Shown: in pieces, positions 1 to 64,000 of the stretch
How positions within the stretch are numbered: position 1 is the first letter of the stretch
Layout: each line of letters starts with the position of its first letter
Source of the DNA: a virus
Lineage: Duplodnaviria; Caudoviricetes
IMG/VR virus record: IMGVR_UViG_3300013121_000037
Location: 48,345 to 112,344 of that record
Direction: 5' to 3' (one strand)
DNA: 64,000 bases
Notes under the pieces: generated by a model
Databases searched by the model: none
What the model was told of the DNA's origin: nothing
Seen by the model: the letters and a program-made list of their open reading frames with translations, nothing else
Position numbers and translations under genes: made by a program

Positions 1-95
1 TGTGTACGGCGACTTACCGCCTTCAGCATCCTCAACAGCGTACCGTAACTTGTCGTGAAAGAACCCACCCACCGCTTCACCGAATTCGCGTGACA

Positions 96-407
96 TCACT
101 TTTCCTCTTTTCGCGCACGCAGTTCTGCCAGACTCAACACCGTGACAATCACCGCAGTTGCCGTCCTGACAAACTTCACCACAAACACCACACCATCTGC
201 CTGATTGACATGAAAAGTACCACCCAACGCCATCCGCTTTTTCGCGGTGAGTTTTTGATACTCCCACAGCAGTCGTTTCGTCTTCTTTCCCACGGGACGA
301 CTGCCCCGCAAGGACCGGAGAATGTCGTTGGCATCCGTACAACGAATCCGTTGCCGCCAGCGCGTCAGAGCATGATTGGAGATTAGAACAGTAGTTGAGT
401 CTAGCAT
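96..407 (-). CDS. hypothetical phage protein
   Basis: ORF in the minus-strand gene run; HALTRWRQR motif; no family recognised. Confidence 0.45.
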   Translation of the reverse strand: MLDSTTVLISNHALTRWRQRIRCTDANDILRSLRGSRPVGKKTKRLLWEYQKLTAKKRMALGGTFHVNQADGVVFVVKFVRTATAVIVTVLSLAELRARKEEK

Positions 408-766
408 GGTTCCAGCACATCATCTTCCAGAAAAGTCCACGGGGGCGCCGCCCGGTATGGTGCCGGGGCCGCCTGAAACCACGCCGCATCAATGAGACTG
501 GTCGGTGTCCCGGCCTCCACCTGACAGCAGGGACACGGTTCGCCCGCATCGGCAGATGCCAGCCAACCACTGGCACATTTCTGGTGCCGCTGTACCCAGG
601 TAATCCTGCGCACCACCCAGCGATGCGCCCGGTAAAACTCCGTGGTCACCCGGTCACCCACCTGGAACGGCGCTTTTTCCACAACTCCCACAACTCCCAC
701 AGTTCCCACAGTTCCCGAAGGCACTGCTGGTTCTGGTGGTTGTCGCTGTGGCTGGCGTCTGGCCAT
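401..766 (-). CDS. hypothetical protein
   Basis: ORF tightly packed with its neighbours. Confidence 0.45.
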   Translation of the reverse strand: MARRQPQRQPPEPAVPSGTVGTVGVVGVVEKAPFQVGDRVTTEFYRAHRWVVRRITWVQRHQKCASGWLASADAGEPCPCCQVEAGTPTSLIDAAWFQAAPAPYRAAPPWTFLEDDVLEPC

Positions 767-778
767 TATCGTTTGTCC

Positions 779-1174
779 TCAACGAAAAAGTCGCCGTGTC
801 CCTACCGCTTGCCGCAAACCGGATTGCCGGGCGTGCTGGAGTTGTGACTGGATCCGCCAGTAGCGTTCCACCTCACCAGCCAGTTGTGGATTCTGCCGAC
901 ACTGCTGCTCATATAGTTGCCGGTTGCGCTCCGTTGGGTAGAAGTCCAGCACCATCGCCCACTGAATCGCCTTCAATCCGCCCAACCGACTTAACGGTAC
1001 ATCGGCGTGGCCGCCAGAAAGCAACGGCACCCGCACCGTTTCCTCTGCAGGCGACTGCACCGCCACTTTCTCTGCTGGTGGCCGCACCGGTGGGCGCACC
1101 AGTGCCAGTGGCGGCAGGGAACAACCAGTCACCAGCAGGAACGACAGGCATAGCATAAGATGGTTGGTTCGCAT
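779..1174 (-). CDS. putative lipoprotein
   Basis: Hydrophobic N-terminus ending in lipobox-like LVTGC. Confidence 0.4.
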   Translation of the reverse strand: MRTNHLMLCLSFLLVTGCSLPPLALVRPPVRPPAEKVAVQSPAEETVRVPLLSGGHADVPLSRLGGLKAIQWAMVLDFYPTERNRQLYEQQCRQNPQLAGEVERYWRIQSQLQHARQSGLRQAVGTRRLFR

Positions 1175-1397
1175 GGTTCACCTTCCAGGTAGACGAATAC
1201 CTAACAGCGTTAGCACCAGCACCACCGGGGCCAGCAAGGACAGCGACAACCAGAACAGCAGCACGGCGTACCAGGGGGCCAGACCACCACCCAGCACCTT
1301 GCCCATGTCCGTGCGAATCTGCTCGAAATGGCGGGCCAGCAGGGTTGCCAGCATCAGCACCAGGCCACAGTACACCCCGCCAAGAAACCACCACCAC

Positions 1398-1748
1398 TCA
1401 GGTACCACCACCACCTCCGTTTGTTCTGTCCGCCAGCACGCTGGCACCGCGTAACCGCTGTACTTCCTCATGCAAAACATGCAACTCAGCACGAGCAATA
1501 ATAACAGCATCCTGCAACCGCTCCCGATCGGCGTTAGCCAGTGACTCCCGTTCCTTGTGCAGGTTGACCTGCGCACGCAGCGTTTGCACCTCTGCCTGGA
1601 GTTCATGGCACTGCCGGACCACGGCATTCTTCGCCTCGGTCACTGCGGCCAGTTGCTGCGAAGTTTCAGAGTGACAGGCAAAGCAGATGCACTCTCCCTG
1701 CGTCCCCTGCAAGCGAAGCCCCGAGCAAAGTAAACAGCGTCTGTGCAT
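1398..1748 (-). CDS. coiled-coil hypothetical protein
   Basis: GAGGAG RBS upstream; heptad-rich sequence. Confidence 0.45.
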   Translation of the reverse strand: MHRRCLLCSGLRLQGTQGECICFACHSETSQQLAAVTEAKNAVVRQCHELQAEVQTLRAQVNLHKERESLANADRERLQDAVIIARAELHVLHEEVQRLRGASVLADRTNGGGGGT

Positions 1749-1883
1749 GTTTCACTCCTCCACTGATCAAAATGCGACAGTCTAGTTTTGCGCAGTTGAC
1801 TGTATCAGGGTGTTTCCATTAGGGGTCAAATCGCACCTGAAACAGGTCCGCTGCGCAAAACTAGACTGTTGCATTTTGACCAG

Positions 1884-2762
1884 TTACACCTTGACCCGCA
1901 GCAAATCCACCGCCCAGCAACCTCTGACGTGCGGACCGGCATCACCACCACAACGCGGGCAACCACCGATCACTTCCACGCTTCCGGTATACTCATCCAT
2001 GCCAACCCCAGTGTTGCCACAAGTCTCGCAATTTGCTCGACGGCGTAGGTGCCGCAGTATCCTGTCCTCGCCGCACCCCGCTTCTTCCAGGGCGTCGGCA
2101 ATGATGGCCAGTCGTGCCGGATCCAGTTCGCCCGTCTCCAGAGTGCCGGTGCCGTGGCAGTGCGGGCACGAATCTGCCCCCAACCCGGAAGCACAATTGC
2201 AACCGGTTTTATGCGACAGTCCCTTGCACCTATGTGGATAGGTGCATCTTCGCTGGTATGCCTCCTCGGCCAGGCGTGGGATGGTACCGTCGTTCCAGGT
2301 GAGCCAGACGTGGTTGACGGTGAGCGGGCGGAAAGGATTGCCGATGATGTCCCGGAGGAGGTTGGCTTGCGTGGCAGGTAAAACGGTTGGTCCAAACACA
2401 GTGGAAAAGACGTTGTTATGATAAATCGTCTGTCGCAATGCAACAGCAATGTCTGGGCAGGTTGCACACCACACCCAACCGTCTTCCGCTCTGGCTTGCC
2501 TTCTGGCTGTTAGCAGGCCACTGTGTGATAAATACTGGTCCGCATCCGCAAATTGTTCCGCAATTTCCACTGCCTTCTGACTGTGCTCGTTAGCCAGCAG
2601 GTTCCAGACCTGGCGACAGACGGTACAGGCGAACAGACGCAATTTCCTGTTGTCACACCGCCACAAAGTGCGTTCCATATCCAGCGTGCAATCAGTCTGA
2701 TGCAGCAGCGTTTGCAGCATTTCCTGCGGGTCCGTGCTGGTTAACCACTCGGTTTCGGTCAT
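1884..2762 (-). CDS. Planctomycete-expanded MTETEWL family protein (often auto-annotated SMI1/KNR4) with Zn-ribbon inserts, paralogue 1
   Basis: MTETEWL, RKLRLFAC, LLRDIIGNPFRP, IIADALEEAGC and GPHVRGCWAVDLL blocks; several CxxC motifs. Confidence 0.75.
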   Translation of the reverse strand: MTETEWLTSTDPQEMLQTLLHQTDCTLDMERTLWRCDNRKLRLFACTVCRQVWNLLANEHSQKAVEIAEQFADADQYLSHSGLLTARRQARAEDGWVWCATCPDIAVALRQTIYHNNVFSTVFGPTVLPATQANLLRDIIGNPFRPLTVNHVWLTWNDGTIPRLAEEAYQRRCTYPHRCKGLSHKTGCNCASGLGADSCPHCHGTGTLETGELDPARLAIIADALEEAGCGEDRILRHLRRRANCETCGNTGVGMDEYTGSVEVIGGCPRCGGDAGPHVRGCWAVDLLRVKV

Positions 2763-2820
2763 CGCTGACTTCTCCACTGCGCAAACGTAGACTGTCGAGT
2801 TTTGCACACCTCTCACCAAT

Positions 2821-4524
2821 CTAGCGACGATGCAAGCCCCAACTGCGCCGGTCCTGTTGCAGTGGCCGATAGGAGGATTGCTCGCTGCTCCGCTGCGGTG
2901 GTTTATCCTCGGCATGGGGTGTCATGTTCCGCCGCGGCGTATCCACCCCTGAAGGCACTCCCATGCTAAATCCTTCCGCGTAGGCCAAGTTCAGCGCGTC
3001 CATATCATCGGGACTGCGGCCAATCTTGTCCTTGGTGTCCCGCTTGGGTTCCACCACCCGTCGCCCCTGACTGTCCAGCCAGTATTCCGGAGCCAGTGCC
3101 TGCTGCTTCAGTTTCTGCCGCAGCAATGGGTCCAGACGTACCAGCGACAATTCACCCCGCTTCGCTCTTTCAGCAACCGTAAACCATAATTCATCGCGTC
3201 GCCGTGGATAATCACTCGGTTTGTGCGGACTGGAGCCAGCATTGATCGGGATAACCCGGTAACCGGCCTCACGCAGGCCATCCACCACGCCACCGCCAAC
3301 ACCATCATCATCCACCTTGATCGGCACCTGTTTGGAAATTACCGTTTTCTGACACCACTGCTGACTGGCCTTTTCTGCCCATTCCGTGGCCAGTTGTTTT
3401 AACCGGCCAATCGTGTGACTGGTATCCCGCTTGTTGAAGGACTCGTGTAGCAAACTGGTGCCACCCACCCGAACATGGATCGCCGTCCAGTCATCACCGA
3501 ACCGGGCCACATCACAACCAATCTCGGGAACAGCATCCGCTGGCATGGGTAACACGTTCAATTCCACCGCCCCCCAGAGATTATCAGACCAGATTCCATA
3601 GGTTCCCGCAGAGGGCCAGCGCCCCAGACCGCGGGCCTCAAAGATCGGTCCGGGTCTGTACCAGCGCCCGGGCTTGCCAGTGATTGCGCTGGGTGGCCAC
3701 TCAAAATCCGTGGCGGTGACTTGCTCAGGCGAGAGCGGTTCGCACCAGTCGGCTATCCAGACCTCCACCTGATCTAGCGTCACCGCCGCCGGAATCGGTG
3801 GCTCGCGGCCCTGCACCTGAGCAATGATGTTGGGATGCTCGAGCGCCGACACCTCAAACCGGTGCCAGGCCGCTGTGCTGCTGGTGTCCTCCAGATACGC
3901 CCGACTGGTCGTATCGGTGGGATTGCAAATAGCGAGCCAGAACATGAAGGGCCGCGGTTTCCACATGGTAGCCGTGGTCGTCCAGTAGGTCGCATCCACA
4001 CCGCACGCCTCATCGAATACCACCAGCATGCGCTCCGGATGCCGCCCCTGAAAACTCTCCCCTTTGGCTGCCGTGTACCCCTTGGCATAATGCTCCTGTG
4101 AGGAGGACATTTCCGGCGCCTTGGGCAGCAGGCCACCAAGTCCCACCCGCTCCCGCTGACTGCGCACCTGTGCCCAGAGCAGATCCACCACATCACGCTT
4201 GATCGGTGCCGTGGTGATGGCCAACCCCGGATCGAAGGAGTCGTAAAACCAGTTGACCAGCACAGCGGCGAGATGGGTTTTGCCTACCGAGTGGGCCGAT
4301 TTCACCAGCGTGCGATAGGGCGGGCGCAGCAGCGAACCCGCTATTTCCCGCTGCCGCTCCCACAGGTCGATTTCCAGGATGTTTCTGGCATAGGCAACCG
4401 GGTCAGTCGGGTAGGCATTGACCGGCAGACCCCGGTAATTGGTCACCTGGGGTTGGCCTCGGTTCTCCCGCAGGAGCAGTAGTTTGTCCACCTCCTGCAT
4501 CTTGCGCTGCAATATGTCTGCCAT
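2821..4524 (-). CDS. terL: terminase large subunit
   Basis: Walker A SAHSVGKT, Walker B VVFDEA, ICNP motif, nuclease motifs IGCDVARFGDD and SPDDMDAL. Confidence 0.9.
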   Translation of the reverse strand: MADILQRKMQEVDKLLLLRENRGQPQVTNYRGLPVNAYPTDPVAYARNILEIDLWERQREIAGSLLRPPYRTLVKSAHSVGKTHLAAVLVNWFYDSFDPGLAITTAPIKRDVVDLLWAQVRSQRERVGLGGLLPKAPEMSSSQEHYAKGYTAAKGESFQGRHPERMLVVFDEACGVDATYWTTTATMWKPRPFMFWLAICNPTDTTSRAYLEDTSSTAAWHRFEVSALEHPNIIAQVQGREPPIPAAVTLDQVEVWIADWCEPLSPEQVTATDFEWPPSAITGKPGRWYRPGPIFEARGLGRWPSAGTYGIWSDNLWGAVELNVLPMPADAVPEIGCDVARFGDDWTAIHVRVGGTSLLHESFNKRDTSHTIGRLKQLATEWAEKASQQWCQKTVISKQVPIKVDDDGVGGGVVDGLREAGYRVIPINAGSSPHKPSDYPRRRDELWFTVAERAKRGELSLVRLDPLLRQKLKQQALAPEYWLDSQGRRVVEPKRDTKDKIGRSPDDMDALNLAYAEGFSMGVPSGVDTPRRNMTPHAEDKPPQRSSEQSSYRPLQQDRRSWGLHRR

Positions 4525-4903
4525 GTTCCGGTGTCTTCTCGCTCGCCTTCAGGCGGCGCTCCAGTTCATCCACCCGTGCCATCAGATGCAGAACTTCCGT
4601 GGTCTTGATCCCCTGGTCCAGGATGGCCTTTGCTGCCACATTGGCCACACTGGGAAACTCGGAATCCAGGTTGTTATCCAGGGTCCGCACCGCCTTGCTC
4701 ATCCGCGCCGCCAGTTGTCCGGCGGCCCGGTTGACCAAGTTATCCCGCTGCCGCACCACCTCCTTGCGAAAGTCTTCTTCCAGCAGGCGCTTGTGTACAG
4801 TGCGCGCTGATACCCCCACCTTCTCGGCTGCCTTCTTGACGGTCAACCCCGAGGCCAGCAACAAGGCCAACTGCTGGTTTACCTGTCGGCGTGGTTTAGC
4901 CAT
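4403..4903 (-). CDS. HTH protein, probable terminase small subunit
   Basis: N-terminal HTH (TVKKAAEKVGVSARTVHKRL); directly upstream of terL. Confidence 0.6.
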   Translation of the reverse strand: MAKPRRQVNQQLALLLASGLTVKKAAEKVGVSARTVHKRLLEEDFRKEVVRQRDNLVNRAAGQLAARMSKAVRTLDNNLDSEFPSVANVAAKAILDQGIKTTEVLHLMARVDELERRLKASEKTPEHGRHIAAQDAGGGQTTAPAGEPRPTPGDQLPGSAGQCLPD

Positions 4904-5037
4904 AATGCGCAGCAAAGAGAAACGGCGTGAATTTGTGGTTATTCATCACCCGCCTGTCCCATGATGAATACTGGCCATTTTACCAACTGGTGCTTGCCAT
5001 GTCACACCGCACAAACTGCTGCGCAAAATGCTACTGT

Positions 5038-5775
5038 CTACTTTTGCGCAGTGGTTGGTTTATCCTGTCGGCACTGCGCACAGCAGACGTGGTCACCGAA
5101 TACCAGATCGGCGCGGGGATAGTCCGCCCCACAATAACAGCAGTGTTCAATCTGCCCGTCCAGTCGCCAGAGTGCTGCCGCCACCCATTCCGGTGTGCGT
5201 CGGGAGCGGGACTCTGGCGAGAAACCGTACCACGTTTCCAGGTACATTTCGCACTGCCGCCGCAACTGACCGATTTCGTCCAGGGTCAGTTGATGCAGAT
5301 TCACTGTTGCTGGAGAACACGCTGGAGTGGGTTGCTGGCGACCGCGGTCTTCAGGTGGGCGTTTGCTACCCGGTGGGTTGCGCCGGCCAAAGTCACCTTC
5401 GCTGCCATCGGTCTGCCAGGACTCGTGGTAGTAGGGTAAATCCGGGTCTGGCATCATCAGGAGTCGCACAGGTGGCGTCCCCAGGATGGCCAGGTAACCA
5501 GCATGGTCATCAATCAGGATGTCGATATGGTGCTCCTGGCAGACCACCGCCTTGCAGCGTTCGCCATGAGTTTCGTAGTCGGCACAGATGACTTGCTGGG
5601 GCGGAACAGCAAACCCGTTATCGTGGCAGAAAGTGGTGGCTTTCTGGTGTGGCTTCATGTCGCTGATAACGAACACCTCGAGCTCAGAGGAAAGCAGCAG
5701 GACTTGCACCAGCGGTCGGAAGATGTCCGGGTATTTGGACAGGCACCCGCCAATGTCGAAAGCAATCCGGGTCAT
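5038..5775 (-). CDS. HAD-superfamily phosphatase-like protein
   Basis: IAFDIGGCL and ILIDD motifs; stop codon lies inside a 35-bp palindrome (TAQK*). Confidence 0.6.
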   Translation of the reverse strand: MTRIAFDIGGCLSKYPDIFRPLVQVLLLSSELEVFVISDMKPHQKATTFCHDNGFAVPPQQVICADYETHGERCKAVVCQEHHIDILIDDHAGYLAILGTPPVRLLMMPDPDLPYYHESWQTDGSEGDFGRRNPPGSKRPPEDRGRQQPTPACSPATVNLHQLTLDEIGQLRRQCEMYLETWYGFSPESRSRRTPEWVAAALWRLDGQIEHCCYCGADYPRADLVFGDHVCCAQCRQDKPTTAQK

Positions 5776-5843
5776 CTGGTTTTCCTCTTCCTGCGTGCTG
5801 CGCAAAAGTAGACTGTTGAGTTTTGACCAGTGGGTGGTATCAC

Positions 5844-6242
5844 TTAGGACCGCACCACATACGCTTCCAGACGAATCAGGTCCGGGCGCTGCTCGGACAG
5901 ATACATGCGCAGCGGTGACACCTGCTCACCTGCCTGGAGTTGTCCCACCTTCTCCCGTAACTGGAGCGTGGCCTGCCGGAATGCGGGCAGCGTGTCGTCG
6001 GCGTTGGGCGGGTCACGGAACTCCACCACCACGCAGCGCACCACCTGACCACTTAGAATGGCTCTCTGCACCGTGGTTTCTTTGGCCAGCGGTTGTGGCC
6101 AGAGAAGATCCCAGATGACATCCAGTTCACCGAACACCGGCACCCCGGACCAGACCACCCGCTCCGTGCTGCTGCTGACAGTAGGTAATACCAGAGCGGT
6201 TGCTGCCGCGGCGGTCAAGGTGCAAAACTCACGACGATTCAT
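5844..6242 (-). CDS. hypothetical protein with twin-arginine-like leader
   Basis: MNRREFCTLTAAAATALV. Confidence 0.5.
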   Translation of the reverse strand: MNRREFCTLTAAAATALVLPTVSSSTERVVWSGVPVFGELDVIWDLLWPQPLAKETTVQRAILSGQVVRCVVVEFRDPPNADDTLPAFRQATLQLREKVGQLQAGEQVSPLRMYLSEQRPDLIRLEAYVVRS

Positions 6243-6898
6243 GTTAGGCTCCTGTCGATGGGGTTGGCGGAGTTGGTGGAAAGTGCTGCAGCCAGTTGGG
6301 GTGCGTACGCGGCGGCCAGGGTGGCAATGGTGTTGACGTTGATGGCAAAGGCGATGTTCTCGGCACTGTCGCGGACTGCCACGTTCAGGCCAATCAGTTG
6401 CCCCTCGCTGTTGAGCAACGGACCACCCGAATTGCCCGGATTGATGCTGGCGTCGTGCTGAATCAGATCGTCCAGTACCGACCCCGTTGGCATGGTGATA
6501 CGCCGCCCCAGTGCCGAGATGATGCCAGCGGTGACCGTGTTGGCATACCCCAGCGGCGACCCAATGGCCACCACGGTTTCCCCCACCAGCAGATCCGGAA
6601 CCGGATGGATTTCCAGACAGGGCAGTGGTGTGGCATGATTGACCCGCACCACCGCCAGGTCATGCTCCTCACTGCGGTTCAGCACCAGGCCGGGCAAGCG
6701 CTCCCCCGTGGCCAGCACCACCTCCACATCGTCAAAAGTACCAACCACATGACGATTGGTCAGGATGATGCCGCTTGGCGAGACAATGGCACCCGAACCA
6801 ATGGAGGGACGCGAATCCGCCCGCGTGTACACGTTGATCGTCACCACAGCCGGTAACACTTTTTCCACCACCTCGACAATGACACTGCGCCGACTCAT
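6239..6898 (-). CDS. trypsin-like (HtrA/DegP-type) serine protease lacking a PDZ domain
   Basis: Catalytic-triad motifs ILTNRHVV, DLAVV and INPGNSGGPL. Confidence 0.9.
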   Translation of the reverse strand: MSRRSVIVEVVEKVLPAVVTINVYTRADSRPSIGSGAIVSPSGIILTNRHVVGTFDDVEVVLATGERLPGLVLNRSEEHDLAVVRVNHATPLPCLEIHPVPDLLVGETVVAIGSPLGYANTVTAGIISALGRRITMPTGSVLDDLIQHDASINPGNSGGPLLNSEGQLIGLNVAVRDSAENIAFAINVNTIATLAAAYAPQLAAALSTNSANPIDRSLT

Positions 6899-6920
6899 GA
6901 CGAAATTCCTCTCTGGATAG

Positions 6921-7214
6921 TCAGGATAAATCGCGCCGGGCATCCTGGGGATGGTGCAGTTCCTGGCACTGCGCCGCCCGCTGCTGCAAAACCTGCCAGT
7001 ATTCCGTGGTCCCGGGCAAATGTTGGGTCGGTTCCGGTTTGCTGGCCACGACATTGTCAAGCCCTGCCCCTCGCATGTTGCTCCGGCAAACCAGATGGCC
7101 AAACCGTGTCAGTACCGCAGGATCGTGATAACAGGTCCAGCACAATTGCCGGGGCCGATTGGCCACCTTCTGCTGACAGTTCCGGCACTGCGGTTTCACT
7201 GCGGACAACTCCAT
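6921..7214 (-). CDS. small Zn-finger protein (C-terminus similar to 32367..32762)
   Basis: CRNC...LCWTC; PTQHLPGT...LHHPQD versus PTSALPGS...LWDDRD. Confidence 0.5.
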   Translation of the reverse strand: MELSAVKPQCRNCQQKVANRPRQLCWTCYHDPAVLTRFGHLVCRSNMRGAGLDNVVASKPEPTQHLPGTTEYWQVLQQRAAQCQELHHPQDARRDLS

Positions 7215-7248
7215 TTTGAAAAACGTCGGCACCAGGCACCCAGTACAA

Positions 7249-7515
7249 CTATTTATGGCGGATTTCCTGCAAAATTCGGTTGGCAATCCATCCCAAAGAT
7301 TTGAACAGTTTGCTCCGGTCGCCGTACAGGTCTGGATAAAGCACCGTATGAGCGAGGTAGGTGCTGGCACATACCTCGCAAAACCAGAAATCATCATGGT
7401 TTCCTTCTGCCCAGCGCTCCGTCCCCTCACCGCGATAGTTTTTCAGCGGGATGCCGCGAAAACCACAGCACTCACATTCTCCTGGTGACTCTGTAGTTTG
7501 TTCCTGCTCACCCAT
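7249..7515 (-). CDS. hypothetical Cys-rich protein
   Basis: RBS immediately after a palindrome; CECC and CEVC. Confidence 0.45.
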   Translation of the reverse strand: MGEQEQTTESPGECECCGFRGIPLKNYRGEGTERWAEGNHDDFWFCEVCASTYLAHTVLYPDLYGDRSKLFKSLGWIANRILQEIRHK

Positions 7516-7581
7516 GACAAAAACTCCTCTCCACCATTCACTGCGCAAAAGTAGACAGTTGCATTTTGCGCAGTGAGCAGG

Positions 7582-8712
7582 CTACACCGGGGTTTCCTTG
7601 ACCACGATTGGCACCAGCACATAGCGATAATGGTCCGCCGTGGTCAGCAAGGATGGCGAGGTTGCATCCTGCAAGTGCCAGGTCACCTCCTCGTCAGTCG
7701 GCAGCACCTTGAGAAAGTCCAGCACCGCCTGCGGCGCCAGGTAAATGGTGAGGGCCGGTCCCGTGAACGCGATGGGAATGGCCACCTTGGCCCGCCCCGT
7801 TTGCGGTCCCTGTGCCGACAGGGTCAACCTCCCATCCGTGAAGGCAAACTGCACCCGCCGCGTTTGCTCATCCGTCATCGTCGCCGCCTGCCGTACCGCC
7901 GTCAACAATACCCCAACCCGTACTTTGGCCGTGGCCACACAATCCTTGCTGGCTGGAATCACCGCCTGCCAGTTTGGAAAACGTCCCTCCACCAGCCGGC
8001 TATACAATAATCCCCGCTCACTCTGCACCAGTATCTCATTGGCGCGCAGCGTTACCATGATCCGCTCGTCCGGGTCGGTCAGCAGCCGTGCCAGCAGCAC
8101 CAGTGCCTTTTCTGGCACCACCGGTTGCCCCTGCGGTGGCGCAGTGCCATTGGTTTCTACCTCCTGCTCCGTCACCGCCAACCGCCGTCCATCCGTGGCC
8201 ACCAGATGCAGCGCCGTCCCCCGCACATCCCAGAGAATGCCCCGGGTTGCCGTGTAACGGGCATTCTCCTCTGCCACCGCGAACAGTGTCCTGGTAATGA
8301 ATTTCTGCACGTCACTGGCCAGCAAAGAATACCCAACCAGGCCACTGACCACCGGCATATCTGGGAAAATGCTGGGGTCTTCCCCCGGCAATTCAAACTC
8401 CGTGCTGTCAGTAACAATGGTCGTCGTGGTGTTGTCCGAGGTGATGGTCAAACTATCGTCGGGCAACTCCCCCAAAATCGCAGTCAGTTTGGCCGCAGGC
8501 CACAGCGCCGCTCCCGCCTCCAGCACCGCCACCGAACGCAGGTCCAACCGTAGACCAATCTCGGTATCCGTGCCCTGCACCGTGATACCGTTGTCCGTGG
8601 TGGACACCTGGAAATTCGCCAGCACCGGCATGACCTGCTTGCCCGTGGGAATTACTCCCAGTATGGTCTTGCACAGTGCCAGTAGTCCCTGCCGATGTAC
8701 CGTGATCTTCAT
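7582..8712 (-). CDS. dnaN: DNA polymerase III beta sliding clamp
   Basis: 376 aa; GTDTEI, VATDGRRLA and SRLVEGRFPNWQAVIP signatures. Confidence 0.92.
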   Translation of the reverse strand: MKITVHRQGLLALCKTILGVIPTGKQVMPVLANFQVSTTDNGITVQGTDTEIGLRLDLRSVAVLEAGAALWPAAKLTAILGELPDDSLTITSDNTTTTIVTDSTEFELPGEDPSIFPDMPVVSGLVGYSLLASDVQKFITRTLFAVAEENARYTATRGILWDVRGTALHLVATDGRRLAVTEQEVETNGTAPPQGQPVVPEKALVLLARLLTDPDERIMVTLRANEILVQSERGLLYSRLVEGRFPNWQAVIPASKDCVATAKVRVGVLLTAVRQAATMTDEQTRRVQFAFTDGRLTLSAQGPQTGRAKVAIPIAFTGPALTIYLAPQAVLDFLKVLPTDEEVTWHLQDATSPSLLTTADHYRYVLVPIVVKETPV

Positions 8713-9494
8713 GATAATTCCTTGCCGGTTTTGAGTCGTTCCAGGTCGCGTTCCGCCCGCAAGAGTGTGTCCACCCAGGGTTCGCCTGGCTGCTGCTCGG
8801 CCAGGTCGTGGTGCCAGACCGAACCACCATAGCCGTAGTCGAGTACAAAACTCCAGCGCAGAGTATGACTGGACAGGTGCAACCGCACCGCCACGATTTG
8901 CCGCGCCCGCCGGTGAGATTGGTTGAGTTGCACCGCCAGTTTTCCCTGCGCTTTCAGGAGGGATGTCAGTCGCTGTTCAATGACAGCCTGACTCCAGGGA
9001 GCATCCTGGTAACCGTAATGCGGAAACCAGATACGCTGCTGGCCACCCACCCGGATGTCGAACGCCTCCCGCCAGGCGTCCACCGAGTCGTTGCCAATGT
9101 CCAAAAGGGCGTAGTGAAAACGCCGCTTCAGGTCGCCCAGACTGACCACGGGCCGAATGCTGGTCATGCCAGTGCAGGTGGGTTGGCACGATAACAGCGC
9201 CTTGACAGCGTGGGCCACCCAGGGTTGCCGCTGGCGCTCGGGCGTGTCCAGTTCCTGGGCCGAGCGCACCATCCAGGCCAGCACCCCAAGTGCCTGCTCA
9301 ACGCTGTAGGGATAGGGCCAGTAGCAACCAGGGCGCACCAGTTCCACGAAGTGACAGGTAACACAGCGTTTGAGTTTGCTGAGCGCTGGCATCACTCCAT
9401 CCTCTCTGCCAACCGGGTACACTCGGGTTGCGACCAGGCCACCCGCCAACCAAATAGAGACTTTGCATGCTGCCTTCCTGATAGCACATGCCAT
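8709..9494 (-). CDS. hypothetical protein
   Basis: Long ORF whose stop overlaps the dnaN start (ATGA). Confidence 0.5.
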   Translation of the reverse strand: MACAIRKAACKVSIWLAGGLVATRVYPVGREDGVMPALSKLKRCVTCHFVELVRPGCYWPYPYSVEQALGVLAWMVRSAQELDTPERQRQPWVAHAVKALLSCQPTCTGMTSIRPVVSLGDLKRRFHYALLDIGNDSVDAWREAFDIRVGGQQRIWFPHYGYQDAPWSQAVIEQRLTSLLKAQGKLAVQLNQSHRRARQIVAVRLHLSSHTLRWSFVLDYGYGGSVWHHDLAEQQPGEPWVDTLLRAERDLERLKTGKELS

Positions 9495-9578
9495 ACCACC
9501 ACCACAGCATTTCCCAGAGGAGAGTGCTAAATCCAGAAGTGCTCACTGCGCAAAATGCAACTGTCTACTTTTGCCCAC

Positions 9579-9980
9579 TCACTCAGCACCCTGCAACTCC
9601 AGCAGGCGCAGCACTCCCGCCGAATCCAGGTGCTGTTCCAGCAGGAAAATCACCTCTGGCAATTCCTGCTGCGGCACCAGTCGCAACACCTGCGCCGCCA
9701 CTTCTGCCGGACTGCCCACCAGCACACCAGTTGCCTCTCTGCCGCCGAGCAGCGGCGCAGGTGACTTCTGGACCACTGCTACCTCTTTCGCTGGCAGATG
9801 GGCATCCCGCAGCGCCAGGAACTCTGCAATTGCCTCTGCACTGACTACCTTGCCCAGCAAACACCGCCGCCATCCCGACTGCAATGGCCAGGACACCCCA
9901 AGCACTTCCAGCTGCTGCCGGTTCCAACCACCATTCCGACTCATCCCCTCTTCCAGCAACTCCCGCGTTACCACTGGCAT
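9579..9980 (-). CDS. hypothetical protein
   Basis: Bounded on both sides by palindromes 9545 and 9992. Confidence 0.55.
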   Translation of the reverse strand: MPVVTRELLEEGMSRNGGWNRQQLEVLGVSWPLQSGWRRCLLGKVVSAEAIAEFLALRDAHLPAKEVAVVQKSPAPLLGGREATGVLVGSPAEVAAQVLRLVPQQELPEVIFLLEQHLDSAGVLRLLELQGAE

Positions 9981-10619
9981 ACCAGCACCTCACTGGGCAA
10001 AAGTAGACAGTTGCATTTTGCGCGATTTGTGGAAATTTTCGATGAAATTTGTGCGGATTTCCGTGCGCACTTCTAGCGCTAGCTATTTCTTTGTCTTCTG
10101 GTCTGAGAAGACCTGTCGTGTTATCTAGCACATCATGTACCACTGAGAAGAGTAGTGGTCTGCTCCCAAAATCCTTCGGGTTCGCAGGCGGGCGCACCGA
10201 CCCCGTGCGGAGTCGGTGCAAGTGGTCAAAATCCCCCTGGGACGGCAGTTCGGTTCGACCTTCCGGGGACCGGTTGGGGTTGCCAACCATGTGCCAGGAC
10301 AGTGCTGCCTGGCGTGGTTTTTTAACGCTGTTCACCCGGAATTCGCACCCGTCACAGCGTCCATCGTGAGCGTTTGTCAGACCGTTTCGGCAGGCACATC
10401 TGACCGATGGAATACGAACAACCTTGACCCTTGGCGCTGTACTTGTTTGGACTTCACCAGTCCCTTTGCCTCGGCTGTCGGTGGGTCAGATACCGTTTCC
10501 CAAATGGTGGGTGTCGTTTTGACTTCAGCAGTATCCCGCACCCGGCAACAGGCTTTTGGGATGTGCTGGTGGTCAAAATGCGACTGTCGCATTTTGACCA
10601 CTGGTTAGTCGTGGCCAGA

Positions 10620-10710
10620 AACAAAATCAGCCATTGTTTCCAGCAGTGTGACCTGCGAGTCCACCCTCACGACAGAGGTGATTCGCAACTGCTGGAAACA
10701 ATGGCTGAGA
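10620..10710 (-). ncRNA. putative small structured RNA or leader
   Basis: Perfect 21-bp inverted repeat 10627-10647/10688-10708, followed on the minus strand by TTTTGTTT; lies just downstream of a promoter. Confidence 0.45.
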
Positions 10711-10714
10711 GTGT

Positions 10715-10743
10715 ATTCTCAGTGTCGTGATGCTGCTTTTCAA
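10715..10743 (-). promoter_or_regulatory. sigma70-like promoter
   Basis: TTGAAA-17 bp-GAGAAT. Confidence 0.5.
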
Positions 10744-10764
10744 GTGCCGGTCAATAGCACAGAA

Positions 10765-11511
10765 TCAGAATTTACCCGAAGCGTCATCCCCGTGCAACCG
10801 ACGCTGCTCTACAAAATCGATAATTTCTTTGGGCACGAACATGCCGGGCATGTAGTTGGTGCCCTGGTAACGAAACGGCAGCAGGACGCGGGTAACACCG
10901 TTCTCGGTGCGCAGGCAGCGTGCGGTTGGTTCGCGGCGCTCCAGTTCTGCCAGCACTGCCGCTGCCTGCCGGTGACTGTACCCGGTCGCAATGGCCTCGG
11001 AGATACCATACTGCAACAGGCGTTTCAGTTGCATATCGCTGACACGCTCCCGCGGCGAAAAGGTAAACGGTTCATCCGCCTTCAGTTCTACAGGATTTCC
11101 GGATAACTCAGCAACGAGTTCCGCCAGGTTGCTGTTCTTTTCCTGTCGGACAGTGTTGAGCAACTCTTCCGTCAACTCATACGCCCGCTTCTCTGTCAGG
11201 TTGGTGGCAGTAACCCCCAATTGTTTCAGCAACTCCATCTGCCACTTCAGTGCTGGTCGCTGGTCGCTCAGGCCGACTGCAACCGGTTCCGGTTTCTTAC
11301 CGAAACTGACCACATGCGGCACTGCCACGGTTTTCTCGGGTGCTGGTTTCAGCCAGGTCGTTGCCAGTACACTGTCCAGCAGTTCGCCGTTGCGGCCATG
11401 CCAGAGACAGCGGCAGGTTGGTCCGTCCCGGTGAACTTCGGCCACCGTCATCCGGGGACCGCCGGACTTCAGTTGTACCACGTCACCCACCGCGAATTTC
11501 ACTTCAGCCAT
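10765..11511 (-). CDS. YodC/DUF2158-domain fusion protein
   Basis: KFAVGDVVQLKSGGPRMTV N-terminus. Confidence 0.7.
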   Translation of the reverse strand: MAEVKFAVGDVVQLKSGGPRMTVAEVHRDGPTCRCLWHGRNGELLDSVLATTWLKPAPEKTVAVPHVVSFGKKPEPVAVGLSDQRPALKWQMELLKQLGVTATNLTEKRAYELTEELLNTVRQEKNSNLAELVAELSGNPVELKADEPFTFSPRERVSDMQLKRLLQYGISEAIATGYSHRQAAAVLAELERREPTARCLRTENGVTRVLLPFRYQGTNYMPGMFVPKEIIDFVEQRRLHGDDASGKF

Positions 11512-11619
11512 CGACTCACCTCGCTTCTGCTGCGCAAAACTCGACTGTCTACTTTTGCCCACCTTGATCAGGAATGCGATTCACTGCTGCGCAAAATGCA
11601 ACTGTCTACTTTTGCGCAG

Positions 11620-11883
11620 TTACTCCAGTTCCCAGCCAGCGGCAACCAGTTCGTCATGGGTGATGACTGCCACTTTCAGCAACTGGCAGGTGCAGACAAA
11701 GAAACCGCTGGACACAACATAGGTCACCGCCTCGATCCGAAACACCCGGCCAACCCCTGGAAATGGCACATTATCGAGTTGGCAGGCCAGTCCTGGGAAG
11801 GGCGGGAACGGCAAACGGATACGCTGTTCGTAGACGTGTCCCGTGGGCGCCACAATTTTGCAGTGAACAGGGAAGCCGCTCAT
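11620..11883 (-). CDS. hypothetical protein
   Basis: Coupled to the upstream ORF; stop codon abuts a palindrome. Confidence 0.5.
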   Translation of the reverse strand: MSGFPVHCKIVAPTGHVYEQRIRLPFPPFPGLACQLDNVPFPGVGRVFRIEAVTYVVSSGFFVCTCQLLKVAVITHDELVAAGWELE

Positions 11884-12359
11884 GCCGTCACCTTCAGCAA
11901 CAACCGCGCCAGGCAGACAGCGTGGGGTGCCGTCTTTGCTTCGACAAATTCCACTTGATTGCTACTGGCGTAATCCCAGATCGTGACAACGTAGTCACCA
12001 CGTTGGCGCCGCGTCAAAATCACACCGCAATCAGTGCCAAACGACTCCAGCACCTCTTCCAGGTCGCGGAATTCGGTGCTGTAGTTCGGTAGGTCGCGGA
12101 TCACTTCGCCTTGCGCGTCACGCTGCCGCGAACCGCAACGCCACCAATCTGCGTAGCGATTGTCTGGGAACTCGTCGGGCAATTCCGTGAACACCAATGG
12201 GTTGAAATTCCAGCGCACGAAATCCGGTGTGTCGGGCGGAAATAACCCAGCCAAATTATGATTATTGTTGCGCCACCAGCGCCAGCCAAAGACGTGATAG
12301 GCTATCAGGCCGTCGAGTTGCCGTCCGGGTGGCAGAGCGAGAATTTCAGCACGGGTCAT
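11880..12359 (-). CDS. phage ABA-sandwich (BC1872-like) protein
   Basis: GRQLDGLIAYHVFGW...LPNYST...APHAVCLARL. Confidence 0.6.
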   Translation of the reverse strand: MTRAEILALPPGRQLDGLIAYHVFGWRWWRNNNHNLAGLFPPDTPDFVRWNFNPLVFTELPDEFPDNRYADWWRCGSRQRDAQGEVIRDLPNYSTEFRDLEEVLESFGTDCGVILTRRQRGDYVVTIWDYASSNQVEFVEAKTAPHAVCLARLLLKVTA

Positions 12360-12361
12360 GG

Positions 12362-12604
12362 TCACTCCTCCTGGCCGCTCAGGGTACGCTGCACCAGATC
12401 CAGACGGCGCTGCAAGATAGCCTTGTCACGCTCCAATCTGCCAATGGTATCCAGGTGCCGGTCGGCACAATGCGACCACGTTCGGGCGTTGTCCAGGTTG
12501 CTGTTAGCCGCATGGAGTTCCTTGCGACACAGCACAAAAAACACCAGCGCCAGGCCAAAGGTGACCAACAGCAACACTTCACAGTATTCCGGAGTCAAAA
12601 ACAT
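12362..12604 (-). CDS. small membrane-anchored coiled-coil protein
   Basis: One N-terminal hydrophobic segment. Confidence 0.45.
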   Translation of the reverse strand: MFLTPEYCEVLLLVTFGLALVFFVLCRKELHAANSNLDNARTWSHCADRHLDTIGRLERDKAILQRRLDLVQRTLSGQEE

Positions 12605-13071
12605 CAGCAGTCCTCCTCGAATGGTCCGTACACCTCGACCATCAGCGCCGCAGCCTCGTGCAGTCCCAGTTTTTTGGCTTCAGAGACGTAGTGGGGCCAA
12701 CCATTGCCGTTGCTCACCTCCTCGCTCAATCCGCATAGACTGGGCCGCGACTCCCACCCCTTGCACCCTTCTGCTTTCTCGATTCTCTCGATGGCGTCCA
12801 GGATGGCCTCGCATTTCATACATCGGACGTAGTCAAATGTCTCACCGAAATCGTGCTGATCGTTGGGACAGGTGACACCCGTGGTGCCGTCCTCGCTGTT
12901 GGCATCCTCGCAGAAGCGGCACAACTCATACTGCTGCTGATGGATGGTGCGCCGCTGTTCGCTGGCAGCGATGAGACGGTGGCACTCGTTGCAGGTGGTA
13001 GCCGTGGCTGATGCCACGATGTTGCTATCGACTACCTCCGCGTACCAGTCATAGTCGATGTCAAAGCACAT
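12604..13071 (-). CDS. Cys-rich hypothetical protein
   Basis: GGAGG RBS; several CxxC motifs. Confidence 0.55.
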   Translation of the reverse strand: MCFDIDYDWYAEVVDSNIVASATATTCNECHRLIAASEQRRTIHQQQYELCRFCEDANSEDGTTGVTCPNDQHDFGETFDYVRCMKCEAILDAIERIEKAEGCKGWESRPSLCGLSEEVSNGNGWPHYVSEAKKLGLHEAAALMVEVYGPFEEDC

Positions 13072-13167
13072 AGGTTGCCTCCATTAGCACAAGTGGTCTT
13101 CCAACCGCGACACATCACGCTGCAAGGCTGCGCATTGTCGCTCCAGTTCCTGCACCCGCTGTTGGCT

Positions 13168-14151
13168 TCAGTGACGTAGTGGATACCTGCCCTGATACCA
13201 GAACTCTTCGGGTTTCACCCGTCCCCACAATCCCCGAATGCTGTAGAACCGCTGCCAGGCGATCAGCGTTGGTTCATCCCAGTCGTACAGGGTTGGCAAT
13301 GGCCCACCCAGCCAGTCCAATGGACGCAGGCGTTGCGGCCAGGGGTGGGCACCGTTGGCGATAATCTCCCGCAAGCGCTGGGCGCAAGACTCTTTCGGCT
13401 CATTGCCGATCAGGCAGTACACCCGGACCTTTTCCCCGGTATAGCCATGCTCACGCAACAAGCGTAGCATGGTCAGCGCTTCGTCGCGTTCGCTCAAATC
13501 GTCGTAGCCAAAGCGCCAGTAGCGCAGGGGGAATTGCCGCCAGCGCTCCAGGGTTGCGCCGTCAAACGTATGCGGTTCAAAACCACTGTTGCAGTCTACC
13601 AGTCCACCGCCCCAACTCTCCTGATAGCGGCGAATGATGTGCAGTTGATATTCCGCTGGTAATGCGGACAGGTTGTTGTCCAGCAACAGCGGCGATGGTT
13701 GGGCATCGGGATAGTACCGAAACGCTGTCCACTCCAAACGCGGTACAGGGCAATTGCCGCAGGCTTTGGTGTACGCTGGACAGCCGCGACTGAAGTAGAC
13801 CATCGGATATTGACCGGGTTCGCGTTCAAAGCGGTCGTCGATGCCGACAAATGGCTCTATGCCCGTCTCCCGCCGTACATAATCGGTGTTGGCTGGATGG
13901 AACGATACCGCTGGTCCGCCAATCCACACCTCTCCGCTGTAACGGTGCTTGGCGAGGCGGGCCATCTCCACCAGTGTCGGCAGACGCCAGGAGAACACTG
14001 CCGAGAAACAGTAGAGGTCCGCTTGATCAAAGAGCGGATCCAGAGTTGTCTGCTCGCTCACCTCCCAGCCCTGACGACGTAGCCACCGGGCCAGTTTGAG
14101 TGCGCCCAGAGATTCTAGACGACAACCTACTGTGACCACAATGGCTTTCAT
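13168..14151 (-). CDS. radical SAM protein with B12-binding-like N-terminal domain
   Basis: SAVFSW...IGGPA; SRGCPAYTKACGNCPVP cysteine cluster; LLDNNL. Confidence 0.75.
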   Translation of the reverse strand: MKAIVVTVGCRLESLGALKLARWLRRQGWEVSEQTTLDPLFDQADLYCFSAVFSWRLPTLVEMARLAKHRYSGEVWIGGPAVSFHPANTDYVRRETGIEPFVGIDDRFEREPGQYPMVYFSRGCPAYTKACGNCPVPRLEWTAFRYYPDAQPSPLLLDNNLSALPAEYQLHIIRRYQESWGGGLVDCNSGFEPHTFDGATLERWRQFPLRYWRFGYDDLSERDEALTMLRLLREHGYTGEKVRVYCLIGNEPKESCAQRLREIIANGAHPWPQRLRPLDWLGGPLPTLYDWDEPTLIAWQRFYSIRGLWGRVKPEEFWYQGRYPLRH

Positions 14152-14203
14152 GTCACCTCCGCGTACCAGTCGTAGTCAGCCGTGAAGCACATGGTTACTC
14201 TCC

Positions 14204-14704
14204 CTATGTCGCCTGCCGTAGACGGTGGAACCCGGCGATGCCTTCCTGTTGCGCAGCCACCTGCCGCTCCAACTCCAGCACCCGTGCCTGGAGTTGGTCC
14301 AGCATTTTCTGCTCGCCATCGGAGAGCGTGCGCCAACGCGCCGCCTCGGCGCGGGCAGCAGCACATTCACGCTCGGCGGCGTGGCAGCGGCGGATGATGG
14401 CTGGTGTGGCGGTACGAGCGAGAGCGAGGAACTCACGATCTGCACTCGGCGCAGAGCATCCGCAGTCATTACAGCCAACGATGGCTAAGGGGCGAAACTC
14501 GCCGAATAATCTCTGCTCGAAGTCGTCTTTGACAGGGCGGTGCGTGGTCAAGGTGTTTCGATTCGAGCCGCCATCTCTGGTCCAATCTTCCCATGTCCAC
14601 GGCCCAGGCGTGGCAGCCTCACACACGGCCAGGTCTGCCGCCAGGTCGCGGGCCAGGTCGTCAGGCGTGGGTGGGGGGATGGTGGATGGTGGATGGTCGC
14701 TCAT
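14204..14704 (-). CDS. Ead/Ea22-like protein
   Basis: AATPGPW...ADREFLALAR. Confidence 0.6.
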   Translation of the reverse strand: MSDHPPSTIPPPTPDDLARDLAADLAVCEAATPGPWTWEDWTRDGGSNRNTLTTHRPVKDDFEQRLFGEFRPLAIVGCNDCGCSAPSADREFLALARTATPAIIRRCHAAERECAAARAEAARWRTLSDGEQKMLDQLQARVLELERQVAAQQEGIAGFHRLRQAT

Positions 14705-15033
14705 GGTTCATCTCCGTGCGCAATGCGGGTCTGCCTGTGCTCCTCGCGACAGTCAGGACAGTAATTGCCGTCCGCTACACCGTGCTCACAGATACCCGCC
14801 TCACTGAGCCAATCCCGATAGGCATTGTGAACCGCCACGGCGCAGACGTGGCAGAGGACAAATGACGCCACGGTGCCGTTGTGCTGCGGCACCTCGACAA
14901 CAAGACAATCGCTGTCGCCCAGCACCAGGAGGCAGTCACAGCACTGGCAGCGTGTGGTGTCCTCGATAATGGCATCTTCCAGAGCGGTAAGTTCAACGAA
15001 GTCACTCACTTCATTTGTCCTCCACGGTGCCAT
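14701..15033 (-). CDS. Cys-rich hypothetical protein
   Basis: Coupled ORF; CEHGVADGNYCPDC. Confidence 0.45.
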   Translation of the reverse strand: MAPWRTNEVSDFVELTALEDAIIEDTTRCQCCDCLLVLGDSDCLVVEVPQHNGTVASFVLCHVCAVAVHNAYRDWLSEAGICEHGVADGNYCPDCREEHRQTRIAHGDEP

Positions 15034-15448
15034 CTAGCCAGATCACCTTGACCGGCTTGCCTCGCTTGATGGCATAGTCCATCGTGTAAAACGTGCCGCC
15101 ATGATTTTGCCAGGTTGCCACGCCCGAACAGCCAATCAGCAACTCAGTGGCGTCCACGATGTCGCGATTGCGGGCGAGGTATGGCTTCGCGGGCAACGTC
15201 TGGTCAGCGTGTTTGTTGAAGGCGCGGTGGGTTTCATCCACGGGCGGATGGCAGATGATGTCCCAGGTGTCGCCATCCTCAGCGTCCTGTCTCAGTTCAT
15301 GCACCATGTCGGCGGCATCGTCGTCAGCACCAATGCAGTCGCCGTGGTGGAACTCGGTGAACGTCGGCAGTTCACTGATGATAGCCGTGAAAGCCTGACA
15401 TTGCTCCGGGGTCATCCCGTTGCGTGTGCCAGTGAAGCCGATTTTCAT
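15011..15448 (-). CDS. SLOG/DprA-like Rossmannoid protein
   Basis: KIGFTGTR, HHGDCIGAD, RNRDIVD and GGTFYT motifs. Confidence 0.7.
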   Translation of the reverse strand: MKIGFTGTRNGMTPEQCQAFTAIISELPTFTEFHHGDCIGADDDAADMVHELRQDAEDGDTWDIICHPPVDETHRAFNKHADQTLPAKPYLARNRDIVDATELLIGCSGVATWQNHGGTFYTMDYAIKRGKPVKVIWLDGTVEDK

Positions 15449-15469
15449 TTCGCACCTCCACGATCATAG

Positions 15470-15682
15470 TTAAGTAGCCTTATAGTATCCACAATCATCG
15501 CATTTCTGATGAAAGTCGGAACCGCATTTGTAATCAGAGGAAGTCCATTTTCTTAGGTTAGGATGAGTGCAAACAGTCTGCAAAGCAGTTATTTGCGCTT
15601 TCACCTCAGTAACCTTTCCTTCTAAAACCACCAATTTTGCTATCAATTTTGCATGTTTCTCTTGAATCTGCTCTTGGGTCAT
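15470..15682 (-). CDS. low-GC hypothetical protein
   Basis: GAGGTG RBS; visibly AT-rich compared with its flanks. Confidence 0.45.
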   Translation of the reverse strand: MTQEQIQEKHAKLIAKLVVLEGKVTEVKAQITALQTVCTHPNLRKWTSSDYKCGSDFHQKCDDCGYYKAT

Positions 15683-15797
15683 TTCACACCTCAATTTAGA
15701 CAAATGCAAACCCAGTAAGGCCAACTACCTCGCCGCATGTGCCACCCGTGGTGATAGAGCACCACAACCGTGCCGCTGACTCCAATCCAATTGGATG

Positions 15798-16781
15798 TTA
15801 GCATTTCACACCTCGCAACAGGTCGATTGCCCAGCAGCCGCGCACATGCGGCCCGCGCAGGGGAACCCAGGTAGTTTCACGTTTCCAGCCGCGCCCAACA
15901 CAATGACGACAGTTCGGCGGGATCATGTATTTCACATGCGGTCGATTCAACTTGTCCAGGTCTCTACCAGAACCTTTACAACGCCAGCACTTCTCCGGCA
16001 CCTGTTCCTGTCCCCGCAGGTGACGCAACAACACCTCCTCGCAGCACCCCGCTTCCTCCAGGGCATCGGCGATAATGGCCAACCGTCCCGGGTCCAGTTC
16101 GCCCATCTCCAGTGTGCCGGTGCCGTGGCAGTCGGGACACGGATCACTACCCAAACGATACATACCAGAGTACGCCGGTACTCTTCCCTCACCCTTGCAC
16201 TTCTCACACAACCTGTTCACCCGCTCCTGATACGCCTCCTCGGCCAGACGCAGGATGGTGCCGTCCCGCCAGGTGAGCCAATGGCGGGGGACACGAAAAT
16301 GCTTGCGCCCATAACCAATTTCGTCCACGGGTTCCACCAGATGCATCGGGCGGAAGGGGTTGCCGATGATGTCGCGGAGCAGATTGGCCTGGACAGCAGG
16401 CGGAACACACTCGTCGCGGTCATACTGGCTGAGATTGCAGACCAGATCAGGACCGATATCAATGAGGCAATCTCGATCCCACAACTCTGCGTAGCGTGAC
16501 GGCGACCCTGGTGGATCGTTGAACAATTCATCAGGATAGGCTTTTTCCCGCTCATCCTCCGTCGCCAGTCCATCCGCATAGCGCTCTGCCACCTCTACCG
16601 CTTTCCGACTGCGGGAATCGGTGAGGAGTGGCCAGACCTGGCGGCAGCAGGCACAGGCAAACAGTCTGAGCTTCCGGTCGGTAATTACCGGGTGAACTGA
16701 CGGACGGTAATCACGCTCGTCGTTACACCACTCCAGCATCCGCTGCGGGTTCGTGCAGGTCAGCCACTCGGTTTCGGTCAT
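15798..16781 (-). CDS. MTETEWL family protein, paralogue 2
   Basis: Same conserved blocks as 1884..2762, with DnaJ-like CxxCxGxG inserts. Confidence 0.75.
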   Translation of the reverse strand: MTETEWLTCTNPQRMLEWCNDERDYRPSVHPVITDRKLRLFACACCRQVWPLLTDSRSRKAVEVAERYADGLATEDEREKAYPDELFNDPPGSPSRYAELWDRDCLIDIGPDLVCNLSQYDRDECVPPAVQANLLRDIIGNPFRPMHLVEPVDEIGYGRKHFRVPRHWLTWRDGTILRLAEEAYQERVNRLCEKCKGEGRVPAYSGMYRLGSDPCPDCHGTGTLEMGELDPGRLAIIADALEEAGCCEEVLLRHLRGQEQVPEKCWRCKGSGRDLDKLNRPHVKYMIPPNCRHCVGRGWKRETTWVPLRGPHVRGCWAIDLLRGVKC

Positions 16782-16999
16782 GGCACTTTCTCCAGTGTCA
16801 CGGGTGGAGTGTCCAAAACCCGGCGTAAACTGGCCAGCGGAAACCAGTCCCGTTCCACCTGGTCGTCCTTCGTGTGCCAGATACACTCCACCTGCCGCAG
16901 ATTATCGTTCACCTTGGCCACGCTCATCCGCGGTCCCCCAGCAGTCAGGGTCACCACATCGCCCACCTGCAACTCCTGCCCGCTGCCCGCACTGACCAC
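16778..16999 (-). CDS. YodC/DUF2158 family protein
   Basis: LQVGDVVTLTAGGPRMSV...CIW...FPLASL. Confidence 0.7.
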   Translation of the reverse strand: MVSAGSGQELQVGDVVTLTAGGPRMSVAKVNDNLRQVECIWHTKDDQVERDWFPLASLRRVLDTPPVTLEKVP

Positions 17000-17058
17000 A
17001 GCACACCTCTCTCTATTGCTGCGCAAAAGTAAACAGTCGCATTTTGCGCAGTGGCTTC

Positions 17059-17793
17059 TCAGGGTGCTACACACCCGCATTCCAGCCAGGCCCGGTGAAC
17101 CAACGGCCAACCTGTTTTCAGCATGGTTTCACAGGCACGCGCCGCTTCCTCGATCTCCGCTTGCGGTTGACTTACCACGGCAGCATCTTCGTTGTGGATA
17201 CGCAAGGACAGGAAGTGCAAAAGTGACCGTGGATTGCACTGGGCAAAGCAGGTGGTGTAGGTCGCCAGCGGCAGTACGACCCGGGCCACTTCGGCGGCAA
17301 TACCTGCCGTTGTCACCAGATTCTTGTAGGCAGACCAACCGGTTGCGTAAGAGAAACGCAACATTTCCAGCAAAACGGTGTAGTCTTGCTTGGAAATGGC
17401 CACCAGTTGCGGTACGGTCGGTTTGTGTTCCGGACCTGTGGTGAGTGGTCGGTTGGCACGCGGAACCCAGAACACTGGTTGTAGTGGTGGCGGATTACCA
17501 ACACGATGCCAGCGCCCGCTTAACTCAGCATAACTCCAACCCACCCGATGCCGCTGCCATTGTCTGATGACAAACAGCGGCACATGCAAACGAAAATCCA
17601 GACAGCCAAACTCAAACACACTGCCGTGTCGCTTTTTCATCAGCATGCGGATGAGACGATAAACCTCCTCATCACTGGCAGTATCGGCGTTCTTGCCTGC
17701 TGTGCCCCAGGCACGGGCGGCAATCAAACGGTCGCCACCGTAAGTACCTTCCAGAGTGCAACTTATTTCACTGGTAAGTGTGATGTCGCTCAT
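17059..17793 (-). CDS. thyX: flavin-dependent thymidylate synthase
   Basis: HGSVFEF, RQWQRHR...SYAELSGRW, EVARVVLP, LSLR...QAEI. Confidence 0.9.
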   Translation of the reverse strand: MSDITLTSEISCTLEGTYGGDRLIAARAWGTAGKNADTASDEEVYRLIRMLMKKRHGSVFEFGCLDFRLHVPLFVIRQWQRHRVGWSYAELSGRWHRVGNPPPLQPVFWVPRANRPLTTGPEHKPTVPQLVAISKQDYTVLLEMLRFSYATGWSAYKNLVTTAGIAAEVARVVLPLATYTTCFAQCNPRSLLHFLSLRIHNEDAAVVSQPQAEIEEAARACETMLKTGWPLVHRAWLECGCVAP

Positions 17794-18043
17794 GCTGGCT
17801 TCTAACCAGTTCCTTCCTTTTGCCGTTTTTTCTGCCACCGTTCCTGCGCCGCTGCGTTCCACTGCCGAATCATCTCCAGGTCCGCATCCATCCGGGCCGC
17901 ATCCACCAGCACCACCTCTCCCGTAAACGACCAGATGGCATAGCAGACCTGCCCACAACGCGGCAACCGCTCCACCGGTTTGGCTTCTGGCACCTCTTCC
18001 AGCAGTTCCTGTTCCTCTTCTTCGCTCACCTGCTGTTCGCCTC

Positions 18044-18370
18044 TCACTTCCTCTGCAACTTCTGCCGCAGTTCTGCACACTGGTGTTGCTTCTTCTCCCA
18101 GGTTGCCTCGCACATCTGTAGCAACGTGGCGATGTCGGCAGGTGGATTGTGGACATACTCGGCTGGATTTTCCTGGCGCAGTTCCTCCACCGCCAGCGTT
18201 TCCAGATCGAAGTCTTCTTCCCAGGAAGCGAGGTCCAGATCCTGCACGATTTGCCGGAACACCTCCCGGTAGAGGTGTGCCCGCAGGTTACGCAGCGCCA
18301 TCCCGTCTGGCACCGTCACCACCACGGTTGCCAGCGACTTCTTGCTCAACGTCACCGTCACAATCGCCAT
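18044..18370 (-). CDS. hypothetical protein
   Basis: Preceded by a tandemly repeated RBS. Confidence 0.5.
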   Translation of the reverse strand: MAIVTVTLSKKSLATVVVTVPDGMALRNLRAHLYREVFRQIVQDLDLASWEEDFDLETLAVEELRQENPAEYVHNPPADIATLLQMCEATWEKKQHQCAELRQKLQRK

Positions 18371-18375
18371 TGCTT

Positions 18376-18432
18376 TTCCTCAATTTCTTCCTCAATTTCT
18401 TCCTCAATTTCTTCCTCAATTTCTTCCTCAAT
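18376..18432 (-). repeat. 12-bp tandem repeat (ATTGAGGAAGAA) x4 plus one partial unit
   Basis: TTCTTCCTCAAT at 18385, 18397, 18409 and 18421, plus a partial unit at 18376. Confidence 0.95.
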
Positions 18433-18482
18433 ACCAACACCACTGCGCAAAAGTAGACAGTTACATTTTGCGCAGCGACCTG

Positions 18483-18845
18483 TCAGCACACTTCTTCCAG
18501 TATCAGCACGGTCTTCTTCTCGGCGCTGCGGGTCAGGGTCACCTGCACCAGGCCATCGAGCCAGGTTGGCGAGTCATCCACCAGCAGTCCGGCCCGCTTC
18601 AGGCTATCGCACAGCAGTTTGCTAAAAGCGTCCAGGTCGGGCATGACACCCCGCCGCCACCCGTACAGATGCAGCGCCACCCGTCGCTTCCCGGTCGCCT
18701 GCGGCACGTTCTGGTTGTGCGCTTCCGCCGCCAGGATGTCTGTCGTGGCCGTCTTCAACCGGTGCGCCGTCCGCCAGTGCCGCCCAAAGCACTGATTGAG
18801 GCGGGGCGGATGCCAGTTGGCAATGGTGAGTGTGTGAGTTGTCAT
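18483..18845 (-). CDS. RusA-like Holliday junction resolvase
   Basis: PPRLN N-terminus; PDLDAFSKLLCDSLKRAGLLVDDS. Confidence 0.75.
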   Translation of the reverse strand: MTTHTLTIANWHPPRLNQCFGRHWRTAHRLKTATTDILAAEAHNQNVPQATGKRRVALHLYGWRRGVMPDLDAFSKLLCDSLKRAGLLVDDSPTWLDGLVQVTLTRSAEKKTVLILEEVC

Positions 18846-18851
18846 TGTGTT

Positions 18852-19394
18852 TCACTTCGCCAAAGTAACCCCGGTCTGGTTCTGGTACTTGCCCTGCTTG
18901 TCGGCATAGGTCTTTTCCGGCCTGTCCTCACAGCGGAGAAAGATCATCTGGCAAATACCATGCCACACCCGTAACTTGACCCACGACCCGGTCAGGTTGC
19001 TGATCTCAATGGTGAGTTTGCCGCGCCAACCCGGTTCCGCCGGGGTGGTGTTGCACAGCACCCCTACCCGCGCATAGGTGCTCTTTCCTAGCGCAATCGC
19101 CAGACAGTCGTCTGGCATGGTGATTTCTTCCAGACTTTCCCCCAGCACAAACCCGCGTGGTTCGAGCATGTAGAACTGGTCCTGCCGGACGTTTTTCCAC
19201 AGTTCCGGGTCCAGGTTCAGAGGATCGAGAATGTGATGCGGGCCACCCGTGTAACAGCGAAAATTCGCCCCTAACCGCAGGTCATACCCGGCACTCGACA
19301 ACCCCGAAGAAATGATGCCCGTCCCATTGACTCCCGCACTGAAGGGAACCAACCCCACCACCTGTCGCAGTACATGATCTGGTAACACGCTCAC
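18852..19394 (-). CDS. dcd: dCTP deaminase
   Basis: SSAGYDLRL, GKSTYARVG, TPAEPGWRGKLTIEISN, YADKQGKYQNQ. Confidence 0.92.
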   Translation of the reverse strand: MSVLPDHVLRQVVGLVPFSAGVNGTGIISSGLSSAGYDLRLGANFRCYTGGPHHILDPLNLDPELWKNVRQDQFYMLEPRGFVLGESLEEITMPDDCLAIALGKSTYARVGVLCNTTPAEPGWRGKLTIEISNLTGSWVKLRVWHGICQMIFLRCEDRPEKTYADKQGKYQNQTGVTLAK

Positions 19395-19661
19395 AATTAC
19401 TCCTCCTCTTCCTCACTTGCTGCGCAAAACTCGACACCAGCATTTTGCCCACCCAGTTCATTGACTGCACACCCCAGCACCGCGGCTATGCGTGCCATCA
19501 CCTCTTCCTGCACAGCAATCACCCGCTGCCGGTCCCGGTGGTGCAACTGGCCATGATCGCGGCACCAGTCCAGGGCGACGAGCAAGGTGGCGCTGGCATC
19601 CAGCAGCACCAGGGCCTCGGCATGACGCAGACGCTTGCGCACAGCGGTTTTTGGCATGCGG

Positions 19662-20283
19662 TTATTCCTCGGTTTCCTGTTCACTCATCTTCATTGCCAT
19701 CTGCCACACTGCACCCAGCGGCTCCAGTTGGCGCACCACCTTGTAGATGCCGCACAACTTCTCCAGCGCATCCCAGTCAATCCGCCGCACCAGCGTCAGG
19801 ATACGTTGGGTGGTGTCTGCTGGTGCGACTGCTGGTACTGTCGGGTTGTCCCGGAGTTGTCCCTGTTGCCGCAAAATCTGTTCGCGTGCCTTGTCGTACA
19901 GCAGACCGCAGTTCTGCAAAAACTGCTTCCAGTAATCTTGCCGAAAGAGTGCCAGCAGAAGGTGTTCGGTGCCAACGTAGTTGTTCTTCAGGCTTTTCGC
20001 CTCTTCAATGGCGTGCTGCACCAGTTGCTTGACTGACTCGTTTTGCGGTAAGCGGTCAACACATGGTTTGGCTGCACGGATTGACACCACATTCGACAGC
20101 GTCATTTGCAAGTCACGCAGGTTGCACCCCAGACTGGTCAGCGCGGCAATGGCGTTGCCACTACCTTCTTCCAGCAGGCCCAGCAACACATCCGCCACGT
20201 CCACAAACTCACTGCCGCGCTGCAGGGCCGTGCGGTTGGCCAGATGCATCACCTTGCGCACGGTCAGTAAAGCGTTCGTACAT
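19662..20283 (-). pseudogene. Clp protease N-terminal (ClpC-N repeat) protein with an apparent 2-nt deletion near codon 9
   Basis: MYERFTDRA is in one frame and RKVMHLA...NYVGTEHLLLAL in another; no AAA+ domain. Confidence 0.6.
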
Positions 20284-20292
20284 GGTCCTACC

Positions 20293-21124
20293 TCAGTAGT
20301 TGCACCACACGGATTCCGTCATCACTCGCTTGTCCTTGCCACCCGCAGCATGGTTGGGGATCTCGAAATCATGCCGCGTCCACCCGGAAAGCAGGTCGTC
20401 ATACAGGTCGTTGCGATACCCCGATAATGCGACCTTGCCCACGCACTGCTTGAGCAGGTGCAGCAACTCCACATGCTGCGCCACGGTCATCTCATGCCGG
20501 TACACCTGCGGTGCCGTGCGGGTCGCTGGCAGATACGGCGGATCGCAGTAAAAGCACGTCTGCTTTCCGTCCTGACCACGAATCACCTCGAGCGCGTCCC
20601 GGTTGAGAATCAGTACTCTCTTCAGTCGCTCATGTACCGCGGGCAACCACTCAATGGCAGTCAACCAGGCCGACACCTCGTTATTCATCTGGCGCCGGGT
20701 TCTGGTCTTCGTTATCCCCGTAAATGACTTGCACCTCCCGGCCAGCGACTGACGGCAGAGGATGAAGAATTGCACCGCAGACACAACTGCTTCGCTGCGA
20801 CTACCTGGCGCAGGAAAGGCTTGTGCCATGTTGTGGAATTCATGTGCCATACGCCAGTGCTCCTCACTGAATGGCGTGGCCTCGATGATCCTCTGAAACT
20901 CGAAAAACCATTCGGGGCGAGATAGCACTCGCCAGAAGTTTACAAGTTCGCCGTTGATGTCATTGACCACCTCACTGACACCTTCCGGATCCTTCTGCAA
21001 CAGCACTGCCAGGCCACCAGCAAACGGTTCAACGTAGTGGATATGGGGCGGCAGCAGTTCGATAATCCGTTTGGCCAGGTAGTTCTTGCCACCGTGGAAA
21101 CTTCAGCGGTTGAGAAATGCTCAA
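20293..21124 (-). pseudogene. Dam-like (D12 class) DNA adenine methyltransferase with an apparent +1 frameshift near 21098
   Basis: AGGAGGT RBS and TTG start; SQPLK is out of frame with FHGGKNYLA...YVEPFAGG...NDIN...YCDPPY. Confidence 0.7.
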
Positions 21125-21396
21125 ACCGCACCTCCTTTCTGCAAGAATTGCTGGAGCAACCGTAGACGCTGCATTCTCCGTTGCCGCCGCAACTGGCCCC
21201 GCTGCAGGGCTTCCAGTCCCAGACGCGACCACCATCGCCGCTGCAACTCCTCCTTGCTCGGCGCTGGGTGTTTCTCCGGTTTGGGTTCTGCCGGTGCCAT
21301 GGTGCAGACACAGATATCCACAAAACCCCACCACCCGCTCGAAAACCGCTGCGTCATAATCACTCCTTTTCCTGTCACTGCGCAAAATGCGACTGT

Positions 21397-21912
21397 TTAC
21401 TTTTGCGCGGTGGACACCTTATACAGTTTCGGTGCCAGTTTCACCAGCAACCCGCGTGCCACCAGGCCGCGCTGACCACACAGCGATGGGAAAACCTTGT
21501 GGGTGTCTGGATGTTCGGGAAACCCGTCCAGGCCAAACTTTTTCGGATTGCTCTGCCAGCAGGCCAGCACCAGTTGCGCCATGGTGAATGGTTGCGGCAA
21601 TACCTTTGCCACCCGGTAGATGTCCCGGGCAATGGTACTGGGGGCCGCAGTCGTTGCTGGTAGAGGAGTGGGAGTGTTTGTAGGAAAAACTTGCTGGTAG
21701 CAGTGCTGAAACTCAAGTTCGCTGCAGGATGCACCATCCTCCTGCAGATGGCGATTGATCTGGTTGTGGGTGGCACCCTGGCCCAGATGCTCCAGCAGAT
21801 GACGCACCTGTGCCTGCACATGCTGCCGCCGCTCCACGTCGCTCTGACTGCGCCGGGCCAACTCCAGCGCCGACTGCCGCACCTTGTTCGCCAAACTATG
21901 ATCGTGCTGCAT
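21397..21912 (-). CDS. hypothetical protein, possible winged helix
   Basis: Stop codon lies inside palindrome 21377 (TAQK*). Confidence 0.5.
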   Translation of the reverse strand: MQHDHSLANKVRQSALELARRSQSDVERRQHVQAQVRHLLEHLGQGATHNQINRHLQEDGASCSELEFQHCYQQVFPTNTPTPLPATTAAPSTIARDIYRVAKVLPQPFTMAQLVLACWQSNPKKFGLDGFPEHPDTHKVFPSLCGQRGLVARGLLVKLAPKLYKVSTAQK

Positions 21913-22726
21913 GGCACAATGCCCCCCATTCATCGGTCGAACGAATCATGGCCACAAAGTCATCGCGGGTTTTTCCGGATTGCAGCCAGTCATCCAGTCC
22001 AAAACCATGCGACTCCCGAACAGATATTCCTGGTAAAGGCACCACGCGCGTTCGCCATACACCATGCCACTGCAAGCACCCCAGCACCGCCTTGGCGTGG
22101 CGAACTCCTGGTTCATCCATGTCCGGTATCACGGTCACTCGTCTACCTAGCAATAACTGACTGTGTGCTGGACGCCACCTGCCCGCACCACCGTGATTGC
22201 AGGTCGCCACCACGGGTAAGCCAAGTGCCTCCACCATATGCACTTTCTTTTCTCCCTCCACCACCACCACAGGCCAGTCGGGATGGCGCAGCAAGCGCGG
22301 TAGTCGGTAGAGTACCCGGCGCACCTCAGCACCTAAACACCAGGTCCAGTGCTTCTCGTTATGCCGGTCGGGGTTTTCCACTTTTGGCACCCGTTGCATG
22401 AAGGAACCGTTGTCATAACGCAGCACCTCGTAGAGCACTTTTTCGCGTTCATCGGTGTACTCGTACCAGGCAATCGGTGTTCTGGCCATTTCCTTTTCCC
22501 CTTCAAGCAGTGGTCCGCACTGCCAGCGTTTCAAGCCAACCGCTGCCAGAATATCCCGAGTAGGGCAGCCAGCGAAACAATGGAAATTGACCCAACCATT
22601 GGGCGACTTCCAGATACTCAACGATGGGATATGGTCATCATGCGCCGGACAGCGAACCATGTGATAAATGCCGCGCGGTTCCAGGCGTCCCTCAAAATAC
22701 GTCAGGATGGTTTCCAGGTCGGCCAC
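21896..22726 (-). CDS. DnaG-type primase (Zn finger + TOPRIM)
   Basis: CPAHDD...FHCFAGC; VVVEGEK; IPDMDEPG. Confidence 0.85.
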   Translation of the reverse strand: MADLETILTYFEGRLEPRGIYHMVRCPAHDDHIPSLSIWKSPNGWVNFHCFAGCPTRDILAAVGLKRWQCGPLLEGEKEMARTPIAWYEYTDEREKVLYEVLRYDNGSFMQRVPKVENPDRHNEKHWTWCLGAEVRRVLYRLPRLLRHPDWPVVVVEGEKKVHMVEALGLPVVATCNHGGAGRWRPAHSQLLLGRRVTVIPDMDEPGVRHAKAVLGCLQWHGVWRTRVVPLPGISVRESHGFGLDDWLQSGKTRDDFVAMIRSTDEWGALCHAARS

Positions 22727-22783
22727 CAGCGCACCCTCCACGCAGTGGGCAAAATGTAACTGTCTACTTTTGCGCAATTGCGG

Positions 22784-24490
22784 TCAGGAAAACTCTTCCC
22801 ACAAAAACTCTTTGGCGGAGTCGTAATTGAACTTTTTGGGGTCCTGCCCCCGGGCGAGCAAACGGCGGGCCTGGTCCAGTGTGCAGCGCTCCGACTTGTA
22901 CTGGTTGAGCACCGCACCGGCCTGGCGTTTGGTATAGTTCATGGCCGTCGCTTCCTGCACCCCGAATGCCTGCAAAAAGCGTATCTGTTTGGCAGAGGCA
23001 GGTGTGCGACCTTTGGGCCGGGGCGGTTGGTAACCGTCATCGAAAGCATAACCACCGAGAGCATCCTGAAGGTAGGAAGTGACCTCGATTTGCTCCAGCA
23101 CTGCCCGCCGTTTGCCCAGCAGGATGTCCGTTTGCTGCCGCCATAAATCTTCCCGGGCATGTTCCAGCACCTCTTCCAGGTCCAGTTCCGGATGCTGGTT
23201 CTGCCATTCGCGCGCCAGTGGCAGGATGGGGTCGTCCGGTTCGCGGTCCAGCAAAATATCAGTCAGGTCGCAGGTCAGGGTGGTGTCCTGCACCCCGCCA
23301 AAATTCAGTACCAGACAATCCGGTTTCGCACTTTGGGCAATCAACCTTTTCCGCTCCGCCGCCGACTGCGCCGCATGCAGTGCTGGCACCAGAGAACCAA
23401 GCGGACGCAGGCCCCGTCCAACCATTTGAATTGCGCGGCCCTTGAACCTGGTTGGGCGGCAAATGGCGACACAGGCCACGGTGGTTTCGTCAAAGCCTTC
23501 AATCAAGAGGTCGCAGGAGCAAAGGAATTGCACGTCGCCCCGGGCAAAGCGCGAAAACTCGTACTCAATCTCCAGGTCGCTCAGCGTTTTTCCGGTGGAG
23601 TCCTTGCGGTACACCGCCGTGGCACAGCGGGGTTTCAAATCGTGCAACAACTGCACCAACCCAGCCTGCCATGTGCCCGTCTGCTCATCCTGATAACCAG
23701 TGCAGGAGTTCACCGTGGGCAGAAAGACAATGGTTGGCCTGTTGCCCGCCCGCTCCACCAGTCCCTTGGCGATTTCATAAAGAACCTCGTGGCGGTTGTA
23801 TTCGGCAGCCAGTTGCTCATTGGACCAGTCACCATCGCGATTGACCCGCAACCGGCTCAAATCGACCTTGCTGCACACCACCCGCTCCTGCACCGGCGGC
23901 ACCAGCCAGCCATCCGTCAGCGCCGATGGTTCGGTGGCCGACCAGAGCGGATACTGGTAGGCGATGCTCTGAAAAACGTAGTCGTCGCCAACCAGACCCA
24001 CTCTGTCTCCGCGGAATGGTGTGGCGGTGAGTCCCAGTATCTTGCAATTGGGATTCTGGCCAAAGTGTTCAAAGACCCTGTTCCAGGTCTTGTTGCTGCG
24101 CACGGCCCGATGACACTCATCCGTGATAATCAGACCAAACTCTTCCGGTTTGAACTTCCACAATCGCTCTTCATGCAAGGAGTCTTTGGAACAGCAAAAT
24201 ACCTTGCGGCCATACATATCACCCACCGAAGCCCGCAAGGAACCAATCTCGAACACGGGCGATTCCCCCGTGACACTGGTCAGTTTTGCACCCGCCTGAT
24301 CCAGCAATTTCTTGCGGTGAGCAATGAACGCCACCTTGCCATAAGGCCAGTCATGGGCAATCTCCGACGCGATGACAGTTTTGCCACCTCCGGTGGGCAC
24401 AATTAGTACGGTGCTGCGCCGGTCCCGCTCGATGAGTTCGCGGAATACGCTGGCATAGGAATCACGCTGGTAACCGTCGCGCAGGGCCAT
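22784..24490 (-). CDS. superfamily II (ResIII/DEAD-like) helicase
   Basis: PTGGGKT, ITDECHR, GLTATP, EGFD, QMVGRGLR. Confidence 0.9.
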   Translation of the reverse strand: MALRDGYQRDSYASVFRELIERDRRSTVLIVPTGGGKTVIASEIAHDWPYGKVAFIAHRKKLLDQAGAKLTSVTGESPVFEIGSLRASVGDMYGRKVFCCSKDSLHEERLWKFKPEEFGLIITDECHRAVRSNKTWNRVFEHFGQNPNCKILGLTATPFRGDRVGLVGDDYVFQSIAYQYPLWSATEPSALTDGWLVPPVQERVVCSKVDLSRLRVNRDGDWSNEQLAAEYNRHEVLYEIAKGLVERAGNRPTIVFLPTVNSCTGYQDEQTGTWQAGLVQLLHDLKPRCATAVYRKDSTGKTLSDLEIEYEFSRFARGDVQFLCSCDLLIEGFDETTVACVAICRPTRFKGRAIQMVGRGLRPLGSLVPALHAAQSAAERKRLIAQSAKPDCLVLNFGGVQDTTLTCDLTDILLDREPDDPILPLAREWQNQHPELDLEEVLEHAREDLWRQQTDILLGKRRAVLEQIEVTSYLQDALGGYAFDDGYQPPRPKGRTPASAKQIRFLQAFGVQEATAMNYTKRQAGAVLNQYKSERCTLDQARRLLARGQDPKKFNYDSAKEFLWEEFS

Positions 24491-24560
24491 GTTGCCACCA
24501 CCATCAAAACCTGGGTTTGCCGAGTTCCACCAGACGATCCAGGTAGAATTTCGCCTTTTC

Positions 24561-25892
24561 TTGACACTCCACATGCCTAAAGGCAGGGGATTCTCGGTTC
24601 GACACCCGTTGCCAGCGCGTACGCTGGTCTGACACAGGCTCCCCGAGCATTTGCTTTGTCCGCGTGTCCCGCGGCCAACAGACGTAGACCTTCGTCCCGG
24701 ATATTCCGGGCGGCATTGAGATCGCGGTCATGAACGACGCCACAACAGCATATCCATTCCCGATCCGCCAATGTCAGCGCGTCGTTTTTCACGCCGCACA
24801 CATGGCACAGCCTGGTCGAAGGGAAGAAGCGGTCGATGGTGACGTGATGCTTGCGCTGCCAGACGGTTTTATAGGCCAGTTGGCGCACAAACTCGCCACA
24901 CGCCGCGTCCAGAAAACTCTTAGCCAGCTTGGTTCTCGCAAGGCCGCGAAGATTCAGGGACTCGACACACACGCCATCAAACCGCTTCACGATTGTCGCA
25001 CTGAGTTTATGAAGAAAATCCTGCCGCTGGTCGGCAGTCTGTTGATGGATACGGGCCACGCGCTGGCTGGCCTTGCGCTGGCGGTTGCTGCCTTTTTTGC
25101 AACGGGAGAAACGACGCTGGGCGCGGGCGAGTTTCCGTTCTTGCTTGCGGAAGAACTGCGGGGCAACTTTGCTCTCGCCAGTGGAGAGCATGACGAAGTT
25201 GTGCAAACCCAGGTCGATGCCTACGACGCTGGCAGGATCAGGCATGAGCAGAGGTGTGTCGGGCATCGTGAATACGACAACCAGCGTGACAAACCACTGA
25301 CCGCTCGCGTTCCGCTTAAATGTCGCGCTCTTGGTTTCGCCTTCGATGAGTTGGGACTGACGGATGCGCACCCAGCCAACTTTGGGAACGTAGACCTTGC
25401 CATCGGCCACCTTGACCCGTTGGGGAATGCGGAAACGTGGCGAGTCTTTTTTCTTGGCCTTGAAGCGGGGAAACTTGCCGCGTTTCTCGAAGAAATTGAC
25501 GAAGGCACGGTCCAGATCCTTGAGGGTTTGCTGCAAGGCTTGCGAATCAGTTTCGCGCAGCCATTCCATTCCTGGTTTGTGCTTCAGTTCAGTCAACTCG
25601 GCGGAAAGCAGCGCAGCAGGCATCGACTTGCCAGTCTCAGCGTAGTATGCCTTGCGGCGAGCGAGTGCCCAGTTCCAAACGAACCGACGGTCCGAAGCCA
25701 TTCGCATCAACGCTTGACCTTGCAGGAATGTCGGACGCATTCGGAATCGATAGCTTCTCTGGAGAACAGTCATGGGTCAAACGCTCTTTTGGTTTTCGAT
25801 GGCCGATTAGTTCGAGTTTTTGAGCAGTTTCATAAGCGTACGACCCTTCATCCCCATGAATAAATTCAGGGACTTTCTGGCCATACTGCACG
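24561..25892 (-). mobile_element. IS200/IS605-family, TnpB-only (IS1341-like) element
   Basis: Inserted 3' of TTAC; left end has AAAG then hairpin; right end has GAAT, hairpin, then TCAA; no target duplication; no tnpA. Confidence 0.9.
24577..25773 (-). CDS. tnpB: RNA-guided endonuclease TnpB
   Basis: YRFRMRP/RFVWN N-terminus; RuvC residues in GIDLG, VESL and DRDLNAARNI; CxxC zinc ribbon. Confidence 0.95.
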   Translation of the reverse strand: MTVLQRSYRFRMRPTFLQGQALMRMASDRRFVWNWALARRKAYYAETGKSMPAALLSAELTELKHKPGMEWLRETDSQALQQTLKDLDRAFVNFFEKRGKFPRFKAKKKDSPRFRIPQRVKVADGKVYVPKVGWVRIRQSQLIEGETKSATFKRNASGQWFVTLVVVFTMPDTPLLMPDPASVVGIDLGLHNFVMLSTGESKVAPQFFRKQERKLARAQRRFSRCKKGSNRQRKASQRVARIHQQTADQRQDFLHKLSATIVKRFDGVCVESLNLRGLARTKLAKSFLDAACGEFVRQLAYKTVWQRKHHVTIDRFFPSTRLCHVCGVKNDALTLADREWICCCGVVHDRDLNAARNIRDEGLRLLAAGHADKANARGACVRPAYALATGVEPRIPCL

Positions 25893-26065
25893 GTAATCCT
25901 GCTGTTCAGAACCCTTGTGCCGTGCCCGCCACAGATACTTCAGCACCTGCCAGCGCAGGAAGTCTGCGTACCCCACGGGTCCCAGTGCCGCCGCAATGGC
26001 GTCAATGCACTCCACACCACCCTGGCAGTAATGCGGTGGATGGTTCACCAGATCCGGTTGCTGAC

Positions 26066-26632
26066 TCATTGTTTCAGTTCCTCGTACTGACGCAAAAATT
26101 CCCGTTTCGCCCGTGCGGCTGGCCACGGTTCCAGTGGTTCCGGCAAGGGGGTGACACCGTCGATCCATTTATGCCACTCCTGTTGCAGCGGAGCCAGGAA
26201 CTGCCGCGCCTCGCTGGCCAGCAGAATGTTGTCCGCCAACTCGATCTGCCGCCACCCCTCTGCATCAGGACGGGGCACACCCAGAGCGGTGAAGATGACC
26301 CGCAACAAACGGTATTCCACCACGCTGAAATGGATGTAGTTGCCCCCCACCTGGAAATAGGTGTCGCGTTTGACTGGCCGCGATACATCCCCCAACCCGT
26401 ACTCGGCGGCATCGTGCAGCAGGGCCGCCAATCGCCAGCGGTCGGGCACCAGTTGCGCCACCAGCACCGAATGCTGCGCCACCGAGAAACCCACCTGGGC
26501 ATGCCCGGTGTAGCGGTTGATATGTGCCAGGGCATGGGCAATATCCTCCAGACGAATCTCCTCGGGCACCGGGTCCAGCGGATACAACTTGCCCCCGCTC
26601 GCGGTTTGAATCCAGTCACCATGCCGTTGCAT
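26066..26632 (-). CDS. HD-domain 5'-deoxynucleotidase (YfbR-like)
   Basis: EDIAHALA, RYTGH, SVAQHS, LLHDAAE. Confidence 0.85.
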   Translation of the reverse strand: MQRHGDWIQTASGGKLYPLDPVPEEIRLEDIAHALAHINRYTGHAQVGFSVAQHSVLVAQLVPDRWRLAALLHDAAEYGLGDVSRPVKRDTYFQVGGNYIHFSVVEYRLLRVIFTALGVPRPDAEGWRQIELADNILLASEARQFLAPLQQEWHKWIDGVTPLPEPLEPWPAARAKREFLRQYEELKQ

Positions 26633-26678
26633 GCTTTCCTCCTCACTGCGCAAAATGTAACTGTCTAGTTTTGCCCAC

Positions 26679-27560
26679 CTACTCGGCCATGAAGTCGAGC
26701 AGACTGGCTTCGCGGGTGGAGAATTGTTCCTGGGCCTGGGTCAGGTTTTTCCTGGCCGCGACCACATACTCATCCTTGAGTTCAATGCCCAGAAAGCGCC
26801 GACCGCATTCCAGTGCCACCCACCCCTCACTGCCAATGCCCGCGAATGGCGAGAACACCACCTCACCCGGATTCGTGTACAGCAGGACCAGTCGGCGGAT
26901 AGTTCCGAGTTGAAGCGGGCAGATATGTTTGGTGTCGTTCTCGCCCTTGGTGCCGCGGACGTTGAGGGTGTCTGTCTCGCGGATGTTGAACCAGGCCCCT
27001 TCTGCCCACTCAATCCAGTCGTTGCGCGACACCTCATCCGTGGAGTCCACTGGCACCGCATTGTCACCATCCGCCCGGAACTTGATGAGGTAGTCGCAGA
27101 GCGTACCCCGCGATTTCGCCCGATCCGCTTCCAGTCCCGCAAATTGCAGTTCCCGACTCTTGGTCCGCAGCGCCTGGCTCTGTGGATTGCGGCGCACCAG
27201 CCAGTCGTATTCGTAGATAAGTCCTGCCCGTTCTCCCAGGCGGATGTTCAGACCGCGAAAGTCGTGCAAACCCCGCTCACCACAGCGTTTCATCCGCGGT
27301 ATTTGCACCACATGCACCATCGCCACTCGCCCCGGTTTCAGCACTCGCGCCAGGGCGGCATAGAAGTAACTCAGGTGCAAGCGCCCCTCATGCGCCAGGT
27401 CTTCACTGTTACCAAGATCCATTTGCGATGAAGAATAGGCGTAAACCGATGGAAAAGGTGGACTGAAGATGGCGCAATCGAAGCTGGCGGGTGCCAGGTC
27501 CGCCATGACTTCAATGCAGTCGCCCTGAATCAGGCGCCACGGCTTACCATTGTCCAGCAT
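26679..27560 (-). CDS. N4-C/N6-A DNA methyltransferase (beta class)
   Basis: GDC, FSPPF, HICPLQL, SPFAGIGSEG, GIELK. Confidence 0.88.
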   Translation of the reverse strand: MLDNGKPWRLIQGDCIEVMADLAPASFDCAIFSPPFPSVYAYSSSQMDLGNSEDLAHEGRLHLSYFYAALARVLKPGRVAMVHVVQIPRMKRCGERGLHDFRGLNIRLGERAGLIYEYDWLVRRNPQSQALRTKSRELQFAGLEADRAKSRGTLCDYLIKFRADGDNAVPVDSTDEVSRNDWIEWAEGAWFNIRETDTLNVRGTKGENDTKHICPLQLGTIRRLVLLYTNPGEVVFSPFAGIGSEGWVALECGRRFLGIELKDEYVVAARKNLTQAQEQFSTREASLLDFMAE

Positions 27561-29043
27561 GTTGAAATCCCTTGAATAAGCGTTCCTGTTCCTCGGTGTC
27601 CTGCTGCACCCGGTTGGCCTTGCGCAGCACGTTTTCCATCTGCGGTCGTTCCAGTTCGGTCACTGGCAAATGGACGTTCAGCGGCAGGGTGGAACCAATC
27701 CGGTTGCTGCGCTTCACGCACTGGTGAAACTGCTCGTAAGAATCTTCGCAAGAGGAGAAAACCTGCCGGGTAGCAATCTGCAAGTTCAGTCCAAACCCCA
27801 GCACTTTGGGCTTGCTAATCAGCACTTTACGCTGTCCTGACTGAAACTCTGCCAGCAACTCTTCACGCTGTTCATAGGGTGTGTCCCCGGCAATGCTGGC
27901 AGCACCGGGAAACCAGCGTTCCAGTTCATCCTGCTCGGCATTGAACCGGCACCAGATGATGGTCGATTCGCTGGGCCAGGAATCCACAAGATCGCGAATG
28001 AATTGCGGTTTGTTGGTCGCAATCTTTGTGCCGTTGTGATTGCCCTTCGCTATCTGGGATAACTTACCTCTGCTGGTGATGCCGCCCAGCGCTCCGACAA
28101 ACAGTTCACCCGTCTGCTGGTAGGTGGCGGCCTCCTGCGCACTGGTCAGGGGCACGTCATGTATATGAACATGGATGGGTGGAATGCTGCTGGTGTTATC
28201 TTGCCAGCCATAGGTTGCTGGATTGGTCAGGAAGATGCACCAGTGGGACAGGTCGCGATAGAACGAACCCAGCGCGTGTGGTTTGAGTTCCCAGCGGTTA
28301 TCGGTCTGGCCCCGGTTGACAAAATACTTCGCCAGGAAGGCGTTCACCGTGGGAAAGGCGTCTAGAAAGACTGCATGATTGGCGTACTCAATCCGGTCAT
28401 TGGGTGCCGGTGTGCCCGTGCCAGTCAGTTTCCACTCCAGACCACGCCCCAACCGAATCAATTCCGTGCCCCATTTGCCGTAGTGACTCTTGAGATAACT
28501 CGACTCATCAAGCACCAGACAACCCAGTAAACCCGGTTCCAGTTCTTCCGTGATGGCTTCGTAGTTGGTGATGCCGACCACAGCAGGATCACCGTGTTGG
28601 CCCAGAAGCCAGTTCCGCAGATTCCTGGCCTTCACCTGCGCGATGGGCAGAGTGTCACCATAGAACCGCTGGCACTCCTGTATGGTCTGCCGAACCACCA
28701 TCAAGGGCGATACTAGCAAAATCCGCTTCTGTGCGGGTAATATCTGCCGAACGTGTTTGATATATTCGAAGTAGCAAATTGTTTTTCCGTACCCGCACTC
28801 CATGAACAGGTCAAACTTCCGCTTGCGAATGGCCAGTGCAGTGATGTCCCGCTGGTAGTCGAACAGGAACGGCGACGGTTGGTAGGTGACCTGTGCTGGC
28901 GTGGGCAGTTGCAGTCCGAGATGGGCAGCGTACTCGTCGGGAAAGATGGCCTCATCGCCCACGAACTGCACCGCAGGCAACGCCTTGACCTTGAGGAACA
29001 ACCGATAACTGTCCAGACTGTGACCATCAAACCATACCCGCAT
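27544..29043 (-). CDS. SNF2-like helicase
   Basis: ECGYGKT, LDESS, TGTPAPND, GFGLNLQ. Confidence 0.85.
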   Translation of the reverse strand: MRVWFDGHSLDSYRLFLKVKALPAVQFVGDEAIFPDEYAAHLGLQLPTPAQVTYQPSPFLFDYQRDITALAIRKRKFDLFMECGYGKTICYFEYIKHVRQILPAQKRILLVSPLMVVRQTIQECQRFYGDTLPIAQVKARNLRNWLLGQHGDPAVVGITNYEAITEELEPGLLGCLVLDESSYLKSHYGKWGTELIRLGRGLEWKLTGTGTPAPNDRIEYANHAVFLDAFPTVNAFLAKYFVNRGQTDNRWELKPHALGSFYRDLSHWCIFLTNPATYGWQDNTSSIPPIHVHIHDVPLTSAQEAATYQQTGELFVGALGGITSRGKLSQIAKGNHNGTKIATNKPQFIRDLVDSWPSESTIIWCRFNAEQDELERWFPGAASIAGDTPYEQREELLAEFQSGQRKVLISKPKVLGFGLNLQIATRQVFSSCEDSYEQFHQCVKRSNRIGSTLPLNVHLPVTELERPQMENVLRKANRVQQDTEEQERLFKGFQHAGQW

Positions 29044-29119
29044 GGACGCACCATCTCCGCTGCTGCGCAAAATGTAACTGTCTACTTTTGCCCAGTTGGT
29101 ATCTGCTGAAAAACGCTGG

Positions 29120-30037
29120 TCAGGCAAACAAACTGAGTTCTGGTTGGTTCAGACAGTGCGGACTGAACCAGATGCGTTCGCGCTTGCTGTTCTCTCTGCC
29201 GTCAGTACCGTTGCCCTGCACTCCATAACCGCCTCTGGCCTTCCACGCGACCACCTCCCAACCGTGATGCTCCAGTTCTTCATGGCATTCCCCCGCATAA
29301 CCGCACAGGGCAATCCGTAGACGCCTGTCGCTGCCATGTTCCAGGCACCACTGCCGCACGTCAGCGGCGACGTTAATTTCGACGGCGTACAGGTTGGCGT
29401 CACGCTCTGTCTGCGTGTAGGGCGGATCGAGGAACACGCCCGTCAACCCCTGCTTGACCGTGGGCGTGGGGCCGCAAACCCTGGACCAATCGCCACAGCA
29501 GACCCGCACCTGCCGCAAGCGTTCGGCCAGCAGGCGAAAGTAGCCGTGCAGATCGGTTTCGCTGCCACGATGCACACCCATGCCCGCGTCCCCCAGATGG
29601 GGGAGTTTCTTGCGCTCGGGATGCTTACACCAACCAGAACCAATCCACTGGCCGATACCCCACACCCACCAGCCCGCGATCTTGGCGTCGTACCAGTCGG
29701 GGTCTTCACGCAACCGCTCCACCTGCTGGCGTCCGGTATTGGTCAGCCACAGGTGTCGGGCATGCAGATCGAGTTCCGAAACCGGCCAGTCGGCATGTTG
29801 CGCCACCTCGTTCGGGTCAGCATGTAACGCACGCCAGAAATTGCAGACCAGTCCGTCAGCGTCGTTAATCGTTTCGATGCGCGTTTCTCGAAACGGGTAG
29901 TGCGGGCGATTGAGCAGCACCGCACCCGAACCGAAGAACGGTTCAACGTAGTTGGCGACATCGCCCAACCTCTCCCAGATCAGGTCTGCCACGGTCGCTT
30001 TTCCACCAAAATAGGGGTAGGGTGCTCGAAGTTTCAT
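29120..30037 (-). CDS. Dam-like (D12 class) DNA adenine methyltransferase
   Basis: PYFGGK, YVEPFFGSGAV, ETIND, FLDPPY. Confidence 0.88.
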   Translation of the reverse strand: MKLRAPYPYFGGKATVADLIWERLGDVANYVEPFFGSGAVLLNRPHYPFRETRIETINDADGLVCNFWRALHADPNEVAQHADWPVSELDLHARHLWLTNTGRQQVERLREDPDWYDAKIAGWWVWGIGQWIGSGWCKHPERKKLPHLGDAGMGVHRGSETDLHGYFRLLAERLRQVRVCCGDWSRVCGPTPTVKQGLTGVFLDPPYTQTERDANLYAVEINVAADVRQWCLEHGSDRRLRIALCGYAGECHEELEHHGWEVVAWKARGGYGVQGNGTDGRENSKRERIWFSPHCLNQPELSLFA

Positions 30038-31146
30038 GAGCGATTGGTGGCCTGGTGGTAGGCTTTTTCGTGGAGCCAACCACGCCCATTGAGGGAACCA
30101 ACTCCCAGGCGGCAGGTGGTGCAACATTTGTTCCGCACCAGTCCGGTTCCTGTGCATTCCGGACAGACCGCGTAGGGCTTGATATGCTTCAAATTCTGGA
30201 AGATCCTCTGTGACTCGTGAACCTGTTCCTGCAACTTCGGTTCGTTCAGCACGGTCAATTCGTTGAAAATGGCCGTCAGTTGCTTCGCCAACTGCGCGGC
30301 CTGTTCAATCTTCTCCCGGGTCGCAAAAACCTCATGCAACTCCAGCGGAACCACAAAATTGAGTTCATCATGCACCACTGGCGCCACGACTGGTTCATCG
30401 CCCGTGGGCAGGGCATCGAATTCCTTCTTGACCGTGCGCACCGTGTTGCGTGAACAGCCGATCTTCTCGGCAATGTGGGTCAGGTTCGGCTCCTCGTCGC
30501 CACAGGCCGCCAGTTCCTGCAGGATGGCCTGCCGCTGCACCTCCCGATCCGCTGGCGAGGTGTGCTTGTCCCCCCGCCGCCGCGTCGGGGTCACGATGAT
30601 CGGTGTATCCGCCTGCCCATTGCTGCTGGTGGGCGTGGTTTGGTCAGGACGTGGTTGGAGCAGTGTTTTCTGGACAACCTGGCCAGTCTTGCGCCGCTCG
30701 ATGGCCTTGTCGGCATAGAAGCGGGTACAACCGGCGCGGGCCATCAGGGCCGCGGAGTTGAGGTCCGGCCAGCGGGCCAGCACCTTGTCAACCAGGGCAT
30801 GCCAGTCAGTGGGGGTGTGCTTGCGCCCGTGCTGGTTGTGGGCGTTAATCGCCAGGCACATCTGCAGCGATTCATCCACCGAACTGGTAAACACCTCCTT
30901 GAGGGGCAAATCTTCCGGGTTCAGTTCCAGTTCCTGCCACAGCAGAAGGCGATTGATGCCGTCAATCACAATGCCGCGCTGGTCGTGAATGATGGGTTTT
31001 TCAAACCCGTCCGCCAGCACGCTTTCACGCATGTCCTCCTTCTCCTCCGACGTCCAAAGACGAAAGAACCCGGCAAAATCGAGTAACAGATCCCGATCCC
31101 CCACCAGAATGCTGGCCGGGGTTGTTGTCACTGCGGCAGTCGTCAT
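30034..31146 (-). CDS. ParB-like N-terminal domain protein with HTH and Zn ribbon
   Basis: GFEKPII...IDGINR; IAEKIGCSRNTV; CPECTGTG. Confidence 0.65.
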   Translation of the reverse strand: MTTAAVTTTPASILVGDRDLLLDFAGFFRLWTSEEKEDMRESVLADGFEKPIIHDQRGIVIDGINRLLLWQELELNPEDLPLKEVFTSSVDESLQMCLAINAHNQHGRKHTPTDWHALVDKVLARWPDLNSAALMARAGCTRFYADKAIERRKTGQVVQKTLLQPRPDQTTPTSSNGQADTPIIVTPTRRRGDKHTSPADREVQRQAILQELAACGDEEPNLTHIAEKIGCSRNTVRTVKKEFDALPTGDEPVVAPVVHDELNFVVPLELHEVFATREKIEQAAQLAKQLTAIFNELTVLNEPKLQEQVHESQRIFQNLKHIKPYAVCPECTGTGLVRNKCCTTCRLGVGSLNGRGWLHEKAYHQATNRS

Positions 31147-31175
31147 GAGTGTCAATCCTTGCAACGGGTAATAAA

Positions 31176-32141
31176 TCAGGTGCGGATGGTTCGTGCCGCA
31201 TCCTCGGTTTTCTTCGCGTTCTCCTCGCTGGCCCAGACAAACTTGCCAATGGTTTCCAGCGCCAGTTGTACCGTTTTCGTGTCCCAGTCCTTGACTGGAC
31301 GTTTTTCGTTGCAACGGTCCTGGGCCAGCGTCGTGATAAGGCGAATCAGTTCTCCCGCCTTGGCCAGCGGCACAGGCCGATTCTTGGTCGGCGTGGCCAG
31401 ATACTGGTCATACCAGGGCAAGAATTCCGCGAAGGTGGCTCCAGAATGGGGCCGCAGTGGCGAGCCTTCCTGGGTGATGGCAGTCTCCACCTCTCCATAG
31501 CGGTCGGCAGGAATTTCCAGCAACCGCTGCACGCCAAAGACGCGAGTCAGCGCTGCCATCGTTACCCCGTTGGCCAACATCAGTTTCCACAACTCCATCG
31601 CCTGATCCGCATTGATAACTTTGGGCGCTGGCGGTTCTGCTGCTGGACTGGGTTGGTGATTGCCAGTGTTACCACTCTGAGCGGGCAACGCCCATGCGGG
31701 CAGTTTCGGTGTGCTGGTAAACCGCTTCTTCTGCGGGTCATAGTCCACCCACTGGTGCGGCAAGCGGTACAGGTAGCGTCCCAGACCAAACTTGATGGCA
31801 ACCCGTTTGAGTGAGTCGGAAAAAGCTGCCTTGAGCCGGTCCCCCTCGTCGGGTTGTTCGCTGGGGGAACCCACATCCTGCTTGGTGATCCAGACACCGT
31901 TAATGCAAATGGACAACCGGCAAACCACACTACCTTCCGGCAATGGTTTGTACCGATCACACCACCCCTCCACACCCAGCACATCGTCCAGGCGGTCCTC
32001 TATCACGCGGGCGTCCACATACGCGACGGCCAAAGCCCGGTTGCCGTTGGTGGCCTGCGGTTTCCATTTGATCTCGCTGGGGTCAAATGGTGCCGCCAAT
32101 GCTTCCTGAATCGCACGCGCCGACAATGGTTGCTCACTCAT
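31176..32141 (-). CDS. Rad52/Rad22-family single-strand annealing protein
   Basis: LAAPF...YVDAR...RLDDVLG...W; KAAFSDSLKRVAIKFGLGRYLY. Confidence 0.88.
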   Translation of the reverse strand: MSEQPLSARAIQEALAAPFDPSEIKWKPQATNGNRALAVAYVDARVIEDRLDDVLGVEGWCDRYKPLPEGSVVCRLSICINGVWITKQDVGSPSEQPDEGDRLKAAFSDSLKRVAIKFGLGRYLYRLPHQWVDYDPQKKRFTSTPKLPAWALPAQSGNTGNHQPSPAAEPPAPKVINADQAMELWKLMLANGVTMAALTRVFGVQRLLEIPADRYGEVETAITQEGSPLRPHSGATFAEFLPWYDQYLATPTKNRPVPLAKAGELIRLITTLAQDRCNEKRPVKDWDTKTVQLALETIGKFVWASEENAKKTEDAARTIRT

Positions 32142-32366
32142 GTGTACCTCACCCTGTTTAGCAAACCAGTCACTGCGCAAAAGTAGACTGTCGAGTTTTG
32201 CGCACCTGACCCTGTTCCAGTTGCAGACCGTGGAACAAACCGCGTTTGCAACATTCGTTCCAGACAGCGTCATAATCCGGGCGCACCCGTGGATTACGCT
32301 TCACTTCAATTGCCATCTCTTCCAGATGCTCGAATAGTTGCTCGTTATCGAGTATTTGCAAATCCA

Positions 32367-32762
32367 TCACGAAAGGTCGGGAGGCACATCGCGGTCGTCC
32401 CATAATGGTTGTCCTTCCTGCTGTCTGGCAATTAACACTGCCAATCTCTGAATACTGCCCGGCAAGGCGCTGGTAGGTCCGCTACCTGACTGACCAGAAA
32501 GTTCCCAGGCCAGATCAGCACGGAGCAGCGCCGAGTCCGCGGCGCTCTGGCCACTGGCCCGCAAACGCAACGCAATTAAACACGCCTTGCACTTTTTCTC
32601 CCGGGACTGACGCGGCAACTCCGCGCCACAGCGGTCACAGTGCCGCCGTGGTGGTGGGATGGGTCGGCCATAACGGCAGCGCCGGCAGGTGCCGCCCGTC
32701 TTCTCCTGCACCCGCACCTGGCACTGCACACAGCGCGGTTGAGTTACCACGGTCTGCGTCAT
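32367..32762 (-). CDS. Zn-finger protein (C-terminus similar to 6921..7214)
   Basis: Several CxxC motifs; PTSALPGS motif. Confidence 0.5.
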   Translation of the reverse strand: MTQTVVTQPRCVQCQVRVQEKTGGTCRRCRYGRPIPPPRRHCDRCGAELPRQSREKKCKACLIALRLRASGQSAADSALLRADLAWELSGQSGSGPTSALPGSIQRLAVLIARQQEGQPLWDDRDVPPDLS

Positions 32763-33115
32763 CAGCGCTGCTCCAGTTCTGCTGCCACCGCATCCCGTAA
32801 CTTTGGCACGGCCACCACCCGCTCGGCGTAATCCCAGAAGTCCAGAAAACATCGCAGGTCCGGGTGCTCATCCAGGTAGGCAGCGAACAACCGTTCGCCC
32901 TCGGCCACGGACCCCTCCAGACCACCGTTGAGGCAATAGGCCACCGGGCAGCAATGCGTGGCCAAGTGGCCCCAGTACGCCTTGAATGGCGGTGGTGATA
33001 CTGTGGCACCCTGCAAAATGTGTTCGGAGTCGTTGTCCAGTTCACGCAGCAAACTCTGGAGCACTTGGGTGCTGGTCTGCTGCATCACCTGCTGCCAGGA
33101 GTTTTTCCAGGTCAT
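32762..33115 (-). CDS. hypothetical protein
   Basis: Translationally coupled on both sides. Confidence 0.55.
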   Translation of the reverse strand: MTWKNSWQQVMQQTSTQVLQSLLRELDNDSEHILQGATVSPPPFKAYWGHLATHCCPVAYCLNGGLEGSVAEGERLFAAYLDEHPDLRCFLDFWDYAERVVAVPKLRDAVAAELEQR

Positions 33116-33285
33116 TGCTTGTCCCCCAGCAACTCCTGCCGCAGGATCACCACCTCGGGCGGCGCCGTGACACCCAACCGCACCTTGTCCCGGTAAATGT
33201 CCACCACCTTGATTTCCACCAACTTGCCATCGGATAACTGGATGACAATTCCCTCACCACCCAGCTTGCGTGAAAGTACCAGCAT
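33112..33285 (-). CDS. csrA: CsrA/RsmA family translational regulator (57 aa; absent from the ORF track)
   Basis: Hand translation MLVLSRKLGGEGIVIQLSDGKLVEIKVVDIYRDKVRLGVTAPPEVVILRQELLGDKQ; GGAGG RBS. Confidence 0.88.
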   Translation of the reverse strand: MLVLSRKLGGEGIVIQLSDGKLVEIKVVDIYRDKVRLGVTAPPEVVILRQELLGDKQ

Positions 33286-34036
33286 GTAAAAACCTCCCTG
33301 TATGGGCGACGAATTAACAATTCTGGCTCACCGGGACTTGCACCCAGCGATACACTGCCTGATCTGGTGAAATGACAAAAAGCCCAGACTGGCAGCACAC
33401 CAGAGTTTTTTCACAATTCCCACAATTCCCCTGTGTGAAAGATGAGGCGGGAACTGGCTTCCCATTCAGCACCAACACCACGGCACCACAATGTAGTTCC
33501 CGCCTCATGCGCTCGCGTTGACTCAGGTCACCGGCTGCGGATTGGTCCGCAGTTCCCAGGAGATATTCGCCAGGTGCGTCTTGGTACCCGACAGGCAAAT
33601 CATGATATTTTCCAACTCACGCCGAATGGTGCTGGCGTACTCGTAGGTAACGCTATCCGCAGTCTTCACGCTGGTGATGGAGTGAAACGCCTGCAGGGCG
33701 GCACTGTTGATCTTCTCCACCTCGACGCGAATCCCCTCCAGGTCCGCGTGCAACCGGTCACCTCGTTCGTCCTTGCTCATGGCATGGTTTCCTCGCAGGA
33801 GTTTCCCACTCTGCACCATATGCTGGTCCCGCTTCAATCTGCCGACTGCTGCTGACACAGGACTTCGATCTCGGCCAGTGAATCGTCAACCGCCGTCCAG
33901 TTACGTTCACAGAGCGCCCAGCGGGCACGCTCCACCAGTTTCCTGATCTGGGTTAGTACCTCGGGGCGCACTGCGGAACCTGCCGCCAGTGGCGGTTGTT
34001 GCTCATTGGTCATGTTGGTTATCTCTTTTTCCCGGT

Positions 34037-34071
34037 ACTGGGCAAAACTCGACTGTCTACTTTTGCGCAGT
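34037..34071. repeat. 35-bp palindrome at the downstream boundary of the RAMP module
   Basis: ACTGGGCAAAA CTCGAC T GTCTAC TTTTGCGCAGT. Confidence 0.95.
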
Positions 34072-34082
34072 GGTAGAAAATA

Positions 34083-34222
34083 AACCCTGCCCTGCCGTGC
34101 CCAGCCGCGCCCAACCCAGCGATGCCGAACCTCGCCCGACCTCGCCTTGCTACGCCCGCCCAGCTTTGCCGAGCCAGGCCTCACCCTGCCGAGCCAGGCC
34201 TCACCTAGCCCAACCCGACCGT
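34083..34222 (-). repeat. GGY-NN pentamer array 2 (about 27 units, 2 segments); putative guide-like ncRNA
   Basis: Minus strand GGT-CG GGT-TG GGC-TA GGT-GA GGC-CT GGC-TC GGC-AG..., with one 4-nt GGCG phase break. Confidence 0.9.
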
Positions 34223-34232
34223 GACACGCTAA

Positions 34233-34745
34233 TTAAGAACTCTTTTCTTCCAACTGATCCACGCGACTGGACAGGTTATCCAGAATGCGAGTGATTCCCG
34301 CTTGCTGGCGTGACAATCGCCGGGTCACCTCATACAGTTGGTTGTTGATTGTGGTCTGTGCGACATGGATAACACGCTCCTGTTCTGTCATCTCGTCCAG
34401 GCGTGCATTCTCCATCGTTTCCAGCGCCCATTTCATCTGCCGGTTGCCGCGCCGAGTCCTACTGTCAGCCAGTTCGCTGTGCTCGTTGGCTCTGGCCATC
34501 TTGTACCCGACATTGCGGATGTTGCGCAGCACGCGCTTGTGCTCACGTAACAAGCGGTGATTGGCGAGGGCAACCGATTGCTGCACCTCACGCTTGCTGT
34601 AACAGTGGTCGGTATTCTTCGACAACGCCACTGACAACTCATCGTAGGTGAACACCGTTCCCGGCACCGCTTCCTTCACCAGATCAATCAGCACGGTCGT
34701 GTTGCTCTGACCAGTATCGCGACCGATTTTGAATGTTGTTGCCAT
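34233..34745 (-). CDS. accessory protein of the RAMP/pentamer module, possible winged helix plus coiled coil
   Basis: Lies between the two arrays; FTYDEL...LRNIRNVGYK. Confidence 0.65.
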   Translation of the reverse strand: MATTFKIGRDTGQSNTTVLIDLVKEAVPGTVFTYDELSVALSKNTDHCYSKREVQQSVALANHRLLREHKRVLRNIRNVGYKMARANEHSELADSRTRRGNRQMKWALETMENARLDEMTEQERVIHVAQTTINNQLYEVTRRLSRQQAGITRILDNLSSRVDQLEEKSS

Positions 34746-34766
34746 AATCCACATCCTTTCCTGTTG

Positions 34767-34801
34767 AAAACCAGTGAGTAGAGCGTTGCTCTACTCACTG
34801 G
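34767..34801 (-). terminator. 14-bp perfect hairpin plus T-tract closing pentamer array 1
   Basis: CCAGTGAGTAGAGC-AAC-GCTCTACTCACTGG-TTTT on the minus strand. Confidence 0.7.
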
Positions 34802-34819
34802 CGTCTAAACATGCAGACT

Positions 34820-35120
34820 TTGCCTAGCCTTGCCCCGCCCTGCCTCGCCCGGCCGTGCAGCGCCGAACTCTGCCGTGCCCGGTCGTGCCTGCCCTGCCAA
34901 GTCCCGCCGTGCCCGACCTAGCACTGCCCCGCTTTACCCCGCCGAGCCTGCCTCGCCCTGCCTCGCCCTGCCGAACCCGGCCTTGCCTGCCCTGCCGCGC
35001 CACACCGGGGCTGGCCGGGCCTCGCCCGGCAGCGCCTATCCTGGCCCAGTCGTGCCTGCCCTGCTGCGCCGCGCCGCGCCTAGCATCGCCAAGCCCTGCC
35101 GAACCGGACCTAACTACGCC
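34820..35120 (-). repeat. GGY-NN pentamer array 1 (about 57 units, 5 segments); putative guide-like ncRNA
   Basis: Strict 5-nt period: near-invariant GGC/GGT plus a variable dinucleotide; segments split by 4-nt GGCA; starts at the RAMP stop codon. Confidence 0.92.
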
Positions 35121-35803
35121 TGCTGTTCCATTTGCTCAAAAAACTCTCTTACATCCGCGATGGAATTGCCGATGGTGGCGTCACTGTCTCTGGTCTTTCT
35201 GACGTGGCCACGGAAAGCACCGTAACCGTTGACGCGGTTGTCGCCGATCCTCTCGGTCTGTCCGGCCAATTCGACGATTTTCACCAGTTCATCGAAATCA
35301 AGTCCAGCGTCTGGGATGAATACCGCTGGAACCACCAATGCCCACGGAAAGAACTGCGGTCGAACACGCATCACCCGCTTGCCACGGATGCCAACTGACA
35401 GGCGCGAAGCAAATGCTGGATTGGCCATCAACCGCGCGATTTCGTCGTCCAGATTATTCACCTTGTCGCTTCCGTCGTAGATGAGAGCAACGTCCTGCTT
35501 GGTCATCAACAACGCTCGCTCAACTTGCTTGCCGAGTTTGTTGATTTTGCCAGTGTTTATCAAGCACTTGCGAACCTTGCTGCACGGTTGGCTAACAACA
35601 ATGCCATTGCCGTTGACAGATGCCGTGTAAATGCCACCCAACCACTCCAACCGTTCGATCTGCTTCAGGTCGTCATCGGTCTTCTTTTTCTTCGAGGTGA
35701 ACAACTTGATCTGCCGATTCACCTCATATTCAGGGTCTACCATTCGCGGGTTGTGGCAGAGCAACGGTGACTTCCCCAACAAAACAAACTCGATGTTGAC
35801 CAT
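35114..35803 (-). CDS. stand-alone RAMP / Cas7-like RNA-binding protein
   Basis: N-terminal strand plus SPLL(C)H; PCSKVRKCL resembling the RAMP PGSxhKGxhR motif; C-terminal G-rich loop IGDNRVNGYGAF. Confidence 0.75.
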   Translation of the reverse strand: MVNIEFVLLGKSPLLCHNPRMVDPEYEVNRQIKLFTSKKKKTDDDLKQIERLEWLGGIYTASVNGNGIVVSQPCSKVRKCLINTGKINKLGKQVERALLMTKQDVALIYDGSDKVNNLDDEIARLMANPAFASRLSVGIRGKRVMRVRPQFFPWALVVPAVFIPDAGLDFDELVKIVELAGQTERIGDNRVNGYGAFRGHVRKTRDSDATIGNSIADVREFFEQMEQQA

Positions 35804-35833
35804 GCTTAATTCCTCGTATTGTGTTGGTGGTTC

Positions 35834-35868
35834 ACTGGTCAAAACTCGACTGTCTACTTTTGCGCAGT
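35834..35868. repeat. 35-bp palindrome at the upstream boundary of the RAMP module
   Basis: ACTGGTCAAAA CTCGAC T GTCTAC TTTTGCGCAGT. Confidence 0.95.
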
Positions 35869-36148
35869 GGGTAAAAAAAACGGCAGTGATGGGTGTGCAA
35901 CAACAAGTCGCACGCTAACAGGTGGTGCAACGAACCTCAGAATCACCACCACTGCCGTTGTTCTCAACGTGGCCTGCTGTTGTGCCCCACATGCCACTGC
36001 TGGCAATGTGGACACTGGTAGCAGTGCATGTGCCGGATACCGTCACTGTTGCGGTTGATAAGTCCCAGCAAATGTCGCTGGGCGCTCGCCTGATTGGCAT
36101 GGGCGATCTTGCCGGTGCGGGTACACTTCGGCAGGGTGCGCAGGGTCA

Positions 36149-36796
36149 TCATGACTTCACCTCGCTCTTGCGGCCCCGCTTGCCACGCCCTTCCTCCAGC
36201 AACTGCCGCAGGATGTTGACCAGTTGCTCTGGCAGTGGCGGTTCACTGACCGCCACCGCGGGCGGTTCTGGCTGGGGTGGTGTCACCTGCGCCTGGATGA
36301 GTGCTTCCATCTTCTGGTGCTTATCGCTGGCATCCGCCAGAGCTTCATCCAGAAAGTTGGTGTAAAAGCACCCGGGCGAACTGGTACGCCAGATATTGGC
36401 ATACCAGGGCACTCCAGAGGCGCAAGGCAGCGGTTCCTGCAACTCGGGCACCTGAAAGCGAGCGTTGACCCGGCCATAGATTTGCAGGGCCTGCCAGGGT
36501 TTCGTGTCATCGGCCTGCTGCGCCATGGTGACGTAAATGGGCGCACACTCTGGAAATTGCAGGGCAATCTCCGTGCGCTGGGAATACGCTTCAAACGTCT
36601 GGCTTCGGGGCAACGACTCCAGAAACTTCTCCAGTGGGCCAAGCAAGGTCTGTAAGCCCGCCAGCACACGCTCCCAGCGGCGATTGAGCACGCCTTCGCG
36701 GCTGGCAATCTCCGCCTGCTTCTTCGCTGCTTCGGCCTTGCGCACCTCGTTGAGTTTGATTCGTCCCGAGGCAATTGCTTCCTGTAACGCAGTCAT
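36149..36796 (-). CDS. hypothetical protein
   Basis: GGAGG RBS; 215-aa ORF. Confidence 0.55.
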   Translation of the reverse strand: MTALQEAIASGRIKLNEVRKAEAAKKQAEIASREGVLNRRWERVLAGLQTLLGPLEKFLESLPRSQTFEAYSQRTEIALQFPECAPIYVTMAQQADDTKPWQALQIYGRVNARFQVPELQEPLPCASGVPWYANIWRTSSPGCFYTNFLDEALADASDKHQKMEALIQAQVTPPQPEPPAVAVSEPPLPEQLVNILRQLLEEGRGKRGRKSEVKS

Positions 36797-37518
36797 GTCT
36801 TTTCCTCCGTTCTCCGTTAGTGGTTCAGGTTCCCTGCTCCAGTTGCCGCACCTCAGCGCTGGGCAGACCGTAGGTGATGCCACGCTTCGCTTCCAGTTCG
36901 AGCGCGGCATCCACAATCTTCTGGGCGCGTTCCGCCACCCCTTCCGCGTTGATGGCGTAGGTGGCCAGTCCACCAAGCACATGGGCCAGCAGCAGCAGTC
37001 GCGGTGGCGGATACTCCTGGTGCGGTTCAGACAACCGCTGCACACAACCGTTGTTGTCCAGGACAGGTTGACTCATGGGTTCCTCCTCGTGTTGCTGGTC
37101 ACTGCGCAAAAGTAAACAGTCGCATTTTGCGCAGCGACCTACTCCTGAAGCAGCGCCAGTGCCTGCCGAAACACCGACAGAAACTCACTGCGCTCGCAGA
37201 ACAGCAGACCGCTGGCCAGAAACTGGCACTGCACCACATCGCCTGCCGGTGACTCCAGTACCATCCCGGCCAGCACCGGCACGCCATTGCACTCACCATG
37301 CAACCAGTTCCAGGTCCACAATTCGCCGCCAATGGACAGCACCCCAGAGCAGTCGTTGCTGTCCTCTGGCTGTACGAACCAGTGAACCGCCTCAGTGCGC
37401 ACCGGTAGCGTGGACAGCGACATCGTTGCTCCTTGTGCTGCTGGTAAAGCAGCGACTGGTGTTGAACGGTCAAGTTTCCAGGTCGTTCCCGGCAGGCATG
37501 GCTTGACTTCAAGTCTCA

Positions 37519-37556
37519 GGTAACCGAATAATACGGTTACTGGTTACTGGTGTCAA
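37519..37556 (-). promoter_or_regulatory. strong sigma70 promoter overlaid with GTAACC direct and inverted repeats (operator)
   Basis: TTGACA-17 bp-TATTAT; GTAACC twice in the spacer plus an inverted GGTTAC after the -10. Confidence 0.75.
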
Positions 37557-37697
37557 TACTCAGCAGAGAAAAACTTGCTGATTATCAACCGAATAAGTAG
37601 ATGAGGAAGTCAATTGACTTTACAACTTTCACCTGTTCTCATGGAATCGGCGGCAATGAAATCTGAAGTAAAACCTCCTGTTAGTGCCGATACCACG

Positions 37698-37916
37698 ATG
37701 GCCAAGAAAAAAACCAAGCAGGAAGAACAGGACAGCAAGGATGCCAAGAACCTTGCCATCAAGGTCGAAGCACGCATTGTTCGGCAACTGCGCATCATTT
37801 GCGATCATCGCGGCATCGACATCGTTGACTACGCCAGCGATTTGCTACGGGTGCCAGTGGCCACTGCGTATCGCATCGTGGCCGATGAAATCCGCGACGA
37901 TGCTAACAAGGACTGA
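37698..37916 (+). CDS. small divergently transcribed ribbon-helix-helix-like repressor
   Basis: Strand NLAIKVE followed by two helices; divergent from the main leftward promoter. Confidence 0.55.
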   Translation: MAKKKTKQEEQDSKDAKNLAIKVEARIVRQLRIICDHRGIDIVDYASDLLRVPVATAYRIVADEIRDDANKD

Positions 37917-38000
37917 CCTACCCTGCACTCAATTGTAAATTCGTGGTGGGAATCTTACGCACCGAACCCGGTACACGTCAGTCTGTACCTGTCGGTCTGT

Positions 38001-38423
38001 TCAGATGTTTTCTGCTGTACTGTCGGGCGTGGCCCCAGTCTGCTGGTTACCAGACCCACCAGACCACTCGGGTAAACCGTACCCCTGCGGACGGGCATTG
38101 GGGTCATTGGTCAGGGTGCCATCGCGCACCATCTCGGCCAGTTTCGCCTTGACCGTGCTTTCTCCCCATGTCATATATCTTTTGTCAAGAGCATTCAGTA
38201 TCTGCGATGTGGTCAGACGATGACCTGCAGATCGCAGGACCGAGATAATGTCCTGGCGGCAGGTACTGGCGTCGTGCCGCACCGGTGGCGGTGCGGCTGG
38301 GAGCGTGACCTGAAAGGCACCACCGTGCAACAGGCGCACCTCGATGGTGACCTCATCCTCCACGCTGTCCAGAAACGTATGCAGACTGGCCAGCAGAGCT
38401 TTTCTGTCAGGTCCAGGTGGCAA
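38001..38423 (-). CDS. winged-helix-like protein
   Basis: LTTSQILNAL...ESTVKAKLAEMVRDGTL. Confidence 0.5.
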   Translation of the reverse strand: MPPGPDRKALLASLHTFLDSVEDEVTIEVRLLHGGAFQVTLPAAPPPVRHDASTCRQDIISVLRSAGHRLTTSQILNALDKRYMTWGESTVKAKLAEMVRDGTLTNDPNARPQGYGLPEWSGGSGNQQTGATPDSTAENI

Positions 38424-38785
38424 AGGCGCACCACAGGCGAGTCAACCAGATGGTTGACAGATTCTGGTGAGTAGTCCTGCCCGGTCATGGAGAACCAGGC
38501 ACCTGAAAATCAGGCAGCGTCCTGATGCACAGAGCGTGCCAGAACTGTGAATTCTCCAGGTGGAGGCGCTGGCGGAACCGAAGTGCGAAACAGCGGCAAG
38601 GTCGCGTTGCCCACCTGCAACCACCCAGCCAGGTGCAGGGACGGGAACTCACGCAGCAGGTTTTCCGCCAGTGCGGTAGATGACATGGTGTTCATGGGAG
38701 TTTTCTCCTCGCTGGGACAGCATACGCTATTTTAGTGTACGTTGGTACATTAGCAAGAGAAAACCTGTACCAGTCAGCGCAAAGA

Positions 38786-38813
38786 AAAACCCGCTGCACC
38801 AGCAGCGGGTTTT
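38786..38813. terminator. bidirectional intrinsic terminator
   Basis: AAAACCCGCTGC-ACCA-GCAGCGGGTTTT. Confidence 0.65.
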
Positions 38814-39146
38814 CAGGTTGGTGCTGGTCAAAACTCGACTGTCTACTTTTGACCAGCAAGCGAAGTTGTCGTTGTGGGGTCAGAAGCGGATGCTGAACTC
38901 CCGCGCGAGGGCGGTGGCCTCGGCGCGGGTCAGGTGGCCGCTGCTGGACGAATCGGGAGTGGCATTCCACCAGCTTCCGCTCGTCCAGCGGGCGAACCAG
39001 AACAGTTGCCGCCCACCGCCACCATCGACGGTGATCTGGCCGGGTTCCCGCCGATTTTCACGGAGCCATTCCCGGGCGCGGTTGACGGCATCCTGGCCGG
39101 TCTGCTGCTGCCAAAATTCGTTGGCCGTTTGCGCTGGCATGGTCTA

Positions 39147-39540
39147 TCTCCTCATTGCCGGCCTGGTGAACCCCGCGCCGCCGGCGCAGCGCGTGGAGTG
39201 AAGTAATCAGTACATCCGCTGGCCGTGCAGGCAATGACCATGCTCCGACCAGCCTTCCTCTTGCTGGCGGTCGCGGGACGACGGCCCGACTCGGAACAGC
39301 ATGTGCCGTTCACCTGCTACTACAACTTCCGGGGCACTCCCCCGGAGCAAACCGTAGCAAGTCTCCGTCTCCAGGTCGGCCCCTGCCACCACAAAGGCGG
39401 CATACACGGGGTCGCCAGGCTCGCGACGAACAGACACGCACGCCGTCCGTCCGTGCTCATCAATGTGGATGGTTTCAATCGCCATTTCCATTCTCCTCAT
39501 TGCCGGCCTGGTGAACCCCGCGCCGTGCCGGCACAGCGCG
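39147..39540 (-). repeat. early-region intergenic repeat A (2 copies: 39147-39193 and 39492-39540), hairpin plus RBS
   Basis: TCTCCTCATTGCCGGCCTGGTGAACCCCGCGCCG is identical in both copies. Confidence 0.85.
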
Positions 39541-39790
39541 GGGGAAGTGGATCGTCAATCCTCGTCTGGAATTGCGTGCTCTGGACACAGATCGGTAGCA
39601 CCGTCGCAAGACGGGCCGTGACCAGGGACGATTCGGGTGCGGTTCTCGCACCCGCACGCGGCGACAGTGACACGGTAATCACCGTCACGACGCGACACCG
39701 CCGCCGCAAACTGCGGGCGACGGTGCAAAATGTGGCACGACTCCAGTACAGTGGTTCGGAAACCCATTGTCCTTCTCCTCTCATTGCTCG

Positions 39791-41571
39791 CCCACCCCTA
39801 CCTACGCTCGGCAGGGGTGAGCGATGACACTATTTTCGTTTCTGCGCTGCGACCTGTGCCCGCTGTTCAGCGAGCCAGTCGCCGCAGTCAGCGTGGCGAC
39901 GACGGCCTTTCGGCCAACCGCCGCCGTGTGGGGTGGGGATCACTGGCACTCCCGACACGTCCCTCGTTCTCGCTGGGGTGGCCGCTCCACGGCGTACCGA
40001 GCCGCACGGCTGCTCAGGCCGGTGTCGTGCTCGACCTCAAGCCCGTCCGGGCCGATGAGAGTAAGATAGGGGTACTGGTCACCGGACCATCCGGGCATCA
40101 CGGCTACGACGCGAAATCGTCTGCCATACAGTTTGGTCACGATGATGTCGCCCACTTGTAACTCATGGGCTAACAGATTGATTGCCACAGTCCACCTCAC
40201 GCGAGCGAAGATCCCCGGCATCAATGCCCTTGAATGTGTACAATTTGTCGCCGCATGGACCACCCCACACCGAGATCCAGTAACCACGGCGGTTATGGTG
40301 TGTGACGACACAAGGGCCGTCCTGGGGGCCGATATGCCGCCAGCACCAGCGGGCGGCGTTGTCGATCTCCGGGTAGTAGCCCTCGGTCCAGACCTGGTAC
40401 GGGAACCGTTTCCTCAGTTCTTCCAGTTCGGCCAGGCGGTAGATTTCGCGGCCCTCTTCCAGGAAATTTTCAAACGTGGTGATTTTCATTGGACTCCTTT
40501 TGCTTGTTTGAGCAGATCGGCATACTCCCGCATCTGCTCCTTTGATTCTTTGATAACGTCATCGGCCGACAGAACCTCATACACGCTGTCGTAACAACAA
40601 CCGCGTGGACACTTCTGCTGGTACGAGAGGAGCAGGTAACGTCCCGGCCCCTCGTAGGTGCCGATCTGAACTCGGGCGGTCCAGAACTGCTCGTAGGTGA
40701 GCCGGCCGCACCGCTTCAGATTCTGGAACTGTTGTTCGTTCGCCACGTCGAACCACCGGCCGTCCGTCAGTGCTTGTCTTGGCATGACATAACTCCATGA
40801 AAAAAAGGCACGTTCTCAGACCAGCGCTGGCAATCCTTACCCGTGTAGGTATCCACCTCCGTCTGGATTGGGTCTACTCCTCCGCTACTACGTGGGGAGG
40901 AACCCTGCTTCTGGCCCTGTCGGCGCTTCTGGGCAGCCCTGATAAGCTGCTGCATTCGCTCACGCTGCTCCGGGTCCGGGCCGACCCAGTAGGAGCAGGC
41001 GGGATTGTCGTTGTCACGATTCTCCTGGCGAGCGTGATCCCTGGCTTCCTGCTCGCTGGCATGAGTGGATACTACGCCCACGGCGGAACCGGTCGAAGCA
41101 AACCCCCAGACGACTGCGAACATTGGTTGATCTCCTTCGTTGTTGTTACCCACCCCTACTACGCTCGGCAGGGATGGGCGATGACTCTGGATTAAGTGGA
41201 GGTTTCATGGGGGAACCATGAAATTGTCTCTGTGCCAACTCGAATCTTGATCTTGCTTTCGTCGAAATTTTTCAGGCGACAGGAGAAGCTGGCCATCTGG
41301 AGGCGCCCTCGTGGCGATCCGGCCAGCACCTGAATCCTGCCGTTTTCACTGGGGTGGGAACCGCCTACCACTCCACCAGCAACCCATGTGACTAACGCTG
41401 GCGTACCATCATTCAGGACGCAATTTGGAGTGTTCGCCTCCCAGAACCGGGAGGCAGGGATACCGTCAGTGCGATTAAAATACAGCATGTCCTTTTCCTC
41501 AGTTGTGCCCACCCCTACCTACGCTCGGCAGGGGTGAGCGATGACACTATTTTCGTTTCTGCGCTGCGACC
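39791..41571 (-). repeat. early-region intergenic repeat B (3 copies: 39791, 41149, 41508)
   Basis: CCCACCCCTAC(C)TACGCTCGGCAGGG...GCGATGAC hairpin; copies 1 and 3 are identical over about 64 bp. Confidence 0.85.
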
Positions 41572-41834
41572 AGGTCTCGCTGCTCCCGCAGCCATGCCCG
41601 CAGCAGATCCTGGTGTTCCGGTGACGGGCGACGTTCACCCGTGAGCCAGCGGTGAACGGTGCGGCGCTCAGGCACGCCCAGAGCGTCGGCAATCGCCTGG
41701 AGCGAGCGCACGCCCCGCAGGGGGTGGTGCTCCAGCAGCGACCGCAGACCGAGGCGAACGGCCTGCCAGTCGCCGGTGTCAGCGTGGCGACGGCGACCCT
41801 TCGGCCAACCGCCGCCGTGTGGGTTGGTGGTCAT
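41547..41834 (-). CDS. XRE-type HTH protein
   Basis: SLQAIADALGVPERRTVHRWLTGERRP. Confidence 0.7.
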   Translation of the reverse strand: MTTNPHGGGWPKGRRRHADTGDWQAVRLGLRSLLEHHPLRGVRSLQAIADALGVPERRTVHRWLTGERRPSPEHQDLLRAWLREQRDLVAAQKRK

Positions 41835-42743
41835 GACTGCCGTTCCCAGTGGCCGTTTTTGACGGAGAAATCGTTCTCCCGGCAAAGGGAGTAGACCTCC
41901 CCCTCCACGCAGGGAACGATTCTCCCGTTGCTGAAGTGTGCTGCCCCACCAGTCCACTCCAGTAAGGCACAGTCGTCTCCAGACACACTGAGATCGGCGG
42001 GAGCTTGGGCTACTACCGAGTAACCGTACAGGCCCCCATCACGCGATGCCAACCCGCCCATCTCGTATCCCATGAATTCTGCCATCTCTCATCCCTCCCT
42101 TGTGCCCCTCTCGGGGCGATTGCGGCCACGGGCGAGGTGGCCGGTGGTGGTGTGGTGTTACAAACCCGCTGAATTTTTGGTGGCCAACGACTCCAAATCG
42201 AAGCACAGTTGGGCGTAGCGTTTTCCGGTGTAGTTGTCCCGATCCTGCCGCCCGACAAAATCGAGTGGATTGAATTCGTCAATCTCCAGTTCCGGTTTCA
42301 GGAACGGATCTCCTGGAATGCGTGCCTTCTGCATGCTCGGCCTTGCATTCAGTCGAGCCAATGCGGCTTCCGCCTCCTGGCGGGTCGCGGCCAGGGCGTA
42401 CAACCGGCGACAACTGCGAGTGATGCCATCACCCGGAGCAGACGTGCGACCAATCGCATCAACCAGTGTCGAAGCGTACACGCAAAATTTAGCCTTCATC
42501 TTCGTCATCTCCTGATTGCGGCCACAATTAGTGGCCTGTTGTGTGGTGTCCGTCGCACTCATCACACCATATTATTCGTGCTTCAGAAATGGGTATTTCA
42601 CAGAATTATTTATAAACTTCTGTACACTTCTGCGCAAAATGCTACTGTCTACTTTTGACCAGTAGTGAACGTCATGGCAGTGTGGCACCTGAATTGCTGT
42701 TGCCTCCAGCACCACGGTAATACGGGTCTGGGAGGTATCTGCA

Positions 42744-43022
42744 ATGCAACTTTTCACGGTGGCTGAGGTGGCGGCACAACTGCGACTGTCTCGAGCCATG
42801 ATCTATCAACTATGCCAGCGTGGCGACCTGCGGCACGAACGCCACGGTCTGCGCCGCGGCAAGATCCTCATTCCCGCCGACGCCATAGCGGACTACAGAC
42901 AGTCCAGGACGCACCAGGCACAGTGCGACCACCAGGAACCTGTTGAGGAACCCTATCATTTTGAGTTTATCCGCCCGCGACCTTCCCCAAAGCAGCCAGC
43001 AAGTAACTGTGATCGTGGTTGA
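42744..43022 (+). CDS. excisionase-like HTH_17 protein
   Basis: LFTVAEVAAQLRLSRAMIYQLCQRGDL; convergent with the integrase. Confidence 0.75.
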   Translation: MQLFTVAEVAAQLRLSRAMIYQLCQRGDLRHERHGLRRGKILIPADAIADYRQSRTHQAQCDHQEPVEEPYHFEFIRPRPSPKQPASNCDRG

Positions 43023-44031
43023 TATGCGCGTAGACGCGGGCCAGCATGGACGTATCGCTGTGACCCAGCAGAATCGAGACGGTCAGCGCATCCACCCCAG
43101 CGGCCAGCAACCGGGTTGCCAGGGAGTGCCGGTAATCGGTCAAACAGAACTTCTTGCCCAGTTTCCGGGCCAGATAGCGAAACCGGCAATTGGTGGCGTC
43201 AGGCGTCCAGGGCAAATCGTCGGTGTTCCGAAAGAGCGGTCCCGCCGGCCAGCGGGCCGCCAACCGTGCCACAATCGCCTCTGCCTCCGCATTCAAGTAG
43301 ATCAGTCGCACGGGCGTGCCTGGCTTCTCCTCCCCCAGCGCAAAGCGGATACGGTGATTGGCCAGGTCGAGGTGGCGTGCCTCCAGCGCGATGGTTTCCT
43401 GACAGCGTGCCCCCGTGTGCCAGGAAAAGTTGCACAAATCGCGAAACTGCTCATCCCGCGACAGTGCCAGGATCTGCTGATGTTCCTCCGGAGCAATCAC
43501 GTTGTCCCGGCGCCCACCCGGCGGCTTTTTCAGATGGGCAATGGGGTTCTTCTCAATCAACCCCTGCTCCACGCACCAGGACAGGCACCGCTTCACGGCT
43601 CGCACATAGTTGCGCTTCGTGCCACTGGTCACATTCCTCATCCCATCCAGCCACTGCTGGACATGGAATGGTTTTAACTCAGTGACCAGCAAGTCAACGG
43701 GAATGTTCTCTGAAAAAACCTGCAACCGATCGGCGTACCATCTATGGGTGTCGTCAGCACGGTTGGCCTTTACCCATTTCAGGAACCTGTCCAGCAAAAC
43801 TACCACGGCTAACCGGTGGTGCCTCTGCACGGGTTGCTTGCCAGGCTTTGGTTGTGCCAGCAGACGCTGAAAGGCGTCAAGAATTGGTGACGGCGGGTTC
43901 CACCCCAGTTTGCCTTTTCTGGGGCGCGGCAGGTCGGCAGGATGCTCCCCCAGCAGATACTGATGCCCCGCCAGGGTCACCCACCAGGAATTCCGACTGG
44001 GCCTGTACCAGGGTTTCGCCGGTCGGGACAT
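42967..44031 (-). CDS. int: tyrosine integrase
   Basis: TGARCQE, YRHSLAT and LLGHSDTSMLARVYAH catalytic motifs. Confidence 0.92.
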   Translation of the reverse strand: MSRPAKPWYRPSRNSWWVTLAGHQYLLGEHPADLPRPRKGKLGWNPPSPILDAFQRLLAQPKPGKQPVQRHHRLAVVVLLDRFLKWVKANRADDTHRWYADRLQVFSENIPVDLLVTELKPFHVQQWLDGMRNVTSGTKRNYVRAVKRCLSWCVEQGLIEKNPIAHLKKPPGGRRDNVIAPEEHQQILALSRDEQFRDLCNFSWHTGARCQETIALEARHLDLANHRIRFALGEEKPGTPVRLIYLNAEAEAIVARLAARWPAGPLFRNTDDLPWTPDATNCRFRYLARKLGKKFCLTDYRHSLATRLLAAGVDALTVSILLGHSDTSMLARVYAHINHDHSYLLAALGKVAGG

Positions 44032-44048
44032 GGTTCGTGGTGACCAGA

Positions 44049-44268
44049 TACCGTGACAAATTACCGTGACAGTCAGAGGTGTTTTTCCCTAAGTCAGTAT
44101 CCCCGACAGGATTCGAACCTGTAACCTTCGGCTCCGGAGGCCGACGCCACCACAGCGCAAACTCACTGTCAAATAACAACTTGTGGCAAAAACACCACTG
44201 CACACCTACCATCGTTTTATAGCGGTTTTCGCCAGTTGGCAAGCGATACCGTGACAGATACCGTGACA
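44049..44268. other. attP-like site: core is the 3' half of tRNA-Arg(CCG) (44097-44147, minus strand), flanked by paired arm-type repeats
   Basis: GCGTCGGCCT-CCG-GAGCCGAAGGTTACAGGTTCGAATCCTGTCGGGGATAC with no 5' acceptor strand or D arm; TACCGTGACA at 44049, 44062, 44247 and 44259. Confidence 0.85.
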
Positions 44269-44937
44269 GGGAACTGCGCAAAAGTAGACTGTCTAGTTTT
44301 GCGCAGTCAGGTGGGTAGCCAGGTAATGCCCGGTTCGCTGCCACCGTGCCAGGACAGGTGCAGCACGCGCAGGGAGCGGAAGCCAGGACCGTCGAACAGA
44401 CACCAGAAACGTGCGCCTTCGCGGTCAGCGTGCAGGATGGCCGCAGTCAGGCGGTCGCGGTAAGCGGTCGGGATGCCAGGGCGACGGCGCAGGCACCGTA
44501 TCAGGTCCTGCGCCGTCTCTGCCGTGGTCTGAAAGTGGGTCATGGGCGAATCTGCTCGCTGGCTTGCCACACATCCACGCTGCCGCGCATCGCAGGCAGT
44601 TGCCGCGCACGCGGACGAATGTCATCGCCATCACCGATCCACTCCACCGGCACCTTGCGGCCACGTCCAGCAACCACGAAGACAACATGGGTTTCCCCGC
44701 GCGACTGAAGCCAGTCGCGTGCATCTTCCGCCTGCGCAAAACCAATGAAACCTTTCGGTGTACCCAGTACCACCGCCACGTTGCCGCTGCTGGTCGGTTC
44801 GCCATCTGGAGTCCGAATGTCCTTGCCAGCGGGCAGGTCGAAATCAACAGAGTTGTTGAACAAACGAATCATCGTTCCACCCCTTTGCTATCACCGGGCG
44901 ACTGCTACACAATCTTATTCGTCGCTCACGATGATAT

Positions 44938-44966
44938 ATTTTAAGAAAATTCAGGTGGACTGTCAA
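44938..44966 (-). promoter_or_regulatory. sigma70 promoter abutting palindrome 44970
   Basis: TTGACA-17 bp-TAAAAT. Confidence 0.7.
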
Positions 44967-45002
44967 GGCACTGCGCAAAATGTAACTGTCGAGTTTGCGC
45001 AG

Positions 45003-45521
45003 TCAGGAGCGTGCCGTCAGTTGCTCCAGCATGGCGGTGGCCCGCTGGTGCAGGTTTTTGGCCGCTTCCAGGTTGCCCCTGCGGTTCTTGATGGCCCGCC
45101 TCAGCAGGACGGCGGCTTCCTCCAGTTGCTCCAGCAGTCGCAGGGAGCGGACCGCCTGCGCCGTCTTCTCCTCCTCGTTCTGCACGCGCTCGAGGATGTC
45201 GGTGGGCACCAGAGGCATCAGGGCAATGCCGTCATGGGTGGGCACGCCGTTGCGACCACGGTGAACCCGGAAGGCCAGTTTGGGTGCGATTTTCTCCAGG
45301 TTCTCGTAGCGCCACAAATCCTGCGGATGCTCCAGCGGTTCCTTGAGGGCCTGGCGCAGGTCCATCTCGTTGAGGACTGCATCCTGGGAGAGAATGAAGG
45401 CCGGTTTGCCGCGCTGGGGTTTCTTTTTCGCCTGGTGGGCTGGACTGCCGGTAGGGCAATCAGTCCAGTCGGGGAACAGCCAGGGATTGATGATTGAAAT
45501 GCGGATGCGAAGTGGGTACAT
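45003..45521 (-). CDS. hypothetical protein
   Basis: ORF whose stop codon sits at a palindrome edge. Confidence 0.5.
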   Translation of the reverse strand: MYPLRIRISIINPWLFPDWTDCPTGSPAHQAKKKPQRGKPAFILSQDAVLNEMDLRQALKEPLEHPQDLWRYENLEKIAPKLAFRVHRGRNGVPTHDGIALMPLVPTDILERVQNEEEKTAQAVRSLRLLEQLEEAAVLLRRAIKNRRGNLEAAKNLHQRATAMLEQLTARS

Positions 45522-45668
45522 TGAGGACGCACCGCTGGTCCGGGTGTGGCTGCACCCCGACCAGGGGGCCGCGGGACCTGCCGACCGCTACTCGGCGAGG
45601 TCCTCTTTTCTTTGAGAGTCTACTGACCCTTGTACTCACTTCGTCATCCTGACGCAACGGCGGGAAAA

Positions 45669-46061
45669 TTACTCCGGACGTGGCAGACCGTGGTGGTTGG
45701 TCCGCACCCAACCAACATGGCGAAAGATGGCGGTTTTCTTCACGCTGCCATCGGGTTGAGTTTCCTCCACCGTTTCCCTCTTCGTAAAGGAGTGCAGGGG
45801 GATGATACCCACCCGAAATAACTCTGTCTCCAGTTCCGGGATGAGATAGCCAGCGCCGCCGATCATCGCATGCGTGGCATTGTGCATCAGAGCAATGTTC
45901 GCCAGTTGCCTGGCCCGCTGACTGATAACACGGTCATTTGGCAGGTCGTTGAAGGTCAGGGCGTCCTGCACCACCTTCTTCGGCGGGCTGGTTGGTTCGA
46001 AAACTCCAGCGGCAATCTGCTCGGGCGTGGCGACGTGCTGAGTGAGATTCAGAATCTTCAT
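45669..46061 (-). CDS. Csx20-like protein (candidate cyclic oligoadenylate ring nuclease)
   Basis: N-terminal H..T.EQ; C-terminal IPLHSFTKRETVEETQPDGSVKKTAIFRH resembles the Csx20 C-terminus as I remember it. Confidence 0.5.
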   Translation of the reverse strand: MKILNLTQHVATPEQIAAGVFEPTSPPKKVVQDALTFNDLPNDRVISQRARQLANIALMHNATHAMIGGAGYLIPELETELFRVGIIPLHSFTKRETVEETQPDGSVKKTAIFRHVGWVRTNHHGLPRPE

Positions 46062-46127
46062 GGCCAATACTCCCAGGTCATCAGAAATAATGTGTACAAA
46101 ACAATTACGCATGGGCGAAGCAACTGC

Positions 46128-46448
46128 TTACAGTTCCGGGCGGCAATCCGGCAGGTACTCGTTGGTATCCAACCAGTACCGCTTGCCACTGGTCGGGTAA
46201 ACCAGGATGTCCACCACCCGACAGGTTTCTGCCAGGGCCACCACACTATCGCGGTCAGTCCAGTGACAATGCGGGTGGTCTGTATGCGACTGTAATTCAA
46301 AGCAGTCTGTTTCGACCACCAGCACCACATGGCCGAACCAGCGAGCGCAGTGCAGGTGTGGTGATAACCCAACCCCTCGCTGCGTTCTGGTCTGCTGCGA
46401 GTCATGCAGTTGCATGTCCTCGCGAGCAGTCCCGTGGTAAAAACGCAT
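46128..46448 (-). CDS. possible ADP-ribosyltransferase-fold protein
   Basis: MRFYHGT...GVGLSP...ARWFG. Confidence 0.35.
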   Translation of the reverse strand: MRFYHGTAREDMQLHDSQQTRTQRGVGLSPHLHCARWFGHVVLVVETDCFELQSHTDHPHCHWTDRDSVVALAETCRVVDILVYPTSGKRYWLDTNEYLPDCRPEL

Positions 46449-47189
46449 CGTTCATTTCCTCTTGCGGACTGGGAACCGCTCCCCACAGTGGGGAGTGCAT
46501 TACAGGGTGGGCGTCCCTGTCCTCTGCATTACTCGCCACGCGCCAGGGCGGCCAGCACCGCCCGCCGCAACTGGCGGTCGCCAATCCGACTCACCGCCAC
46601 CTCCAACCGGTGCCCATGTGCAACCGCACCATGCACCTGCCGTACCAGCATCCGAACAACAGTTTTCATCGCATCACCTCTTGTGTTGGCGTCCGTCTCG
46701 CCTGACACAAGTAATTCGCTGCTCACTGGCAGATATTTAACAGCAATCCGAGATTCTTTGTACAGATATGGATATGTGTACAGTAGTGAGCAAAACTAGA
46801 CTGTCTAGTTTTGCTCAGCGCGGATTGCGTGAAATATTCAACCTTGACTTGCGAATAATTTAACAGTAGGACAGATGGCAGTCGCCCACAACCGCCAGAG
46901 CAACCACCCATGCTTGACCCAACGAAACCCGTTGACATGCCATCCATTGGCAGTCGCCCCGCTGGACAGATCGCCTACTATGGTTGTACAAGGTGCCAGT
47001 GTCAGCATTTTGAAGGCACCAGACTGTTCCAGGAACACCTGCACTGGCAGTCGAGGCACGGCATCCAGGAAATGTGCCGCGCCGCCTACCTGCGGCAACT
47101 GGCGCAAACCAACTAAACTGTCTAGTTTTGCGCGGCGCGGATTGCGTGAAATATCTATCCTTGAACTGACAGTCGCCCAATAGCGAGGA

Positions 47190-47462
47190 GTGAAGACGAT
47201 GATTCTTAGCATCCGACAGGTTGAGATTGAGAATGAGGACACTGGCGAAACCACCGTTGGCTATCGCCTGTGCAATGCAGACGGACAAGGTTACGGCGAC
47301 GTGAGTCGTGCTGTTGATATCAATGGATACCACCGTATGCCACGCTCGCGGCCTCACCCAGCGCTGGGCGTGTTCGCCACCCGCGAAGAGGCTGTGGACA
47401 TGCTGGAGCAACTTGGTGCGGAACTGGCCGAGAAATGCTGTGGTGCCTTTGAGGTGGCGTGA
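47190..47462 (+). CDS. hypothetical protein
   Basis: GAGGAG RBS; coupled to the LAGLIDADG-like gene. Confidence 0.55.
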   Translation: MKTMILSIRQVEIENEDTGETTVGYRLCNADGQGYGDVSRAVDINGYHRMPRSRPHPALGVFATREEAVDMLEQLGAELAEKCCGAFEVA

Positions 47463-47803
47463 TGTCCAAGAAGCAAAAGTCGTTACTGACTGAACTCACC
47501 AGAGAGCAATGTGCCTGGCTCGCTGGTGTCATCGACTCCAGTGGCTACTTTGCCGCCCGCCGCGATGAGGATACCGGTTATCTGCGTTGCCGCTTTGCAC
47601 TGACCGGTCGCCGGGACTTGCTGGAAATCGCCCACAACCTGTTCGCGGGCGGCAAGATTATCCACGAACGCAACAATTGCCACCGCTGGGAACTCTGGTC
47701 CAAGGTGGAAATCTCCCGTCTCATCGACCTTGTGCAACCATACCTGCAACTATCCACACGGATAGAGCAGGTGCGAAACTACATCAGCGAAACCGAACGC
47801 TGA
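47462..47803 (+). CDS. single-motif LAGLIDADG-like protein lacking the catalytic acidic residue
   Basis: AWLAGVIDSSGYF; GGKI...RWEL...LIDLVQPYL. Confidence 0.7.
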   Translation: MSKKQKSLLTELTREQCAWLAGVIDSSGYFAARRDEDTGYLRCRFALTGRRDLLEIAHNLFAGGKIIHERNNCHRWELWSKVEISRLIDLVQPYLQLSTRIEQVRNYISETER

Positions 47804-47840
47804 CTGCGCAAAATGCTACTGTCTACTTTTGCGCAGTACC

Positions 47841-47874
47841 AAAAAAGGTGGGGCGCTGCCACAAGCAGCGCCCC
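47841..47874 (-). terminator. intrinsic terminator between convergent units
   Basis: GGGGCGCTGC/GCAGCGCCCC stem followed by T6 on the minus strand. Confidence 0.6.
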
Positions 47875-48695
47875 TGTCGGTTCCAAACCTGATCTGTCTG
47901 ATATCATTCTAGCGCTGGACAGTCCCCGCGTAAAGTAGAGCCAGCAGCACCGCCAGCGCCACCACAAACAGGGTAAGGCGCAGGCAGCGGCAAATGACTC
48001 CCCTTCAGCCGGTTTGCCGTTTCTTGCGCTGCAGCAACTTGGTAATAATCGCCGGTCCCAGCATATCATCCAGACGGGCATCGAAGCGCGACCACACCTC
48101 CGAATGCTTCAGCGTCTTGCTGTTGACCCGGTTCATATCCTTGAGGAATTCCTCCCAGAGTTTAGCGTGCTTGTCGTCGGGCAAGGTCCGCAAATCCAAC
48201 CCCAACCGGTTCATCTGCCGCCGGTGCAAAATACCTAGCCAACCCTGACGACGCTCCTCAATCGGTGGTTGCTGCCGTCTGGCCATGTCAGTACCTCGCA
48301 GAAGTTTTTTGGTCATCCTGGTTCGGCACAATATCAACGACGTGGCAAACGCCACCACGGCACACATGGTGGCACCCGCCCCTGCCAGAACCCATCCGGG
48401 TCCAGTTCCAGCATTCGCTGCAAGCCATCCCGCCGCAGGTTGGTATCACTCCCTCCATCCACCGCCCGCACCGCGTTATCAAACCAATCCAGCAACTGCT
48501 GCGCTTCCTCCAAAGTCGCCTGCGTTACAGCAGTACAACCAAACTTGCCTGCACGCAGTTCCCCGACAAAATCCCTGGCGCAGTAATACAACCGCAGCAA
48601 TTCATGGTGCGGTGGAAAACGTCTGGCCTCTCCCACTACTGGCCGGGTATCCGCCAGCGGCACCAATGTCAGCGTCAGTGTCAGCAGTACCGTAC

Positions 48696-49241
48696 TCACC
48701 GTGGTTCTTCCAGGTTGGGCGTGTAACTGGTACGGTGTTTCGTTATCCAGGCACGTTCCACCAGCACCATCCGGTCCAGTAACTCCACCGCCTGATACGC
48801 TGGCAAACCCTGCCGCTGCAAATGCAGCAGGTACAGCGTGGTCGCCCGCCGATAATCCGTCCAGTGCGGTGGTCCATCCTGGACACACTCCAGACGCGCC
48901 TGCGCCAGATAGGTCTGCAATATCTCCAACCGCCCCGGGTAATCGTCAGGCAGCATGTCCAGCCAGGGAATGGCCCGGTAATCTTTGGGTCTGGCCTGCG
49001 CTAACCACTCCGCCTGAGCACCAAAGCGTATCCTTTGCTCCAACTCCCGGCACCGCGCCGCCACCTCCAGGCGTGTGCCCGTAGCACCACCCTCCACATA
49101 CGGCAGGGACAGCACCTTCATGGTCAACAGGATGCCGTAGGATTGCTCCCGGAGCCGATAGGCCGGATGATCCAGTCTCCCGATATGGACCAGCACCATG
49201 AGCGACAACGCATAAGAGGTGAACATTGGCAAAAAACTCAA
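48696..49241 (-). CDS. hypothetical protein
   Basis: LDHPAYRLREQS...EVAAR pattern typical of Planctomycete helical-repeat proteins. Confidence 0.45.
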   Translation of the reverse strand: MSFLPMFTSYALSLMVLVHIGRLDHPAYRLREQSYGILLTMKVLSLPYVEGGATGTRLEVAARCRELEQRIRFGAQAEWLAQARPKDYRAIPWLDMLPDDYPGRLEILQTYLAQARLECVQDGPPHWTDYRRATTLYLLHLQRQGLPAYQAVELLDRMVLVERAWITKHRTSYTPNLEEPR

Positions 49242-49255
49242 CTGAACCTAGCGAG

Positions 49256-49288
49256 GAATCCCCTGCCTTCAGGCGGGGGGAAGTTTAC
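49256..49288 (+). mobile_element. orphan IS200/IS605-type end hairpin
   Basis: GAATCCCCTGCCTTCAGGCGGGGGGAAG versus the tnpB element right end GAATCCCCTGCCTTTAGGCATGTGGAG. Confidence 0.55.
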
Positions 49289-50111
49289 CTGCGAAACATG
49301 GGGGACGGGTCCGGTTCCAGCGCAAACAACTTCTCCACCGTCACCTCCGGTTGCTCCAGCAGGAACCAGCGTTCGTGCAGCAACACCAGAAGGGCCGCGG
49401 CCTGGAAACTGTACAGTTTCTGCTTCTGGTGGTGCAAAAACTGCCGCTGCCAGTGCCGCAAATCAGGCAAATGACTCAGCAAATCAATGGGGATCTCCGC
49501 GGCGTGTTCGACAGCACCCACCGTGCCGAGATGAGCGAACCGCTTCACTTCCCCACCCGGAGAACGCAACCACAGCAGGGCACACAGCACATGCACCCGC
49601 TCCGGACGCGGCGAAGTCTGCAAATCGCGAATGGCCGCCAGCACCAGATTGTCAAACATTTTTACACCACCCCTTTGCACAACACTTTCCTACCACACCT
49701 GAGCGGTGTCACTGCGCAAAATGTAACTGTCTACTTTTGCGCAGCGACATCGTTGACCAGACACTTACCCCTGATAGCCACCAGCGAAGGAGCACACGCT
49801 GCCGCAGTCGCTGGCCGAACTCATGCCCGGCAACACCTCAATCGGACCACCCGGACCACTTGGCACCGTGGGCCGCAGCGGGTTGGCCTCCAGCCAGGTG
49901 ATGAGTTCCTTCAACTTCGCGATGGCCAGCGGCCTGGCGTACTCCCAGATGATCTGCAGGATGGACTCCCACGATACCCCCAGCAGGCGCAACTTGCCAA
50001 CCAACCCCCCCACCTCACCACCCAGCGAACTGAACAACCCGTGCAGCGACTCCTCGGCCTGATGCCGCCGCGGCGCAAACTGGAGCACAACTTCTGCCAT
50101 GACAGACCTCC

Positions 50112-50999
50112 TTAATTGGTGGGCGTGGCATTGAATACCCGGTAACCCGGTGCCACCACCGTTACCGATTTCGCACTGTTATCAATCGCCACATTCACCG
50201 CCCCGCTGCTCCCAGTGGGTGGTGGCGGTGGCGGTTGCTGTGGTTTCGGATAAATCTTGGCCACCAGACCCCTGTCGCTTGCACTGATCTGGTCGCCCCC
50301 CGGAATCGGTTGCCCCGACCGGGTCACACTGCCCGGGAACTGGTAGCACATGATGCTGCTCAAATCCACCCGCGGCGTGGCCATCAGCAGCGAGGACTCC
50401 TCCAGGGGCGTCAGGATCTGCTGCTGCACCATCTGTGCCGACCAGCCCAGCACCTGCCGCCCCCAGACAATCACCTTCTGCGGGTCCAGCAGGTTCACCG
50501 CCTCCCGCCGCATGTGCTCGTGCGGAAAGCCCAGCACATGGCCAAACTCATGCGGCACCACCCGCATATATTCCGCCGGGTCCGTATTCTCCGTGAACCC
50601 CTCCAGGTTCATCGTCTGCTGCCCGCGCAGGATGTGCAGGTTGTCCGTACCCAGGTACGACCAGTAACCACCACCACCCCGCAGGATGCGCACCACCGGA
50701 TCCGTGGTCGTCTCGAAAAACTCCACCTGGGCATACTGTCCCCAGAGATTGGCATGCTGCAAGATCAGGCGCCGGGTCGCCGCGGTGGGACTGTCCAGAA
50801 AACCCACCCCCAGTTTGACCCCCTCCGTCCCCCAGTATTTCTGCGCCAGTACCGCCAGTTTGCCTGGTGGCAAGATGTCGTAAATCTGGTCGGGCAGGCA
50901 CGCCGGCAGCACCGCATTGACCGGATTGATGTCCACCGCAGTTTTGGCCGCCTCCACCCACAGATCACCCGGCAAGTACATCGGCGTGCAGACAATCAT
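50112..50999 (-). CDS. metzincin (M12/astacin-like) zinc metalloprotease
   Basis: HEFGHVLGFPHEH and Met-turn SSIMCY. Confidence 0.88.
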   Translation of the reverse strand: MIVCTPMYLPGDLWVEAAKTAVDINPVNAVLPACLPDQIYDILPPGKLAVLAQKYWGTEGVKLGVGFLDSPTAATRRLILQHANLWGQYAQVEFFETTTDPVVRILRGGGGYWSYLGTDNLHILRGQQTMNLEGFTENTDPAEYMRVVPHEFGHVLGFPHEHMRREAVNLLDPQKVIVWGRQVLGWSAQMVQQQILTPLEESSLLMATPRVDLSSIMCYQFPGSVTRSGQPIPGGDQISASDRGLVAKIYPKPQQPPPPPPTGSSGAVNVAIDNSAKSVTVVAPGYRVFNATPTN

Positions 51000-51010
51000 G
51001 ACAAAAAGCC

Positions 51011-51397
51011 TCAAATAAAGTCGATTTTCTTTACCCCACGTCGCCCCAGTTCCAACCCCGCCCGCCAGAGATGCACCGTCTCTAGCACGTTGGGACACCA
51101 GGACAACCAGTTACGGCAATGGCCATACAAAAAGTGGCAATTTACCACTGGCCCCTCGCACAGAGTCAGCAGATTGTCCGGTGCCAGTTCCAGGTCGGGG
51201 AAAAGGTGATAGGGTTTTATGTGGTGAACCGCCAGGTTGGTGCGTGCCCCACAGGCGGCACACTCGGGTTGCTGCCGCAGGTGTTCCTGGCGTACCTGCT
51301 GCCACCGACTGCTGCGCGGGGCCAGTTGCACAGTCAGCAGTTGATACTCCCGCGCTACCGGGTCCGTTACCAACCACTGCCTGAGCCAACTGAGCAT
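51011..51397 (-). CDS. HNH endonuclease
   Basis: CAACG...VHHIKP...NLLTLC...CH. Confidence 0.85.
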   Translation of the reverse strand: MLSWLRQWLVTDPVAREYQLLTVQLAPRSSRWQQVRQEHLRQQPECAACGARTNLAVHHIKPYHLFPDLELAPDNLLTLCEGPVVNCHFLYGHCRNWLSWCPNVLETVHLWRAGLELGRRGVKKIDFI

Positions 51398-51873
51398 GGT
51401 TTGCTCCAGATACCGCGCTACTGCTCAGAGCAGAGTAAGCCAGAATGGTGTCTGGAAGCAAAACCATCCACTGCGCAAAAGTAGACAGTAGCATTTTGCG
51501 CAGTGACGCTGGCACAGAGAATGCAGTTGTCTGGAGGCAACGAGAGGAACCAAATCATGACCAATCCAGCAGACGGTACACCGCCGCAGTTTTGTGGTAT
51601 TCCAGCGCATGATCTGGAGTGCGTGGAGTGTGGCGTGCGTTTGTACGCGCAGCGAGTGGCGGATGTGTGTCAGTGGCGTAGACAAGTGCTGGTGAACATT
51701 CACAACACCACAATGGCAGGGCAGTGCGATCAACCACCACTGACACCACTGGATGAGTCAGGACGATGGGAGAGCGTGACACCATGAGCAAACCAGTGGT
51801 GGGTTATGGTGCTACGGTTAGCATGAATGGCGTTGTACTTGGACAGATCAAATCATGGGAAATGGGCAATAGC

Positions 51874-52668
51874 ATGACCGAAACCGAGTGGTTGACGTGT
51901 ACTGACCCGCTACGCATGCTGGATGTTGTCTCACCGCTATACCACGGTGACACGGTACGGCGATTGGCCACCGAGCGGCAGTTGCGGCTTTTCGCTTGTG
52001 CCTGCTGTCGCCAGTTCTGGCACCTGCTGTGGCTAAAAAGCCAGCGTGCCCTGATCGAAATGGAAGCCGAAGTCGATGGTGCTTCCAGTGACGACGACCT
52101 TATCAACCTCTGCCTGGATGAGCAGAATTATTTCTTCCAGAGGTCAGGTCAAATCCACTTGCTGGATCATGCCGCCCGCGCTCGCTGGAATGCTACCGAT
52201 GCCGTGGTCATGCTGGCCACCAGCATTTCCACTGGCTTCCCCACTGACAAGGGTTCATTCCTGCCCACGTTCCACCGTATCCGGCAACATGAGTCTGGTG
52301 GCAATCCTGACAGTCCAAACACTGCTGGCTATCCAGCAGAAGCACACCTCTTGCGCGACATCATTGGCAACCCGTGGCGCCTGGTGAAGTTGCCGCTGGC
52401 CTGGCAGCATGGCCAGCGCCGCGAGGACAGCAGCGATACTGCTGGTACGATGGAATCCTGCTGTCCCTGGCTCATCTGGCGCGATGGCACCGTGCCACGC
52501 CTGGCACAGGCCATCTACGCCGAACATGCCTGGGAGCGGTTACCCATCCTGGCCGATGCGCTGGAAGAAGCGGGGTGTGCGAATGAAGATATTCTCCAGC
52601 ACCTGCGTGGAGCAGGTCCGCATGCCCGTGGTTGCTGGGTACTCGATCTGCTGCTGGGCAGGAAGTGA
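51874..52668 (+). CDS. MTETEWL family protein, paralogue 3 (opposite strand)
   Basis: Same conserved blocks; lies between palindromes 51470 and 52692. Confidence 0.75.
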   Translation: MTETEWLTCTDPLRMLDVVSPLYHGDTVRRLATERQLRLFACACCRQFWHLLWLKSQRALIEMEAEVDGASSDDDLINLCLDEQNYFFQRSGQIHLLDHAARARWNATDAVVMLATSISTGFPTDKGSFLPTFHRIRQHESGGNPDSPNTAGYPAEAHLLRDIIGNPWRLVKLPLAWQHGQRREDSSDTAGTMESCCPWLIWRDGTVPRLAQAIYAEHAWERLPILADALEEAGCANEDILQHLRGAGPHARGCWVLDLLLGRK

Positions 52669-52741
52669 GTGGTCAGCGTGCAACGGCGGTCACTGCGCAA
52701 AATGTGACTGTCTACTTTTGCGCAGTGACTGCGGTTGCCGG

Positions 52742-53173
52742 TCAGCGAATGCTGAAGAACGAACCGGTCACCGGATCCTGTACCACCGTGCCCGTGCCAC
52801 AGCCACCCAGTGCCGCGGCACCGAAGAAACTGGACTGCACCGCGTAACCTGGCGCAAAGGCCGCCCCCACACCATACCCCGGGAAGAACGAGCGTTGCAC
52901 ACCGTAACCAGGGAAGAAGTTACGCTGCACATGGACGCCTGCGAAACCGGGAGTGAAGAACCCCCGCTGCACGCCCACGCCACCGCCGACGAACACGTTC
53001 GCCCCTGGCGTGCGCACCCGCACCGCTGCCCCCGGCACATTGACCACCACGTTGTTGCGGCGCACGCCACGGAAGAACACAAACGCCTCCGCCGTATCTG
53101 CCGTCAGCACCAGCGCCGCCAGCGTCAGAATGGTCAGGGAAAACAGAGTCTTGATGGAAACCAAAGTCTTCAT
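52742..53173 (-). CDS. secreted Gly/Val/Phe-rich low-complexity protein
   Basis: Signal peptide ending TAEA; repeated FFPGYGV. Confidence 0.55.
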   Translation of the reverse strand: MKTLVSIKTLFSLTILTLAALVLTADTAEAFVFFRGVRRNNVVVNVPGAAVRVRTPGANVFVGGGVGVQRGFFTPGFAGVHVQRNFFPGYGVQRSFFPGYGVGAAFAPGYAVQSSFFGAAALGGCGTGTVVQDPVTGSFFSIR

Positions 53174-53222
53174 GGAAAAGCACCTCTCTCTGGTTGAGTT
53201 GATGGGTTGATGGTTTGCTTGG

Positions 53223-54401
53223 TCAATTGGAGCGGAACAATTCCAGGTCGGCCTCGGTGATGGCCCCTGTCTCGCACCCCTTCGGTCGGTTGGCAGTATC
53301 CGCCAACCACGCGGCCACCTGCAACTTCTTCGCAGTCGGGAACGTGCCCCACCCCTCCAGCGAGAACTTGCCGCGTTTGTTCTCCCCCAGGTGACAACTG
53401 GCACAGCGCTGCACCACAAACACCTTGAACCGCTCCAGTGTCGAGTTCTGCGCCTGCTCCTCCGCCTTCGGCATCTGCTTGCTGGCCGGTGGCGGTTCCA
53501 CCACCTTTTGCACCTTGATACCGCCATTGGGGTCCGGTCCCACCTGGAAGCGATATTCCTGGGTCTGCAAACTGCTGGACGGTTGCTGCAAGTTCTTTAG
53601 AAACTCCACCGTGGCCGCTCCCCGCGCCTGAATCTCGGCCAGTTTTGCCTGATTCTGTCCCGTCTGCGCCACAATCTGCTGCACCCCCGTGGTCGCCTTG
53701 TCATTGAGAGCCTGTTGGGTCTGCGCCAGGTTCACCGCTGCCGAGAACATCGCCGCCACCGAGGTATCCCCATACGGGTTGATGGCTGTGTTGTAACTCA
53801 GGTTGTGCCCGTACAGCGTCTGCCCCTGCACCCCCTGCGTGCTGTAGGACAACTGATTGAGCGTGCCATAGCCATAGTAGGGCGTGCCATAACCAGAAAC
53901 CGCGGGCGTTAACCCATACCCCTGCCAGGGGCGCGGTCCCTCCAGTCCCAGCAATTTTACCGCACTCTGGAAGTTGGCATAGTCCGCCGCCTGTGTGCGA
54001 ATCTGCCCCTCTGCGGCATCCCGTTGCTTCGCCAGATCCAGCAAGGGACCAATCCACCCACCCGGTTTGTACGTCGGAACCGCTGCCGCTTGCGCCGGTG
54101 GCGTGTAGGTGTAGGCGTGCGCGTAGTTGTAATGGTCCACCGCTGGATAGTAGACGCCGTAGGAGTAGTAAGCCGGTGTCTGATAGTAGGTGCGCGTGTA
54201 GGCATTATTGCCATGCCACCAGTAGCCGTTGTGCCAGGTGTAAGTGGTGCCGTTATAGGTGTGGGTGTAGTTGCTGGCCTCCACGCCACCCGTCAGCAGC
54301 AAAAACAGCCAGATAATCAGCATGAACAGCAGCAGGCGGAGACACCACACCCACCAGTTTTCTGCTTCGCGGAGTCGCGCACTCGATTCCCGGTCCCACA
54401 T
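53223..54401 (-). CDS. membrane or secreted protein with C-terminal c-type cytochrome motif
   Basis: N-terminal transmembrane segment; Tyr-rich region; QRCASCH. Confidence 0.6.
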   Translation of the reverse strand: MWDRESSARLREAENWWVWCLRLLLFMLIIWLFLLLTGGVEASNYTHTYNGTTYTWHNGYWWHGNNAYTRTYYQTPAYYSYGVYYPAVDHYNYAHAYTYTPPAQAAAVPTYKPGGWIGPLLDLAKQRDAAEGQIRTQAADYANFQSAVKLLGLEGPRPWQGYGLTPAVSGYGTPYYGYGTLNQLSYSTQGVQGQTLYGHNLSYNTAINPYGDTSVAAMFSAAVNLAQTQQALNDKATTGVQQIVAQTGQNQAKLAEIQARGAATVEFLKNLQQPSSSLQTQEYRFQVGPDPNGGIKVQKVVEPPPASKQMPKAEEQAQNSTLERFKVFVVQRCASCHLGENKRGKFSLEGWGTFPTAKKLQVAAWLADTANRPKGCETGAITEADLELFRSN

Positions 54402-54456
54402 GATATTTGTCCTCTCTATCTCACTGCGCAAAATGCGACAGTTTACTTTTGACCAG

Positions 54457-56325
54457 TTACTTCGCCTGCGCCTTGAGGTTGGCCAGATTCCTGGCGGCGC
54501 GGTGCATGGCAAAAGGATACGCTAATTCCCAGTCCTGCCGCAGCACACTGATACCCCGCACCAGTGCCCACAGACGAATATCTTCCGGGATCACCACCCG
54601 GCCAATCTCGTGAATCGGCACCGCTGCCTTCGGGTCCGGTTGCAGCAGAAACGCCAGCACCTTCGGCGCCAACTTATCATCCATGACCTTCACCCCCATC
54701 TCAAACAGCGCCTGCCGCGCATCCACCTTGCGATACCAGTAATCGCGGTAGATGCTCACTTCCTTGCCCACCGCTTCCCGGGCCAGATCCGTGGGTTTTA
54801 TCTGGTTGTCCAACCAGGGACCGGTCGCCCTATGCACCGCCTTTGTGTAATCCAACCGCCCTCGACTGAACGCGGCATCCGGGTCGCCCCCATAAAGACC
54901 CGCCAACCGGCGAATCACATCCAGGTTGTTTTGTGCAAAACGGCCATGCTCTGACAGGTCGGCCAGAATGTCGAGCGACTGCCCCGGACCTACCAACTTC
55001 TGCACATCGTTGCCCGTGGCAATCCAGCCATTGTGCGCTCCCTTGAAATGACACGCCTTGCAGGAACTGGTTTGCAACCGGCGCGTATAAGGTTCCGGAA
55101 TCGTGTGGTCGTTGGCCACATCCGGCGGCACTTCCCGCTGCCGTTTCCCCGCATCATCAAACAGGTCGTAGGCATGCAGACCATTGGGCAATTCATAAAT
55201 AACCTCCCGCGCCCGATCCTTCGGCGTCAGCAGGTTCATCAGGGCATGCCGGTCCACATCCACATCCTGGTCCTTCAGGTCATGGGTGATGGACAGTAGT
55301 CGGGTAGTGTTGGAGACATGCCCGGTCAGAGTGGGTAGGATTTCAATGAGGCGTGACTTGCCCGTGACCTGACTCTGGAAAATGGCGCTGCGCTGGTCCG
55401 GCCTGGTTCGCTCATAAATTTTCCGGGCACTCCCGGCACTGCCATCCCCCACCCCTAACTTCTCAAACAGAGCATCCTCATCACTACCGCCATTCTTGCC
55501 CTGCGGCACGCTCAAAAGTTCGAAGTACAAACCACCCCAGATTTCCTTGAAAACGCCAGTATCCTTCTGTTTGTCCACAATCCCATCCTGGATGCTGCTG
55601 GCCGTGCGATAGGACCAGTACGGTTGACTGACCACCGGCGCCGCACTTTTCGTGCGCTGACAGAGTTCGTGATAAACCTCCGGGTCCAGCAAGGGCGATG
55701 GCAGGCGAATGAACTCCACCGCCTTCAGGTCGCCCACCTTGATTTTCTTGGGATAACAGATCCGCTGCTTCTCCCACCGTTTGCTGTAAGTTTTGCCATC
55801 CGCTGGATGCACATACTCGGGACAGTCCACCAGTTGCTTTTCCCAGTGGTAGACGTGGGCCAAAACCTCAAAGTGGCCAAAGGCGCGAATGGCAGCCTGC
55901 AAGGTGCCCGGTGTCAAGAGTAGCGAGAATTTAGGGTCGTTCCTGAACTCCTCCCATAGCGTGGCCAGTATGGAAAAGTCGCTGCCGGGTGGTAGATAGT
56001 GGCGCAGGTCCAACCGGGCCAGCAGAACCTCACCCACCCGCACACCGGCAGGACGCTGGATTTCCACACCCCACGACACCCCATTGATGGTCAGGGAAGT
56101 GGCCAGAAACGCCGGGATCGTCTTTTCCACAATCCAGATGTACCGATAATAACACTGCTCATGCTCGGGAATCTTGCGCAGATCCAGCAGCGCCACCGCC
56201 TGCGCCTGTGCCGGTGTGGCCACCAGACGAATAGGTAACTCCTGCTGGTCAGTTTGCTTCGGTTGTGCCTGTAGCAGCGGAACCAGTCCCCACAACAACA
56301 GCACCACCACCCCTGCGCTTCGCAT
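54457..56325 (-). CDS. secreted Planctomycete-type CxxCH protein
   Basis: Signal peptide; VPPDVAND...SCKACH. Confidence 0.6.
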   Translation of the reverse strand: MRSAGVVVLLLWGLVPLLQAQPKQTDQQELPIRLVATPAQAQAVALLDLRKIPEHEQCYYRYIWIVEKTIPAFLATSLTINGVSWGVEIQRPAGVRVGEVLLARLDLRHYLPPGSDFSILATLWEEFRNDPKFSLLLTPGTLQAAIRAFGHFEVLAHVYHWEKQLVDCPEYVHPADGKTYSKRWEKQRICYPKKIKVGDLKAVEFIRLPSPLLDPEVYHELCQRTKSAAPVVSQPYWSYRTASSIQDGIVDKQKDTGVFKEIWGGLYFELLSVPQGKNGGSDEDALFEKLGVGDGSAGSARKIYERTRPDQRSAIFQSQVTGKSRLIEILPTLTGHVSNTTRLLSITHDLKDQDVDVDRHALMNLLTPKDRAREVIYELPNGLHAYDLFDDAGKRQREVPPDVANDHTIPEPYTRRLQTSSCKACHFKGAHNGWIATGNDVQKLVGPGQSLDILADLSEHGRFAQNNLDVIRRLAGLYGGDPDAAFSRGRLDYTKAVHRATGPWLDNQIKPTDLAREAVGKEVSIYRDYWYRKVDARQALFEMGVKVMDDKLAPKVLAFLLQPDPKAAVPIHEIGRVVIPEDIRLWALVRGISVLRQDWELAYPFAMHRAARNLANLKAQAK

Positions 56326-56481
56326 ACCACATCCTGATCAACCACCAACCCGGCAACAACACCCAGTTCACCACCACCCAGATATGCCAGAGCAGATGCA
56401 CCAACAACAAGGTCAACAGATGTTCCAGCATGCTCCCACAACCACTACTGCGCAAAATCTTCTTCACAAAACAGTTTACTT

Positions 56482-56955
56482 TTACCCACCTTGCAGTTCT
56501 TTGAGCACTTCCACCTTGCCCAGTGCCTTGTCCAGCGCCGTGTTCAGCGGTTGATACTGCCATCTGACCCGGTGCCGATAGATGGCCCGCAGCAACATCT
56601 CCTGCAACAGTTGCCGGTTGAGCACCGGTTTGGCCACATACTCCTGTGCCCCGGCCTCCAGCACCTCCTCCAGCGTTACCGTGCTATCCCCAGTCATCAC
56701 CACCACCGGCACCTGCGGACAGCAGGTTTGCAGCAATCGCATGGTTTCCAGCGAGTCCTGCGATAGCGGTGAATCGGGCAGGAGTAAATCCAGCAGCACC
56801 ACATCGGTGGAGTGCTGGCACAAATACTCCTTGCCCGCGGTCAAGGAGTCCGTCACCGTGGTTTCAAAGAGGTCGCTGCTATCCAGCAATTTGGGCAGTA
56901 ATTCTTGCAGGTCTGTAGAATCTTCAATCAGCAATACCCGCCACTTTTGACTCAT
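56482..56955 (-). CDS. single-domain response regulator (REC)
   Basis: VLLIED, VLLDLLLPD, VVMTG, GAQEYVAKP. Confidence 0.88.
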   Translation of the reverse strand: MSQKWRVLLIEDSTDLQELLPKLLDSSDLFETTVTDSLTAGKEYLCQHSTDVVLLDLLLPDSPLSQDSLETMRLLQTCCPQVPVVVMTGDSTVTLEEVLEAGAQEYVAKPVLNRQLLQEMLLRAIYRHRVRWQYQPLNTALDKALGKVEVLKELQGG

Positions 56956-56963
56956 GGATATGC

Positions 56964-57362
56964 TCACGATCCGGAAGAACCGGCTGAATTGTGCAGGCCA
57001 GTTAAGGTGGTTTCCAGATGGGTGATTTTCTCTTCCAACTGGGCAATCTTGGCGATGAGTGTGTTTTTCTCGCTGGTCAGAATGGTGATTTGCGCCTTGA
57101 ACATGGCGTTGTCCTGCTGACAGGTCAAATGATCCGTCTGTAGTTTTTTGACCTCCTTCTTCACTGTGCGCAGGTCTTCTTCCAGTTCGGTCACGAACTC
57201 CTTTTGCCGCCCCGACAAATAATCCATGAATTCGCGGTCACTCGACCGTTCGGCCCGGTTCAGGTCGTGCCGCTTCTGCCACCAACTGGAGATGATTTCC
57301 CAACCCTTGTCCAGCACCTTGACGGCAGCAACCGTGACCGCCACAATGAGCGCCTCGTTCAT
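56964..57362 (-). CDS. membrane-anchored coiled-coil protein (holin or membrane accessory-like)
   Basis: N-terminal hydrophobic helix plus long coiled coil. Confidence 0.45.
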   Translation of the reverse strand: MNEALIVAVTVAAVKVLDKGWEIISSWWQKRHDLNRAERSSDREFMDYLSGRQKEFVTELEEDLRTVKKEVKKLQTDHLTCQQDNAMFKAQITILTSEKNTLIAKIAQLEEKITHLETTLTGLHNSAGSSGS

Positions 57363-57460
57363 CACTGTCCCCCCTCCTGTGCCTGATTGTGCTATAGCCA
57401 AGCATCCGCACACAACAGGAGACAGTTTCTGACGGCGGGCACTGCGCAAAATGCAACTGT

Positions 57461-58651
57461 CTACTTTTGCGCAGTTGACTGGCCAGCGGGGTGATCCACA
57501 ATCCAGCAGCGTTCCCATTGCCGCCACTTACCCCGAAATTCTTTTTCCACCGCGCGGCGAACCCCCTCGCGATCCACGTCATGACCAGCCATGACACCTG
57601 CTGTCTTGAGTTTCGGTCGCCAGGCGCGAATGTCCGCCAAACACCCTTCGTAGGAGTGGTCACCGTCCACAAAGACAAAGTCACAGGAGTTGTCCGCGAA
57701 AGCCTGCGCTGCCGCCACACTCGGCTTCTGAAGGGGGTGAATGTGATCAGTCACGCCGCAGTGAATCATGTTCTGCCAAAAGGTCGGGAACATATCACCA
57801 CCGAGTTTTTTCACCTCACCCTGGTGTTCATGTCCCTCTGTACCCTTCCAGGTATCCACCGCGTAGAACGTGACCGGTTTCAATCGTCGCTTGATCTCCG
57901 TCCCCATGTACGCAGCACTGCGGCCTCGCCAGCAGCCAATCTCCACAAACACCGCCGGACCACGTACCCTGCCCAGTGCCTCATCGTACAGGGTCCGCAT
58001 CTGTTCATCGAACCATCCCGCAATTCCCTTCCAATCGGTGTTGGAAAGCGCTGCTGAAGGTGACTGATCCTGCAACACCAGCGGTGGAACAAAGGAATAA
58101 TGCCGCAGGTGCGGATAGACCAGATGGGCAGCCAGAATATCCGAATGCGTGGAAAATGACGCTTTGCGTAATTGAGCCAGAGCAAAACGCAGCGCTGACT
58201 TTTTCCACAGCACCGCATGACAGCACAGCGGTTCGCGAATCTCCCTGACCCGTTCATTGACCAGAAGCGTTTTCTTGTCCTCCGTGCAGCAGTGCCCCAC
58301 ATGGACCACGTCCCAGTCCAGCGGCAAGGCCGCATAGGAACGGGCAAACTCCTCCCGGAAGTGGGGCACAAACACCACATCATCCTCAAATATCAACACC
58401 TCGTCCTCCGGTCGTTCACAGCAAACGGTCCAGAGGAACATTTTCGATAAAGTCAGGGCCACTTTACCAGAGGTGATGTAGTGCTGCGGACTGTCGAAAT
58501 GGGCCAGTCCCGGTTTGATGGCCGCAGTCGGGCCGTGAATCCCATCAAACAGTTCCACCTCCAACCCGGCAGCGGCAAACCGCTCAATGGCCAGGTCGCG
58601 GCGTGCTGCCAGTTGGTGGCAGGTAATGGCGTACATTTTTGGTAGATTCAT
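57461..58651 (-). CDS. GT25-like glycosyltransferase fused to a class I SAM methyltransferase
   Basis: LIFEDDV; VEIGCWRGRS, AVDTW, FVDGDHSYE, AGHD. Confidence 0.8.
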   Translation of the reverse strand: MNLPKMYAITCHQLAARRDLAIERFAAAGLEVELFDGIHGPTAAIKPGLAHFDSPQHYITSGKVALTLSKMFLWTVCCERPEDEVLIFEDDVVFVPHFREEFARSYAALPLDWDVVHVGHCCTEDKKTLLVNERVREIREPLCCHAVLWKKSALRFALAQLRKASFSTHSDILAAHLVYPHLRHYSFVPPLVLQDQSPSAALSNTDWKGIAGWFDEQMRTLYDEALGRVRGPAVFVEIGCWRGRSAAYMGTEIKRRLKPVTFYAVDTWKGTEGHEHQGEVKKLGGDMFPTFWQNMIHCGVTDHIHPLQKPSVAAAQAFADNSCDFVFVDGDHSYEGCLADIRAWRPKLKTAGVMAGHDVDREGVRRAVEKEFRGKWRQWERCWIVDHPAGQSTAQK

Positions 58652-59823
58652 ACAGACACCAATTTCCTCTCCAGTTCGGCATGGTTCCAGGCGTGCAGCA
58701 CCGTCCAGCGGTCATGTTCTCCCGACGACAGCACCCAGTCACCACCCACCCGCACCGCACCACAGGTGAATACCACGCTGGCATACTGGTCACCCGGTTT
58801 GGTACTACGGTCCGCGACCAGAATGGGTTGCGGAATCATCCGCAGCATCTGAAACGGCGGCGCGGTCGCGAACGTGTACAGTCCCGTGCGATAAATGCGG
58901 TGACCGCCCACCTCGATCCGGTCGTGAAAGAAACTCCACCACTCCTCACCAACCCGCACCGGTGAGGCACCGCCACGCATCTCCCCACCCCGCCAGGGCA
59001 CACCCACCGTGGTTTTGCCCACCAGTTCCACCTTCTCACCATCAAGTTTCAGCACCCGGTGTGGCGTGCAGGTGTAAACGCAATGCAATTCACCGTTGTG
59101 GTCGAAGAATTGCCAGTTCTTCTCCCACCCACGGCGCTTTTCCAGGTGCGGGAAGTAGATTTTCTCGGTCTTGAATTGCCGGTCCAACCGGGCATAGAGC
59201 ACGTTAGTGTGCAATCCGCCCAGCGAACACACCCCGACGTAGGTAACATGCAGTTGCCCGCGGAACCAGAACAGACGCGGGTCCTCTCGCCCATAGTTGG
59301 CTCGCTGGTGCCGCAGGTTGAGTTTGACGGCTTTCCCGTCTGGCTTGAAGTCCCGGGTCAGGCGGATGACATAGATGTCGCTGCCAGCCCAGCCGTTGCG
59401 AAACGCCAGCAGGTACGCTCCCTCGTACTCGATCAGGGAGGAGTTGAACCGCTTGCCCGGTACGTCAGGGCAGAGGTTCTTTTCGTCGAAGCGGAGTGGG
59501 AATGTGGCCGTCTCGGCATCCGGGCAACCCGCACAGCAGGCATGCCCGTCCAGGCGTTTGCCCTGCGTGCAGGTGCCGTGCCGGGCACACTGATGGATTT
59601 TCACCTCGACATGCCCCCGGCACGATGGGCAACGCTGCCGCCCCACCTCTACTCCCAGATGAACGCATTGCCACACGGGTATGCGCAAGGACGGCACTGC
59701 CACCGCTGGCGCCAGATCCAGGCCCCACCAGAGTTTCGCATAACGCGGATCGACGCTGGTCGCCATGCGGCACCAGCGGCAACCATCATGCGGCGCAGCA
59801 TGCTTGCAGGGAGCACGGGTCAC
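58648..59823 (-). CDS. Cys-rich domain plus GH130-like beta-propeller glycosidase
   Basis: FNSSL, EDPRLF, EKNW, RGG and VVFTCG motifs. Confidence 0.65.
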   Translation of the reverse strand: MTRAPCKHAAPHDGCRWCRMATSVDPRYAKLWWGLDLAPAVAVPSLRIPVWQCVHLGVEVGRQRCPSCRGHVEVKIHQCARHGTCTQGKRLDGHACCAGCPDAETATFPLRFDEKNLCPDVPGKRFNSSLIEYEGAYLLAFRNGWAGSDIYVIRLTRDFKPDGKAVKLNLRHQRANYGREDPRLFWFRGQLHVTYVGVCSLGGLHTNVLYARLDRQFKTEKIYFPHLEKRRGWEKNWQFFDHNGELHCVYTCTPHRVLKLDGEKVELVGKTTVGVPWRGGEMRGGASPVRVGEEWWSFFHDRIEVGGHRIYRTGLYTFATAPPFQMLRMIPQPILVADRSTKPGDQYASVVFTCGAVRVGGDWVLSSGEHDRWTVLHAWNHAELERKLVSV

Positions 59824-60103
59824 GGGACACGTCCCTCCCAGAGCACCTTGCCATCACGATAACGCACCACCTGCCGGTGCCAGTCCGGCAGGTAGTAAAT
59901 AACCACCGGGTAATCCTCCAGTGCCACACCAGTCGGTAGCCAACTGCTGTTCTTCCAGACCTGGGGAGAATCGCAGTACATGGCGTTACGAGTGCCAAAC
60001 CAGACCAGTGGCGGGCGTGCCGGTTCACGCTGTTGCCCCAGCAAGCAGCAAAACAAACCCAGTACCAGCAACAGTATTACCAGCAACAAACGGTGCCAGA
60101 AAA

Positions 60104-62314
60104 TCAAGGTGGTGTCTCCGTGATGACCAAACTGAACGCGCCAGGGCAATTGTTGGTGCTGGTCAAACTTTGGCTCAACTGGAACGGGTCGCAACTGTCA
60201 GCCGTCAAGCCAGCAGGCGAGCCATAGATTACCGCTGGACCAGCCGCTGAGACTTGCCAGCCAGGACTTGGCCTGGTGTGGTCGCTGCATTCCAGCAGTG
60301 CATATTGCGTGCCTACAGTGCTACATACCCCCTCTGGATGTACTGCTCGCCAACCGTGAACTCCCGGTGACGTTTCCCCCTGATACTCAAATACCAGCGT
60401 CCCAAACGACGCCAGGGCACCGTCGTAAGTGCCGTACAGCGTGACAGGAACTGTCACACCCGGACAGCATTCAGTTTCTACACCACCACCGCCACTGCCA
60501 CTGCCACTGCCAGCACCTTCATCGCTACCGCTATCGCCACCGCTGCCACTTCCCTCCCCACTACCACTTTCGCTGCCGCTACCACTGCCCGAACACGCCC
60601 CCGTATCCTCCACGCAACTGCCGCATGCCGTTGTACCCTTCACCACCCACTTGCCCAATGTGGGCGAGTACACCAGCGTGATGGAACCGCCCGGACAGAC
60701 AGTGATGTCCCCACCGGGAAAACTGATCTGGTTCGCGCTGGCGGCACTGCCACACTCCGGTGAAATCACCAGGCAGTAATCCCCGGTGACAATGATGGTC
60801 ACTTCCTGTGCGTAACCCCCACCTGGAGCAGCCAGTCCGCATAGAGTCTGGCAGCCACCCGTCACGTTGATGGTCAGCACATTGGTGGTGACCGTATAAT
60901 TGTTGATGGTGTAATTGACGGTGATGTATGTTTCGGAGATGTACTGATTGGTGACGTAATTGTTCGTGACGTAGTTGTTTTCGACCGTCAGATTGTTGGT
61001 CACCTCGATGTTGGTGACAATGATCTGCGTCACGTCCAGATTGGTAATCCAGACCGTGGTACCATCGGTCAGGATGCCCGCACAGCATTCCTCCGGACCC
61101 GGCGAACCGGAGGCCACACCCTCCTCCACAGGCGGGAATTCCAGCCTGCAACAATCGTTCCAGGGTGGCCGTTGGACCCGGGTCCAGCACTCGGTATCGG
61201 TGTGACACCACAGGATATGGTCCGACAGTCCCTCCGGAGTGTAGTTGCGCAGACCAGCATACTCCTGATCCTGCCGCCCCAGTTGCCAGAGATACCAGTC
61301 GCTGGCCAGCTGTGCGGCCAGTGTCTGCAATTCGTCCTGATTGGTCGGTCCGGCACCAGCCACAAATGCTGCTGGAGTCAGACAGTACAGCAGTTGCACA
61401 TTGCCATTACCAGTGACCCCCTGATACTGCGGCAAGGCCAGTGACTGCAAGGACACTGCCACCGGATAGCGCTGCTCGGAATTGAACCCGTCATCTTCCC
61501 GGGCAAACACCACCTTCACCGTACCCGGCGCCACCCCCAGCAAATCATGCCGCGCCGACCCCAGAGTCCGGTCCAGCGCGAACAACCCGCCCGCATGCCG
61601 GGCAAACGCTGCCAGTTGCTGATTGTGCAGCACCAGCGCACTGGCCGGTGCCTGCGCCGTCACCACCCCCGCCAGCGAACGCACAATCCTGCGACCCGTA
61701 GCATACGCCACCGCATCCAGCAGCGGTGGCAAATACTCGTACTGCGCCGCAAAATCCGCCGTGGGTTTTAGATAGGCACTCTCCACCGCGTCCACACTGA
61801 GGGAGATTCCCAACCCGCTGGCAATGCTGGCATACAGTTGCGCCCAGGTCGTGCTGCCCTCCGTCACACTGATGGCCGCCGCCCGCTGCCACCAGAAATA
61901 TCTCTCATCCACCAACGTCAGTAGATGAAGTTGTTCCTGTCCAGCAATCTGGGCCAGAGGCCGTGGGGGCAGCATGAAGAGACTGGTTTGCACCACCCCG
62001 CCCGCGCCGTCATCCATCTTCAGCGTCAGCGCGTTGTAGGTGCCACCCAGATAAGCCAGCGCACGAATGCTGGTCAGTTCAGTCGAAGTGCAGAGGAAAT
62101 GCCCAACGGCCCAGCGCGAGGCCCCCGTGGGCCAGTAGAGATGACCAATCTGAATGGGACGGGTGGGAATGCGCTGGTGCTGCTGCCCCGTGCGTGAGGA
62201 TGGCCAGAAGGGTTGCGCCATCTCCACCACATCACTGGTGCTAATGGTGCTCTCTATCCAGTGAACCACCTCGGGATTCACCGCCGCCAGGGCAATACCG
62301 CCATAGGTCAGCAT
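60104..62314 (-). CDS. putative virion/tail structural protein
   Basis: 736 aa; T/N/V-rich beta-repeat stretch, GS linker and Cys-rich tail. Confidence 0.5.
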   Translation of the reverse strand: MLTYGGIALAAVNPEVVHWIESTISTSDVVEMAQPFWPSSRTGQQHQRIPTRPIQIGHLYWPTGASRWAVGHFLCTSTELTSIRALAYLGGTYNALTLKMDDGAGGVVQTSLFMLPPRPLAQIAGQEQLHLLTLVDERYFWWQRAAAISVTEGSTTWAQLYASIASGLGISLSVDAVESAYLKPTADFAAQYEYLPPLLDAVAYATGRRIVRSLAGVVTAQAPASALVLHNQQLAAFARHAGGLFALDRTLGSARHDLLGVAPGTVKVVFAREDDGFNSEQRYPVAVSLQSLALPQYQGVTGNGNVQLLYCLTPAAFVAGAGPTNQDELQTLAAQLASDWYLWQLGRQDQEYAGLRNYTPEGLSDHILWCHTDTECWTRVQRPPWNDCCRLEFPPVEEGVASGSPGPEECCAGILTDGTTVWITNLDVTQIIVTNIEVTNNLTVENNYVTNNYVTNQYISETYITVNYTINNYTVTTNVLTINVTGGCQTLCGLAAPGGGYAQEVTIIVTGDYCLVISPECGSAASANQISFPGGDITVCPGGSITLVYSPTLGKWVVKGTTACGSCVEDTGACSGSGSGSESGSGEGSGSGGDSGSDEGAGSGSGSGGGGVETECCPGVTVPVTLYGTYDGALASFGTLVFEYQGETSPGVHGWRAVHPEGVCSTVGTQYALLECSDHTRPSPGWQVSAAGPAVIYGSPAGLTADSCDPFQLSQSLTSTNNCPGAFSLVITETPP

Positions 62315-62413
62315 GCCCCGACAGTAAAAGAAACCGCCATCTCAGAACAACTGCGCAAAAGTAGACAGTCGCATTTTGCGCAGTTGTCCTGAGATAAACA
62401 GTATCCCCTCACC

Positions 62414-62824
62414 TCACACCACCGGCGTGCCGCTCGCCCCCAGCAGGGCGTTGCCGACCAGGTCTGTCACGGTGCCCGGCGTGTAATCCAGGGTCACCGT
62501 CTCGTTGCTGGTCACCGTGCGACTGAGCAGGTAGGTCAGGCGACTGCTCCCCTCACCGCTGTCGTAGGTCAGGGAGACGACACCACCCGAAGCGTTCAGG
62601 GTAAAGCCGTCGTGGCCGTTGACGGGCTCCGACAGGGTGACCGCTAGGATATTGCCCGTGACACCGATGCTGGCCCCCGTCACCGACGGCGGCACTGCCT
62701 CAGGAGAGAGGACCGCGGTCAGGACAGTTTTGTTGCCCACCGTCATTTCGGTGTGCTGCTCGTGGACTAACTGACCGTTGTTGAGGGCGGCGAGAATTTC
62801 AGAGAAGGTCATTGGATACTCCAC
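62414..62824 (-). CDS. Ig-like/SwmB-like repeat protein, putative virion component
   Basis: Shares the LSEPVNGH.GFTL..SGG...LTY..G.G repeat with 62832..63671. Confidence 0.5.
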   Translation of the reverse strand: MEYPMTFSEILAALNNGQLVHEQHTEMTVGNKTVLTAVLSPEAVPPSVTGASIGVTGNILAVTLSEPVNGHDGFTLNASGGVVSLTYDSGEGSSRLTYLLSRTVTSNETVTLDYTPGTVTDLVGNALLGASGTPVV

Positions 62825-62831
62825 AGATTAA

Positions 62832-63671
62832 CTACATGGTGTAGTAGACAGTTATGCGAACATGCTGGACTCTGGCTATTCCTGAGGTGGTTGGGCACTG
62901 GGCGGCAATCGCTACCCCGAAGTTGGGGTCATTGATGTCGTCTCGCGTCCAGGTTTCCCCCCACAGATCCGTGGCACCGCCGTATTGGCTGTAACTGTCG
63001 CTGGTCGGCCAGAAAGCACCACTGGCCTTGTTGACGGCACCGATTACCCCGCCCTTGACAATTCTGATGTCTCTATCAACTATCCTGTTGGCCCCACTCC
63101 ATTTCGATACCTCAACCTTGATTCCGACGATGGTAGTACCGGACAAAAAAGAGAAGAAGAAATTGGATGCAATGATGTAAGGTGTGTAGTTACCAGCAGT
63201 TACGCTCACCGTAGCCGCGTTACTGTCCGCGACTCTGATGTTGTCCAGGGTGGCCCAACTCAAGGCGCTGCCGTTGGAACTGTCCTGCGCAGCAGTGCCT
63301 GGATTATTTGGCCCTTCGCTGGCGGGCACCTGCTCCGAGTTGTTCGTCACCGCGAAGTCAGTGACCGCTTCCAGCGCGTTCCCCGACAGATCTTCCACGT
63401 CGCCCATCGCGTAATCCCCCGTTGCTGTCTCCGTGTCGTAGATCACCCGGTCAATGGCGAACACCAGGGTGTCGGTGCCGTCGCCATTGCTGTAGGTGAG
63501 TCCCGCTGCACCGCCACTCGGATCCAGCGTAAAGCCAGCGTGCCCATTGACCGCCTCCGACAGGACGATGGTCAGCGTCTCGCCGTCGCTGCCGATGGTC
63601 GCAGACTGAATCGTCGGCGCGGTGCTATCTCCCGCTCCAGAAGAACCAGCACCTAGTAGAAGTAAACTCAT
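62832..63671 (-). CDS. putative tail fibre or adhesin
   Basis: DSTAPTIQSAT Ig-like repeat; C-terminal TIVGIKVEV...YGGATDLWG...NFGV domain. Confidence 0.55.
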   Translation of the reverse strand: MSLLLLGAGSSGAGDSTAPTIQSATIGSDGETLTIVLSEAVNGHAGFTLDPSGGAAGLTYSNGDGTDTLVFAIDRVIYDTETATGDYAMGDVEDLSGNALEAVTDFAVTNNSEQVPASEGPNNPGTAAQDSSNGSALSWATLDNIRVADSNAATVSVTAGNYTPYIIASNFFFSFLSGTTIVGIKVEVSKWSGANRIVDRDIRIVKGGVIGAVNKASGAFWPTSDSYSQYGGATDLWGETWTRDDINDPNFGVAIAAQCPTTSGIARVQHVRITVYYTM

Positions 63672-63681
63672 GAGGATGAGC

Positions 63682-64000
63682 TTAGACCAGAGTATAGTTG
63701 ATGACCCCCGCCACAGTTACCGCGGCGGAGAGAGTTAGGTCCAGGGCTTCCCCTACGTCTGTCTCAAACCAACCTAGAGGATTGTAGGGCATACAGAATC
63801 CGCCGTTAGCTGAGATCGCCATAGCGCCAGTCAGAGCATCCCCGCTGCCAGTACCAGCCCCAGAAGTCTTGAAGGTGATAGTCGTAGCCCCAGAGGCGAG
63901 TAGAAGGGCTGACAGCACCCGAATAGCTTTACCAGAGGTGGCAGCAATTACCTGATTACCCCCATTAGTACTGGCAGAAACTACTGCGTCCTGTACTCCC
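63682..64000 (-). CDS. putative structural protein (5' end outside the window)
   Basis: Reading frame appears to run to the window edge. Confidence 0.45.
   Translation of the reverse strand, partial: GVQDAVVSASTNGGNQVIAATSGKAIRVLSALLLASGATTITFKTSGAGTGSGDALTGAMAISANGGFCMPYNPLGWFETDVGEALDLTLSAAVTVAGVINYTLV

Follow-up and report, generated by a model that had tools for sequence, protein, structure and literature searches.

Some 60 copies of a single 35-bp palindrome, ACTGCG-CAAAA-N4-ACWGT-N4-TTTTG-CGCAGT, are distributed along the genome, about 140 kb in size, of an uncultured and apparently temperate phage, and together they most likely form a genome-wide ‘punctuation’ of a known kind in an unusually elaborate form. 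Dispersed palindromes are found in many phage lineages, and the protein that reads them is known for very few; the present case is informative in that its copies are evenly spaced and are retained within proteins too, where they are translated as linkers. We tentatively read each copy, on the strength of its sequence and placement, as a double-stranded DNA site at which a phage-encoded binder of two-fold symmetry would dock and block or insulate transcription, in the manner of stoperators.

Within the window, by which we mean the whole stretch of 64,000 nucleotides that was analysed, the exact core CAAAA-N4-ACWGT-N4-TTTTG occurs 31 times, against none in 100 dinucleotide-preserving shuffles. 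Allowing up to two mismatches gives 34 copies, and a degenerate copy (47102..47136) and a 44-bp long variant (56447..56490) bring the total to 36 between positions 1762 and 62384, reproducing the figure of about 36 in the original prediction, which had been made from the letters of this stretch. A three-mismatch match at 58489 is not an element copy. The whole virus record (112,344 b, and only 79% complete) holds 51 exact cores and about 60 copies when degenerate ones are included, at a mean distance of 1.85 kb, close to the predicted 1.8 kb; the core pattern read backwards, as a control, has no match in it. Across an alignment of the 33 full-length 35-bp window copies, no change occurs at T3, G4, C7, A8-A10, A16, C17, T25-T28, G29 or C32, and the 13-bp centre is constant in length, bearing out the near-invariant CAAAA/TTTTG and fixed spacing first noticed, while about 20 positions are unchanged over 112 half-sites.

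Copy centres are intergenic in 44 of 56 cases, although coding sequence makes up 87% of the genome (p 2e-28), in keeping with the predicted location at gene boundaries. Of 37 co-directional junctions, 31 have the copy nearer the preceding stop than the following start (p 4e-5), with a median stop-to-element distance of 5.5 nt and the surplus intergenic DNA on the downstream side; 14 of 34 copies overlap a stop codon and at least 13 supply or abut that of the upstream gene. In the window, where copies have the exact core unless otherwise stated, stops are supplied to genes 5038-5775 (a TAG; copy 5018..5052), 21397-21912 (21377..21411) and 57461-58651 (57441..57475), and are abutted in the family-B gene 1884-2762 (1850..1884), gene 9579-9980 (9545..9579), gene 11620-11883 (11586..11620), a DNA methylase gene (26645..26679), a 622-aa gene (54423..54457) and, near a partial tRNA and the integrase gene, at 44273..44307. 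A sigma-70-like promoter match on the minus strand follows copy 5018..5052. Other copies stand slightly further off: 3 nt past a stop at 37101..37135, 5 nt past that of a 596-aa helicase (22744..22778), 6 nt past ThyX (17018..17052), 7 nt past the sliding clamp (7540..7574) and 10 nt past the large terminase (2776..2810, with one mismatch). Copies 5797..5831 and 18442..18476 lie between co-directional genes, 29062..29096 between a methylase gene and a 499-aa helicase gene, 62350..62384 between a 736-aa gene and gene 62414-62812, and 47803..47837 and 52692..52726 at convergent junctions; 35834..35868, 38823..38857 and 49711..49745 are intergenic, 51470..51504 occupies a divergent intergenic region upstream of an HNH gene, and 9992..10026 falls 11 nt ahead of the start of gene 9579-9980. 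Copy 42629..42663, near the integrase gene, has the box TGTACACT on its 5' side, and 46785..46819 sits within a divergent regulatory cassette.

A few copies touch small reading frames: the almost fully symmetric 10568..10602 overlaps a doubtful 74-aa ORF, 32172..32206 the end of a small ORF, and 34037..34071 lies within a small, possibly spurious one. A mismatch search recovered 19419..19453, with two central mismatches inside a small ORF, a 34-bp copy whose T-run is short by one T (44970..45003), and the degenerate copy already mentioned. Both of the close pairs that had been pointed out are present, 11529..11563 and 11586..11620 as a direct pair, and 1762..1796 and 1850..1884 as an inverted doublet within a 128-bp imperfect palindrome. 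Both orientations occur within one transcription direction (36:20). An apparent orientation switch at about 32 kb was left out of the evidence: its best split (p 0.005) is uncorrected for some 46 cut points and GC skew takes no turn.

Along the genome the copies are spaced more evenly than chance predicts, with a coefficient of variation of 0.63 against 0.98-1.02 and a largest gap of 5.4 kb against an expected 8.6-10.1 kb. Five copies lie in frame inside real proteins, at flexible linkers; the largest gaps would open there if these copies were missing. All five use the single frame that yields a hydrophilic peptide. In the portal fusion and in a 2295-aa polyvalent protein the copies fall at module boundaries, in one frame, and are followed by the same HAP(K/R)GG module; in a 650-aa primase-like protein the copy lies inside a single conserved protein and not at a gene boundary. 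Copies within ORFs fill would-be gaps of 7.6 and 6.4 kb, which, with the even spacing, points to selection for genome coverage. Even spacing, placement after stops and in-frame linkers together make docking sites for a phage DNA-binding protein the most likely explanation. The original prediction had passed over the even spacing, the stop polarity and the in-frame copies, as well as the mixing of arm haplotypes and the copying between sites described below.

What is conserved is best judged from the arms. They pair at 75.8% against 80.6% in shuffles, all 500 of which score at least as high; their variable positions do not covary among the copies in this genome; and the hairpins fold at energies between -2.3 and -25.4 kcal/mol (median MFE -12.5 kcal/mol), about a third of the copies folding more weakly than -8 kcal/mol yet retaining every invariant letter. 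Pairing below that of shuffles and so wide a range of energies mean that the conserved thing is sequence, half-site by half-site, and hairpin structure is not the conserved feature of the arms. The N4 blocks, which had been said to need no complementarity, pair less than chance predicts, and the low self-complementarity of the centre looks as if hairpins or cruciforms were being avoided. The early preference for a dimeric protein reading double-stranded DNA over an RNA hairpin is upheld by these figures.

A hairpin in RNA or single-stranded DNA after each coding unit, with an 11-bp stem and a 13-nt loop whose ACWGU centre is read by a sequence-specific factor, is accordingly improbable, as is any role it might have in factor-dependent termination, mRNA processing or protection of the upstream cistron's 3' end. 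It would suit the stop-codon bias (31 of 37, median 5.5 nt, extra DNA downstream) and the median folding energy; a palindrome such as this would, in either orientation, be transcribed into nearly the same stem and loop centre; and in the relative described below a T-A pair in one copy is C-G in two others at the same arm position. It is opposed by the lack of intragenomic covariation, by pairing no higher than in any shuffle and by the weakly folding third of copies with all invariant letters intact. An intrinsic terminator scan of window positions 1-20000 flagged no element (18 terminator-like sites against 17 by chance), and there is no U-tail, the T-run falling inside the stem. Most copies have at most 11 contiguous arm pairs around a 13-nt unpaired centre, a stem too short for a T7-type RNase III site (about 20 bp double-stranded). 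At three promoter cassettes, moreover, the transcript would begin inside the left arm, and Pfam models for T7-type RNA polymerase, in a search that had no working control, found no phage polymerase. Rfam has no match in the window, and the genome scan found no arrays of the kind that CRISPR repeats form.

Our tentative reading is a silencing network of the stoperator type. The phage looks temperate, to judge from its genes: they include that of a tyrosine integrase, the only tyrosine recombinase present, which has a partial tRNA beside it, and that of a repressor-like protein (genome 7930-8487) with two Cro/C1-type HTH domains in tandem, 72 nt from a copy. By sequence match the nearest solved relative of this tandem-HTH protein is the controller protein C.AhdI, and it is our candidate binder. 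The binder may act as a dimer, or as a dimer with two DNA-binding domains per chain that would set four reading heads on 35 bp. The roughly 60 sites, some 2 kb apart just past gene ends, would presumably be occupied in the prophage and would there block or insulate transcription crossing gene ends. Three paralogous promoter/operator cassettes carry a copy immediately after a -10-like box (in one of them a promoter/operator-like box at 46770..46784, plus strand, abuts element 46785), and occupied sites at these cassettes would cover the transcription start region. Several observations sit uneasily with a stoperator-like function: 35 bp makes a long site for a single dimer; that the N4 blocks prefer to differ goes unexplained by a homodimer; a roadblock needs no tight post-stop placement, such as the 14 of 34 copies that overlap a stop; sites have been copied from one another, as a common 9-bp insertion and a haplotype vocabulary attest; and in-frame copies in conserved proteins would be expected of an invading element.

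Across three collections the element proved peculiar to this phage. When 185,579 species genomes were scanned for the exact pattern, no multi-copy match came up, just six unrelated terminator-like singles; in IMG/VR no other phage has multiple copies (three chance singles), nor was there a match to the relative's version of the element or to the generic architecture; and JGI metagenomes yielded no multi-copy match and 41 unrelated singles. The possibility that the motif is an abundant host REP-like element free of positional bias, raised alongside the original prediction, is set aside by these scans and by the strong bias. No cultured relative came to light: there was no DNA match, and the terminase is at most 30% identical to that of any cultured phage. 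A terminase-led search for related loci in IMG/VR found none, and among public sequencing runs none was listed as containing this DNA. One relative, whose proteins are 62-84% identical, shows this 35-bp architecture after all three of the orthologous genes that could be checked, namely terminase (L063), helicase (L064) and sliding clamp (L066, a complete element). In this small sample all three copies are altered alike, CAYCG replacing the inner arm CAAAA, which requires selection or homogenisation and not neutral decay. Its clamp gene keeps the element but is followed by a different gene, of family B. In relatives more distant than this one, genes abut one another and the repeat does not occur; those at 42-54% identity (L017-L020, L065) lack any dispersed repeat, and the one noted in L017 is a CRISPR array. 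Site and repressor are reported to co-evolve in like fashion in Cluster A mycobacteriophages (PMC6550527).

The variable letters record a further process. Haplotypes are linked within an arm (p<0.0005) and not between arms (p 0.2-0.3), so that left and right arms vary independently and mix freely, and the variable blocks are drawn from a small haplotype vocabulary. Two 44-bp variants with unrelated flanks, 56447..56490, which also has a second CAAAA, and one at genome 5547, have a 9-bp insertion in common. This common insertion and the small vocabulary indicate that sites were copied from one another and did not arise by point mutation. Such copying is what a selfish miniature palindrome would leave behind, spreading by insertion or gene conversion wherever 35 bp is tolerated, its effects on the phage being secondary, by analogy with bacterial REP/REPIN or the in-frame palindromic elements of Rickettsia. 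The supply or abutment of upstream stops by at least 13 copies, the five linker copies in the hydrophilic frame, the abutting, repeat-free genes of more distant relatives and the REPIN-like inverted doublet would all suit such an element, but we consider it unlikely. Even spacing and a short largest gap are unlike random insertion, decayed copies are very few, no host genome has many copies, and the relative at 62-84% keeps the element, identically altered, after the same three genes. Nor did Pfam find a mobilising enzyme in the 79%-complete record: Y1/RAYT transposase (PF01797) had no match, although control genomes responded, and models for serine recombinase and for rve and DDE_Tnp_1 transposases were equally silent. 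Among other candidates, the two TnpB genes were rejected as mobilisers, the TnpB insertion having boundaries of its own and lacking an element copy; a transposase role for paralogue families A and B found no support; and a 229-aa gene that had invited a RAMP-like reading has no Pfam match. The LAGLIDADG-like protein that the original prediction listed among possible binders falls away, Pfam (PF00961, PF14528) finding none and the motif being absent from the called proteins.

More doubtful still is the idea that the elements are exchange points, at which related phages, by way of short stretches of common homology or a site-specific recombinase, would trade a ‘gene plus 3' element’ and, in frame, effector domains of giant virion proteins. 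In its strongest and equally doubtful form the palindromes would be a built-in cassette-exchange system, a frame-compatible 35-bp junction ending every gene and every domain of giant, injected effector proteins. Arms that assort independently, as in hybrid sites, would fit, as would a post-stop placement resembling that of integron attC, the family-B gene that follows the relative's clamp and its element, paralogue families A and B that are mostly bracketed by elements, the module-boundary copies of the portal fusion and 2295-aa protein with their shared frame and HAP(K/R)GG module, and an Erf-like annealing protein encoded by the phage. Sixty active sites in two orientations, however, would scramble the genome; the sole tyrosine recombinase looks like the integrase; the copy in the 650-aa primase-like protein is inside one conserved protein; and the repeats may lead to module exchange without having it as their function. 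A 13-bp centre also exceeds the standard tyrosine-recombinase crossover region.

Of the roles first suggested, stoperator-like silencing fits best, whereas parS-like, packaging or genome-organising sites that load a clamp or condensing protein at many places are very improbable: even spacing and the predicted ParB-like protein, present as an N-terminal match in a 370-aa protein, could be cited for them, but that match is weak (E 1e-4, below any curated threshold), Pfam is blank for the protein, nothing links the sites to terminase, and parS and KorB sites are 13-16 bp long and far fewer.

A site this long makes easy bait for a pull-down, and the altered version after the same genes in a relative means that the binder could be found as the protein that changes with the element. 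If a 140-kb prophage in a planctomycete-type host is silenced through these sites, control of the stoperator kind would reach far outside the actinobacterial phages. If they instead mark exchangeable cassettes, the way in which polyvalent effector proteins come together would be accounted for, with genes and protein modules swapped between related phages, reading frames intact, in an integron-like or VENN-motif-like logic running across a viral genome.

Several known systems bear comparison. The conserved inverted repeats (CIRs) of Streptomyces phage phiC31 are palindromes bound by repressor c at promoters and gene ends throughout the genome of a temperate phage; they resemble the element in this placement and differ in their unrelated sequence, their length of 17 bp and their number, about 18. 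REP/REPIN sequences, with their RAYT transposases, and the in-frame elements of Rickettsia are extragenic imperfect palindromes of 20-40 bp. The element has in common with them an inverted doublet, inter-site copying and tolerated in-frame insertion in proteins, and differs in being carried by a phage, evenly spaced: the hundreds of chromosomal copies, maintained hairpin and associated Y1 transposase of REP/REPIN have no counterpart here, no cellular genome having multiple copies. Integron attC sites and T4-type promoter-stem-loop cassettes (PeSLs) are repeats at cassette boundaries, after the stop codon, with cassettes that vary among relatives. They resemble the element in position, but the consensus has no RYYYAAC/GTTRRRY cores, PeSL-type promoters are absent, no integron integrase is apparent, and the sole tyrosine recombinase lies beside a tRNA fragment. 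With restriction-modification controller (C) proteins such as C.AhdI and C.Esp1396I, a tetramer spreads four Cro/C1-type HTH domains over about 35 bp of operator. The candidate binder carries two domains of that type in each chain, and C.AhdI is its closest solved relative; the operator of a C protein, by contrast, is a switch present once, upstream of the gene for that protein.

Closer in form are dyad repeats of 17 bp that Cluster O mycobacteriophages carry in more than 30 copies, with no known function (PMC4351075). They likewise combine invariant arms with a variable centre, are dispersed, with many copies intergenic and some genic, and take orientations unrelated to transcription; their authors, too, predicted binding by a dimeric protein (PMC4351075). 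Those repeats are unrelated in sequence and half as long, a third of the copies are coding, no frame rule, stop-codon polarity or even spacing is reported for them, and their phages are not obviously temperate (PMC4351075). Closest in arrangement are the Cluster A stoperators, read by the immunity repressor, of L5 gp71 type, which halts elongating RNA polymerase. Each stoperator is an asymmetric site of 13-14 bp that follows the direction of transcription and is recognised by a monomer (PMC9283540, PMC6550527), whereas the present element is a 35-bp dyad in both orientations (36:20) that abuts stops and is sometimes translated. Stoperators number dozens at about one per 2 kb of a temperate phage genome, lie mostly in short intergenic spaces and also at promoters, and are restricted to one phage lineage, with concerted changes among relatives (PMC9283540, PMC6550527). 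The phage described here matches them in its roughly 60 dispersed copies, 44 of 56 intergenic, in the presence of an integrase and a repressor-like gene, and, on the small sample of three genes, in a relative whose sites are kept while their consensus changes jointly.

The dispersed palindrome of the original prediction is real and strongly non-random, its core of CAAAA-N4-ACWGT-N4-TTTTG occurring exactly 31 times in the window and not once in 100 shuffles, and the predicted count and span were borne out at 36 copies from 1762 to 62384. Across the whole record the exact core occurs 51 times (a reversed-pattern control gave none) and 56 copies are found with up to two mismatches, to which a profile search adds a degenerate copy, one interrupted by a 7-bp insertion, and two long variants of 44 bp, for a total of about 60. 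The complete unit spans 35 bp (ACTGCG-CAAAA-N4-ACWGT-N4-TTTTG-CGCAGT), and among 33 aligned window copies positions T3, G4, C7, A8-A10, A16, C17, T25-T28, G29 and C32 are invariant. Elsewhere the letters follow a small vocabulary, with ACTGCG, GCTGCG, GGTGGG or ACTGGT in the outer arms and GTAG, CTAG, TGCG, CTCG, TGCA, TGTA, TGCT or GTAA in the N4 blocks; the commonest form, oriented by its central base, has ACTGT flanked by TGCR and, on the opposite side, CTAC, and both orientations are present among co-directional genes (36:20). Letters are linked within an arm (p<0.0005), the left arm assorts independently of the right (p 0.2-0.3), and the two N4 blocks of a copy are associated through a preference to differ (p 0.0005).

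Copy centres are intergenic in 44 of 56 cases (p 2e-28), and at 31 of 37 co-directional junctions the copy lies nearer the upstream stop than the next start (p 4e-5). The median distance is 5.5 nt from stop to element and 27 nt from element to next start, with longer spacers, when present, falling on the start side. The first A of the element forms part of eight stop codons, and the TAG within GTAG terminates five genes; copies also stand at three of eight called convergent and four of eight divergent junctions. Sites occur at a density of one in 1.9 kb and are spaced more evenly than chance would give: their gaps have a coefficient of variation of 0.63, whereas randomly placed positions give 0.98 and randomly chosen gene junctions 1.02 (P ~1e-4 or less), and the largest gap is 5.4 kb where 8.6-10.1 kb would be expected. 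Directly downstream of the element at 5018 lies the best sigma-70-like promoter match of the first 20 kb (window 4977-5005, minus strand; 10/12 matches, with TG), followed by ~450 nt without a called gene before the terminase start.

Most likely, if still tentatively, these elements are a genome-wide set of candidate protein-binding punctuation sites. Strict invariance of some letters beside free assortment of others cannot come from structure alone, so a sequence-specific reader is needed, and reading of double-stranded DNA by a putative symmetric protein fits best with independent half-sites, indifference to orientation, weak hairpins, a non-pairing centre and the copies found in promoter cassettes. 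One alternative, a hairpin signal in RNA or single-stranded DNA, is unlikely: arms pair in 75.8% of cells on the hairpin structure against 80.6% in shuffles, all 500 shuffles equalled or surpassed the real copies in pairing as well as in covariation score, and predicted RNA energies of the 35-mers range from -2.3 to -25.4 kcal/mol, from which it follows that sequence rather than structure is conserved, half-site by half-site. The centre seems to be held unpaired, no U-tract follows the copies, and a terminator scan flagged none of them. The tight stop-codon polarity, however, suggests an end-of-unit signal, which suits the proposed protein binding poorly and which reading at the RNA level would also explain.

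Real proteins contain five copies: two in a polyvalent protein of 2295 aa, one in a Mu-type portal fused to an ADP-ribosyltransferase (residues 524-536, after the portal domain, homology to other portals stopping near residue 467), a degenerate one in a 647-aa protein and one in a 650-aa primase-like protein. A single reading frame serves all five, yielding a hydrophilic peptide of the form [VL][GR]K[ST][RK]QS.F[AD]Q, and the copies within the polyvalent and portal proteins are followed by the same HAP(K/R)GG module. Homologues of the 650-aa protein align across the site as a single unit, the copy occupying a linker of variable length. The region encoding the polyvalent (ADP-ribosyltransferase plus NUDIX), 647-aa and portal-ART proteins lies outside the window at genome 32576-44513, and these carry repeated HAP(K/R)GG modules with in-frame element copies between them. 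When the in-protein copies are removed, the structural region holds the genome's two largest gaps, 7.6 and 6.4 kb.

Such in-frame linker copies are the expected leftovers of an invading palindrome, and the 9-bp insertion common to both long variants at unrelated loci, together with the haplotype vocabulary of the variable blocks, indicates that sites were copied from one another, which sits badly with the protein-binding reading and speaks for a selfish palindromic element. A purely selfish origin is nevertheless improbable, since the spacing is even, decayed copies are scarce, Pfam models found no mobilising enzyme in the record, and the palindrome stands after the same three genes in a relative. 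That relative, sampled solely as short Logan contigs from two runs of one study (SRR21707666 and SRR21707647), shares 84% identity in the terminase, 71% in the helicase and 62% in the clamp; in each of its three contigs a palindrome of the same architecture closely follows the orthologous gene's stop codon, and the element has thus been kept after the terminase, helicase and clamp genes. Its sequence there is ACTGCT-CAYCG-N4-AC-N-GT-N4-CGRTG-AGCAGT (with two central bases in one copy), with three letters per inner arm and one per outer arm altered in every copy relative to this phage. The gene beyond the clamp differs between the two phages, so the kept unit is 'gene plus element'. In relatives with 42-54% identical terminase or helicase, genes abut without such a repeat. 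Pattern scans of IMG/VR, of 185,579 species (one genome each) and of JGI metagenomes returned unrelated single matches only, and a host REP element is accordingly ruled out.

That the copies serve as sites for cassette exchange is decidedly unlikely. Recombination at the sites would agree with the independent assortment of arms, with the changed neighbour of the clamp gene, and with two paralogue families, A (three genes) and B (four genes, one with DnaJ-type zinc fingers), which are bracketed mostly by copies (window 1884-2762, 15798-16781 and 51784-52668; genome 3938-5530, 26624-27361 and 45958-46650), but it may be a by-product of repeats and not their purpose. A role as organising sites is very improbable.

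The 112,344-base IMG/VR record, of which the window covers bases 48345-112344, has an estimated completeness of 79%, a G+C content of 58% and 158 genes called with a codon-usage gene model (136 on the minus strand), which cover 87% of its length. It encodes a large terminase, a sliding clamp, two helicases, an Erf-like annealing protein, ThyX, several DNA methylases and a tyrosine integrase (window 42967-43980), ~120 nt from which is a partial tRNA (window 44103-44155, minus strand; Rfam 30.8 bits, no whole gene by ARAGORN) that probably represents the attP core and might identify the host. No close cultured phage was found, with no DNA match and terminase identity to cultured phages of at most 30%. 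The clamp has its closest cellular homologues in Gemmataceae, which makes a planctomycete the probable host; the N-terminal motifs of families A and B, reminiscent of planctomycete and myxobacterial proteins, point the same way alongside the clamp. Upstream of the integrase, in a region of small genes, two segments (~100 and ~70 bp) recur at 88% identity (window 39768-39942 and 41488-41833), and a 206-bp direct repeat of 92% identity at both record ends (genome 1-206 and 111768-111973, the latter window 63424-63629) may represent either a terminal repeat that has diverged or the end of a paralogous gene. Two TnpB genes are present and TnpA is absent from the record. One belongs to a TnpB-only insertion sequence (window 24546-25892; tnpB 24577-25707, minus strand) that splits a DUF3310 gene, as judged against the close relative's helicase contig L064, on which 10 nt separate DUF3310 from the helicase gene; in this phage the helicase probably starts near window 24496, not 24574. 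The other lies outside the window (genome 44632-45717; L007:14632-15717) and codes for a divergent TnpB-like protein of 361 aa that carries OrfB_IS605 and Cas12f1-like TNB domains. What looks like a compact CRISPR-Cas system carried by a phage is present in a more distant relative's contig with a 54% identical terminase (L017:2962-6200): a CRISPR array of 14 repeats beside a protein of 684 aa that has a weak TNB domain of the Cas12f/TnpB type.

Three divergent regions (window 46650-46950; genome 7700-7960 and 18990-19290) are paralogous cassettes, probably the switch regions of the phage, that have in common a ATATTTAAC motif, an 18-bp LexA-box-like palindrome (CTGT-N8-ACAG), an element copy and a GCGAATAA-type motif. 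In all three the box directly adjoins the element (genome 7858 and 19155; window 46770), and a transcript from it would start inside the element. The candidate reader, a protein of 185 aa, has two Cro/C1-type HTH domains; its gene (genome 7930-8487) lies 72 nt from a copy, and the protein's nearest solved relative is a controller protein. Members of the controller-protein family set four HTH domains over 35-bp operators. The tandem-HTH protein is, for now, only a lead. Further candidates for the binder are two weak HTH proteins (window 38001-38423 and 41547-41834), a ParB-like protein (window 30034-31146) and the integrase.

A putative stoperator-like function fits the wider picture: even spacing, a density of one site in 1.9 kb, a temperate gene set, a site private to this phage and its concerted change in the relative all match published descriptions of stoperators and their repressors in Cluster A mycobacteriophages (PMC9283540, PMC6550527). 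Cluster O phages offer a further likeness: their unexplained dyad repeats of 17 bp, too, were assigned by the authors to a dimeric binder (PMC4351075). What sets the present network apart is its length, copy number and even spacing, the stop codons that it supplies and its in-frame use in protein linkers.

Follow-up and report, generated by a model that had tools for sequence, protein, structure and literature searches.

VIPR (Viral Interference Programmable Repeat) is a phage system of RNA-guided DNA silencing described in three 2026 bioRxiv preprints (10.64898/2026.04.26.720920, 10.64898/2026.04.26.720927 and 10.64898/2026.10.15.759431), which report double-stranded DNA (dsDNA) binding by a 1-nt-skip rule and transcriptional silencing. 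Seven VIPR types have been published. Experiments on the type II system of Escherichia phage SUSP1 showed that one Vipr protomer occupies each pentamer of the guide, that pockets of the protein take up the flipped-out GGY bases while NN is displayed, and that the filament reads dsDNA as xNN xNN..., skipping each third base; an R-loop triplex is formed and transcription is blocked, with assistance from Vap. Assembly of Vipr requires RNA. According to published work, Vipr and the class 1 Cas7/Csm3 backbone subunits both polymerize along a guide RNA, each subunit covering a fixed number of nucleotides. In VIPR a subunit spans 5 nt, of which 2 pair, whereas in class 1 effectors it spans 6 nt, of which 5 pair; the VIPR guide is itself made of repeats, whereas the class 1 spacer lies between repeats.

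Here we report a region of a 112-kb phage genome that is, very probably, a VIPR locus belonging to a clade with staggered, tail-less vrRNA arrays. The original prediction for this DNA had proposed a candidate RNA-guided system and mentioned the name VIPR, which matches the three preprints. Its caution that the system might already have been described was justified; the system type is a published one, and the locus is a further example rather than a new type.

A compact cassette in a phage genome

The window (the whole 64-kb stretch of DNA that was analyzed) contains on its minus strand, at 34043-35862, what reads as a compact VIPR cassette of vipr, array A, a hairpin, an accessory gene and array B (Table 1). 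Every element described in the original prediction is present, including the 229-residue open reading frame (ORF) with RAMP hallmarks, the accessory gene, a second array of about 140 nt and the hairpin, whose stem measures 15 bp where the prediction gave 14. Both cassette boundaries are marked by a palindromic element, and its motif family amounts to 32 copies in the 64-kb window against a chance expectation of 0.

Table 1. Features of the cassette and its individual guides, in positions of the window
Feature	Position	Strand	Remarks
23-bp palindromic element CAAAACTCGACTGTCTACTTTTG	35840..35862	.	Upstream cassette boundary, 37 nt ahead of vipr start codon
vipr, 229 aa, Cas7-like RAMP protein	35114..35803	-	Homology to SUSP1 Vipr; fold
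vrRNA array A, 301 nt, five staggered guides	34820..35120	-	Tiled GGY-NN units
Guide A1	35120-35056	-	13 units
Guide A2	35056-34987	-	14 units
Guide A3	34987-34948	-	8 units
Guide A4	34948-34889	-	12 units
Guide A5	34889-34820	-	14 units
Hairpin, 15-bp stem, 3-nt loop, then UUUU	34770..34802	-	Folding z = -4.2
vap-like accessory gene, 170 aa	34233..34745	-	Winged helix N-terminal, then two long helices
vrRNA array B, 139 nt, two staggered guides	34082..34220	-	Tiled GGY-NN units
Guide B1	34220-34156	-	13 units
Guide B2	34156-34082	-	15 units; ends GGCAG GGCAG GGTTT, then T-rich run
23-bp palindromic element, identical copy	34043..34065	.	Downstream cassette boundary

A terminase, helicases and an annealing protein of the Rad52/Erf type are encoded in the 112,344-bp genome, and the record itself carries a viral classification. 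The absence of cas1 and of a CRISPR array, first noted for the window, extends to the whole 112,344-bp genome, in which we found no match to Cas1 or to Pfam RAMP models (PF03787 and PF01867 were both absent) and no CRISPR-like repeat array. PADLOC gave no match. The published description of VIPR as a minimal, usually viral locus that lacks both cas genes and CRISPR arrays thereby applies here, and the locus shares with the SUSP1 system that it is phage encoded and lacks both. Unlike that of SUSP1, the host is not enterobacterial; it is possibly a Planctomycete. Pfam DUF1580, a possible marker of Planctomycetes, adjoins a 69%-identical Vipr in one relative (L110), and a search for DUF1580 gave no match in the phage genome and likewise no signal in control genomes, so that this negative carries no information.

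Vipr and its accessory protein

The vipr ORF starts with MVNIEF behind the ribosome-binding site GAGGAA, and its product carries the motifs SPLLCH, QPCSKVRKCL and IGDNRVNGYGAF to which the original prediction had pointed. A phmmer search aligned residues 6 to 198 of the 229 with the PDB entry 36pp_D (SUSP1 Vipr protein) at an E value of 2.8e-13 and about 30% identity. The protein also matched phrog_4652 (E value, 4.6e-30), and a profile of its clade matched the Vipr of Felixounavirus HY02 with a probability of 99.5% and an E value of 1.4e-22 in hhalign. No RAMP match was obtained for the protein in Pfam.

The proposed RAMP fold was borne out by structure prediction. The AlphaFold2 model (pLDDT, 94.7) had nothing but Cas7-family proteins among its top 50 structural matches, the top Foldseek matches all being Csm3/Cas7 with a probability of 1.0, and VIA-align gave Z scores of 10.3 to Csm3 (6xn3_G) and 9.1 to 6ifn_E. 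The latter is the Cas7 query of the preprint itself, whose discovery pipeline sets a minimum Z of 6 for structural similarity to Cas7, and the model has the RRM core, G-loop and thumb of a RAMP fold. The RRM-based RAMP fold, with its G-loop and thumb, is thus common to the window protein and the class 1 backbone subunits 6ifn_E and 6xn3_G (Z, 9 to 10 over 150 to 168 aligned residues), but the identity is about 10%, Pfam gives no RAMP match, and neither Cas1 and other cas genes nor CRISPR repeats accompany the gene. None of the marks of a class 1 CRISPR-Cas system (a match to curated Cas7/RAMP sequence models, cas genes and a CRISPR array) was found here. In sequence the window protein is homologous to Vipr, and in fold it is Cas7-like.

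Of the six residues by which SUSP1 Vipr holds GGY and the backbone of the target, five have kept their equivalents, namely H17, K33, R148 (R138 in SUSP1), D188 (D177) and R190 (R179), and all five are invariant or nearly so in an alignment of 39 related sequences. The sixth, the G-loop tryptophan W178 that stacks on G2 in SUSP1, aligns with N189, an asparagine invariant in the clade in the same alignment, so that the G-loop reads GDNR here and GDWR in SUSP1. Because of this replacement, GGY recognition may differ in detail in this clade. Besides, the window protein differs from SUSP1 Vipr in a 30-residue C-terminal extension that ends in a helix.

The AlphaFold2 model of the accessory protein (pLDDT, 87.8) combines an N-terminal winged helix with two long helices, and its top Foldseek matches were DNA-binding domains of the OmpR/PhoB/ToxR type. 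In hhalign the protein matched the phage HY02 gene that occupies the vap1 position, with a probability of 75.6% and an E value of 2.4e-5, and it is probably a distant Vap1 homologue. The accessory gene adjoins vipr in 34 of 42 homologue loci (11 of 12 genomic and 23 of 30 viral). A vap-like gene beside vipr with a predicted interaction with DNA, as described for VIPR, is also found here, and the downstream position of the gene is as in SUSP1; that an array lies between vipr and vap is a feature of the window locus that sets it apart from SUSP1.

Staggered arrays of GGY-NN units

Array A begins 4 nt ahead of the vipr stop codon. A canonical GGY opens 73 of the 89 pentamer units in the two arrays, and the other 16 depart from it. 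The entropy is 0.70, 0.30 and 0.77 bits at pentamer positions 1 to 3 and 1.96 and 1.87 bits at positions 4 and 5. This agrees with the tandem GGY-NN (YNNGG) repeats published for VIPR, which lie next to vipr on its strand and combine a conserved GGY with a hypervariable NN. In 50-nt windows across both strands of the 112,344-bp genome, arrays A and B are the sole in-phase GGY tracts; 47 windows reach the GGY threshold on the real minus strand versus 2 in 80 Markov-1 simulated strands. The original prediction of about 300 nt of strict 5-nt periodicity holds for the GGY-NN units of array A, but not as a single unbroken register, since array A has four junctions, and array B has one, at which the register falls back by 1 nt. 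The seven segments tile with exact 1-nt overlaps at GGCAG|GC.

The guides, of 8 to 15 units, agree with the approximately 9 to 16 repeats published, the median of the clade being 10, and they resemble the GGY-NN guides, likewise of about 8 to 15 units, that SUSP1 has beside its homologous Vipr. The type II system of SUSP1 has an invariable pseudoknot tail of 40 to 60 nt after each guide, whereas here the guides overlap by 1 nt and no structured 3' tail follows each of them; a hairpin stands only after the last guide of array A. A search with Rfam gave no family match and no hammerhead ribozyme between guides. The lack of tails counts against membership in type II, not against membership in VIPR, and fits a published variant. 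The legend of fig. S18 in 10.64898/2026.04.26.720920 describes "staggered vrRNA arrays" in which vrRNAs overlap by 1 nt, the end of one being the start of the next, and this is the pattern seen here. Going by the wording of that preprint, the architectures that small-RNA sequencing confirmed do not include staggered arrays.

The hairpin, with a minimum free energy of -34.2 kcal/mol, is probably a terminator or the end structure of array A. A scan for sigma-70 promoter and terminator consensus sequences gave nothing useful. The closest relative (L108) has a hairpin of another stem sequence at the equivalent position, its Vipr and Vap are 81% and 83% identical, and the order of genes and arrays is unchanged; none of its 8 guides is shared with the locus in the window. 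Replacement of guides within an unchanged architecture points to turnover under selection, not to decay.

The co-occurrence of homologues and arrays, proposed as a check of the original prediction, was confirmed, with same-strand pentamer arrays in 36 of the 42 homologue loci (11 of 12 genomic and 25 of 30 viral) and opposite-strand arrays in just 2. The 1-nt-overlap pattern occurs in 124 of 181 guide segments of the clade, and the GGCAG|GC junction recurs over dozens of related viral contigs. In relatives, gene callers placed spurious ORFs across the arrays.

Target searches, proposed mode of action and significance

The search for targets used 1-nt-skip patterns with degenerate units masked; it needed exact seeds and covered part of public sequence. 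Among viral contigs, guides B1, B2, A5 and A2 had no match, whereas A1 had one and A4 had four, which extended to 18/26 and to 18-22/24, respectively. The A4 sites were judged to be chance matches, lying on unrelated contigs of 42 to 63% GC with no mutual homology. Among metagenome contigs, B1 had no match, and none of 11 matches of B2 extended past the seed. B1 also had no match in 151 Gemmataceae genomes at up to 3 mismatches or in twenty full viral records of the clade. A 7-unit run of A5 in one viral record was regarded as noise, as 7-unit runs were equally frequent at skip 0. Within the phage's own 112-kb genome none of the seven guides matched at 80% of NN or more, the best at skip 1 (21/28, or 75%) being near the maxima of shuffled sequence; the VIPR preprint likewise reports no self-targeting at 80% NN match or more in the source contigs of other VIPRs. 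No cross-targeting was found among three VIPR-carrying contigs of one metagenome-assembled genome (MAG). Thus, the search of Gemmataceae, phage and other sequences with the NN patterns yielded no credible natural target for the seven guides of the window in the collections searched.

At the level of the clade, 151 guides compared with 958 kb gave perfect runs of at least 8 units solely at skip 1 (2 matches versus 0, 0 and 0 at the other settings). Each of the two falls in a phage gene and places the skipped base on the third, or wobble, codon position, and the candidate targets are a major tail gene and a gene adjoining the VIPR locus of a rival. The skip rule is thus favored in this clade by two sequence matches.

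The original prediction held that the RAMP protein grips GGY and displays NN as a discontinuous guide, which agrees with the published SUSP1 mechanism and with the homology of the proteins; its "DNA or RNA" as the molecule recognized is narrowed to dsDNA, read with a 1-nt skip, by the published mechanism. In the mode of action that we propose, vipr and array A would form one transcript ending at the hairpin, with vap and array B following. Each 1-nt register drop at a GGCAG|GC junction would mark the end of one guide and its filament and the start of the next, and the terminal GGCAG unit would be a handle outside the guide. By analogy with SUSP1, the Vipr filament on its GGY-NN guide would read dsDNA at skip 1 and block transcription with the help of Vap, and the targets would be genes carried by rival phages or by other mobile elements of the host. 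Rather more speculatively, the GGCAG|GC junction could be the sole punctuation of the arrays, perhaps directing cleavage as well, with a terminal GGCAG that does not pair. If so, this would be a maturation logic unlike that of the characterized type II vrRNAs, perhaps tied to the clade-specific change of the G-loop from GDWR to GDNR.

Three other explanations were weighed against a working VIPR locus. The locus might be VIPR by descent but decaying or idle, its guides having drifted (18% of units off consensus) and serving no current function. The degenerate units and the lack of a target in any collection searched speak for this, but both ORFs are intact, the contact residues are conserved, internal vrRNA degeneracy is frequent according to the VIPR preprint, and the closest relative combines a like architecture with a wholly different guide set, as expected of turnover under selection; the target searches, moreover, had the limits of seed and coverage given above. 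We regard decay as improbable. Even less credible is a VIPR-like system with altered recognition, whether by a different skip length, an RNA target or a different reading of the scaffold. The exchange of W178 for N189, the tail-less internal guides and the lack of targets for the window's guides under skip 1 would suit it, yet the scaffold remains GGY, the five other contact residues are conserved, and skip 1 is the sole setting at which the clade shows strong cross-matches, the skipped base falling on wobble positions there. That the pentamer tracts are coding low-complexity sequence, a slippage artifact or a protein-binding array beside a RAMP gene by coincidence can practically be dismissed: ORFs can be called across them, but no reading frame is compatible with a 5-nt period whose register drops by 1 nt, positions 1 to 3 are fixed while positions 4 and 5 are near maximal entropy, arrays accompany vipr on its own strand in 36 of the 42 homologue loci, and neither Rfam nor the terminator scan gives them another identity.

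The reading as a VIPR locus with staggered, tail-less arrays leaves knowledge of the VIPR class itself unchanged. VIPR recognizes DNA by a programmable code that differs from that of CRISPR. To the enterobacterial and Pseudomonas systems tested so far, the locus adds a well-resolved environmental example from elsewhere, in which the layout of staggered arrays without tails is recorded to the single base.

Vipr protein and cassette

The locus is a genuine VIPR system, of a kind already described. Its 229-aa protein matched the Vipr protein of SUSP1, an Escherichia phage with a characterized type II VIPR, over residues 6 to 198 (PDB 36pp_D; E value, 2.8e-13), and the profile of its clade matched Vipr of Felixounavirus HY02 with an hhalign probability of 99.5%; the name VIPR, given in the original prediction, was correct. 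A Pfam search of the protein gave no match, and PHROGs assigned it to a family of unknown function (phrog_4652). The proposed structural check was run on an AlphaFold2 model built with 39 homologues as input (pLDDT, 94.7): the best matches were Cas7-family proteins throughout (Foldseek probability, 1.0), and VIA-align gave Z scores of 10.3 against Csm3 and 9.1 against 6ifn_E, which served as Cas7 query in the VIPR discovery pipeline (10.64898/2026.04.26.720920).

In the published SUSP1 structure, one protomer occupies each repeat, the flipped-out GGY is held by H17, R138, D177, W178, and R179, and K33 sits on the target backbone (10.64898/2026.04.26.720927). The earlier proposal that each RAMP subunit grips one GGY and displays the NN was supported and agrees with this structure. 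Residues H17, K33, R148, D188, and R190 align with the SUSP1 contacts and vary little or not at all across the clade of vipr relatives, whereas SUSP1 W178 aligns with the invariant N189, so that the G-loop is GDNR in the clade and GDWR in SUSP1. At the C terminus, the window Vipr and its nearest relatives are also extended by about 30 residues, the last of which form a confidently predicted helix (residues 215 to 228); most clade Viprs, of about 192 to 197 aa, are without it.

All cassette features lie on the minus strand. The RAMP-type gene, with every motif quoted for it, and both GGY-NN tracts were present as predicted; a hairpin was also found, although with a stem of 15 bp rather than 14 bp. 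A 23-bp palindromic motif, CAAAAnnnGACnGTCnnnTTTTG, occurs in 32 copies in the window (1768 to 62378; 0 expected by chance), mainly in intergenic regions; it may act as an operator, promoter, or terminator. Two identical copies of its family flank the cassette exactly, which gives the cassette the appearance of a single module with a boundary element on either side.

Features of the VIPR cassette and other genes and elements in the window
Feature	Position	Strand	Remarks
vipr ORF, 229 aa	35803-35114	-	Good ribosome-binding site
Vipr C-terminal extension	35114-35203	-	Residues 200-229
Array A, GGY-NN pentamers	35120-34820	-	Starts 4 bases before vipr stop codon
Guide A1	35120-35056	-	13 units
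Guide A2	35056-34987	-	14 units
Guide A3	34987-34948	-	8 units
Guide A4	34948-34889	-	12 units
Guide A5	34889-34820	-	14 units
Hairpin, 15 bp, then UUUU	34802-34770	-	17 nt past array A; -34.2 kcal/mol, z = -4.2 versus shuffles
Accessory ORF, 170 aa	34745-34233	-	Preceded by ribosome-binding site
Array B, GGY-NN pentamers	34220-34082	-	Ends GGCAG GGCAG GGTTT plus T-rich run
Guide B1	34220-34156	-	13 units
Guide B2	34156-34082	-	15 units
Flanking palindromes	34043-34065; 35840-35862		Identical copies
CsrA homologue, 57 aa	33112-33285	-	Pfam PF02599, E 1.9e-15
TnpB-type protein, 398 aa	24577-25773	-	phrog_506, E 1.5e-110

In the discovery preprint, VIPR comprises a Vipr RAMP protein, vrRNAs of 9 to 16 YNNGG repeats with conserved GGY and hypervariable NN, and an accessory vap gene; its distribution is mostly viral, and seven types are distinguished (10.64898/2026.04.26.720920). 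To overcome a satellite, SUSP1 requires both vipr and vap1 (10.64898/2026.10.15.759431). In our model of the 170-aa protein (pLDDT, 87.8), a winged helix at the N terminus precedes two long helices and matches OmpR/PhoB/ToxR DNA-binding domains (TM, about 0.5 to 0.56; rmsd, about 3 Å). Its profile matched the HY02 gene that occupies the vap1 position (probability, 75.6%; E value, 2.4e-5), and from this comparison it is probably, though not certainly, homologous to Vap1.

Staggered pentamer arrays

Canonical GGY was found in 73 of the 89 pentamer units of both arrays, and entropy was 0.70, 0.30, and 0.77 bits at unit positions 1 to 3 versus 1.96 and 1.87 bits at positions 4 and 5. Based on in-phase GGY counts per 50-nt window on both strands of the entire 112,344-bp genome, arrays A and B were the only such tracts; 47 windows reached the threshold in the real strand versus 2 in eighty simulated strands. 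The predicted tracts were therefore confirmed. They do not keep a single register throughout: four times in array A and once in array B, the phase falls back by one base. They resolve into seven exactly tiled segments, the last G of each being the first G of the next, and at four of five junctions the final unit is GGCAG. Within guide B1, four units (GGTGA GGCCT GGCTC GGCA-) are duplicated in tandem, which suggests that guides can lengthen by slippage within the array.

This staggered architecture is a clade-wide property: of 181 guide segments, 124 terminate at a junction with a 1-nt overlap and 127 have GGCAG as their last unit, with a junction consensus, from 128 distinct contexts, of GGC-A-G followed by GC. 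No tail, hairpin, or ribozyme was found between guides, and an Rfam search gave no match, in which the clade guides differ from the experimentally studied type II vrRNAs. The pattern agrees with the "staggered arrays with overlapping vrRNAs" whose source positions overlap by 1 nt (fig. S18 legend), an array variant that the preprint, by its wording, places outside the architectures confirmed by small-RNA sequencing (10.64898/2026.04.26.720920). The locus most closely matches this published staggered-array variant and has a Vap1-like accessory gene.

Target searches

The preprint describes a guide GGYNN as reading xNN on double-stranded DNA, with every third target base skipped, leading to transcriptional silencing (10.64898/2026.04.26.720920). 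Target searching with the NN strings, as the original prediction had proposed, was carried out with the seven guides converted to 1-nt-skip patterns, and gave no credible target in the phage's own genome, IMG/VR-type viral contigs, JGI metagenome contigs, 151 Gemmataceae genomes, or 20 complete clade viral records. A few exact seed matches were rejected, as extension failed or the sites lay in unrelated sequences. No guide matched the own genome at 80% or more, in agreement with the preprint's report on other VIPR systems (10.64898/2026.04.26.720920).

To see whether the published rule holds for this clade, 151 guides from all loci were compared, with skips of 0 to 3, against clade genomes totalling 958 kb. 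Runs of at least 8 consecutive perfectly matched units numbered two at skip 1 and none at each other skip. One run, of 9 units, is in a phrog_19042 gene located some 430 bp away from the VIPR array of a different phage; the other, of 8 units, is in the gene for a major tail protein (phrog_807). Each time the skipped base coincides with codon position 3, and the terminal GGCAG units are unmatched. These two events give modest support and are consistent with both the skip rule and a putative handle role of the terminal GGCAG unit.

Homologous loci and genome setting

We collected 619 homologues and fetched 12 loci from genomes or metagenomes and 30 from viral contigs. The predicted co-occurrence was borne out, with same-strand arrays no more than about 1.5 kb away from vipr at 11/12 and 25/30 loci, respectively; loci without one were mostly interrupted by a contig end, and opposite-strand arrays occurred in two loci only. 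The 170-aa gene had a homologue in 11/12 and 23/30 loci, usually straight after vipr. Near-identical vipr genes and some identical guides were shared by three contigs of one Competibacteraceae MAG (L006, L007, and L008) and a contig of a Dokdonella MAG of the same sample (L014); these four contigs probably represent related phages or plasmids that were assigned to the bins of different hosts.

The genome record is that of a linear virus, 79% complete, encoding a terminase, helicases, and a Rad52/Erf-type protein. As had been noted for cas1 and CRISPR arrays, neither Cas1 nor CRISPR-like repeats, nor any Pfam RAMP match, was found in the entire genome. The TnpB-type protein (Pfam OrfB_IS605, Cas12f1-like TNB, and HTH_OrfB_IS605) means that the phage has RNA-guided nuclease-like genes of a second family, unrelated to the first. 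The CsrA homologue is located downstream of the cassette, at a distance of about 800 bp, and at another locus (L110) a CsrA gene immediately precedes a vipr of 69% identity; this phage group may thus have conserved the pairing.

The closest relative, a 1.9-kb Logan contig (identity, 81% for Vipr and 83% for Vap), has the same order as the window: vipr, a five-guide array, a hairpin, vap, and a second array. The hairpin stem is retained in this contig although its sequence differs, and the contig's eight guides show no resemblance to the window's seven. The same order with unrelated guides is, from this comparison, the pattern that would be expected if the scaffold were conserved and the specificity it carries exchangeable.

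What the first reader, a model, noticed from the sequence alone, without database searches (positions are those of the whole stretch)
34820..35120. Pentamer array 1 is punctuated into guide-sized segments by a 4-nt GGCA phase break
Hand parsing of the minus strand gives five segments of about 12, 13, 7, 11 and 14 pentamers, each separated by GGCA (GGCAGGC junction). NN strings: GT-TA-CC-TC-AG-TT-GA-TA-GC-GC-GC-AG / AC-TG-CA-TA-GC-CG-GA-CC-CA-CC-GT-GC-AG / AA-CG-TC-AG-GA-AG-GA / TC-GG-AA-GG-AG-TA-CG-AC-GG-TT-AG / AC-CG-AC-AG-TC-GC-AC-CG-GA-AG-GG-AA-TA-AA. Variation is concentrated in two of five positions and the strings are non-redundant, unlike a slippage microsatellite. Three of the four breaks are preceded by NN=AG. 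Inference: the junction is a processing or register signal analogous to a CRISPR repeat, giving several guides per transcript.
Basis: partly seen in the sequence, partly recalled or inferred. Interest (0 to 1): 0.8.

Follow-up and report, generated by a model that had tools for sequence, protein, structure and literature searches.

The report
Staggered VIPR guide-RNA array in phage
The five-base repeat with one-base register breaks is real: it is a back-to-back ("staggered") guide-RNA array of a phage VIPR system, a CRISPR-related DNA-silencing device first described in 2026 preprints, so it is a good new example of a known kind rather than a new system.

Summary
On the minus strand, 35120..34820 is a run of GGY-NN pentamers. 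Four 4-nt GGCA units shift the register by -1 each time, giving segments of 12, 13, 7, 11 and 14 pentamers.

It is the guide array of a VIPR system. The gene that runs into the array matches the solved SUSP1 Vipr protein (E 6e-26 with a profile). A vap1-like gene and a second array with one break follow.

The break is a conserved delimiter, not noise:
- In 20 related loci, 92 of 101 breaks are -1, and 83 of those 92 units are GGCA. Random slippage would give about 40%.
- 69% of internal segments are 9-15 units long, against 22% under a geometric null.
- Whole segments are duplicated or shared between phages.
- 21 of 25 arrays end in GGCAG.

This matches the "staggered vrRNA arrays" of bioRxiv 10.64898/2026.04.26.720920 (fig. 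S18), which that paper did not confirm by sRNA-seq.

RNA ends could not be tested, and no target was found. This scan has already noted the same layout in at least 8 other genomes.

Verdict: new member of a known kind, modest interest.

The parts
35114..35803 (-). vipr gene: 229 aa from the ATG at 35803 (the open frame from TTG reaches 35842). The stop codon is at 35116..35114 and lies inside the first array units.
   Evidence: phmmer hit to PDB 36pp_D 'SUSP1 Vipr protein', E 2.8e-13, residues 6-198 vs 6-186. With the clade profile the E-value is 6.1e-26. phrog_4652, no Pfam family. RNA-contacting residues named in 10.64898/2026.04.26.720927 align as H17=H17, R138=R148, D177=D188, R179=R190; W178 is N189 here.
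35057..35120 (-). Array 1, guide segment 1: 12 pentamers plus the terminal GGCA (64 nt). It starts inside the last codons of vipr.
34988..35056 (-). Array 1, guide segment 2: 13 pentamers plus GGCA (69 nt).
34949..34987 (-). Array 1, guide segment 3: 7 pentamers plus GGCA (39 nt). It is short and has an internal AG-GA duplication.
34890..34948 (-). Array 1, guide segment 4: 11 pentamers plus GGCA (59 nt).
34820..34889 (-). Array 1, guide segment 5: 14 pentamers (70 nt). It has no terminal GGCAG unit and runs into the terminator region.
34767..34802 (-). Stem-loop of 15 pairs (the closing pair is G-U) followed by TTTT. It is the likely intrinsic terminator that closes the vipr + array 1 transcript.
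   Evidence: RNA fold -29.6 kcal/mol for the 61-nt stretch, z -5.46 against 200 shuffles. The simple terminator scan missed it because the T run has only 4 T.
34233..34754 (-). vap1-like accessory gene, 173 aa.
   Evidence: phrog_5926. Weak but consistent BLASTP matches to the gene directly after vipr in Pseudomonas phage LESphi2 (5e-7), Escherichia phage HY02 (1e-5) and Gordonia phage MakoManhole (2e-7; annotated there as DNA binding protein).
34157..34220 (-). Array 2, guide segment 1: 12 pentamers plus a 4-nt unit GGCG (64 nt). It starts 12 nt after the vap stop codon.
34082..34156 (-). Array 2, guide segment 2: 15 pentamers, ending GGCAG GGCAG GGTTT and then a T-rich stretch.

Best explanation
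The region is the main guide-RNA array of a phage VIPR (Viral Interference Programmable Repeat) system of the 'staggered' type.

Transcript (inferred). vipr and array 1 are transcribed together up to the hairpin at about 34802..34767.

How the guides work (established for the SUSP1 system, inferred here). One Vipr protomer binds each GGY-NN pentamer, hides the GGY and presents the NN dinucleotides. These pair with double-stranded DNA by the one-base-skip rule (NN x NN x ...) and silence transcription of rival mobile elements.

What the break does. Each guide ends in a constant unit GGCAG, and its last G is also the first G of the next guide. Read in pentamers, that is a 4-nt GGCA unit and a -1 register shift. 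A Vipr filament needs a strict 5-nt spacing, so the shift stops one filament and starts the next. The transcript therefore yields five independent guides of 7-14 dinucleotides from array 1 and two from array 2. The junction is probably also where the RNA is cut or trimmed.

Shown here: Vipr homology, the repeat grammar, conservation of the delimiter, guide-sized spacing, and modular behaviour of the segments. Inferred: filament termination at the junction, RNA cleavage there, and the targets.
For: 1. Vipr membership: PDB 36pp_D 'SUSP1 Vipr protein', E 2.8e-13 with the single sequence and 6.1e-26 with the profile. The G-binding residues are conserved.
2. GGY/NN grammar: entropy 0.4-0.7 bits at GGY against 1.8-2.0 bits at NN. 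These are the only two such arrays in 112 kb.
3. Locus order vipr - array - vap1-like - array, as in the closest relative (81% identical Vipr). That relative has the same architecture but entirely different NN content.
4. In 20 non-redundant related loci, 92 of 101 breaks are -1 and 83 of 92 break units are GGCA. The share of AG among xG dinucleotides predicts 40% if the breaks were random one-G deletions.
5. Internal segment lengths have median 10 units. 69% fall in 9-15, against 22% for a geometric null. The published vrRNA range is 9-16 repeats.
6. Segments act as modules: whole-segment duplicates in L010 and L015, and one whole segment shared by L014 and L026 between otherwise different neighbours.
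7. 21 of 25 arrays end with GGCAG within their last three units or directly after them, even where no guide follows.
8. The delimiter type follows the Vipr tree: every -1/GGCA array falls in one clade with 100/99 support. Sister clades use GGCTTC|CTC (+1), short tails or long tails.
9. [quoted passage not shown] S18 legend).
Against: - No RNA data exist for this phage, so neither transcription nor ends at the junctions are shown.
- The paper says that only the ribozyme-interspersed and single-vrRNA architectures were confirmed by sRNA-seq, so the staggered type rests on sequence analysis there too.
- No convincing DNA target was found for any of the seven guides.
- 13 of 57 scaffolds in array 1 depart from GGY.
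- Segment 3 has only 7 dinucleotides, below the published 9-16.
- Relatives also contain 2-3-unit 'segments' that cannot be guides.
- Array 1 lacks the terminal GGCAG.
- The stacking residue W178 of SUSP1 Vipr is Asn throughout this clade, so details of RNA binding may differ.
Confidence: 0.72

Rival explanations
1. The junction is a register or filament-stop signal only. The array stays one long RNA that carries several separate Vipr filaments, and no cleavage occurs at GGCA. A single RNP would then hold several guides at once.
For: A 4-nt spacing is enough in principle to interrupt a filament that binds one protomer per 5 nt, with two adjacent protomers sharing each GGY. There is no recognisable nuclease site, ribozyme or tail between segments. 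No processing data exist for staggered arrays.
Against: The fig. S18 legend speaks of 'individual processed vrRNAs'. In every VIPR type tested by sRNA-seq the mature species are single guides of about 100 nt or less. Arrays of up to about 100 units (L017) would make very long RNPs.
Confidence: 0.18
2. The breaks are neutral mutational noise: one-G deletions in the GGG run formed by NN=xG plus the next GGC, inside what is functionally one long repeat tract.
For: GGCAG GGC differs from GGCA GGC by a single G in a homopolymer run, so the change is mutationally easy (sequence).
Against: - 83 of 92 break units are GGCA, against 40% expected.
- Breaks are almost never +1 in this clade.
- Spacing is far narrower than geometric.
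- Segments duplicate and exchange as whole units.
- Arrays end in GGCAG.
Confidence: 0.04
3. The array acts as DNA: an iteron or centromere-like series of binding sites for the neighbouring winged-helix-like protein. Alternatively it is a TRAP-like regulatory RNA wrapped by a ring protein, with no guide function.
For: Arrays of short repeats flanking a DNA-binding-like gene resemble partition or replication iterons. TRAP binds (G/U)AG-NN repeats with the same 5-nt period (my own knowledge, not tested here).
Against: The neighbouring gene is a clear Vipr homolog, and Vipr family members have been solved bound to GGY/NN RNA. The NN are hypervariable between close relatives while the scaffold is fixed, as expected of guides and not of protein-binding iterons. 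The repeat is strictly strand-specific and follows the gene orientation in all loci.
Confidence: 0.03

Closest known systems
VIPR systems with 'staggered' vrRNA arrays (bioRxiv 10.64898/2026.04.26.720920, main text and fig. S18 legend; also PMC13142463)
   Same: A Vipr RAMP-like protein next to GGY/NN pentamer arrays. Adjacent guides abut with a one-nucleotide overlap and no tail between them. Viral genome. A DNA-binding-type accessory gene.
   Different: Nothing essential differs. This report adds numbers for one clade: near-invariance of GGCA, the 9-15-unit spacing, a locus-specific unit before the break, GGCAG at array ends, and sister-clade delimiters. I could not see the figure itself, only its legend, so I cannot say how many of these details are already shown there.
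VIPR type II systems of Escherichia phage SUSP1 and the Pseudomonas fulva prophage (same preprint; structures in 10.64898/2026.04.26.720927; PDB 36pp)
   Same: Homologous Vipr (about 30% identity, E 6e-26 by profile). Homologous vap1-like gene. vrRNA repeat tracts of 9-16 GGY-NN units. Arrays on both sides of the protein genes.
   Different: There, each vrRNA carries an invariable 3' tail of about 40 nt (a pseudoknot in the SUSP1 clade). I saw 40-60-nt tails in HY02 and LESphi2. Here the only punctuation is the shared G of GGCAG/GGC. W178 of the G-loop is Asn in this clade.
CRISPR arrays processed by Cas6-type RAMPs
   Same: Several guides per transcript, separated by a constant delimiter. A RAMP-fold protein binds the guide. 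Spacer-like content is hypervariable between close relatives.
   Different: The delimiter is 4-5 nt with no hairpin, against a 23-50-nt repeat. The guide is non-contiguous (two of every five bases). No adaptation genes are known for VIPR. The target is double-stranded DNA, read with a one-base skip, and the outcome is silencing.

Membership tests
VIPR system | Vipr protein: a minimal RAMP (RRM core, G-loop, thumb) homologous to characterised Vipr | tested here: met
   PDB 36pp_D 'SUSP1 Vipr protein': E 2.8e-13 and E 6.1e-26 with the clade profile, near full length. H17, R138, D177 and R179 equivalents are conserved.
VIPR system | Tandem GGY/NN (YNNGG) pentamer repeats next to vipr, with conserved GGY and hypervariable NN | tested here: met
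   Entropy 0.4-0.7 bits against 1.8-2.0 bits. Only two such arrays in 112 kb, both flanking the vipr-vap genes. NN content is wholly different in the 81%-identical relative.
VIPR system | vipr-accessory (vap) gene in the locus | tested here: met
   The 173-aa ORF is weakly similar to the gene after vipr in three cultured-phage VIPR loci (E 5e-7, 1e-5, 2e-7) and matches phrog_5926.
VIPR system | vrRNAs are expressed and bound by Vipr | not testable with these tools
   No sequencing run was listed for this stretch.
VIPR system | NN dinucleotides match natural DNA targets by the one-base-skip rule | tested here: inconclusive
   Local scan of 120 guides against the genome and loci: skip 1 did no better than skips 0, 2 or 4. 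Collection scans with cores from six of the seven guide segments of this window and from two guide segments of relatives gave nothing, or hits whose flanks matched only at the chance rate. The exact-match requirement makes these scans insensitive.
Staggered vrRNA array (VIPR sub-architecture) | Adjacent guides abut with a 1-nt overlap and no tail or ribozyme between them | tested here: met
   Four GGCA|GGC junctions in array 1 and one GGCG|GGC junction in array 2. No Rfam ribozyme in the window.
Staggered vrRNA array (VIPR sub-architecture) | Mature vrRNA ends coincide with the junctions | not testable with these tools
   No RNA data. The paper states that sRNA-seq confirmed the other two alternative architectures.
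CRISPR array | Direct repeats of about 23-50 nt alternating with contiguous spacers | tested here: not met
   The tandem-repeat and direct parses show only a 5-nt period with 4-nt breaks.

The most novel reading that the evidence does not exclude
The punctuation is read by Vipr itself and has co-evolved with it. The minimal GGCAG/G overlap would then be a self-sufficient stop-and-start (and perhaps cleavage) signal for filament assembly, the smallest guide delimiter known. The series long tail -> short tail -> GGCTTCCTC -> GGCA would record stepwise loss of the handle. The locus-specific unit before GGCA would be part of that signal.
Probability: 0.25. Interest if true: 0.5.

Novelty: new member of a known kind. 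Interest (0 to 1): 0.27.

Why it matters
VIPR is a newly described RNA-guided DNA-silencing system, proposed to be older than CRISPR. How its arrays are divided into guides matters for annotating them and for engineering multiplexed guides.

This locus and its relatives give quantitative support, from uncultivated phages, for the staggered layout that the discoverers reported without RNA evidence. Three rules follow: every guide is 5n+4 nt long, ends in GGCAG, and shares that G with the next guide. These rules can be used directly to call guides in metagenomic phages and to design tail-less multi-guide arrays.

The finding does not reveal a new kind of system.

Tried and rejected
**Closest DNA relatives.** Megablast of 33000-37000 against cultured phages found no match. 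A single-protein scan of viral contigs confirmed no relative; the profile scan worked.

**Target search by the one-base-skip rule.**
- Local scan of 120 guides against the 112-kb genome and 30 loci: best matches about 70-83%, no better than with skips 0, 2 or 4.
- Viral contigs, array 1 segment 5 (20 specified bases): 0 hits.
- Viral contigs, array 2 segment 2 (16 specified bases): 12 hits, with flanks matching at chance.
- Viral contigs, array 1 segment 1 and array 2 segment 1 (18 specified bases each): 0 hits.
- Viral contigs, the segment shared by L014 and L026, and the duplicated L010 guide: 0 hits.
- Prokaryote genomes, array 1 segment 2: one hit in a Gemmatimonadales MAG, 22 of 26 positions. 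About one hit was expected by chance, and the flanks matched at chance.
- Metagenomes, segment 4: 0 hits.
- Metagenomes, segment 5 core: 58 hits. All have flanks at the chance rate (mean 2.4 of 10 positions). They lie in unrelated host proteins that share a common helix motif PLSRVA[DE]LV, including proteins that look like TonB-dependent receptors, an RND-type transporter and an AraC-type regulator, named from the sequence around the motif only. I treat these as composition-driven chance matches, not targets.

**RNA evidence.** No RNA holder was listed, and none of any kind was listed, for 34050-35850.

**Other checks.**
- The Rfam gathering scan found nothing in the locus.
- ARAGORN found no tRNA in the window or in eight related loci.
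- Folding the whole array as RNA is uninformative for a protein-coated G-rich repeat.
- The supplement held for the paper only repeats the methods and legends, so I could not assign the VIPR type (I-VII) from the authors' tables.
- Before finding the literature I considered a TRAP-like wrapped RNA, rut sites on the opposite strand and DNA iterons. I dropped these once Vipr homology was established.

Full report
**1. What is in the sequence.**

Read on the minus strand, the stretch 35120..34820 is a run of pentamers of the form GGY-NN. It begins inside the last codons of an upstream gene.

GGC occurs in a single phase. That phase then steps by -1 four times (0, 4, 3, 2, 1), each time at a 4-nt unit GGCA followed by GGC. 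A dynamic-programming parser that allows any unit length from 3 to 9 recovers the same picture. The segments hold 12, 13, 7, 11 and 14 full pentamers, and the first four are each closed by GGCA. Their lengths are 64, 69, 39, 59 and 70 nt.

Entropy at the three scaffold positions is 0.73, 0.42 and 0.71 bits. At the two NN positions it is 1.96 and 1.84 bits.

A scan of the whole 112-kb virus contig finds only two such arrays, both on the minus strand. The second lies at 34220..34082 and has 12 + 15 pentamers with one -1 break, here GGCG.

**2. What surrounds it.**

The window is part of an IMG/VR virus record of 112,344 bases. On the minus strand the order is:
- a 229-aa gene (35803..35114);
- array 1;
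- a 15-pair hairpin followed by TTTT (about 34802..34767; -29.6 kcal/mol, z -5.5);
- a 173-aa gene (34754..34233);
- array 2.

Neither protein has a Pfam family. They fall in phrog_4652 and phrog_5926, both of unknown function.

That led me to three 2026 preprints.

**3. Identification as a VIPR system.**

According to 10.64898/2026.04.26.720920, VIPR systems consist of three parts:
- a minimal RAMP protein, Vipr;
- an accessory gene, vap;
- vrRNAs made of 9-16 YNNGG repeats.

The hypervariable NN pair with double-stranded DNA by a one-base-skip rule and repress rival mobile elements.

The 229-aa protein matches the solved SUSP1 Vipr protein (PDB 36pp_D) over nearly its whole length. The E-value is 2.8e-13 for the single sequence and 6.1e-26 for a profile of 30 clade members.

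The residues that the cryo-EM paper names as holding the two guanines align with conserved residues here: H17, R138, D177 and R179 correspond to H17, R148, D188 and R190. W178 is an invariant Asn in this clade.

The 173-aa protein is weakly but consistently similar to the gene that follows vipr in three cultured-phage loci. These are Pseudomonas phage LESphi2, Escherichia phage HY02 (a Felixounavirus, the group in which most Escherichia and Salmonella phage hits fell) and Gordonia phage MakoManhole. It is therefore a vap1-like gene.

**4. Is the GGCA break a signal or noise?**

I collected relatives of the Vipr protein: 619 at E<=1e-5. I fetched 30 viral loci by profile and the two closest relatives from assemblies, and parsed all arrays with the same parser.

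- **Break type.** In the 20 non-redundant loci whose Vipr is 51-81% identical to this one, 92 of 101 breaks are -1, and 83 of those 92 units are GGCA.
- **Slippage control.** GGCAG GGC and GGCA GGC differ only by one G in a G run, so slippage could create such breaks. Random slippage would give GGCA in only about 40% of cases, judging from the frequencies of AG, GG, TG and CG dinucleotides in the same arrays.
- **Spacing.** Internal segment lengths have median 10 units. 69% lie in 9-15, against 22% for a geometric distribution with the same break rate. This fits the published 9-16 repeats per vrRNA.
- **Segments as modules.** L010 carries two guide families repeated as complete 49-nt segments. 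L015 has two identical adjacent segments. L014 and L026 share one complete segment between otherwise unrelated neighbours.
- **Closest relative.** The 81%-identical relative has the same gene-array-gene-array layout, with four segments in place of five and no NN content in common.
- **Array ends.** In 21 of 25 arrays GGCAG is among the last three units, or follows them directly, even though no guide comes after. This favours the authors' reading: each guide ends in a constant GGCAG whose last G doubles as the first G of the next guide ('1 nt overlapping positions', fig. S18 legend).
- **Unit before the break.** It is more uniform within a locus than between loci: 67 identical pairs against 26.8 +/- 4.7 in shuffles, and 0 of 5000 shuffles reach 67. 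Whole-segment duplications inflate this figure somewhat.

**5. Comparison across Vipr clades.**

A maximum-likelihood tree of 33 Vipr sequences puts every -1/GGCA array in one clade with 100/99 support. The other four rows in that clade are loci cut off by contig ends, with no array in the held DNA.
- A sister clade (L027, L029; 39-42% identity) uses a different, equally constant delimiter, GGCTTC|CTC. This shifts the register by +1.
- L031 and L032 (34% identity) have tails of roughly 15-20 nt.
- The cultured-phage systems have 40-60-nt tails.

Each delimiter type arose once on this tree. That is descriptive and not a statistical test of co-evolution. It does suggest that the punctuation is matched to the protein rather than to a general host RNase.

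**6. Mechanism.**

In the solved SUSP1 complex, one Vipr protomer binds one repeat. Two adjacent protomers share each GGY, and the NN are presented for pairing. A 4-nt spacing cannot be accommodated in such a lattice.

The most economical reading is therefore that the filament ends at GGCAG and a new one starts on the shared G. Each 5n+4 segment would then act as a separate guide.

Whether the RNA is also cut there is not known. The fig. S18 legend speaks of processed vrRNAs, but the text says that sRNA-seq confirmed only the ribozyme-interspersed and single-vrRNA architectures. I rate 'delimits separate guides' at about 0.7. Within that, cleavage or trimming at the junction is more likely than an uncut multi-filament RNA.

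**7. What I could not show.**

No sequencing run was listed for the locus.

Target searches by the one-base-skip rule found nothing convincing:
- The local scan showed no excess for skip 1.
- Exact-pattern scans of viral, prokaryote and metagenome collections returned nothing, or returned hits whose flanking dinucleotides matched at the chance rate.
- The 58 metagenome hits to the core of segment 5 fall in unrelated host proteins that share a common helix motif. I treat them as chance.

These scans need an exact match over 8-11 dinucleotides. They are therefore insensitive, and the blank says little.

**8. Verdict.**

The system and this layout are already in the literature, and this scan has already reported the same layout in at least eight other genomes. 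This is therefore a new member of a known kind. Its value lies in the quantitative grammar, in the comparison of delimiters across clades, and as a candidate for testing how tail-less arrays are resolved.

Noticed in passing
L010:279-325 (+); the same element follows the upstream arrays of L014 (from about 449) and L026 (from about 2916): Directly after the last unit (GGCAG GGTGA) of the arrays upstream of vipr comes a tRNA-like minihelix: an acceptor-like stem plus a T arm containing GGTTCGAATCC. It gives a weak Rfam match to mascRNA-menRNA, a tRNA-like RNA released by RNase P (26.8 bits, E 0.065, below the gathering score). ARAGORN calls no tRNA. It may define the 3' end of the last guide through host tRNA-processing enzymes. 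By eye, a similar T-arm-like sequence follows the array in Gordonia phage MakoManhole (L049, around 2990-3080).
   Followed up: partly
L027:2736-2901 and 4189-4360; L029:3595-3817 and 4452-4847: A sister Vipr clade (39-42% identity) punctuates its arrays with a constant GGCTTC|CTC motif that shifts the register by +1 rather than -1. Segments are again 9-16 units long.
   Followed up: partly
L031:3593-3921; L032:3593-3840: A more distant clade (34% identity) separates its guides by short T-rich tails of roughly 15-20 nt, for example GGTTTT followed by CGTGA and TTCGG. In size these fall between the tail-less arrays and the 40-60-nt tails of the cultured-phage systems.
   Followed up: no
window 35114-35803 (-), residue N189: The G-loop tryptophan that stacks on the second guanine in SUSP1 Vipr (W178) is an invariant Asn in this clade. 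An invariant N-G-Y-G-x-F follows, so a different aromatic residue may take over the stacking.
   Followed up: no
L047:533-778 and 2099-2296: In the locus of the 69%-identical relative, the list of called genes shows a CsrA-family gene (PF02599) just upstream of the VIPR module. Further upstream is a DUF1580 gene (PF07618), a family I recall as typical of Planctomycetes, which is a hint to the host group.
   Followed up: no
window 34830-35225 (+), 34855-35202 (+), 34824-35003 (-): Open frames of 131, 115 and 59 aa run across array 1. They are by-products of the G/C-rich 5-nt repeat and should not be annotated as genes.
   Followed up: partly
window 44103-44155 (-): Rfam gives a marginal tRNA match (30.8 bits, gathering score 29, model positions 5-66 of 71), but ARAGORN finds no tRNA. 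It may be a tRNA fragment or an attachment-site remnant.
   Followed up: no
window 18376-18432: A perfect 12-nt tandem repeat, TTCCTCAATTTC x 4.8 (100% matches).
   Followed up: no
window 31176-32273 (-): A Rad52/Rad22-family single-strand annealing protein (PF04098, E 2e-14) lies about 2 kb downstream of the VIPR module.
   Followed up: no

Follow-up and report, generated by a model that had tools for sequence, protein, structure and literature searches.

Does the small LAGLIDADG-like protein that is encoded among dispersed palindromes of this phage genome read these palindromes, is it a nucleic-acid binder kept for another task, or is it a selfish gene in decay? The window, i.e. the whole stretch of 64,000 nucleotides that was analyzed and to which positions refer unless the record is named, represents the final 64 kb of an IMG/VR virus record of 112,344 bp with 58% GC that was judged 79% complete. 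Genes on the plus strand are rare in this record and comprise 21 of the 133 called genes and about 9% of the coding bases, with the other 112 genes on the minus strand. A short plus-strand cassette of three genes, ORF68, ORF87 and ORF113, is located between two minus-strand blocks and has copies of a 35-bp palindrome on both sides. The first of these, P1 (46785-46819), belongs to the genome-wide palindrome family and has arms that make up a perfect dyad of 29 bp; it is located in the gap that separates the cassette from a divergently oriented minus-strand gene (46529-46726). ORF68 (46910-47116, plus strand) encodes a zinc-finger-like protein with a CxxC...H...H core, and its final codons and stop overlap a degenerate palindrome copy, P2 (47099-47136), which has kept its right half but has an insertion of 5 bp in its left arm. 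The small protein encoded by ORF87 (47199-47462, plus strand) has no family assignment. ORF87 ends in a TGA that shares bases with the start codon of ORF113 (47462-47803, plus strand) in an ATGA overlap, which suggests translational coupling of the two genes. A further family member, P3 (47803-47837), begins on the final base of the stop codon of ORF113. Beyond it, a strong intrinsic terminator on the minus strand (47874-47840), which has a GC-rich stem of 11 bp and then a run of T, marks the end of the converging block of minus-strand genes whose start is at 48367. In addition, a direct repeat of approximately 58 bp, made up of a palindrome right half and a box of approximately 30 bp, is found on the plus strand at 46794-46851 and again at 47110-47167, upstream of ORF87. 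Apart from these two positions, after P1 and after P2 and each time upstream of a cassette gene, the box is absent from the genome, and the repeat containing it is a candidate for a promoter or operator specific to the cassette. Searches with Pfam, PHROGs, NCBIfam and PADLOC returned no matches for ORF68, ORF87 and ten neighboring genes.

The 113-residue product of ORF113 carries a single LAGLIDADG-like motif, LAGVIDSSG, at residues 20-28. As a single sequence it matched Pfam LAGLIDADG_1 with an E-value of 0.14, i.e. below the cut-off, PHROG 5046 with an E-value of 4e-7, and I-HjeMI and I-AniI in the PDB with E-values of 0.003-0.008 (0.003 for I-HjeMI). When 1.84 billion representatives were scanned exhaustively with HMMER, 36 relatives were obtained, about half of them single-domain proteins of 103-157 residues, and a profile built from 15 relatives including ORF113 matched I-CreI-derived, I-MsoI and I-CvuI chains with E-values of 1e-23 to 1e-11 (8e-23 for the I-CreI-derived chains). 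The AlphaFold2 model obtained with the alignment of these relatives reached a pLDDT of 92 and displayed the canonical topology (helices at residues 14-27, 51-61 and 81-94; strands at 28-34, 41-49, 65-68 and 74-78); the single-sequence model was poor, with a pLDDT of 50. Foldseek gave a TM score of 0.74 to I-MsoI and I-CreI, and VIA-align gave Z scores of 12-14 to I-CvuI, I-MsoI and I-CreI, with residues 9-113 of ORF113 superimposed on I-CreI residues 2-111 at an rmsd of about 2.1 Å over 102 residues and 22% identity; homodimeric enzymes ranked first for the model in both comparisons. Since the profile, the AlphaFold2 model and the Foldseek and VIA-align results agree with homodimeric enzymes, the predicted fold of ORF113 can be assigned to the LAGLIDADG superfamily securely. 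The small residues Ala21 and Gly22 of the LAGLIDADG dimerization helix are likewise conserved. ORF113 is the sole LAGLIDADG copy in the 112-kb record and shows no intron or intein context, as no intron model scored between positions 44000 and 50000.

In I-CreI, Lys98 and Gln47 have catalytic roles, as also indicated by the titles of the PDB entries 1t9i and 1t9j, and in the profile alignment these two residues are matched by Ser98 and Gly49 of ORF113, respectively. At the third position, profile and sequence alignments both place Ser27 of ORF113 opposite I-CreI Asp20, the penultimate motif residue, which is catalytic and binds the catalytic metals (PMC6035192). In every characterized LAGLIDADG member, the acidic residue at this position serves as a metal ligand, and together with a nearby basic residue it forms the two most conserved residues of the LAGLIDADG active site (PMC3384342). 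Among the three closest relatives of ORF113, which are 29-41% identical, the position of the acid is occupied by Ser in P0002 and Gly in P0006, and P0004 keeps a Glu; the Lys is absent in all four members of this subclade, ORF113 included, and is kept by canonical family members. Because the catalytic acid and two further active-site residues have been lost and no second LAGLIDADG gene is present, ORF113 is very probably not a nuclease. That it might still be an active endonuclease relying on other residues could be argued from Asp25 (motif position 6) and Glu77, which are invariant across the subclade; however, neither of them aligns to an active-site position, the characterized members all use the penultimate acidic residue as metal ligand, and the record lacks a second LAGLIDADG gene that could provide an active partner, so that we consider a remaining nuclease activity extremely improbable. 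Several features listed in the preliminary description thus hold, namely the single-motif LAGLIDADG-like ORF of 113 residues, its free-standing position, its location in a rare plus-strand unit and, with the Gln47 and Lys98 equivalents gone as well, its reading as nuclease-dead.

If ORF113 does not cut DNA, it may have been retained for another function or may simply not yet have been deleted, and its relatives and cassette partners bear on both possibilities. No homologue of more than 41% identity was found for ORF113 in 5.8 billion proteins, GenBank phages gave neither a DNA match nor a tblastn match with ORF113, and a search of 401 Planctomycetota genomes produced one weak canonical LAGLIDADG match only, which was uninformative. 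The partners have closer homologues: P0041 is 75% identical to ORF68, and P0043, encoded on a 7.5-kb JGI contig, is 62% identical to ORF87. The CxxC...H...H core of ORF68, which has no Pfam family match, is conserved in P0041, in P0040 and in a gene at L007:289-510 that is 46% identical over the Cys/His core. L007 is an unrelated contig of 71% GC, and it also encodes P0004, the closest ORF113 relative among the contigs examined. A tblastn search with the cassette proteins against the contigs of the relatives revealed this zinc-finger-like gene approximately 300 bp upstream of P0004 and on the same strand; a new observation is that in two settings, the present cassette and an unrelated contig of very different base composition, a zinc-finger-like gene precedes the LAGLIDADG-like gene. 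A small gene between the two on L007 is not homologous to ORF87, and the GC-rich hairpins that follow the L007 cassette genes resemble ordinary terminators rather than a counterpart of the palindromes. The partial contig L008 repeats part of the L007 arrangement. Across the ORF113 subclade, no variation is seen at Arg33, Arg75 and Glu77, and the residues at 42 and 44 are always basic. Another unrelated viral contig carries three tandem paralogous canonical LAGLIDADG genes (L006:5366-7857) in a typical free-standing homing-endonuclease array.

The best explanation for these data, in which our confidence is evenly divided, is that ORF113 is a miniature single-domain LAGLIDADG protein of the I-CreI type that no longer cuts and has been kept as a non-catalytic nucleic-acid binder in a small accessory operon with ORF68 and ORF87. 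Of this explanation, the analysis has shown the fold, the lost catalytic acid, the presence of just one copy, the arrangement of the operon and the zinc-finger gene upstream on the unrelated contig. Beyond these, ORF113 would still dimerize through the LAGLIDADG helix, as suggested by the conserved Ala21 and Gly22, and its short Arg-rich beta-saddle would bind its own short target in DNA or RNA, which could be a former homing site or the cassette-specific box. A competing explanation, which we regard as somewhat unlikely, is that ORF113 represents a free-standing homing-endonuclease gene late in its homing cycle, point-mutated and functionless but undeleted. The loss of three active-site positions would be expected from such a gene, and inactivation after invasion is described as the usual fate of homing-endonuclease genes (PMC13619312). 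Furthermore, relatives of ORF113 in other phage contigs are found as tandem paralogues of the homing-endonuclease type, and the absence of any ORF113 homologue above 41% identity, compared to the 62-75% identity of the homologues of its operon partners, fits a LAGLIDADG gene that could be a replaceable, selfish part of the cassette. The support for retention from synteny comes from one short contig, L007, and the partial L008, and the cassettes share no homology in their middle gene. On the other hand, the reading frame of ORF113 is intact and overlaps that of ORF87 in a manner that suggests translational coupling, and relatives of 29-41% identity appear to share the loss of catalytic residues, yet the sheet-facing Arg residues, together with Glu77, remain invariant. 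Both observations, as well as the recurrence of the zinc-finger neighbor in a very different genome, argue for retention rather than decay. In line with this, small viral LAGLIDADG-like proteins of 104-129 residues are numerous and make up several large Atlas clusters.

Whether the palindromes provide the target of such a protein depends on the properties of the palindrome family, which comprises 53 exact CAAAA-N13-TTTTG copies and 56 near-exact ones in 112 kb, with 32 copies in the window compared to 0.07 expected by chance. Conservation spans positions -17 to +17, i.e. 35 bp, and peaks at ±7-11 and ±14-15. In 45 of 56 sites the inner 4-bp blocks are heterotypic, with [G/C]TA[G/A] paired with TGYN or CTCG (binomial p 3e-6, for two block classes that were defined after seeing the data). 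Independent of these classes, GTAG-GTAG pairs are depleted, as none was observed and 4.9 were expected. After orienting, the center base was T in 38 of 45 sites. The element is therefore intrinsically directional inside a symmetric frame, and P1 is one of only four copies with symmetric inner blocks. The location of the copies follows a genome-wide rule, in that palindromes are found at gene ends and flank most genes of the phage. In the commonest register of the genome, which occurs at eight sites including ORF113/P3, the stop codon ends at element position -17; of the 32 sites that have a called stop no more than 80 bp away, another 23 lie within approximately 50 bp of that stop. A second cluster of three copies in 1 kb, like the one around ORF113, is found at record positions 30962-31983. 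No match to the full palindrome pattern was obtained in other viral contigs, in which the half-site pattern gave single, chance-level matches only; searching 185,579 prokaryote genomes gave approximately the number of matches expected by chance and no multi-copy locus; and no relatives of the phage were detected in IMG/VR via the terminase, the ORF87 homologue P0043 or a tandem-HTH protein. A nearly identical palindrome of approximately 31 bp, which has the CAAAA...AC-T-GT...TTTTG frame but GGGG/CCCC inner blocks (L051, L063 and L073), recurs in Kribbibacterium, an Atopobiaceae MAG and a Planctomycetaceae MAG.

The preliminary description had proposed ORF113 as an autoregulated, genome-wide reader of these palindromes, which in a fuller form would mean that an ORF113 homodimer, alone or together with ORF68, docks on them and regulates its own operon via P1 and P3. 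Some elements of this proposal stand, since the fold is that of a free-standing single-motif protein of the I-CreI type without its catalytic acid, and since the palindromes at 46785-46819 and 47803-47837 are true family members. The copy placed at about 47102 exists as well but is the degenerate P2. A nuclease-dead, presumably dimeric DNA-binding fold, the three palindrome copies within 1.05 kb around ORF113, the position of P1 with its symmetric inner blocks in a divergent promoter gap, the predicted basic sheet of ORF113 and the lack of genes for ParB or SprT-like proteins in the phage genome would all be compatible with it. Moreover, the comparison to the symmetrized I-CreI site with its CAAAA-12-TTTTG frame is justified by published data (PMC1904291). 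The likeness of the two frames is real but incomplete, as the palindrome frame is 1 bp longer, its dyad falls on a base pair (odd center) and its half-sites are accordingly 1 bp further apart than those of I-CreI. The I-CreI residues reading AAA, which we take to be N30, Y33 and Q38, align in the profile alignment to Asp37, Tyr40 and a deletion in ORF113 and are thus not conserved as a set.

The size of the protein also fits poorly to the size of the element. I-CreI covers 22-24 bp with 163 residues, and ORF113 has 113 residues and stops at the equivalent of I-CreI residue ~111. DNA binding was not detectable with I-CreI truncated to residues 1-137, since the C-terminal loop is needed; this loop, SKTRKT, lies in contact with the DNA backbone and is indispensable for binding (PMC1904291), and it is absent from ORF113. 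In addition, the beta1-beta2 hairpin of ORF113 is five residues shorter than that of I-CreI and carries an acidic tip, Asp-Glu-Asp. Because of the short, acidic-tipped hairpin and the missing loop, the best-conserved palindrome positions, ±7-11 and ±14-15, are those that ORF113 would be least able to reach. A symmetric homodimer gives no reason for heterotypic blocks and a preferred center base, and the contigs of the ORF113 relatives (L005-L014) contained neither this repeat nor another dispersed palindrome family, an argument of little weight since these relatives are distant (26-41% identical). As for autoregulation, flanking palindromes are the norm in this genome and the stop-to-center register of P3 is shared by the other register sites, so that this part of the proposal is not supported. 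Taken together, the evidence does not support ORF113 as the protein that reads the 35-bp palindromes, a role that is also unlikely on structural grounds, and the model of genome-wide docking with control of the operon is equally improbable. We assign a still lower probability to its more specific version, in which ORF68 and ORF113 would form one DNA-docking complex that covers the palindromes genome-wide, with an ORF113 dimer on the central AC-W-GT and the inner blocks and zinc-finger subunits on the outer A-tract and CTGCG arms. Under the preferred reading as a retained binder with a target of its own, ORF113 would not be the palindrome reader, and palindromes would flank it since they flank most genes of the phage.

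If not ORF113, a conventional repressor-type protein might read the palindromes, with ORF113 as a bystander. Approximately 40 kb before the window, a gene for a LexA-like winged-helix protein and a gene for a 189-residue tandem-XRE protein are arranged divergently (L245:904-1962; record positions ~7429-8488), and a palindrome copy at 7829 sits between them. The LexA-like protein matches Pfam LexA_DNA_bind, and the tandem-XRE protein combines HTH_3 (residues 37-90) and HTH_31 (residues 131-168) in one chain. By its appearance, this divergent pair resembles an immunity switch. Two unlike HTH domains per chain would fit the heterotypic inner blocks and the fixed center base of the palindrome. Judging from their location and domain content, the tandem-XRE and LexA-like proteins would be better candidates for palindrome readers than ORF113. 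This reading is tentative and draws on position and domain logic; a footprint of 35 bp would still require an oligomer, and for covariation analysis IMG/VR provided no relatives of the tandem-HTH protein.

Similarities and differences to known systems further define what kind of protein ORF113 may be. It resembles I-CreI, I-MsoI and I-CvuI in overall structure (Z 12-14, and an rmsd of about 2 Å over 102 residues at 22% identity to I-CreI) and in the small residues of the dimerization helix. In contrast to I-CreI, however, it ends before helices 4-6 and the DNA-binding C-loop, has the shorter beta1-beta2 hairpin, carries Ser, Gly and Ser at the positions of Asp20, Gln47 and Lys98, and is not encoded in an intron. 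Judged by these alignments, ORF113 lacks defining features of an active homing endonuclease, i.e. the acidic metal-binding residue and the equivalents of Lys98 and Gln47. Active enzymes of this kind cut target sites of 14-40 bp and promote their own homing. The phage repressor-stoperator network of Cluster A mycobacteriophages is read by an HTH immunity repressor at asymmetric sites of approximately 13 bp. The preliminary model, in which one phage protein docks at dozens of gene-boundary sites, is similar in outline to this network, whereas the palindromes of the present phage are 35 bp long. With bI3-type maturases (PDB 2ab5; Z 11.9 to the ORF113 model), ORF113 would share the use of a LAGLIDADG fold for nucleic-acid binding without cleavage, but maturases are two-domain, intron-encoded RNA chaperones and ORF113 is associated with no intron. 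By analogy, ORF113 may functionally be closest in kind to WhiA (DUF199), a LAGLIDADG protein that has been domesticated and lacks catalytic residues (PMC3384342; Kaiser et al. 2009). Nevertheless, WhiA is a monomer that combines two domains with a C-terminal HTH and is encoded by a conserved chromosomal gene of Gram-positive bacteria, whereas ORF113 has one domain and no HTH, is phage-borne and has sparse relatives. In a limited literature search, no description of a dead free-standing mini-LAGLIDADG domain paired with a zinc-finger gene was found. If the reading as a retained binder is correct, phages would keep a minimal, free-standing, dead LAGLIDADG domain paired with a small zinc-finger protein. 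Homing endonucleases would then have been domesticated by a second route, independent of that of WhiA, and the protein would, moreover, offer a compact natural DNA-binding scaffold. For the palindromes themselves the outcome is mainly negative, as an attractive candidate reader drops out and the pair of tandem-XRE and LexA-like proteins comes to the fore, but it has also shown the sites to be intrinsically directional.

A few further features were noted in the vicinity of the cassette and elsewhere in the window. An element similar to the Twister-P5 ribozyme is located on the minus strand at 46464-46528, between two minus-strand genes, and is the sole copy in the record; it covers the full model (1-58) with an 11-nt insertion and scored 31.8 bits, compared to a gathering score of 37.6, with E-values of 9e-4 in a 6-kb search and 4e-5 in a search of 301 nt. 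A 398-residue protein in the replication region (24577-25773, minus strand) matched PHROG 506, annotated as 'transposase', with an E-value of 1e-110, and a 328-residue protein (50112-51098, minus strand) gave a weak match to astacin-type zinc metallopeptidases (E-value 4e-6). Finally, a tRNA-like fragment on the minus strand (44103-44155), which scored 30.8 bits and thus above the gathering score, adjoins a tyrosine integrase gene (42967-44031) and is probably the attP core.
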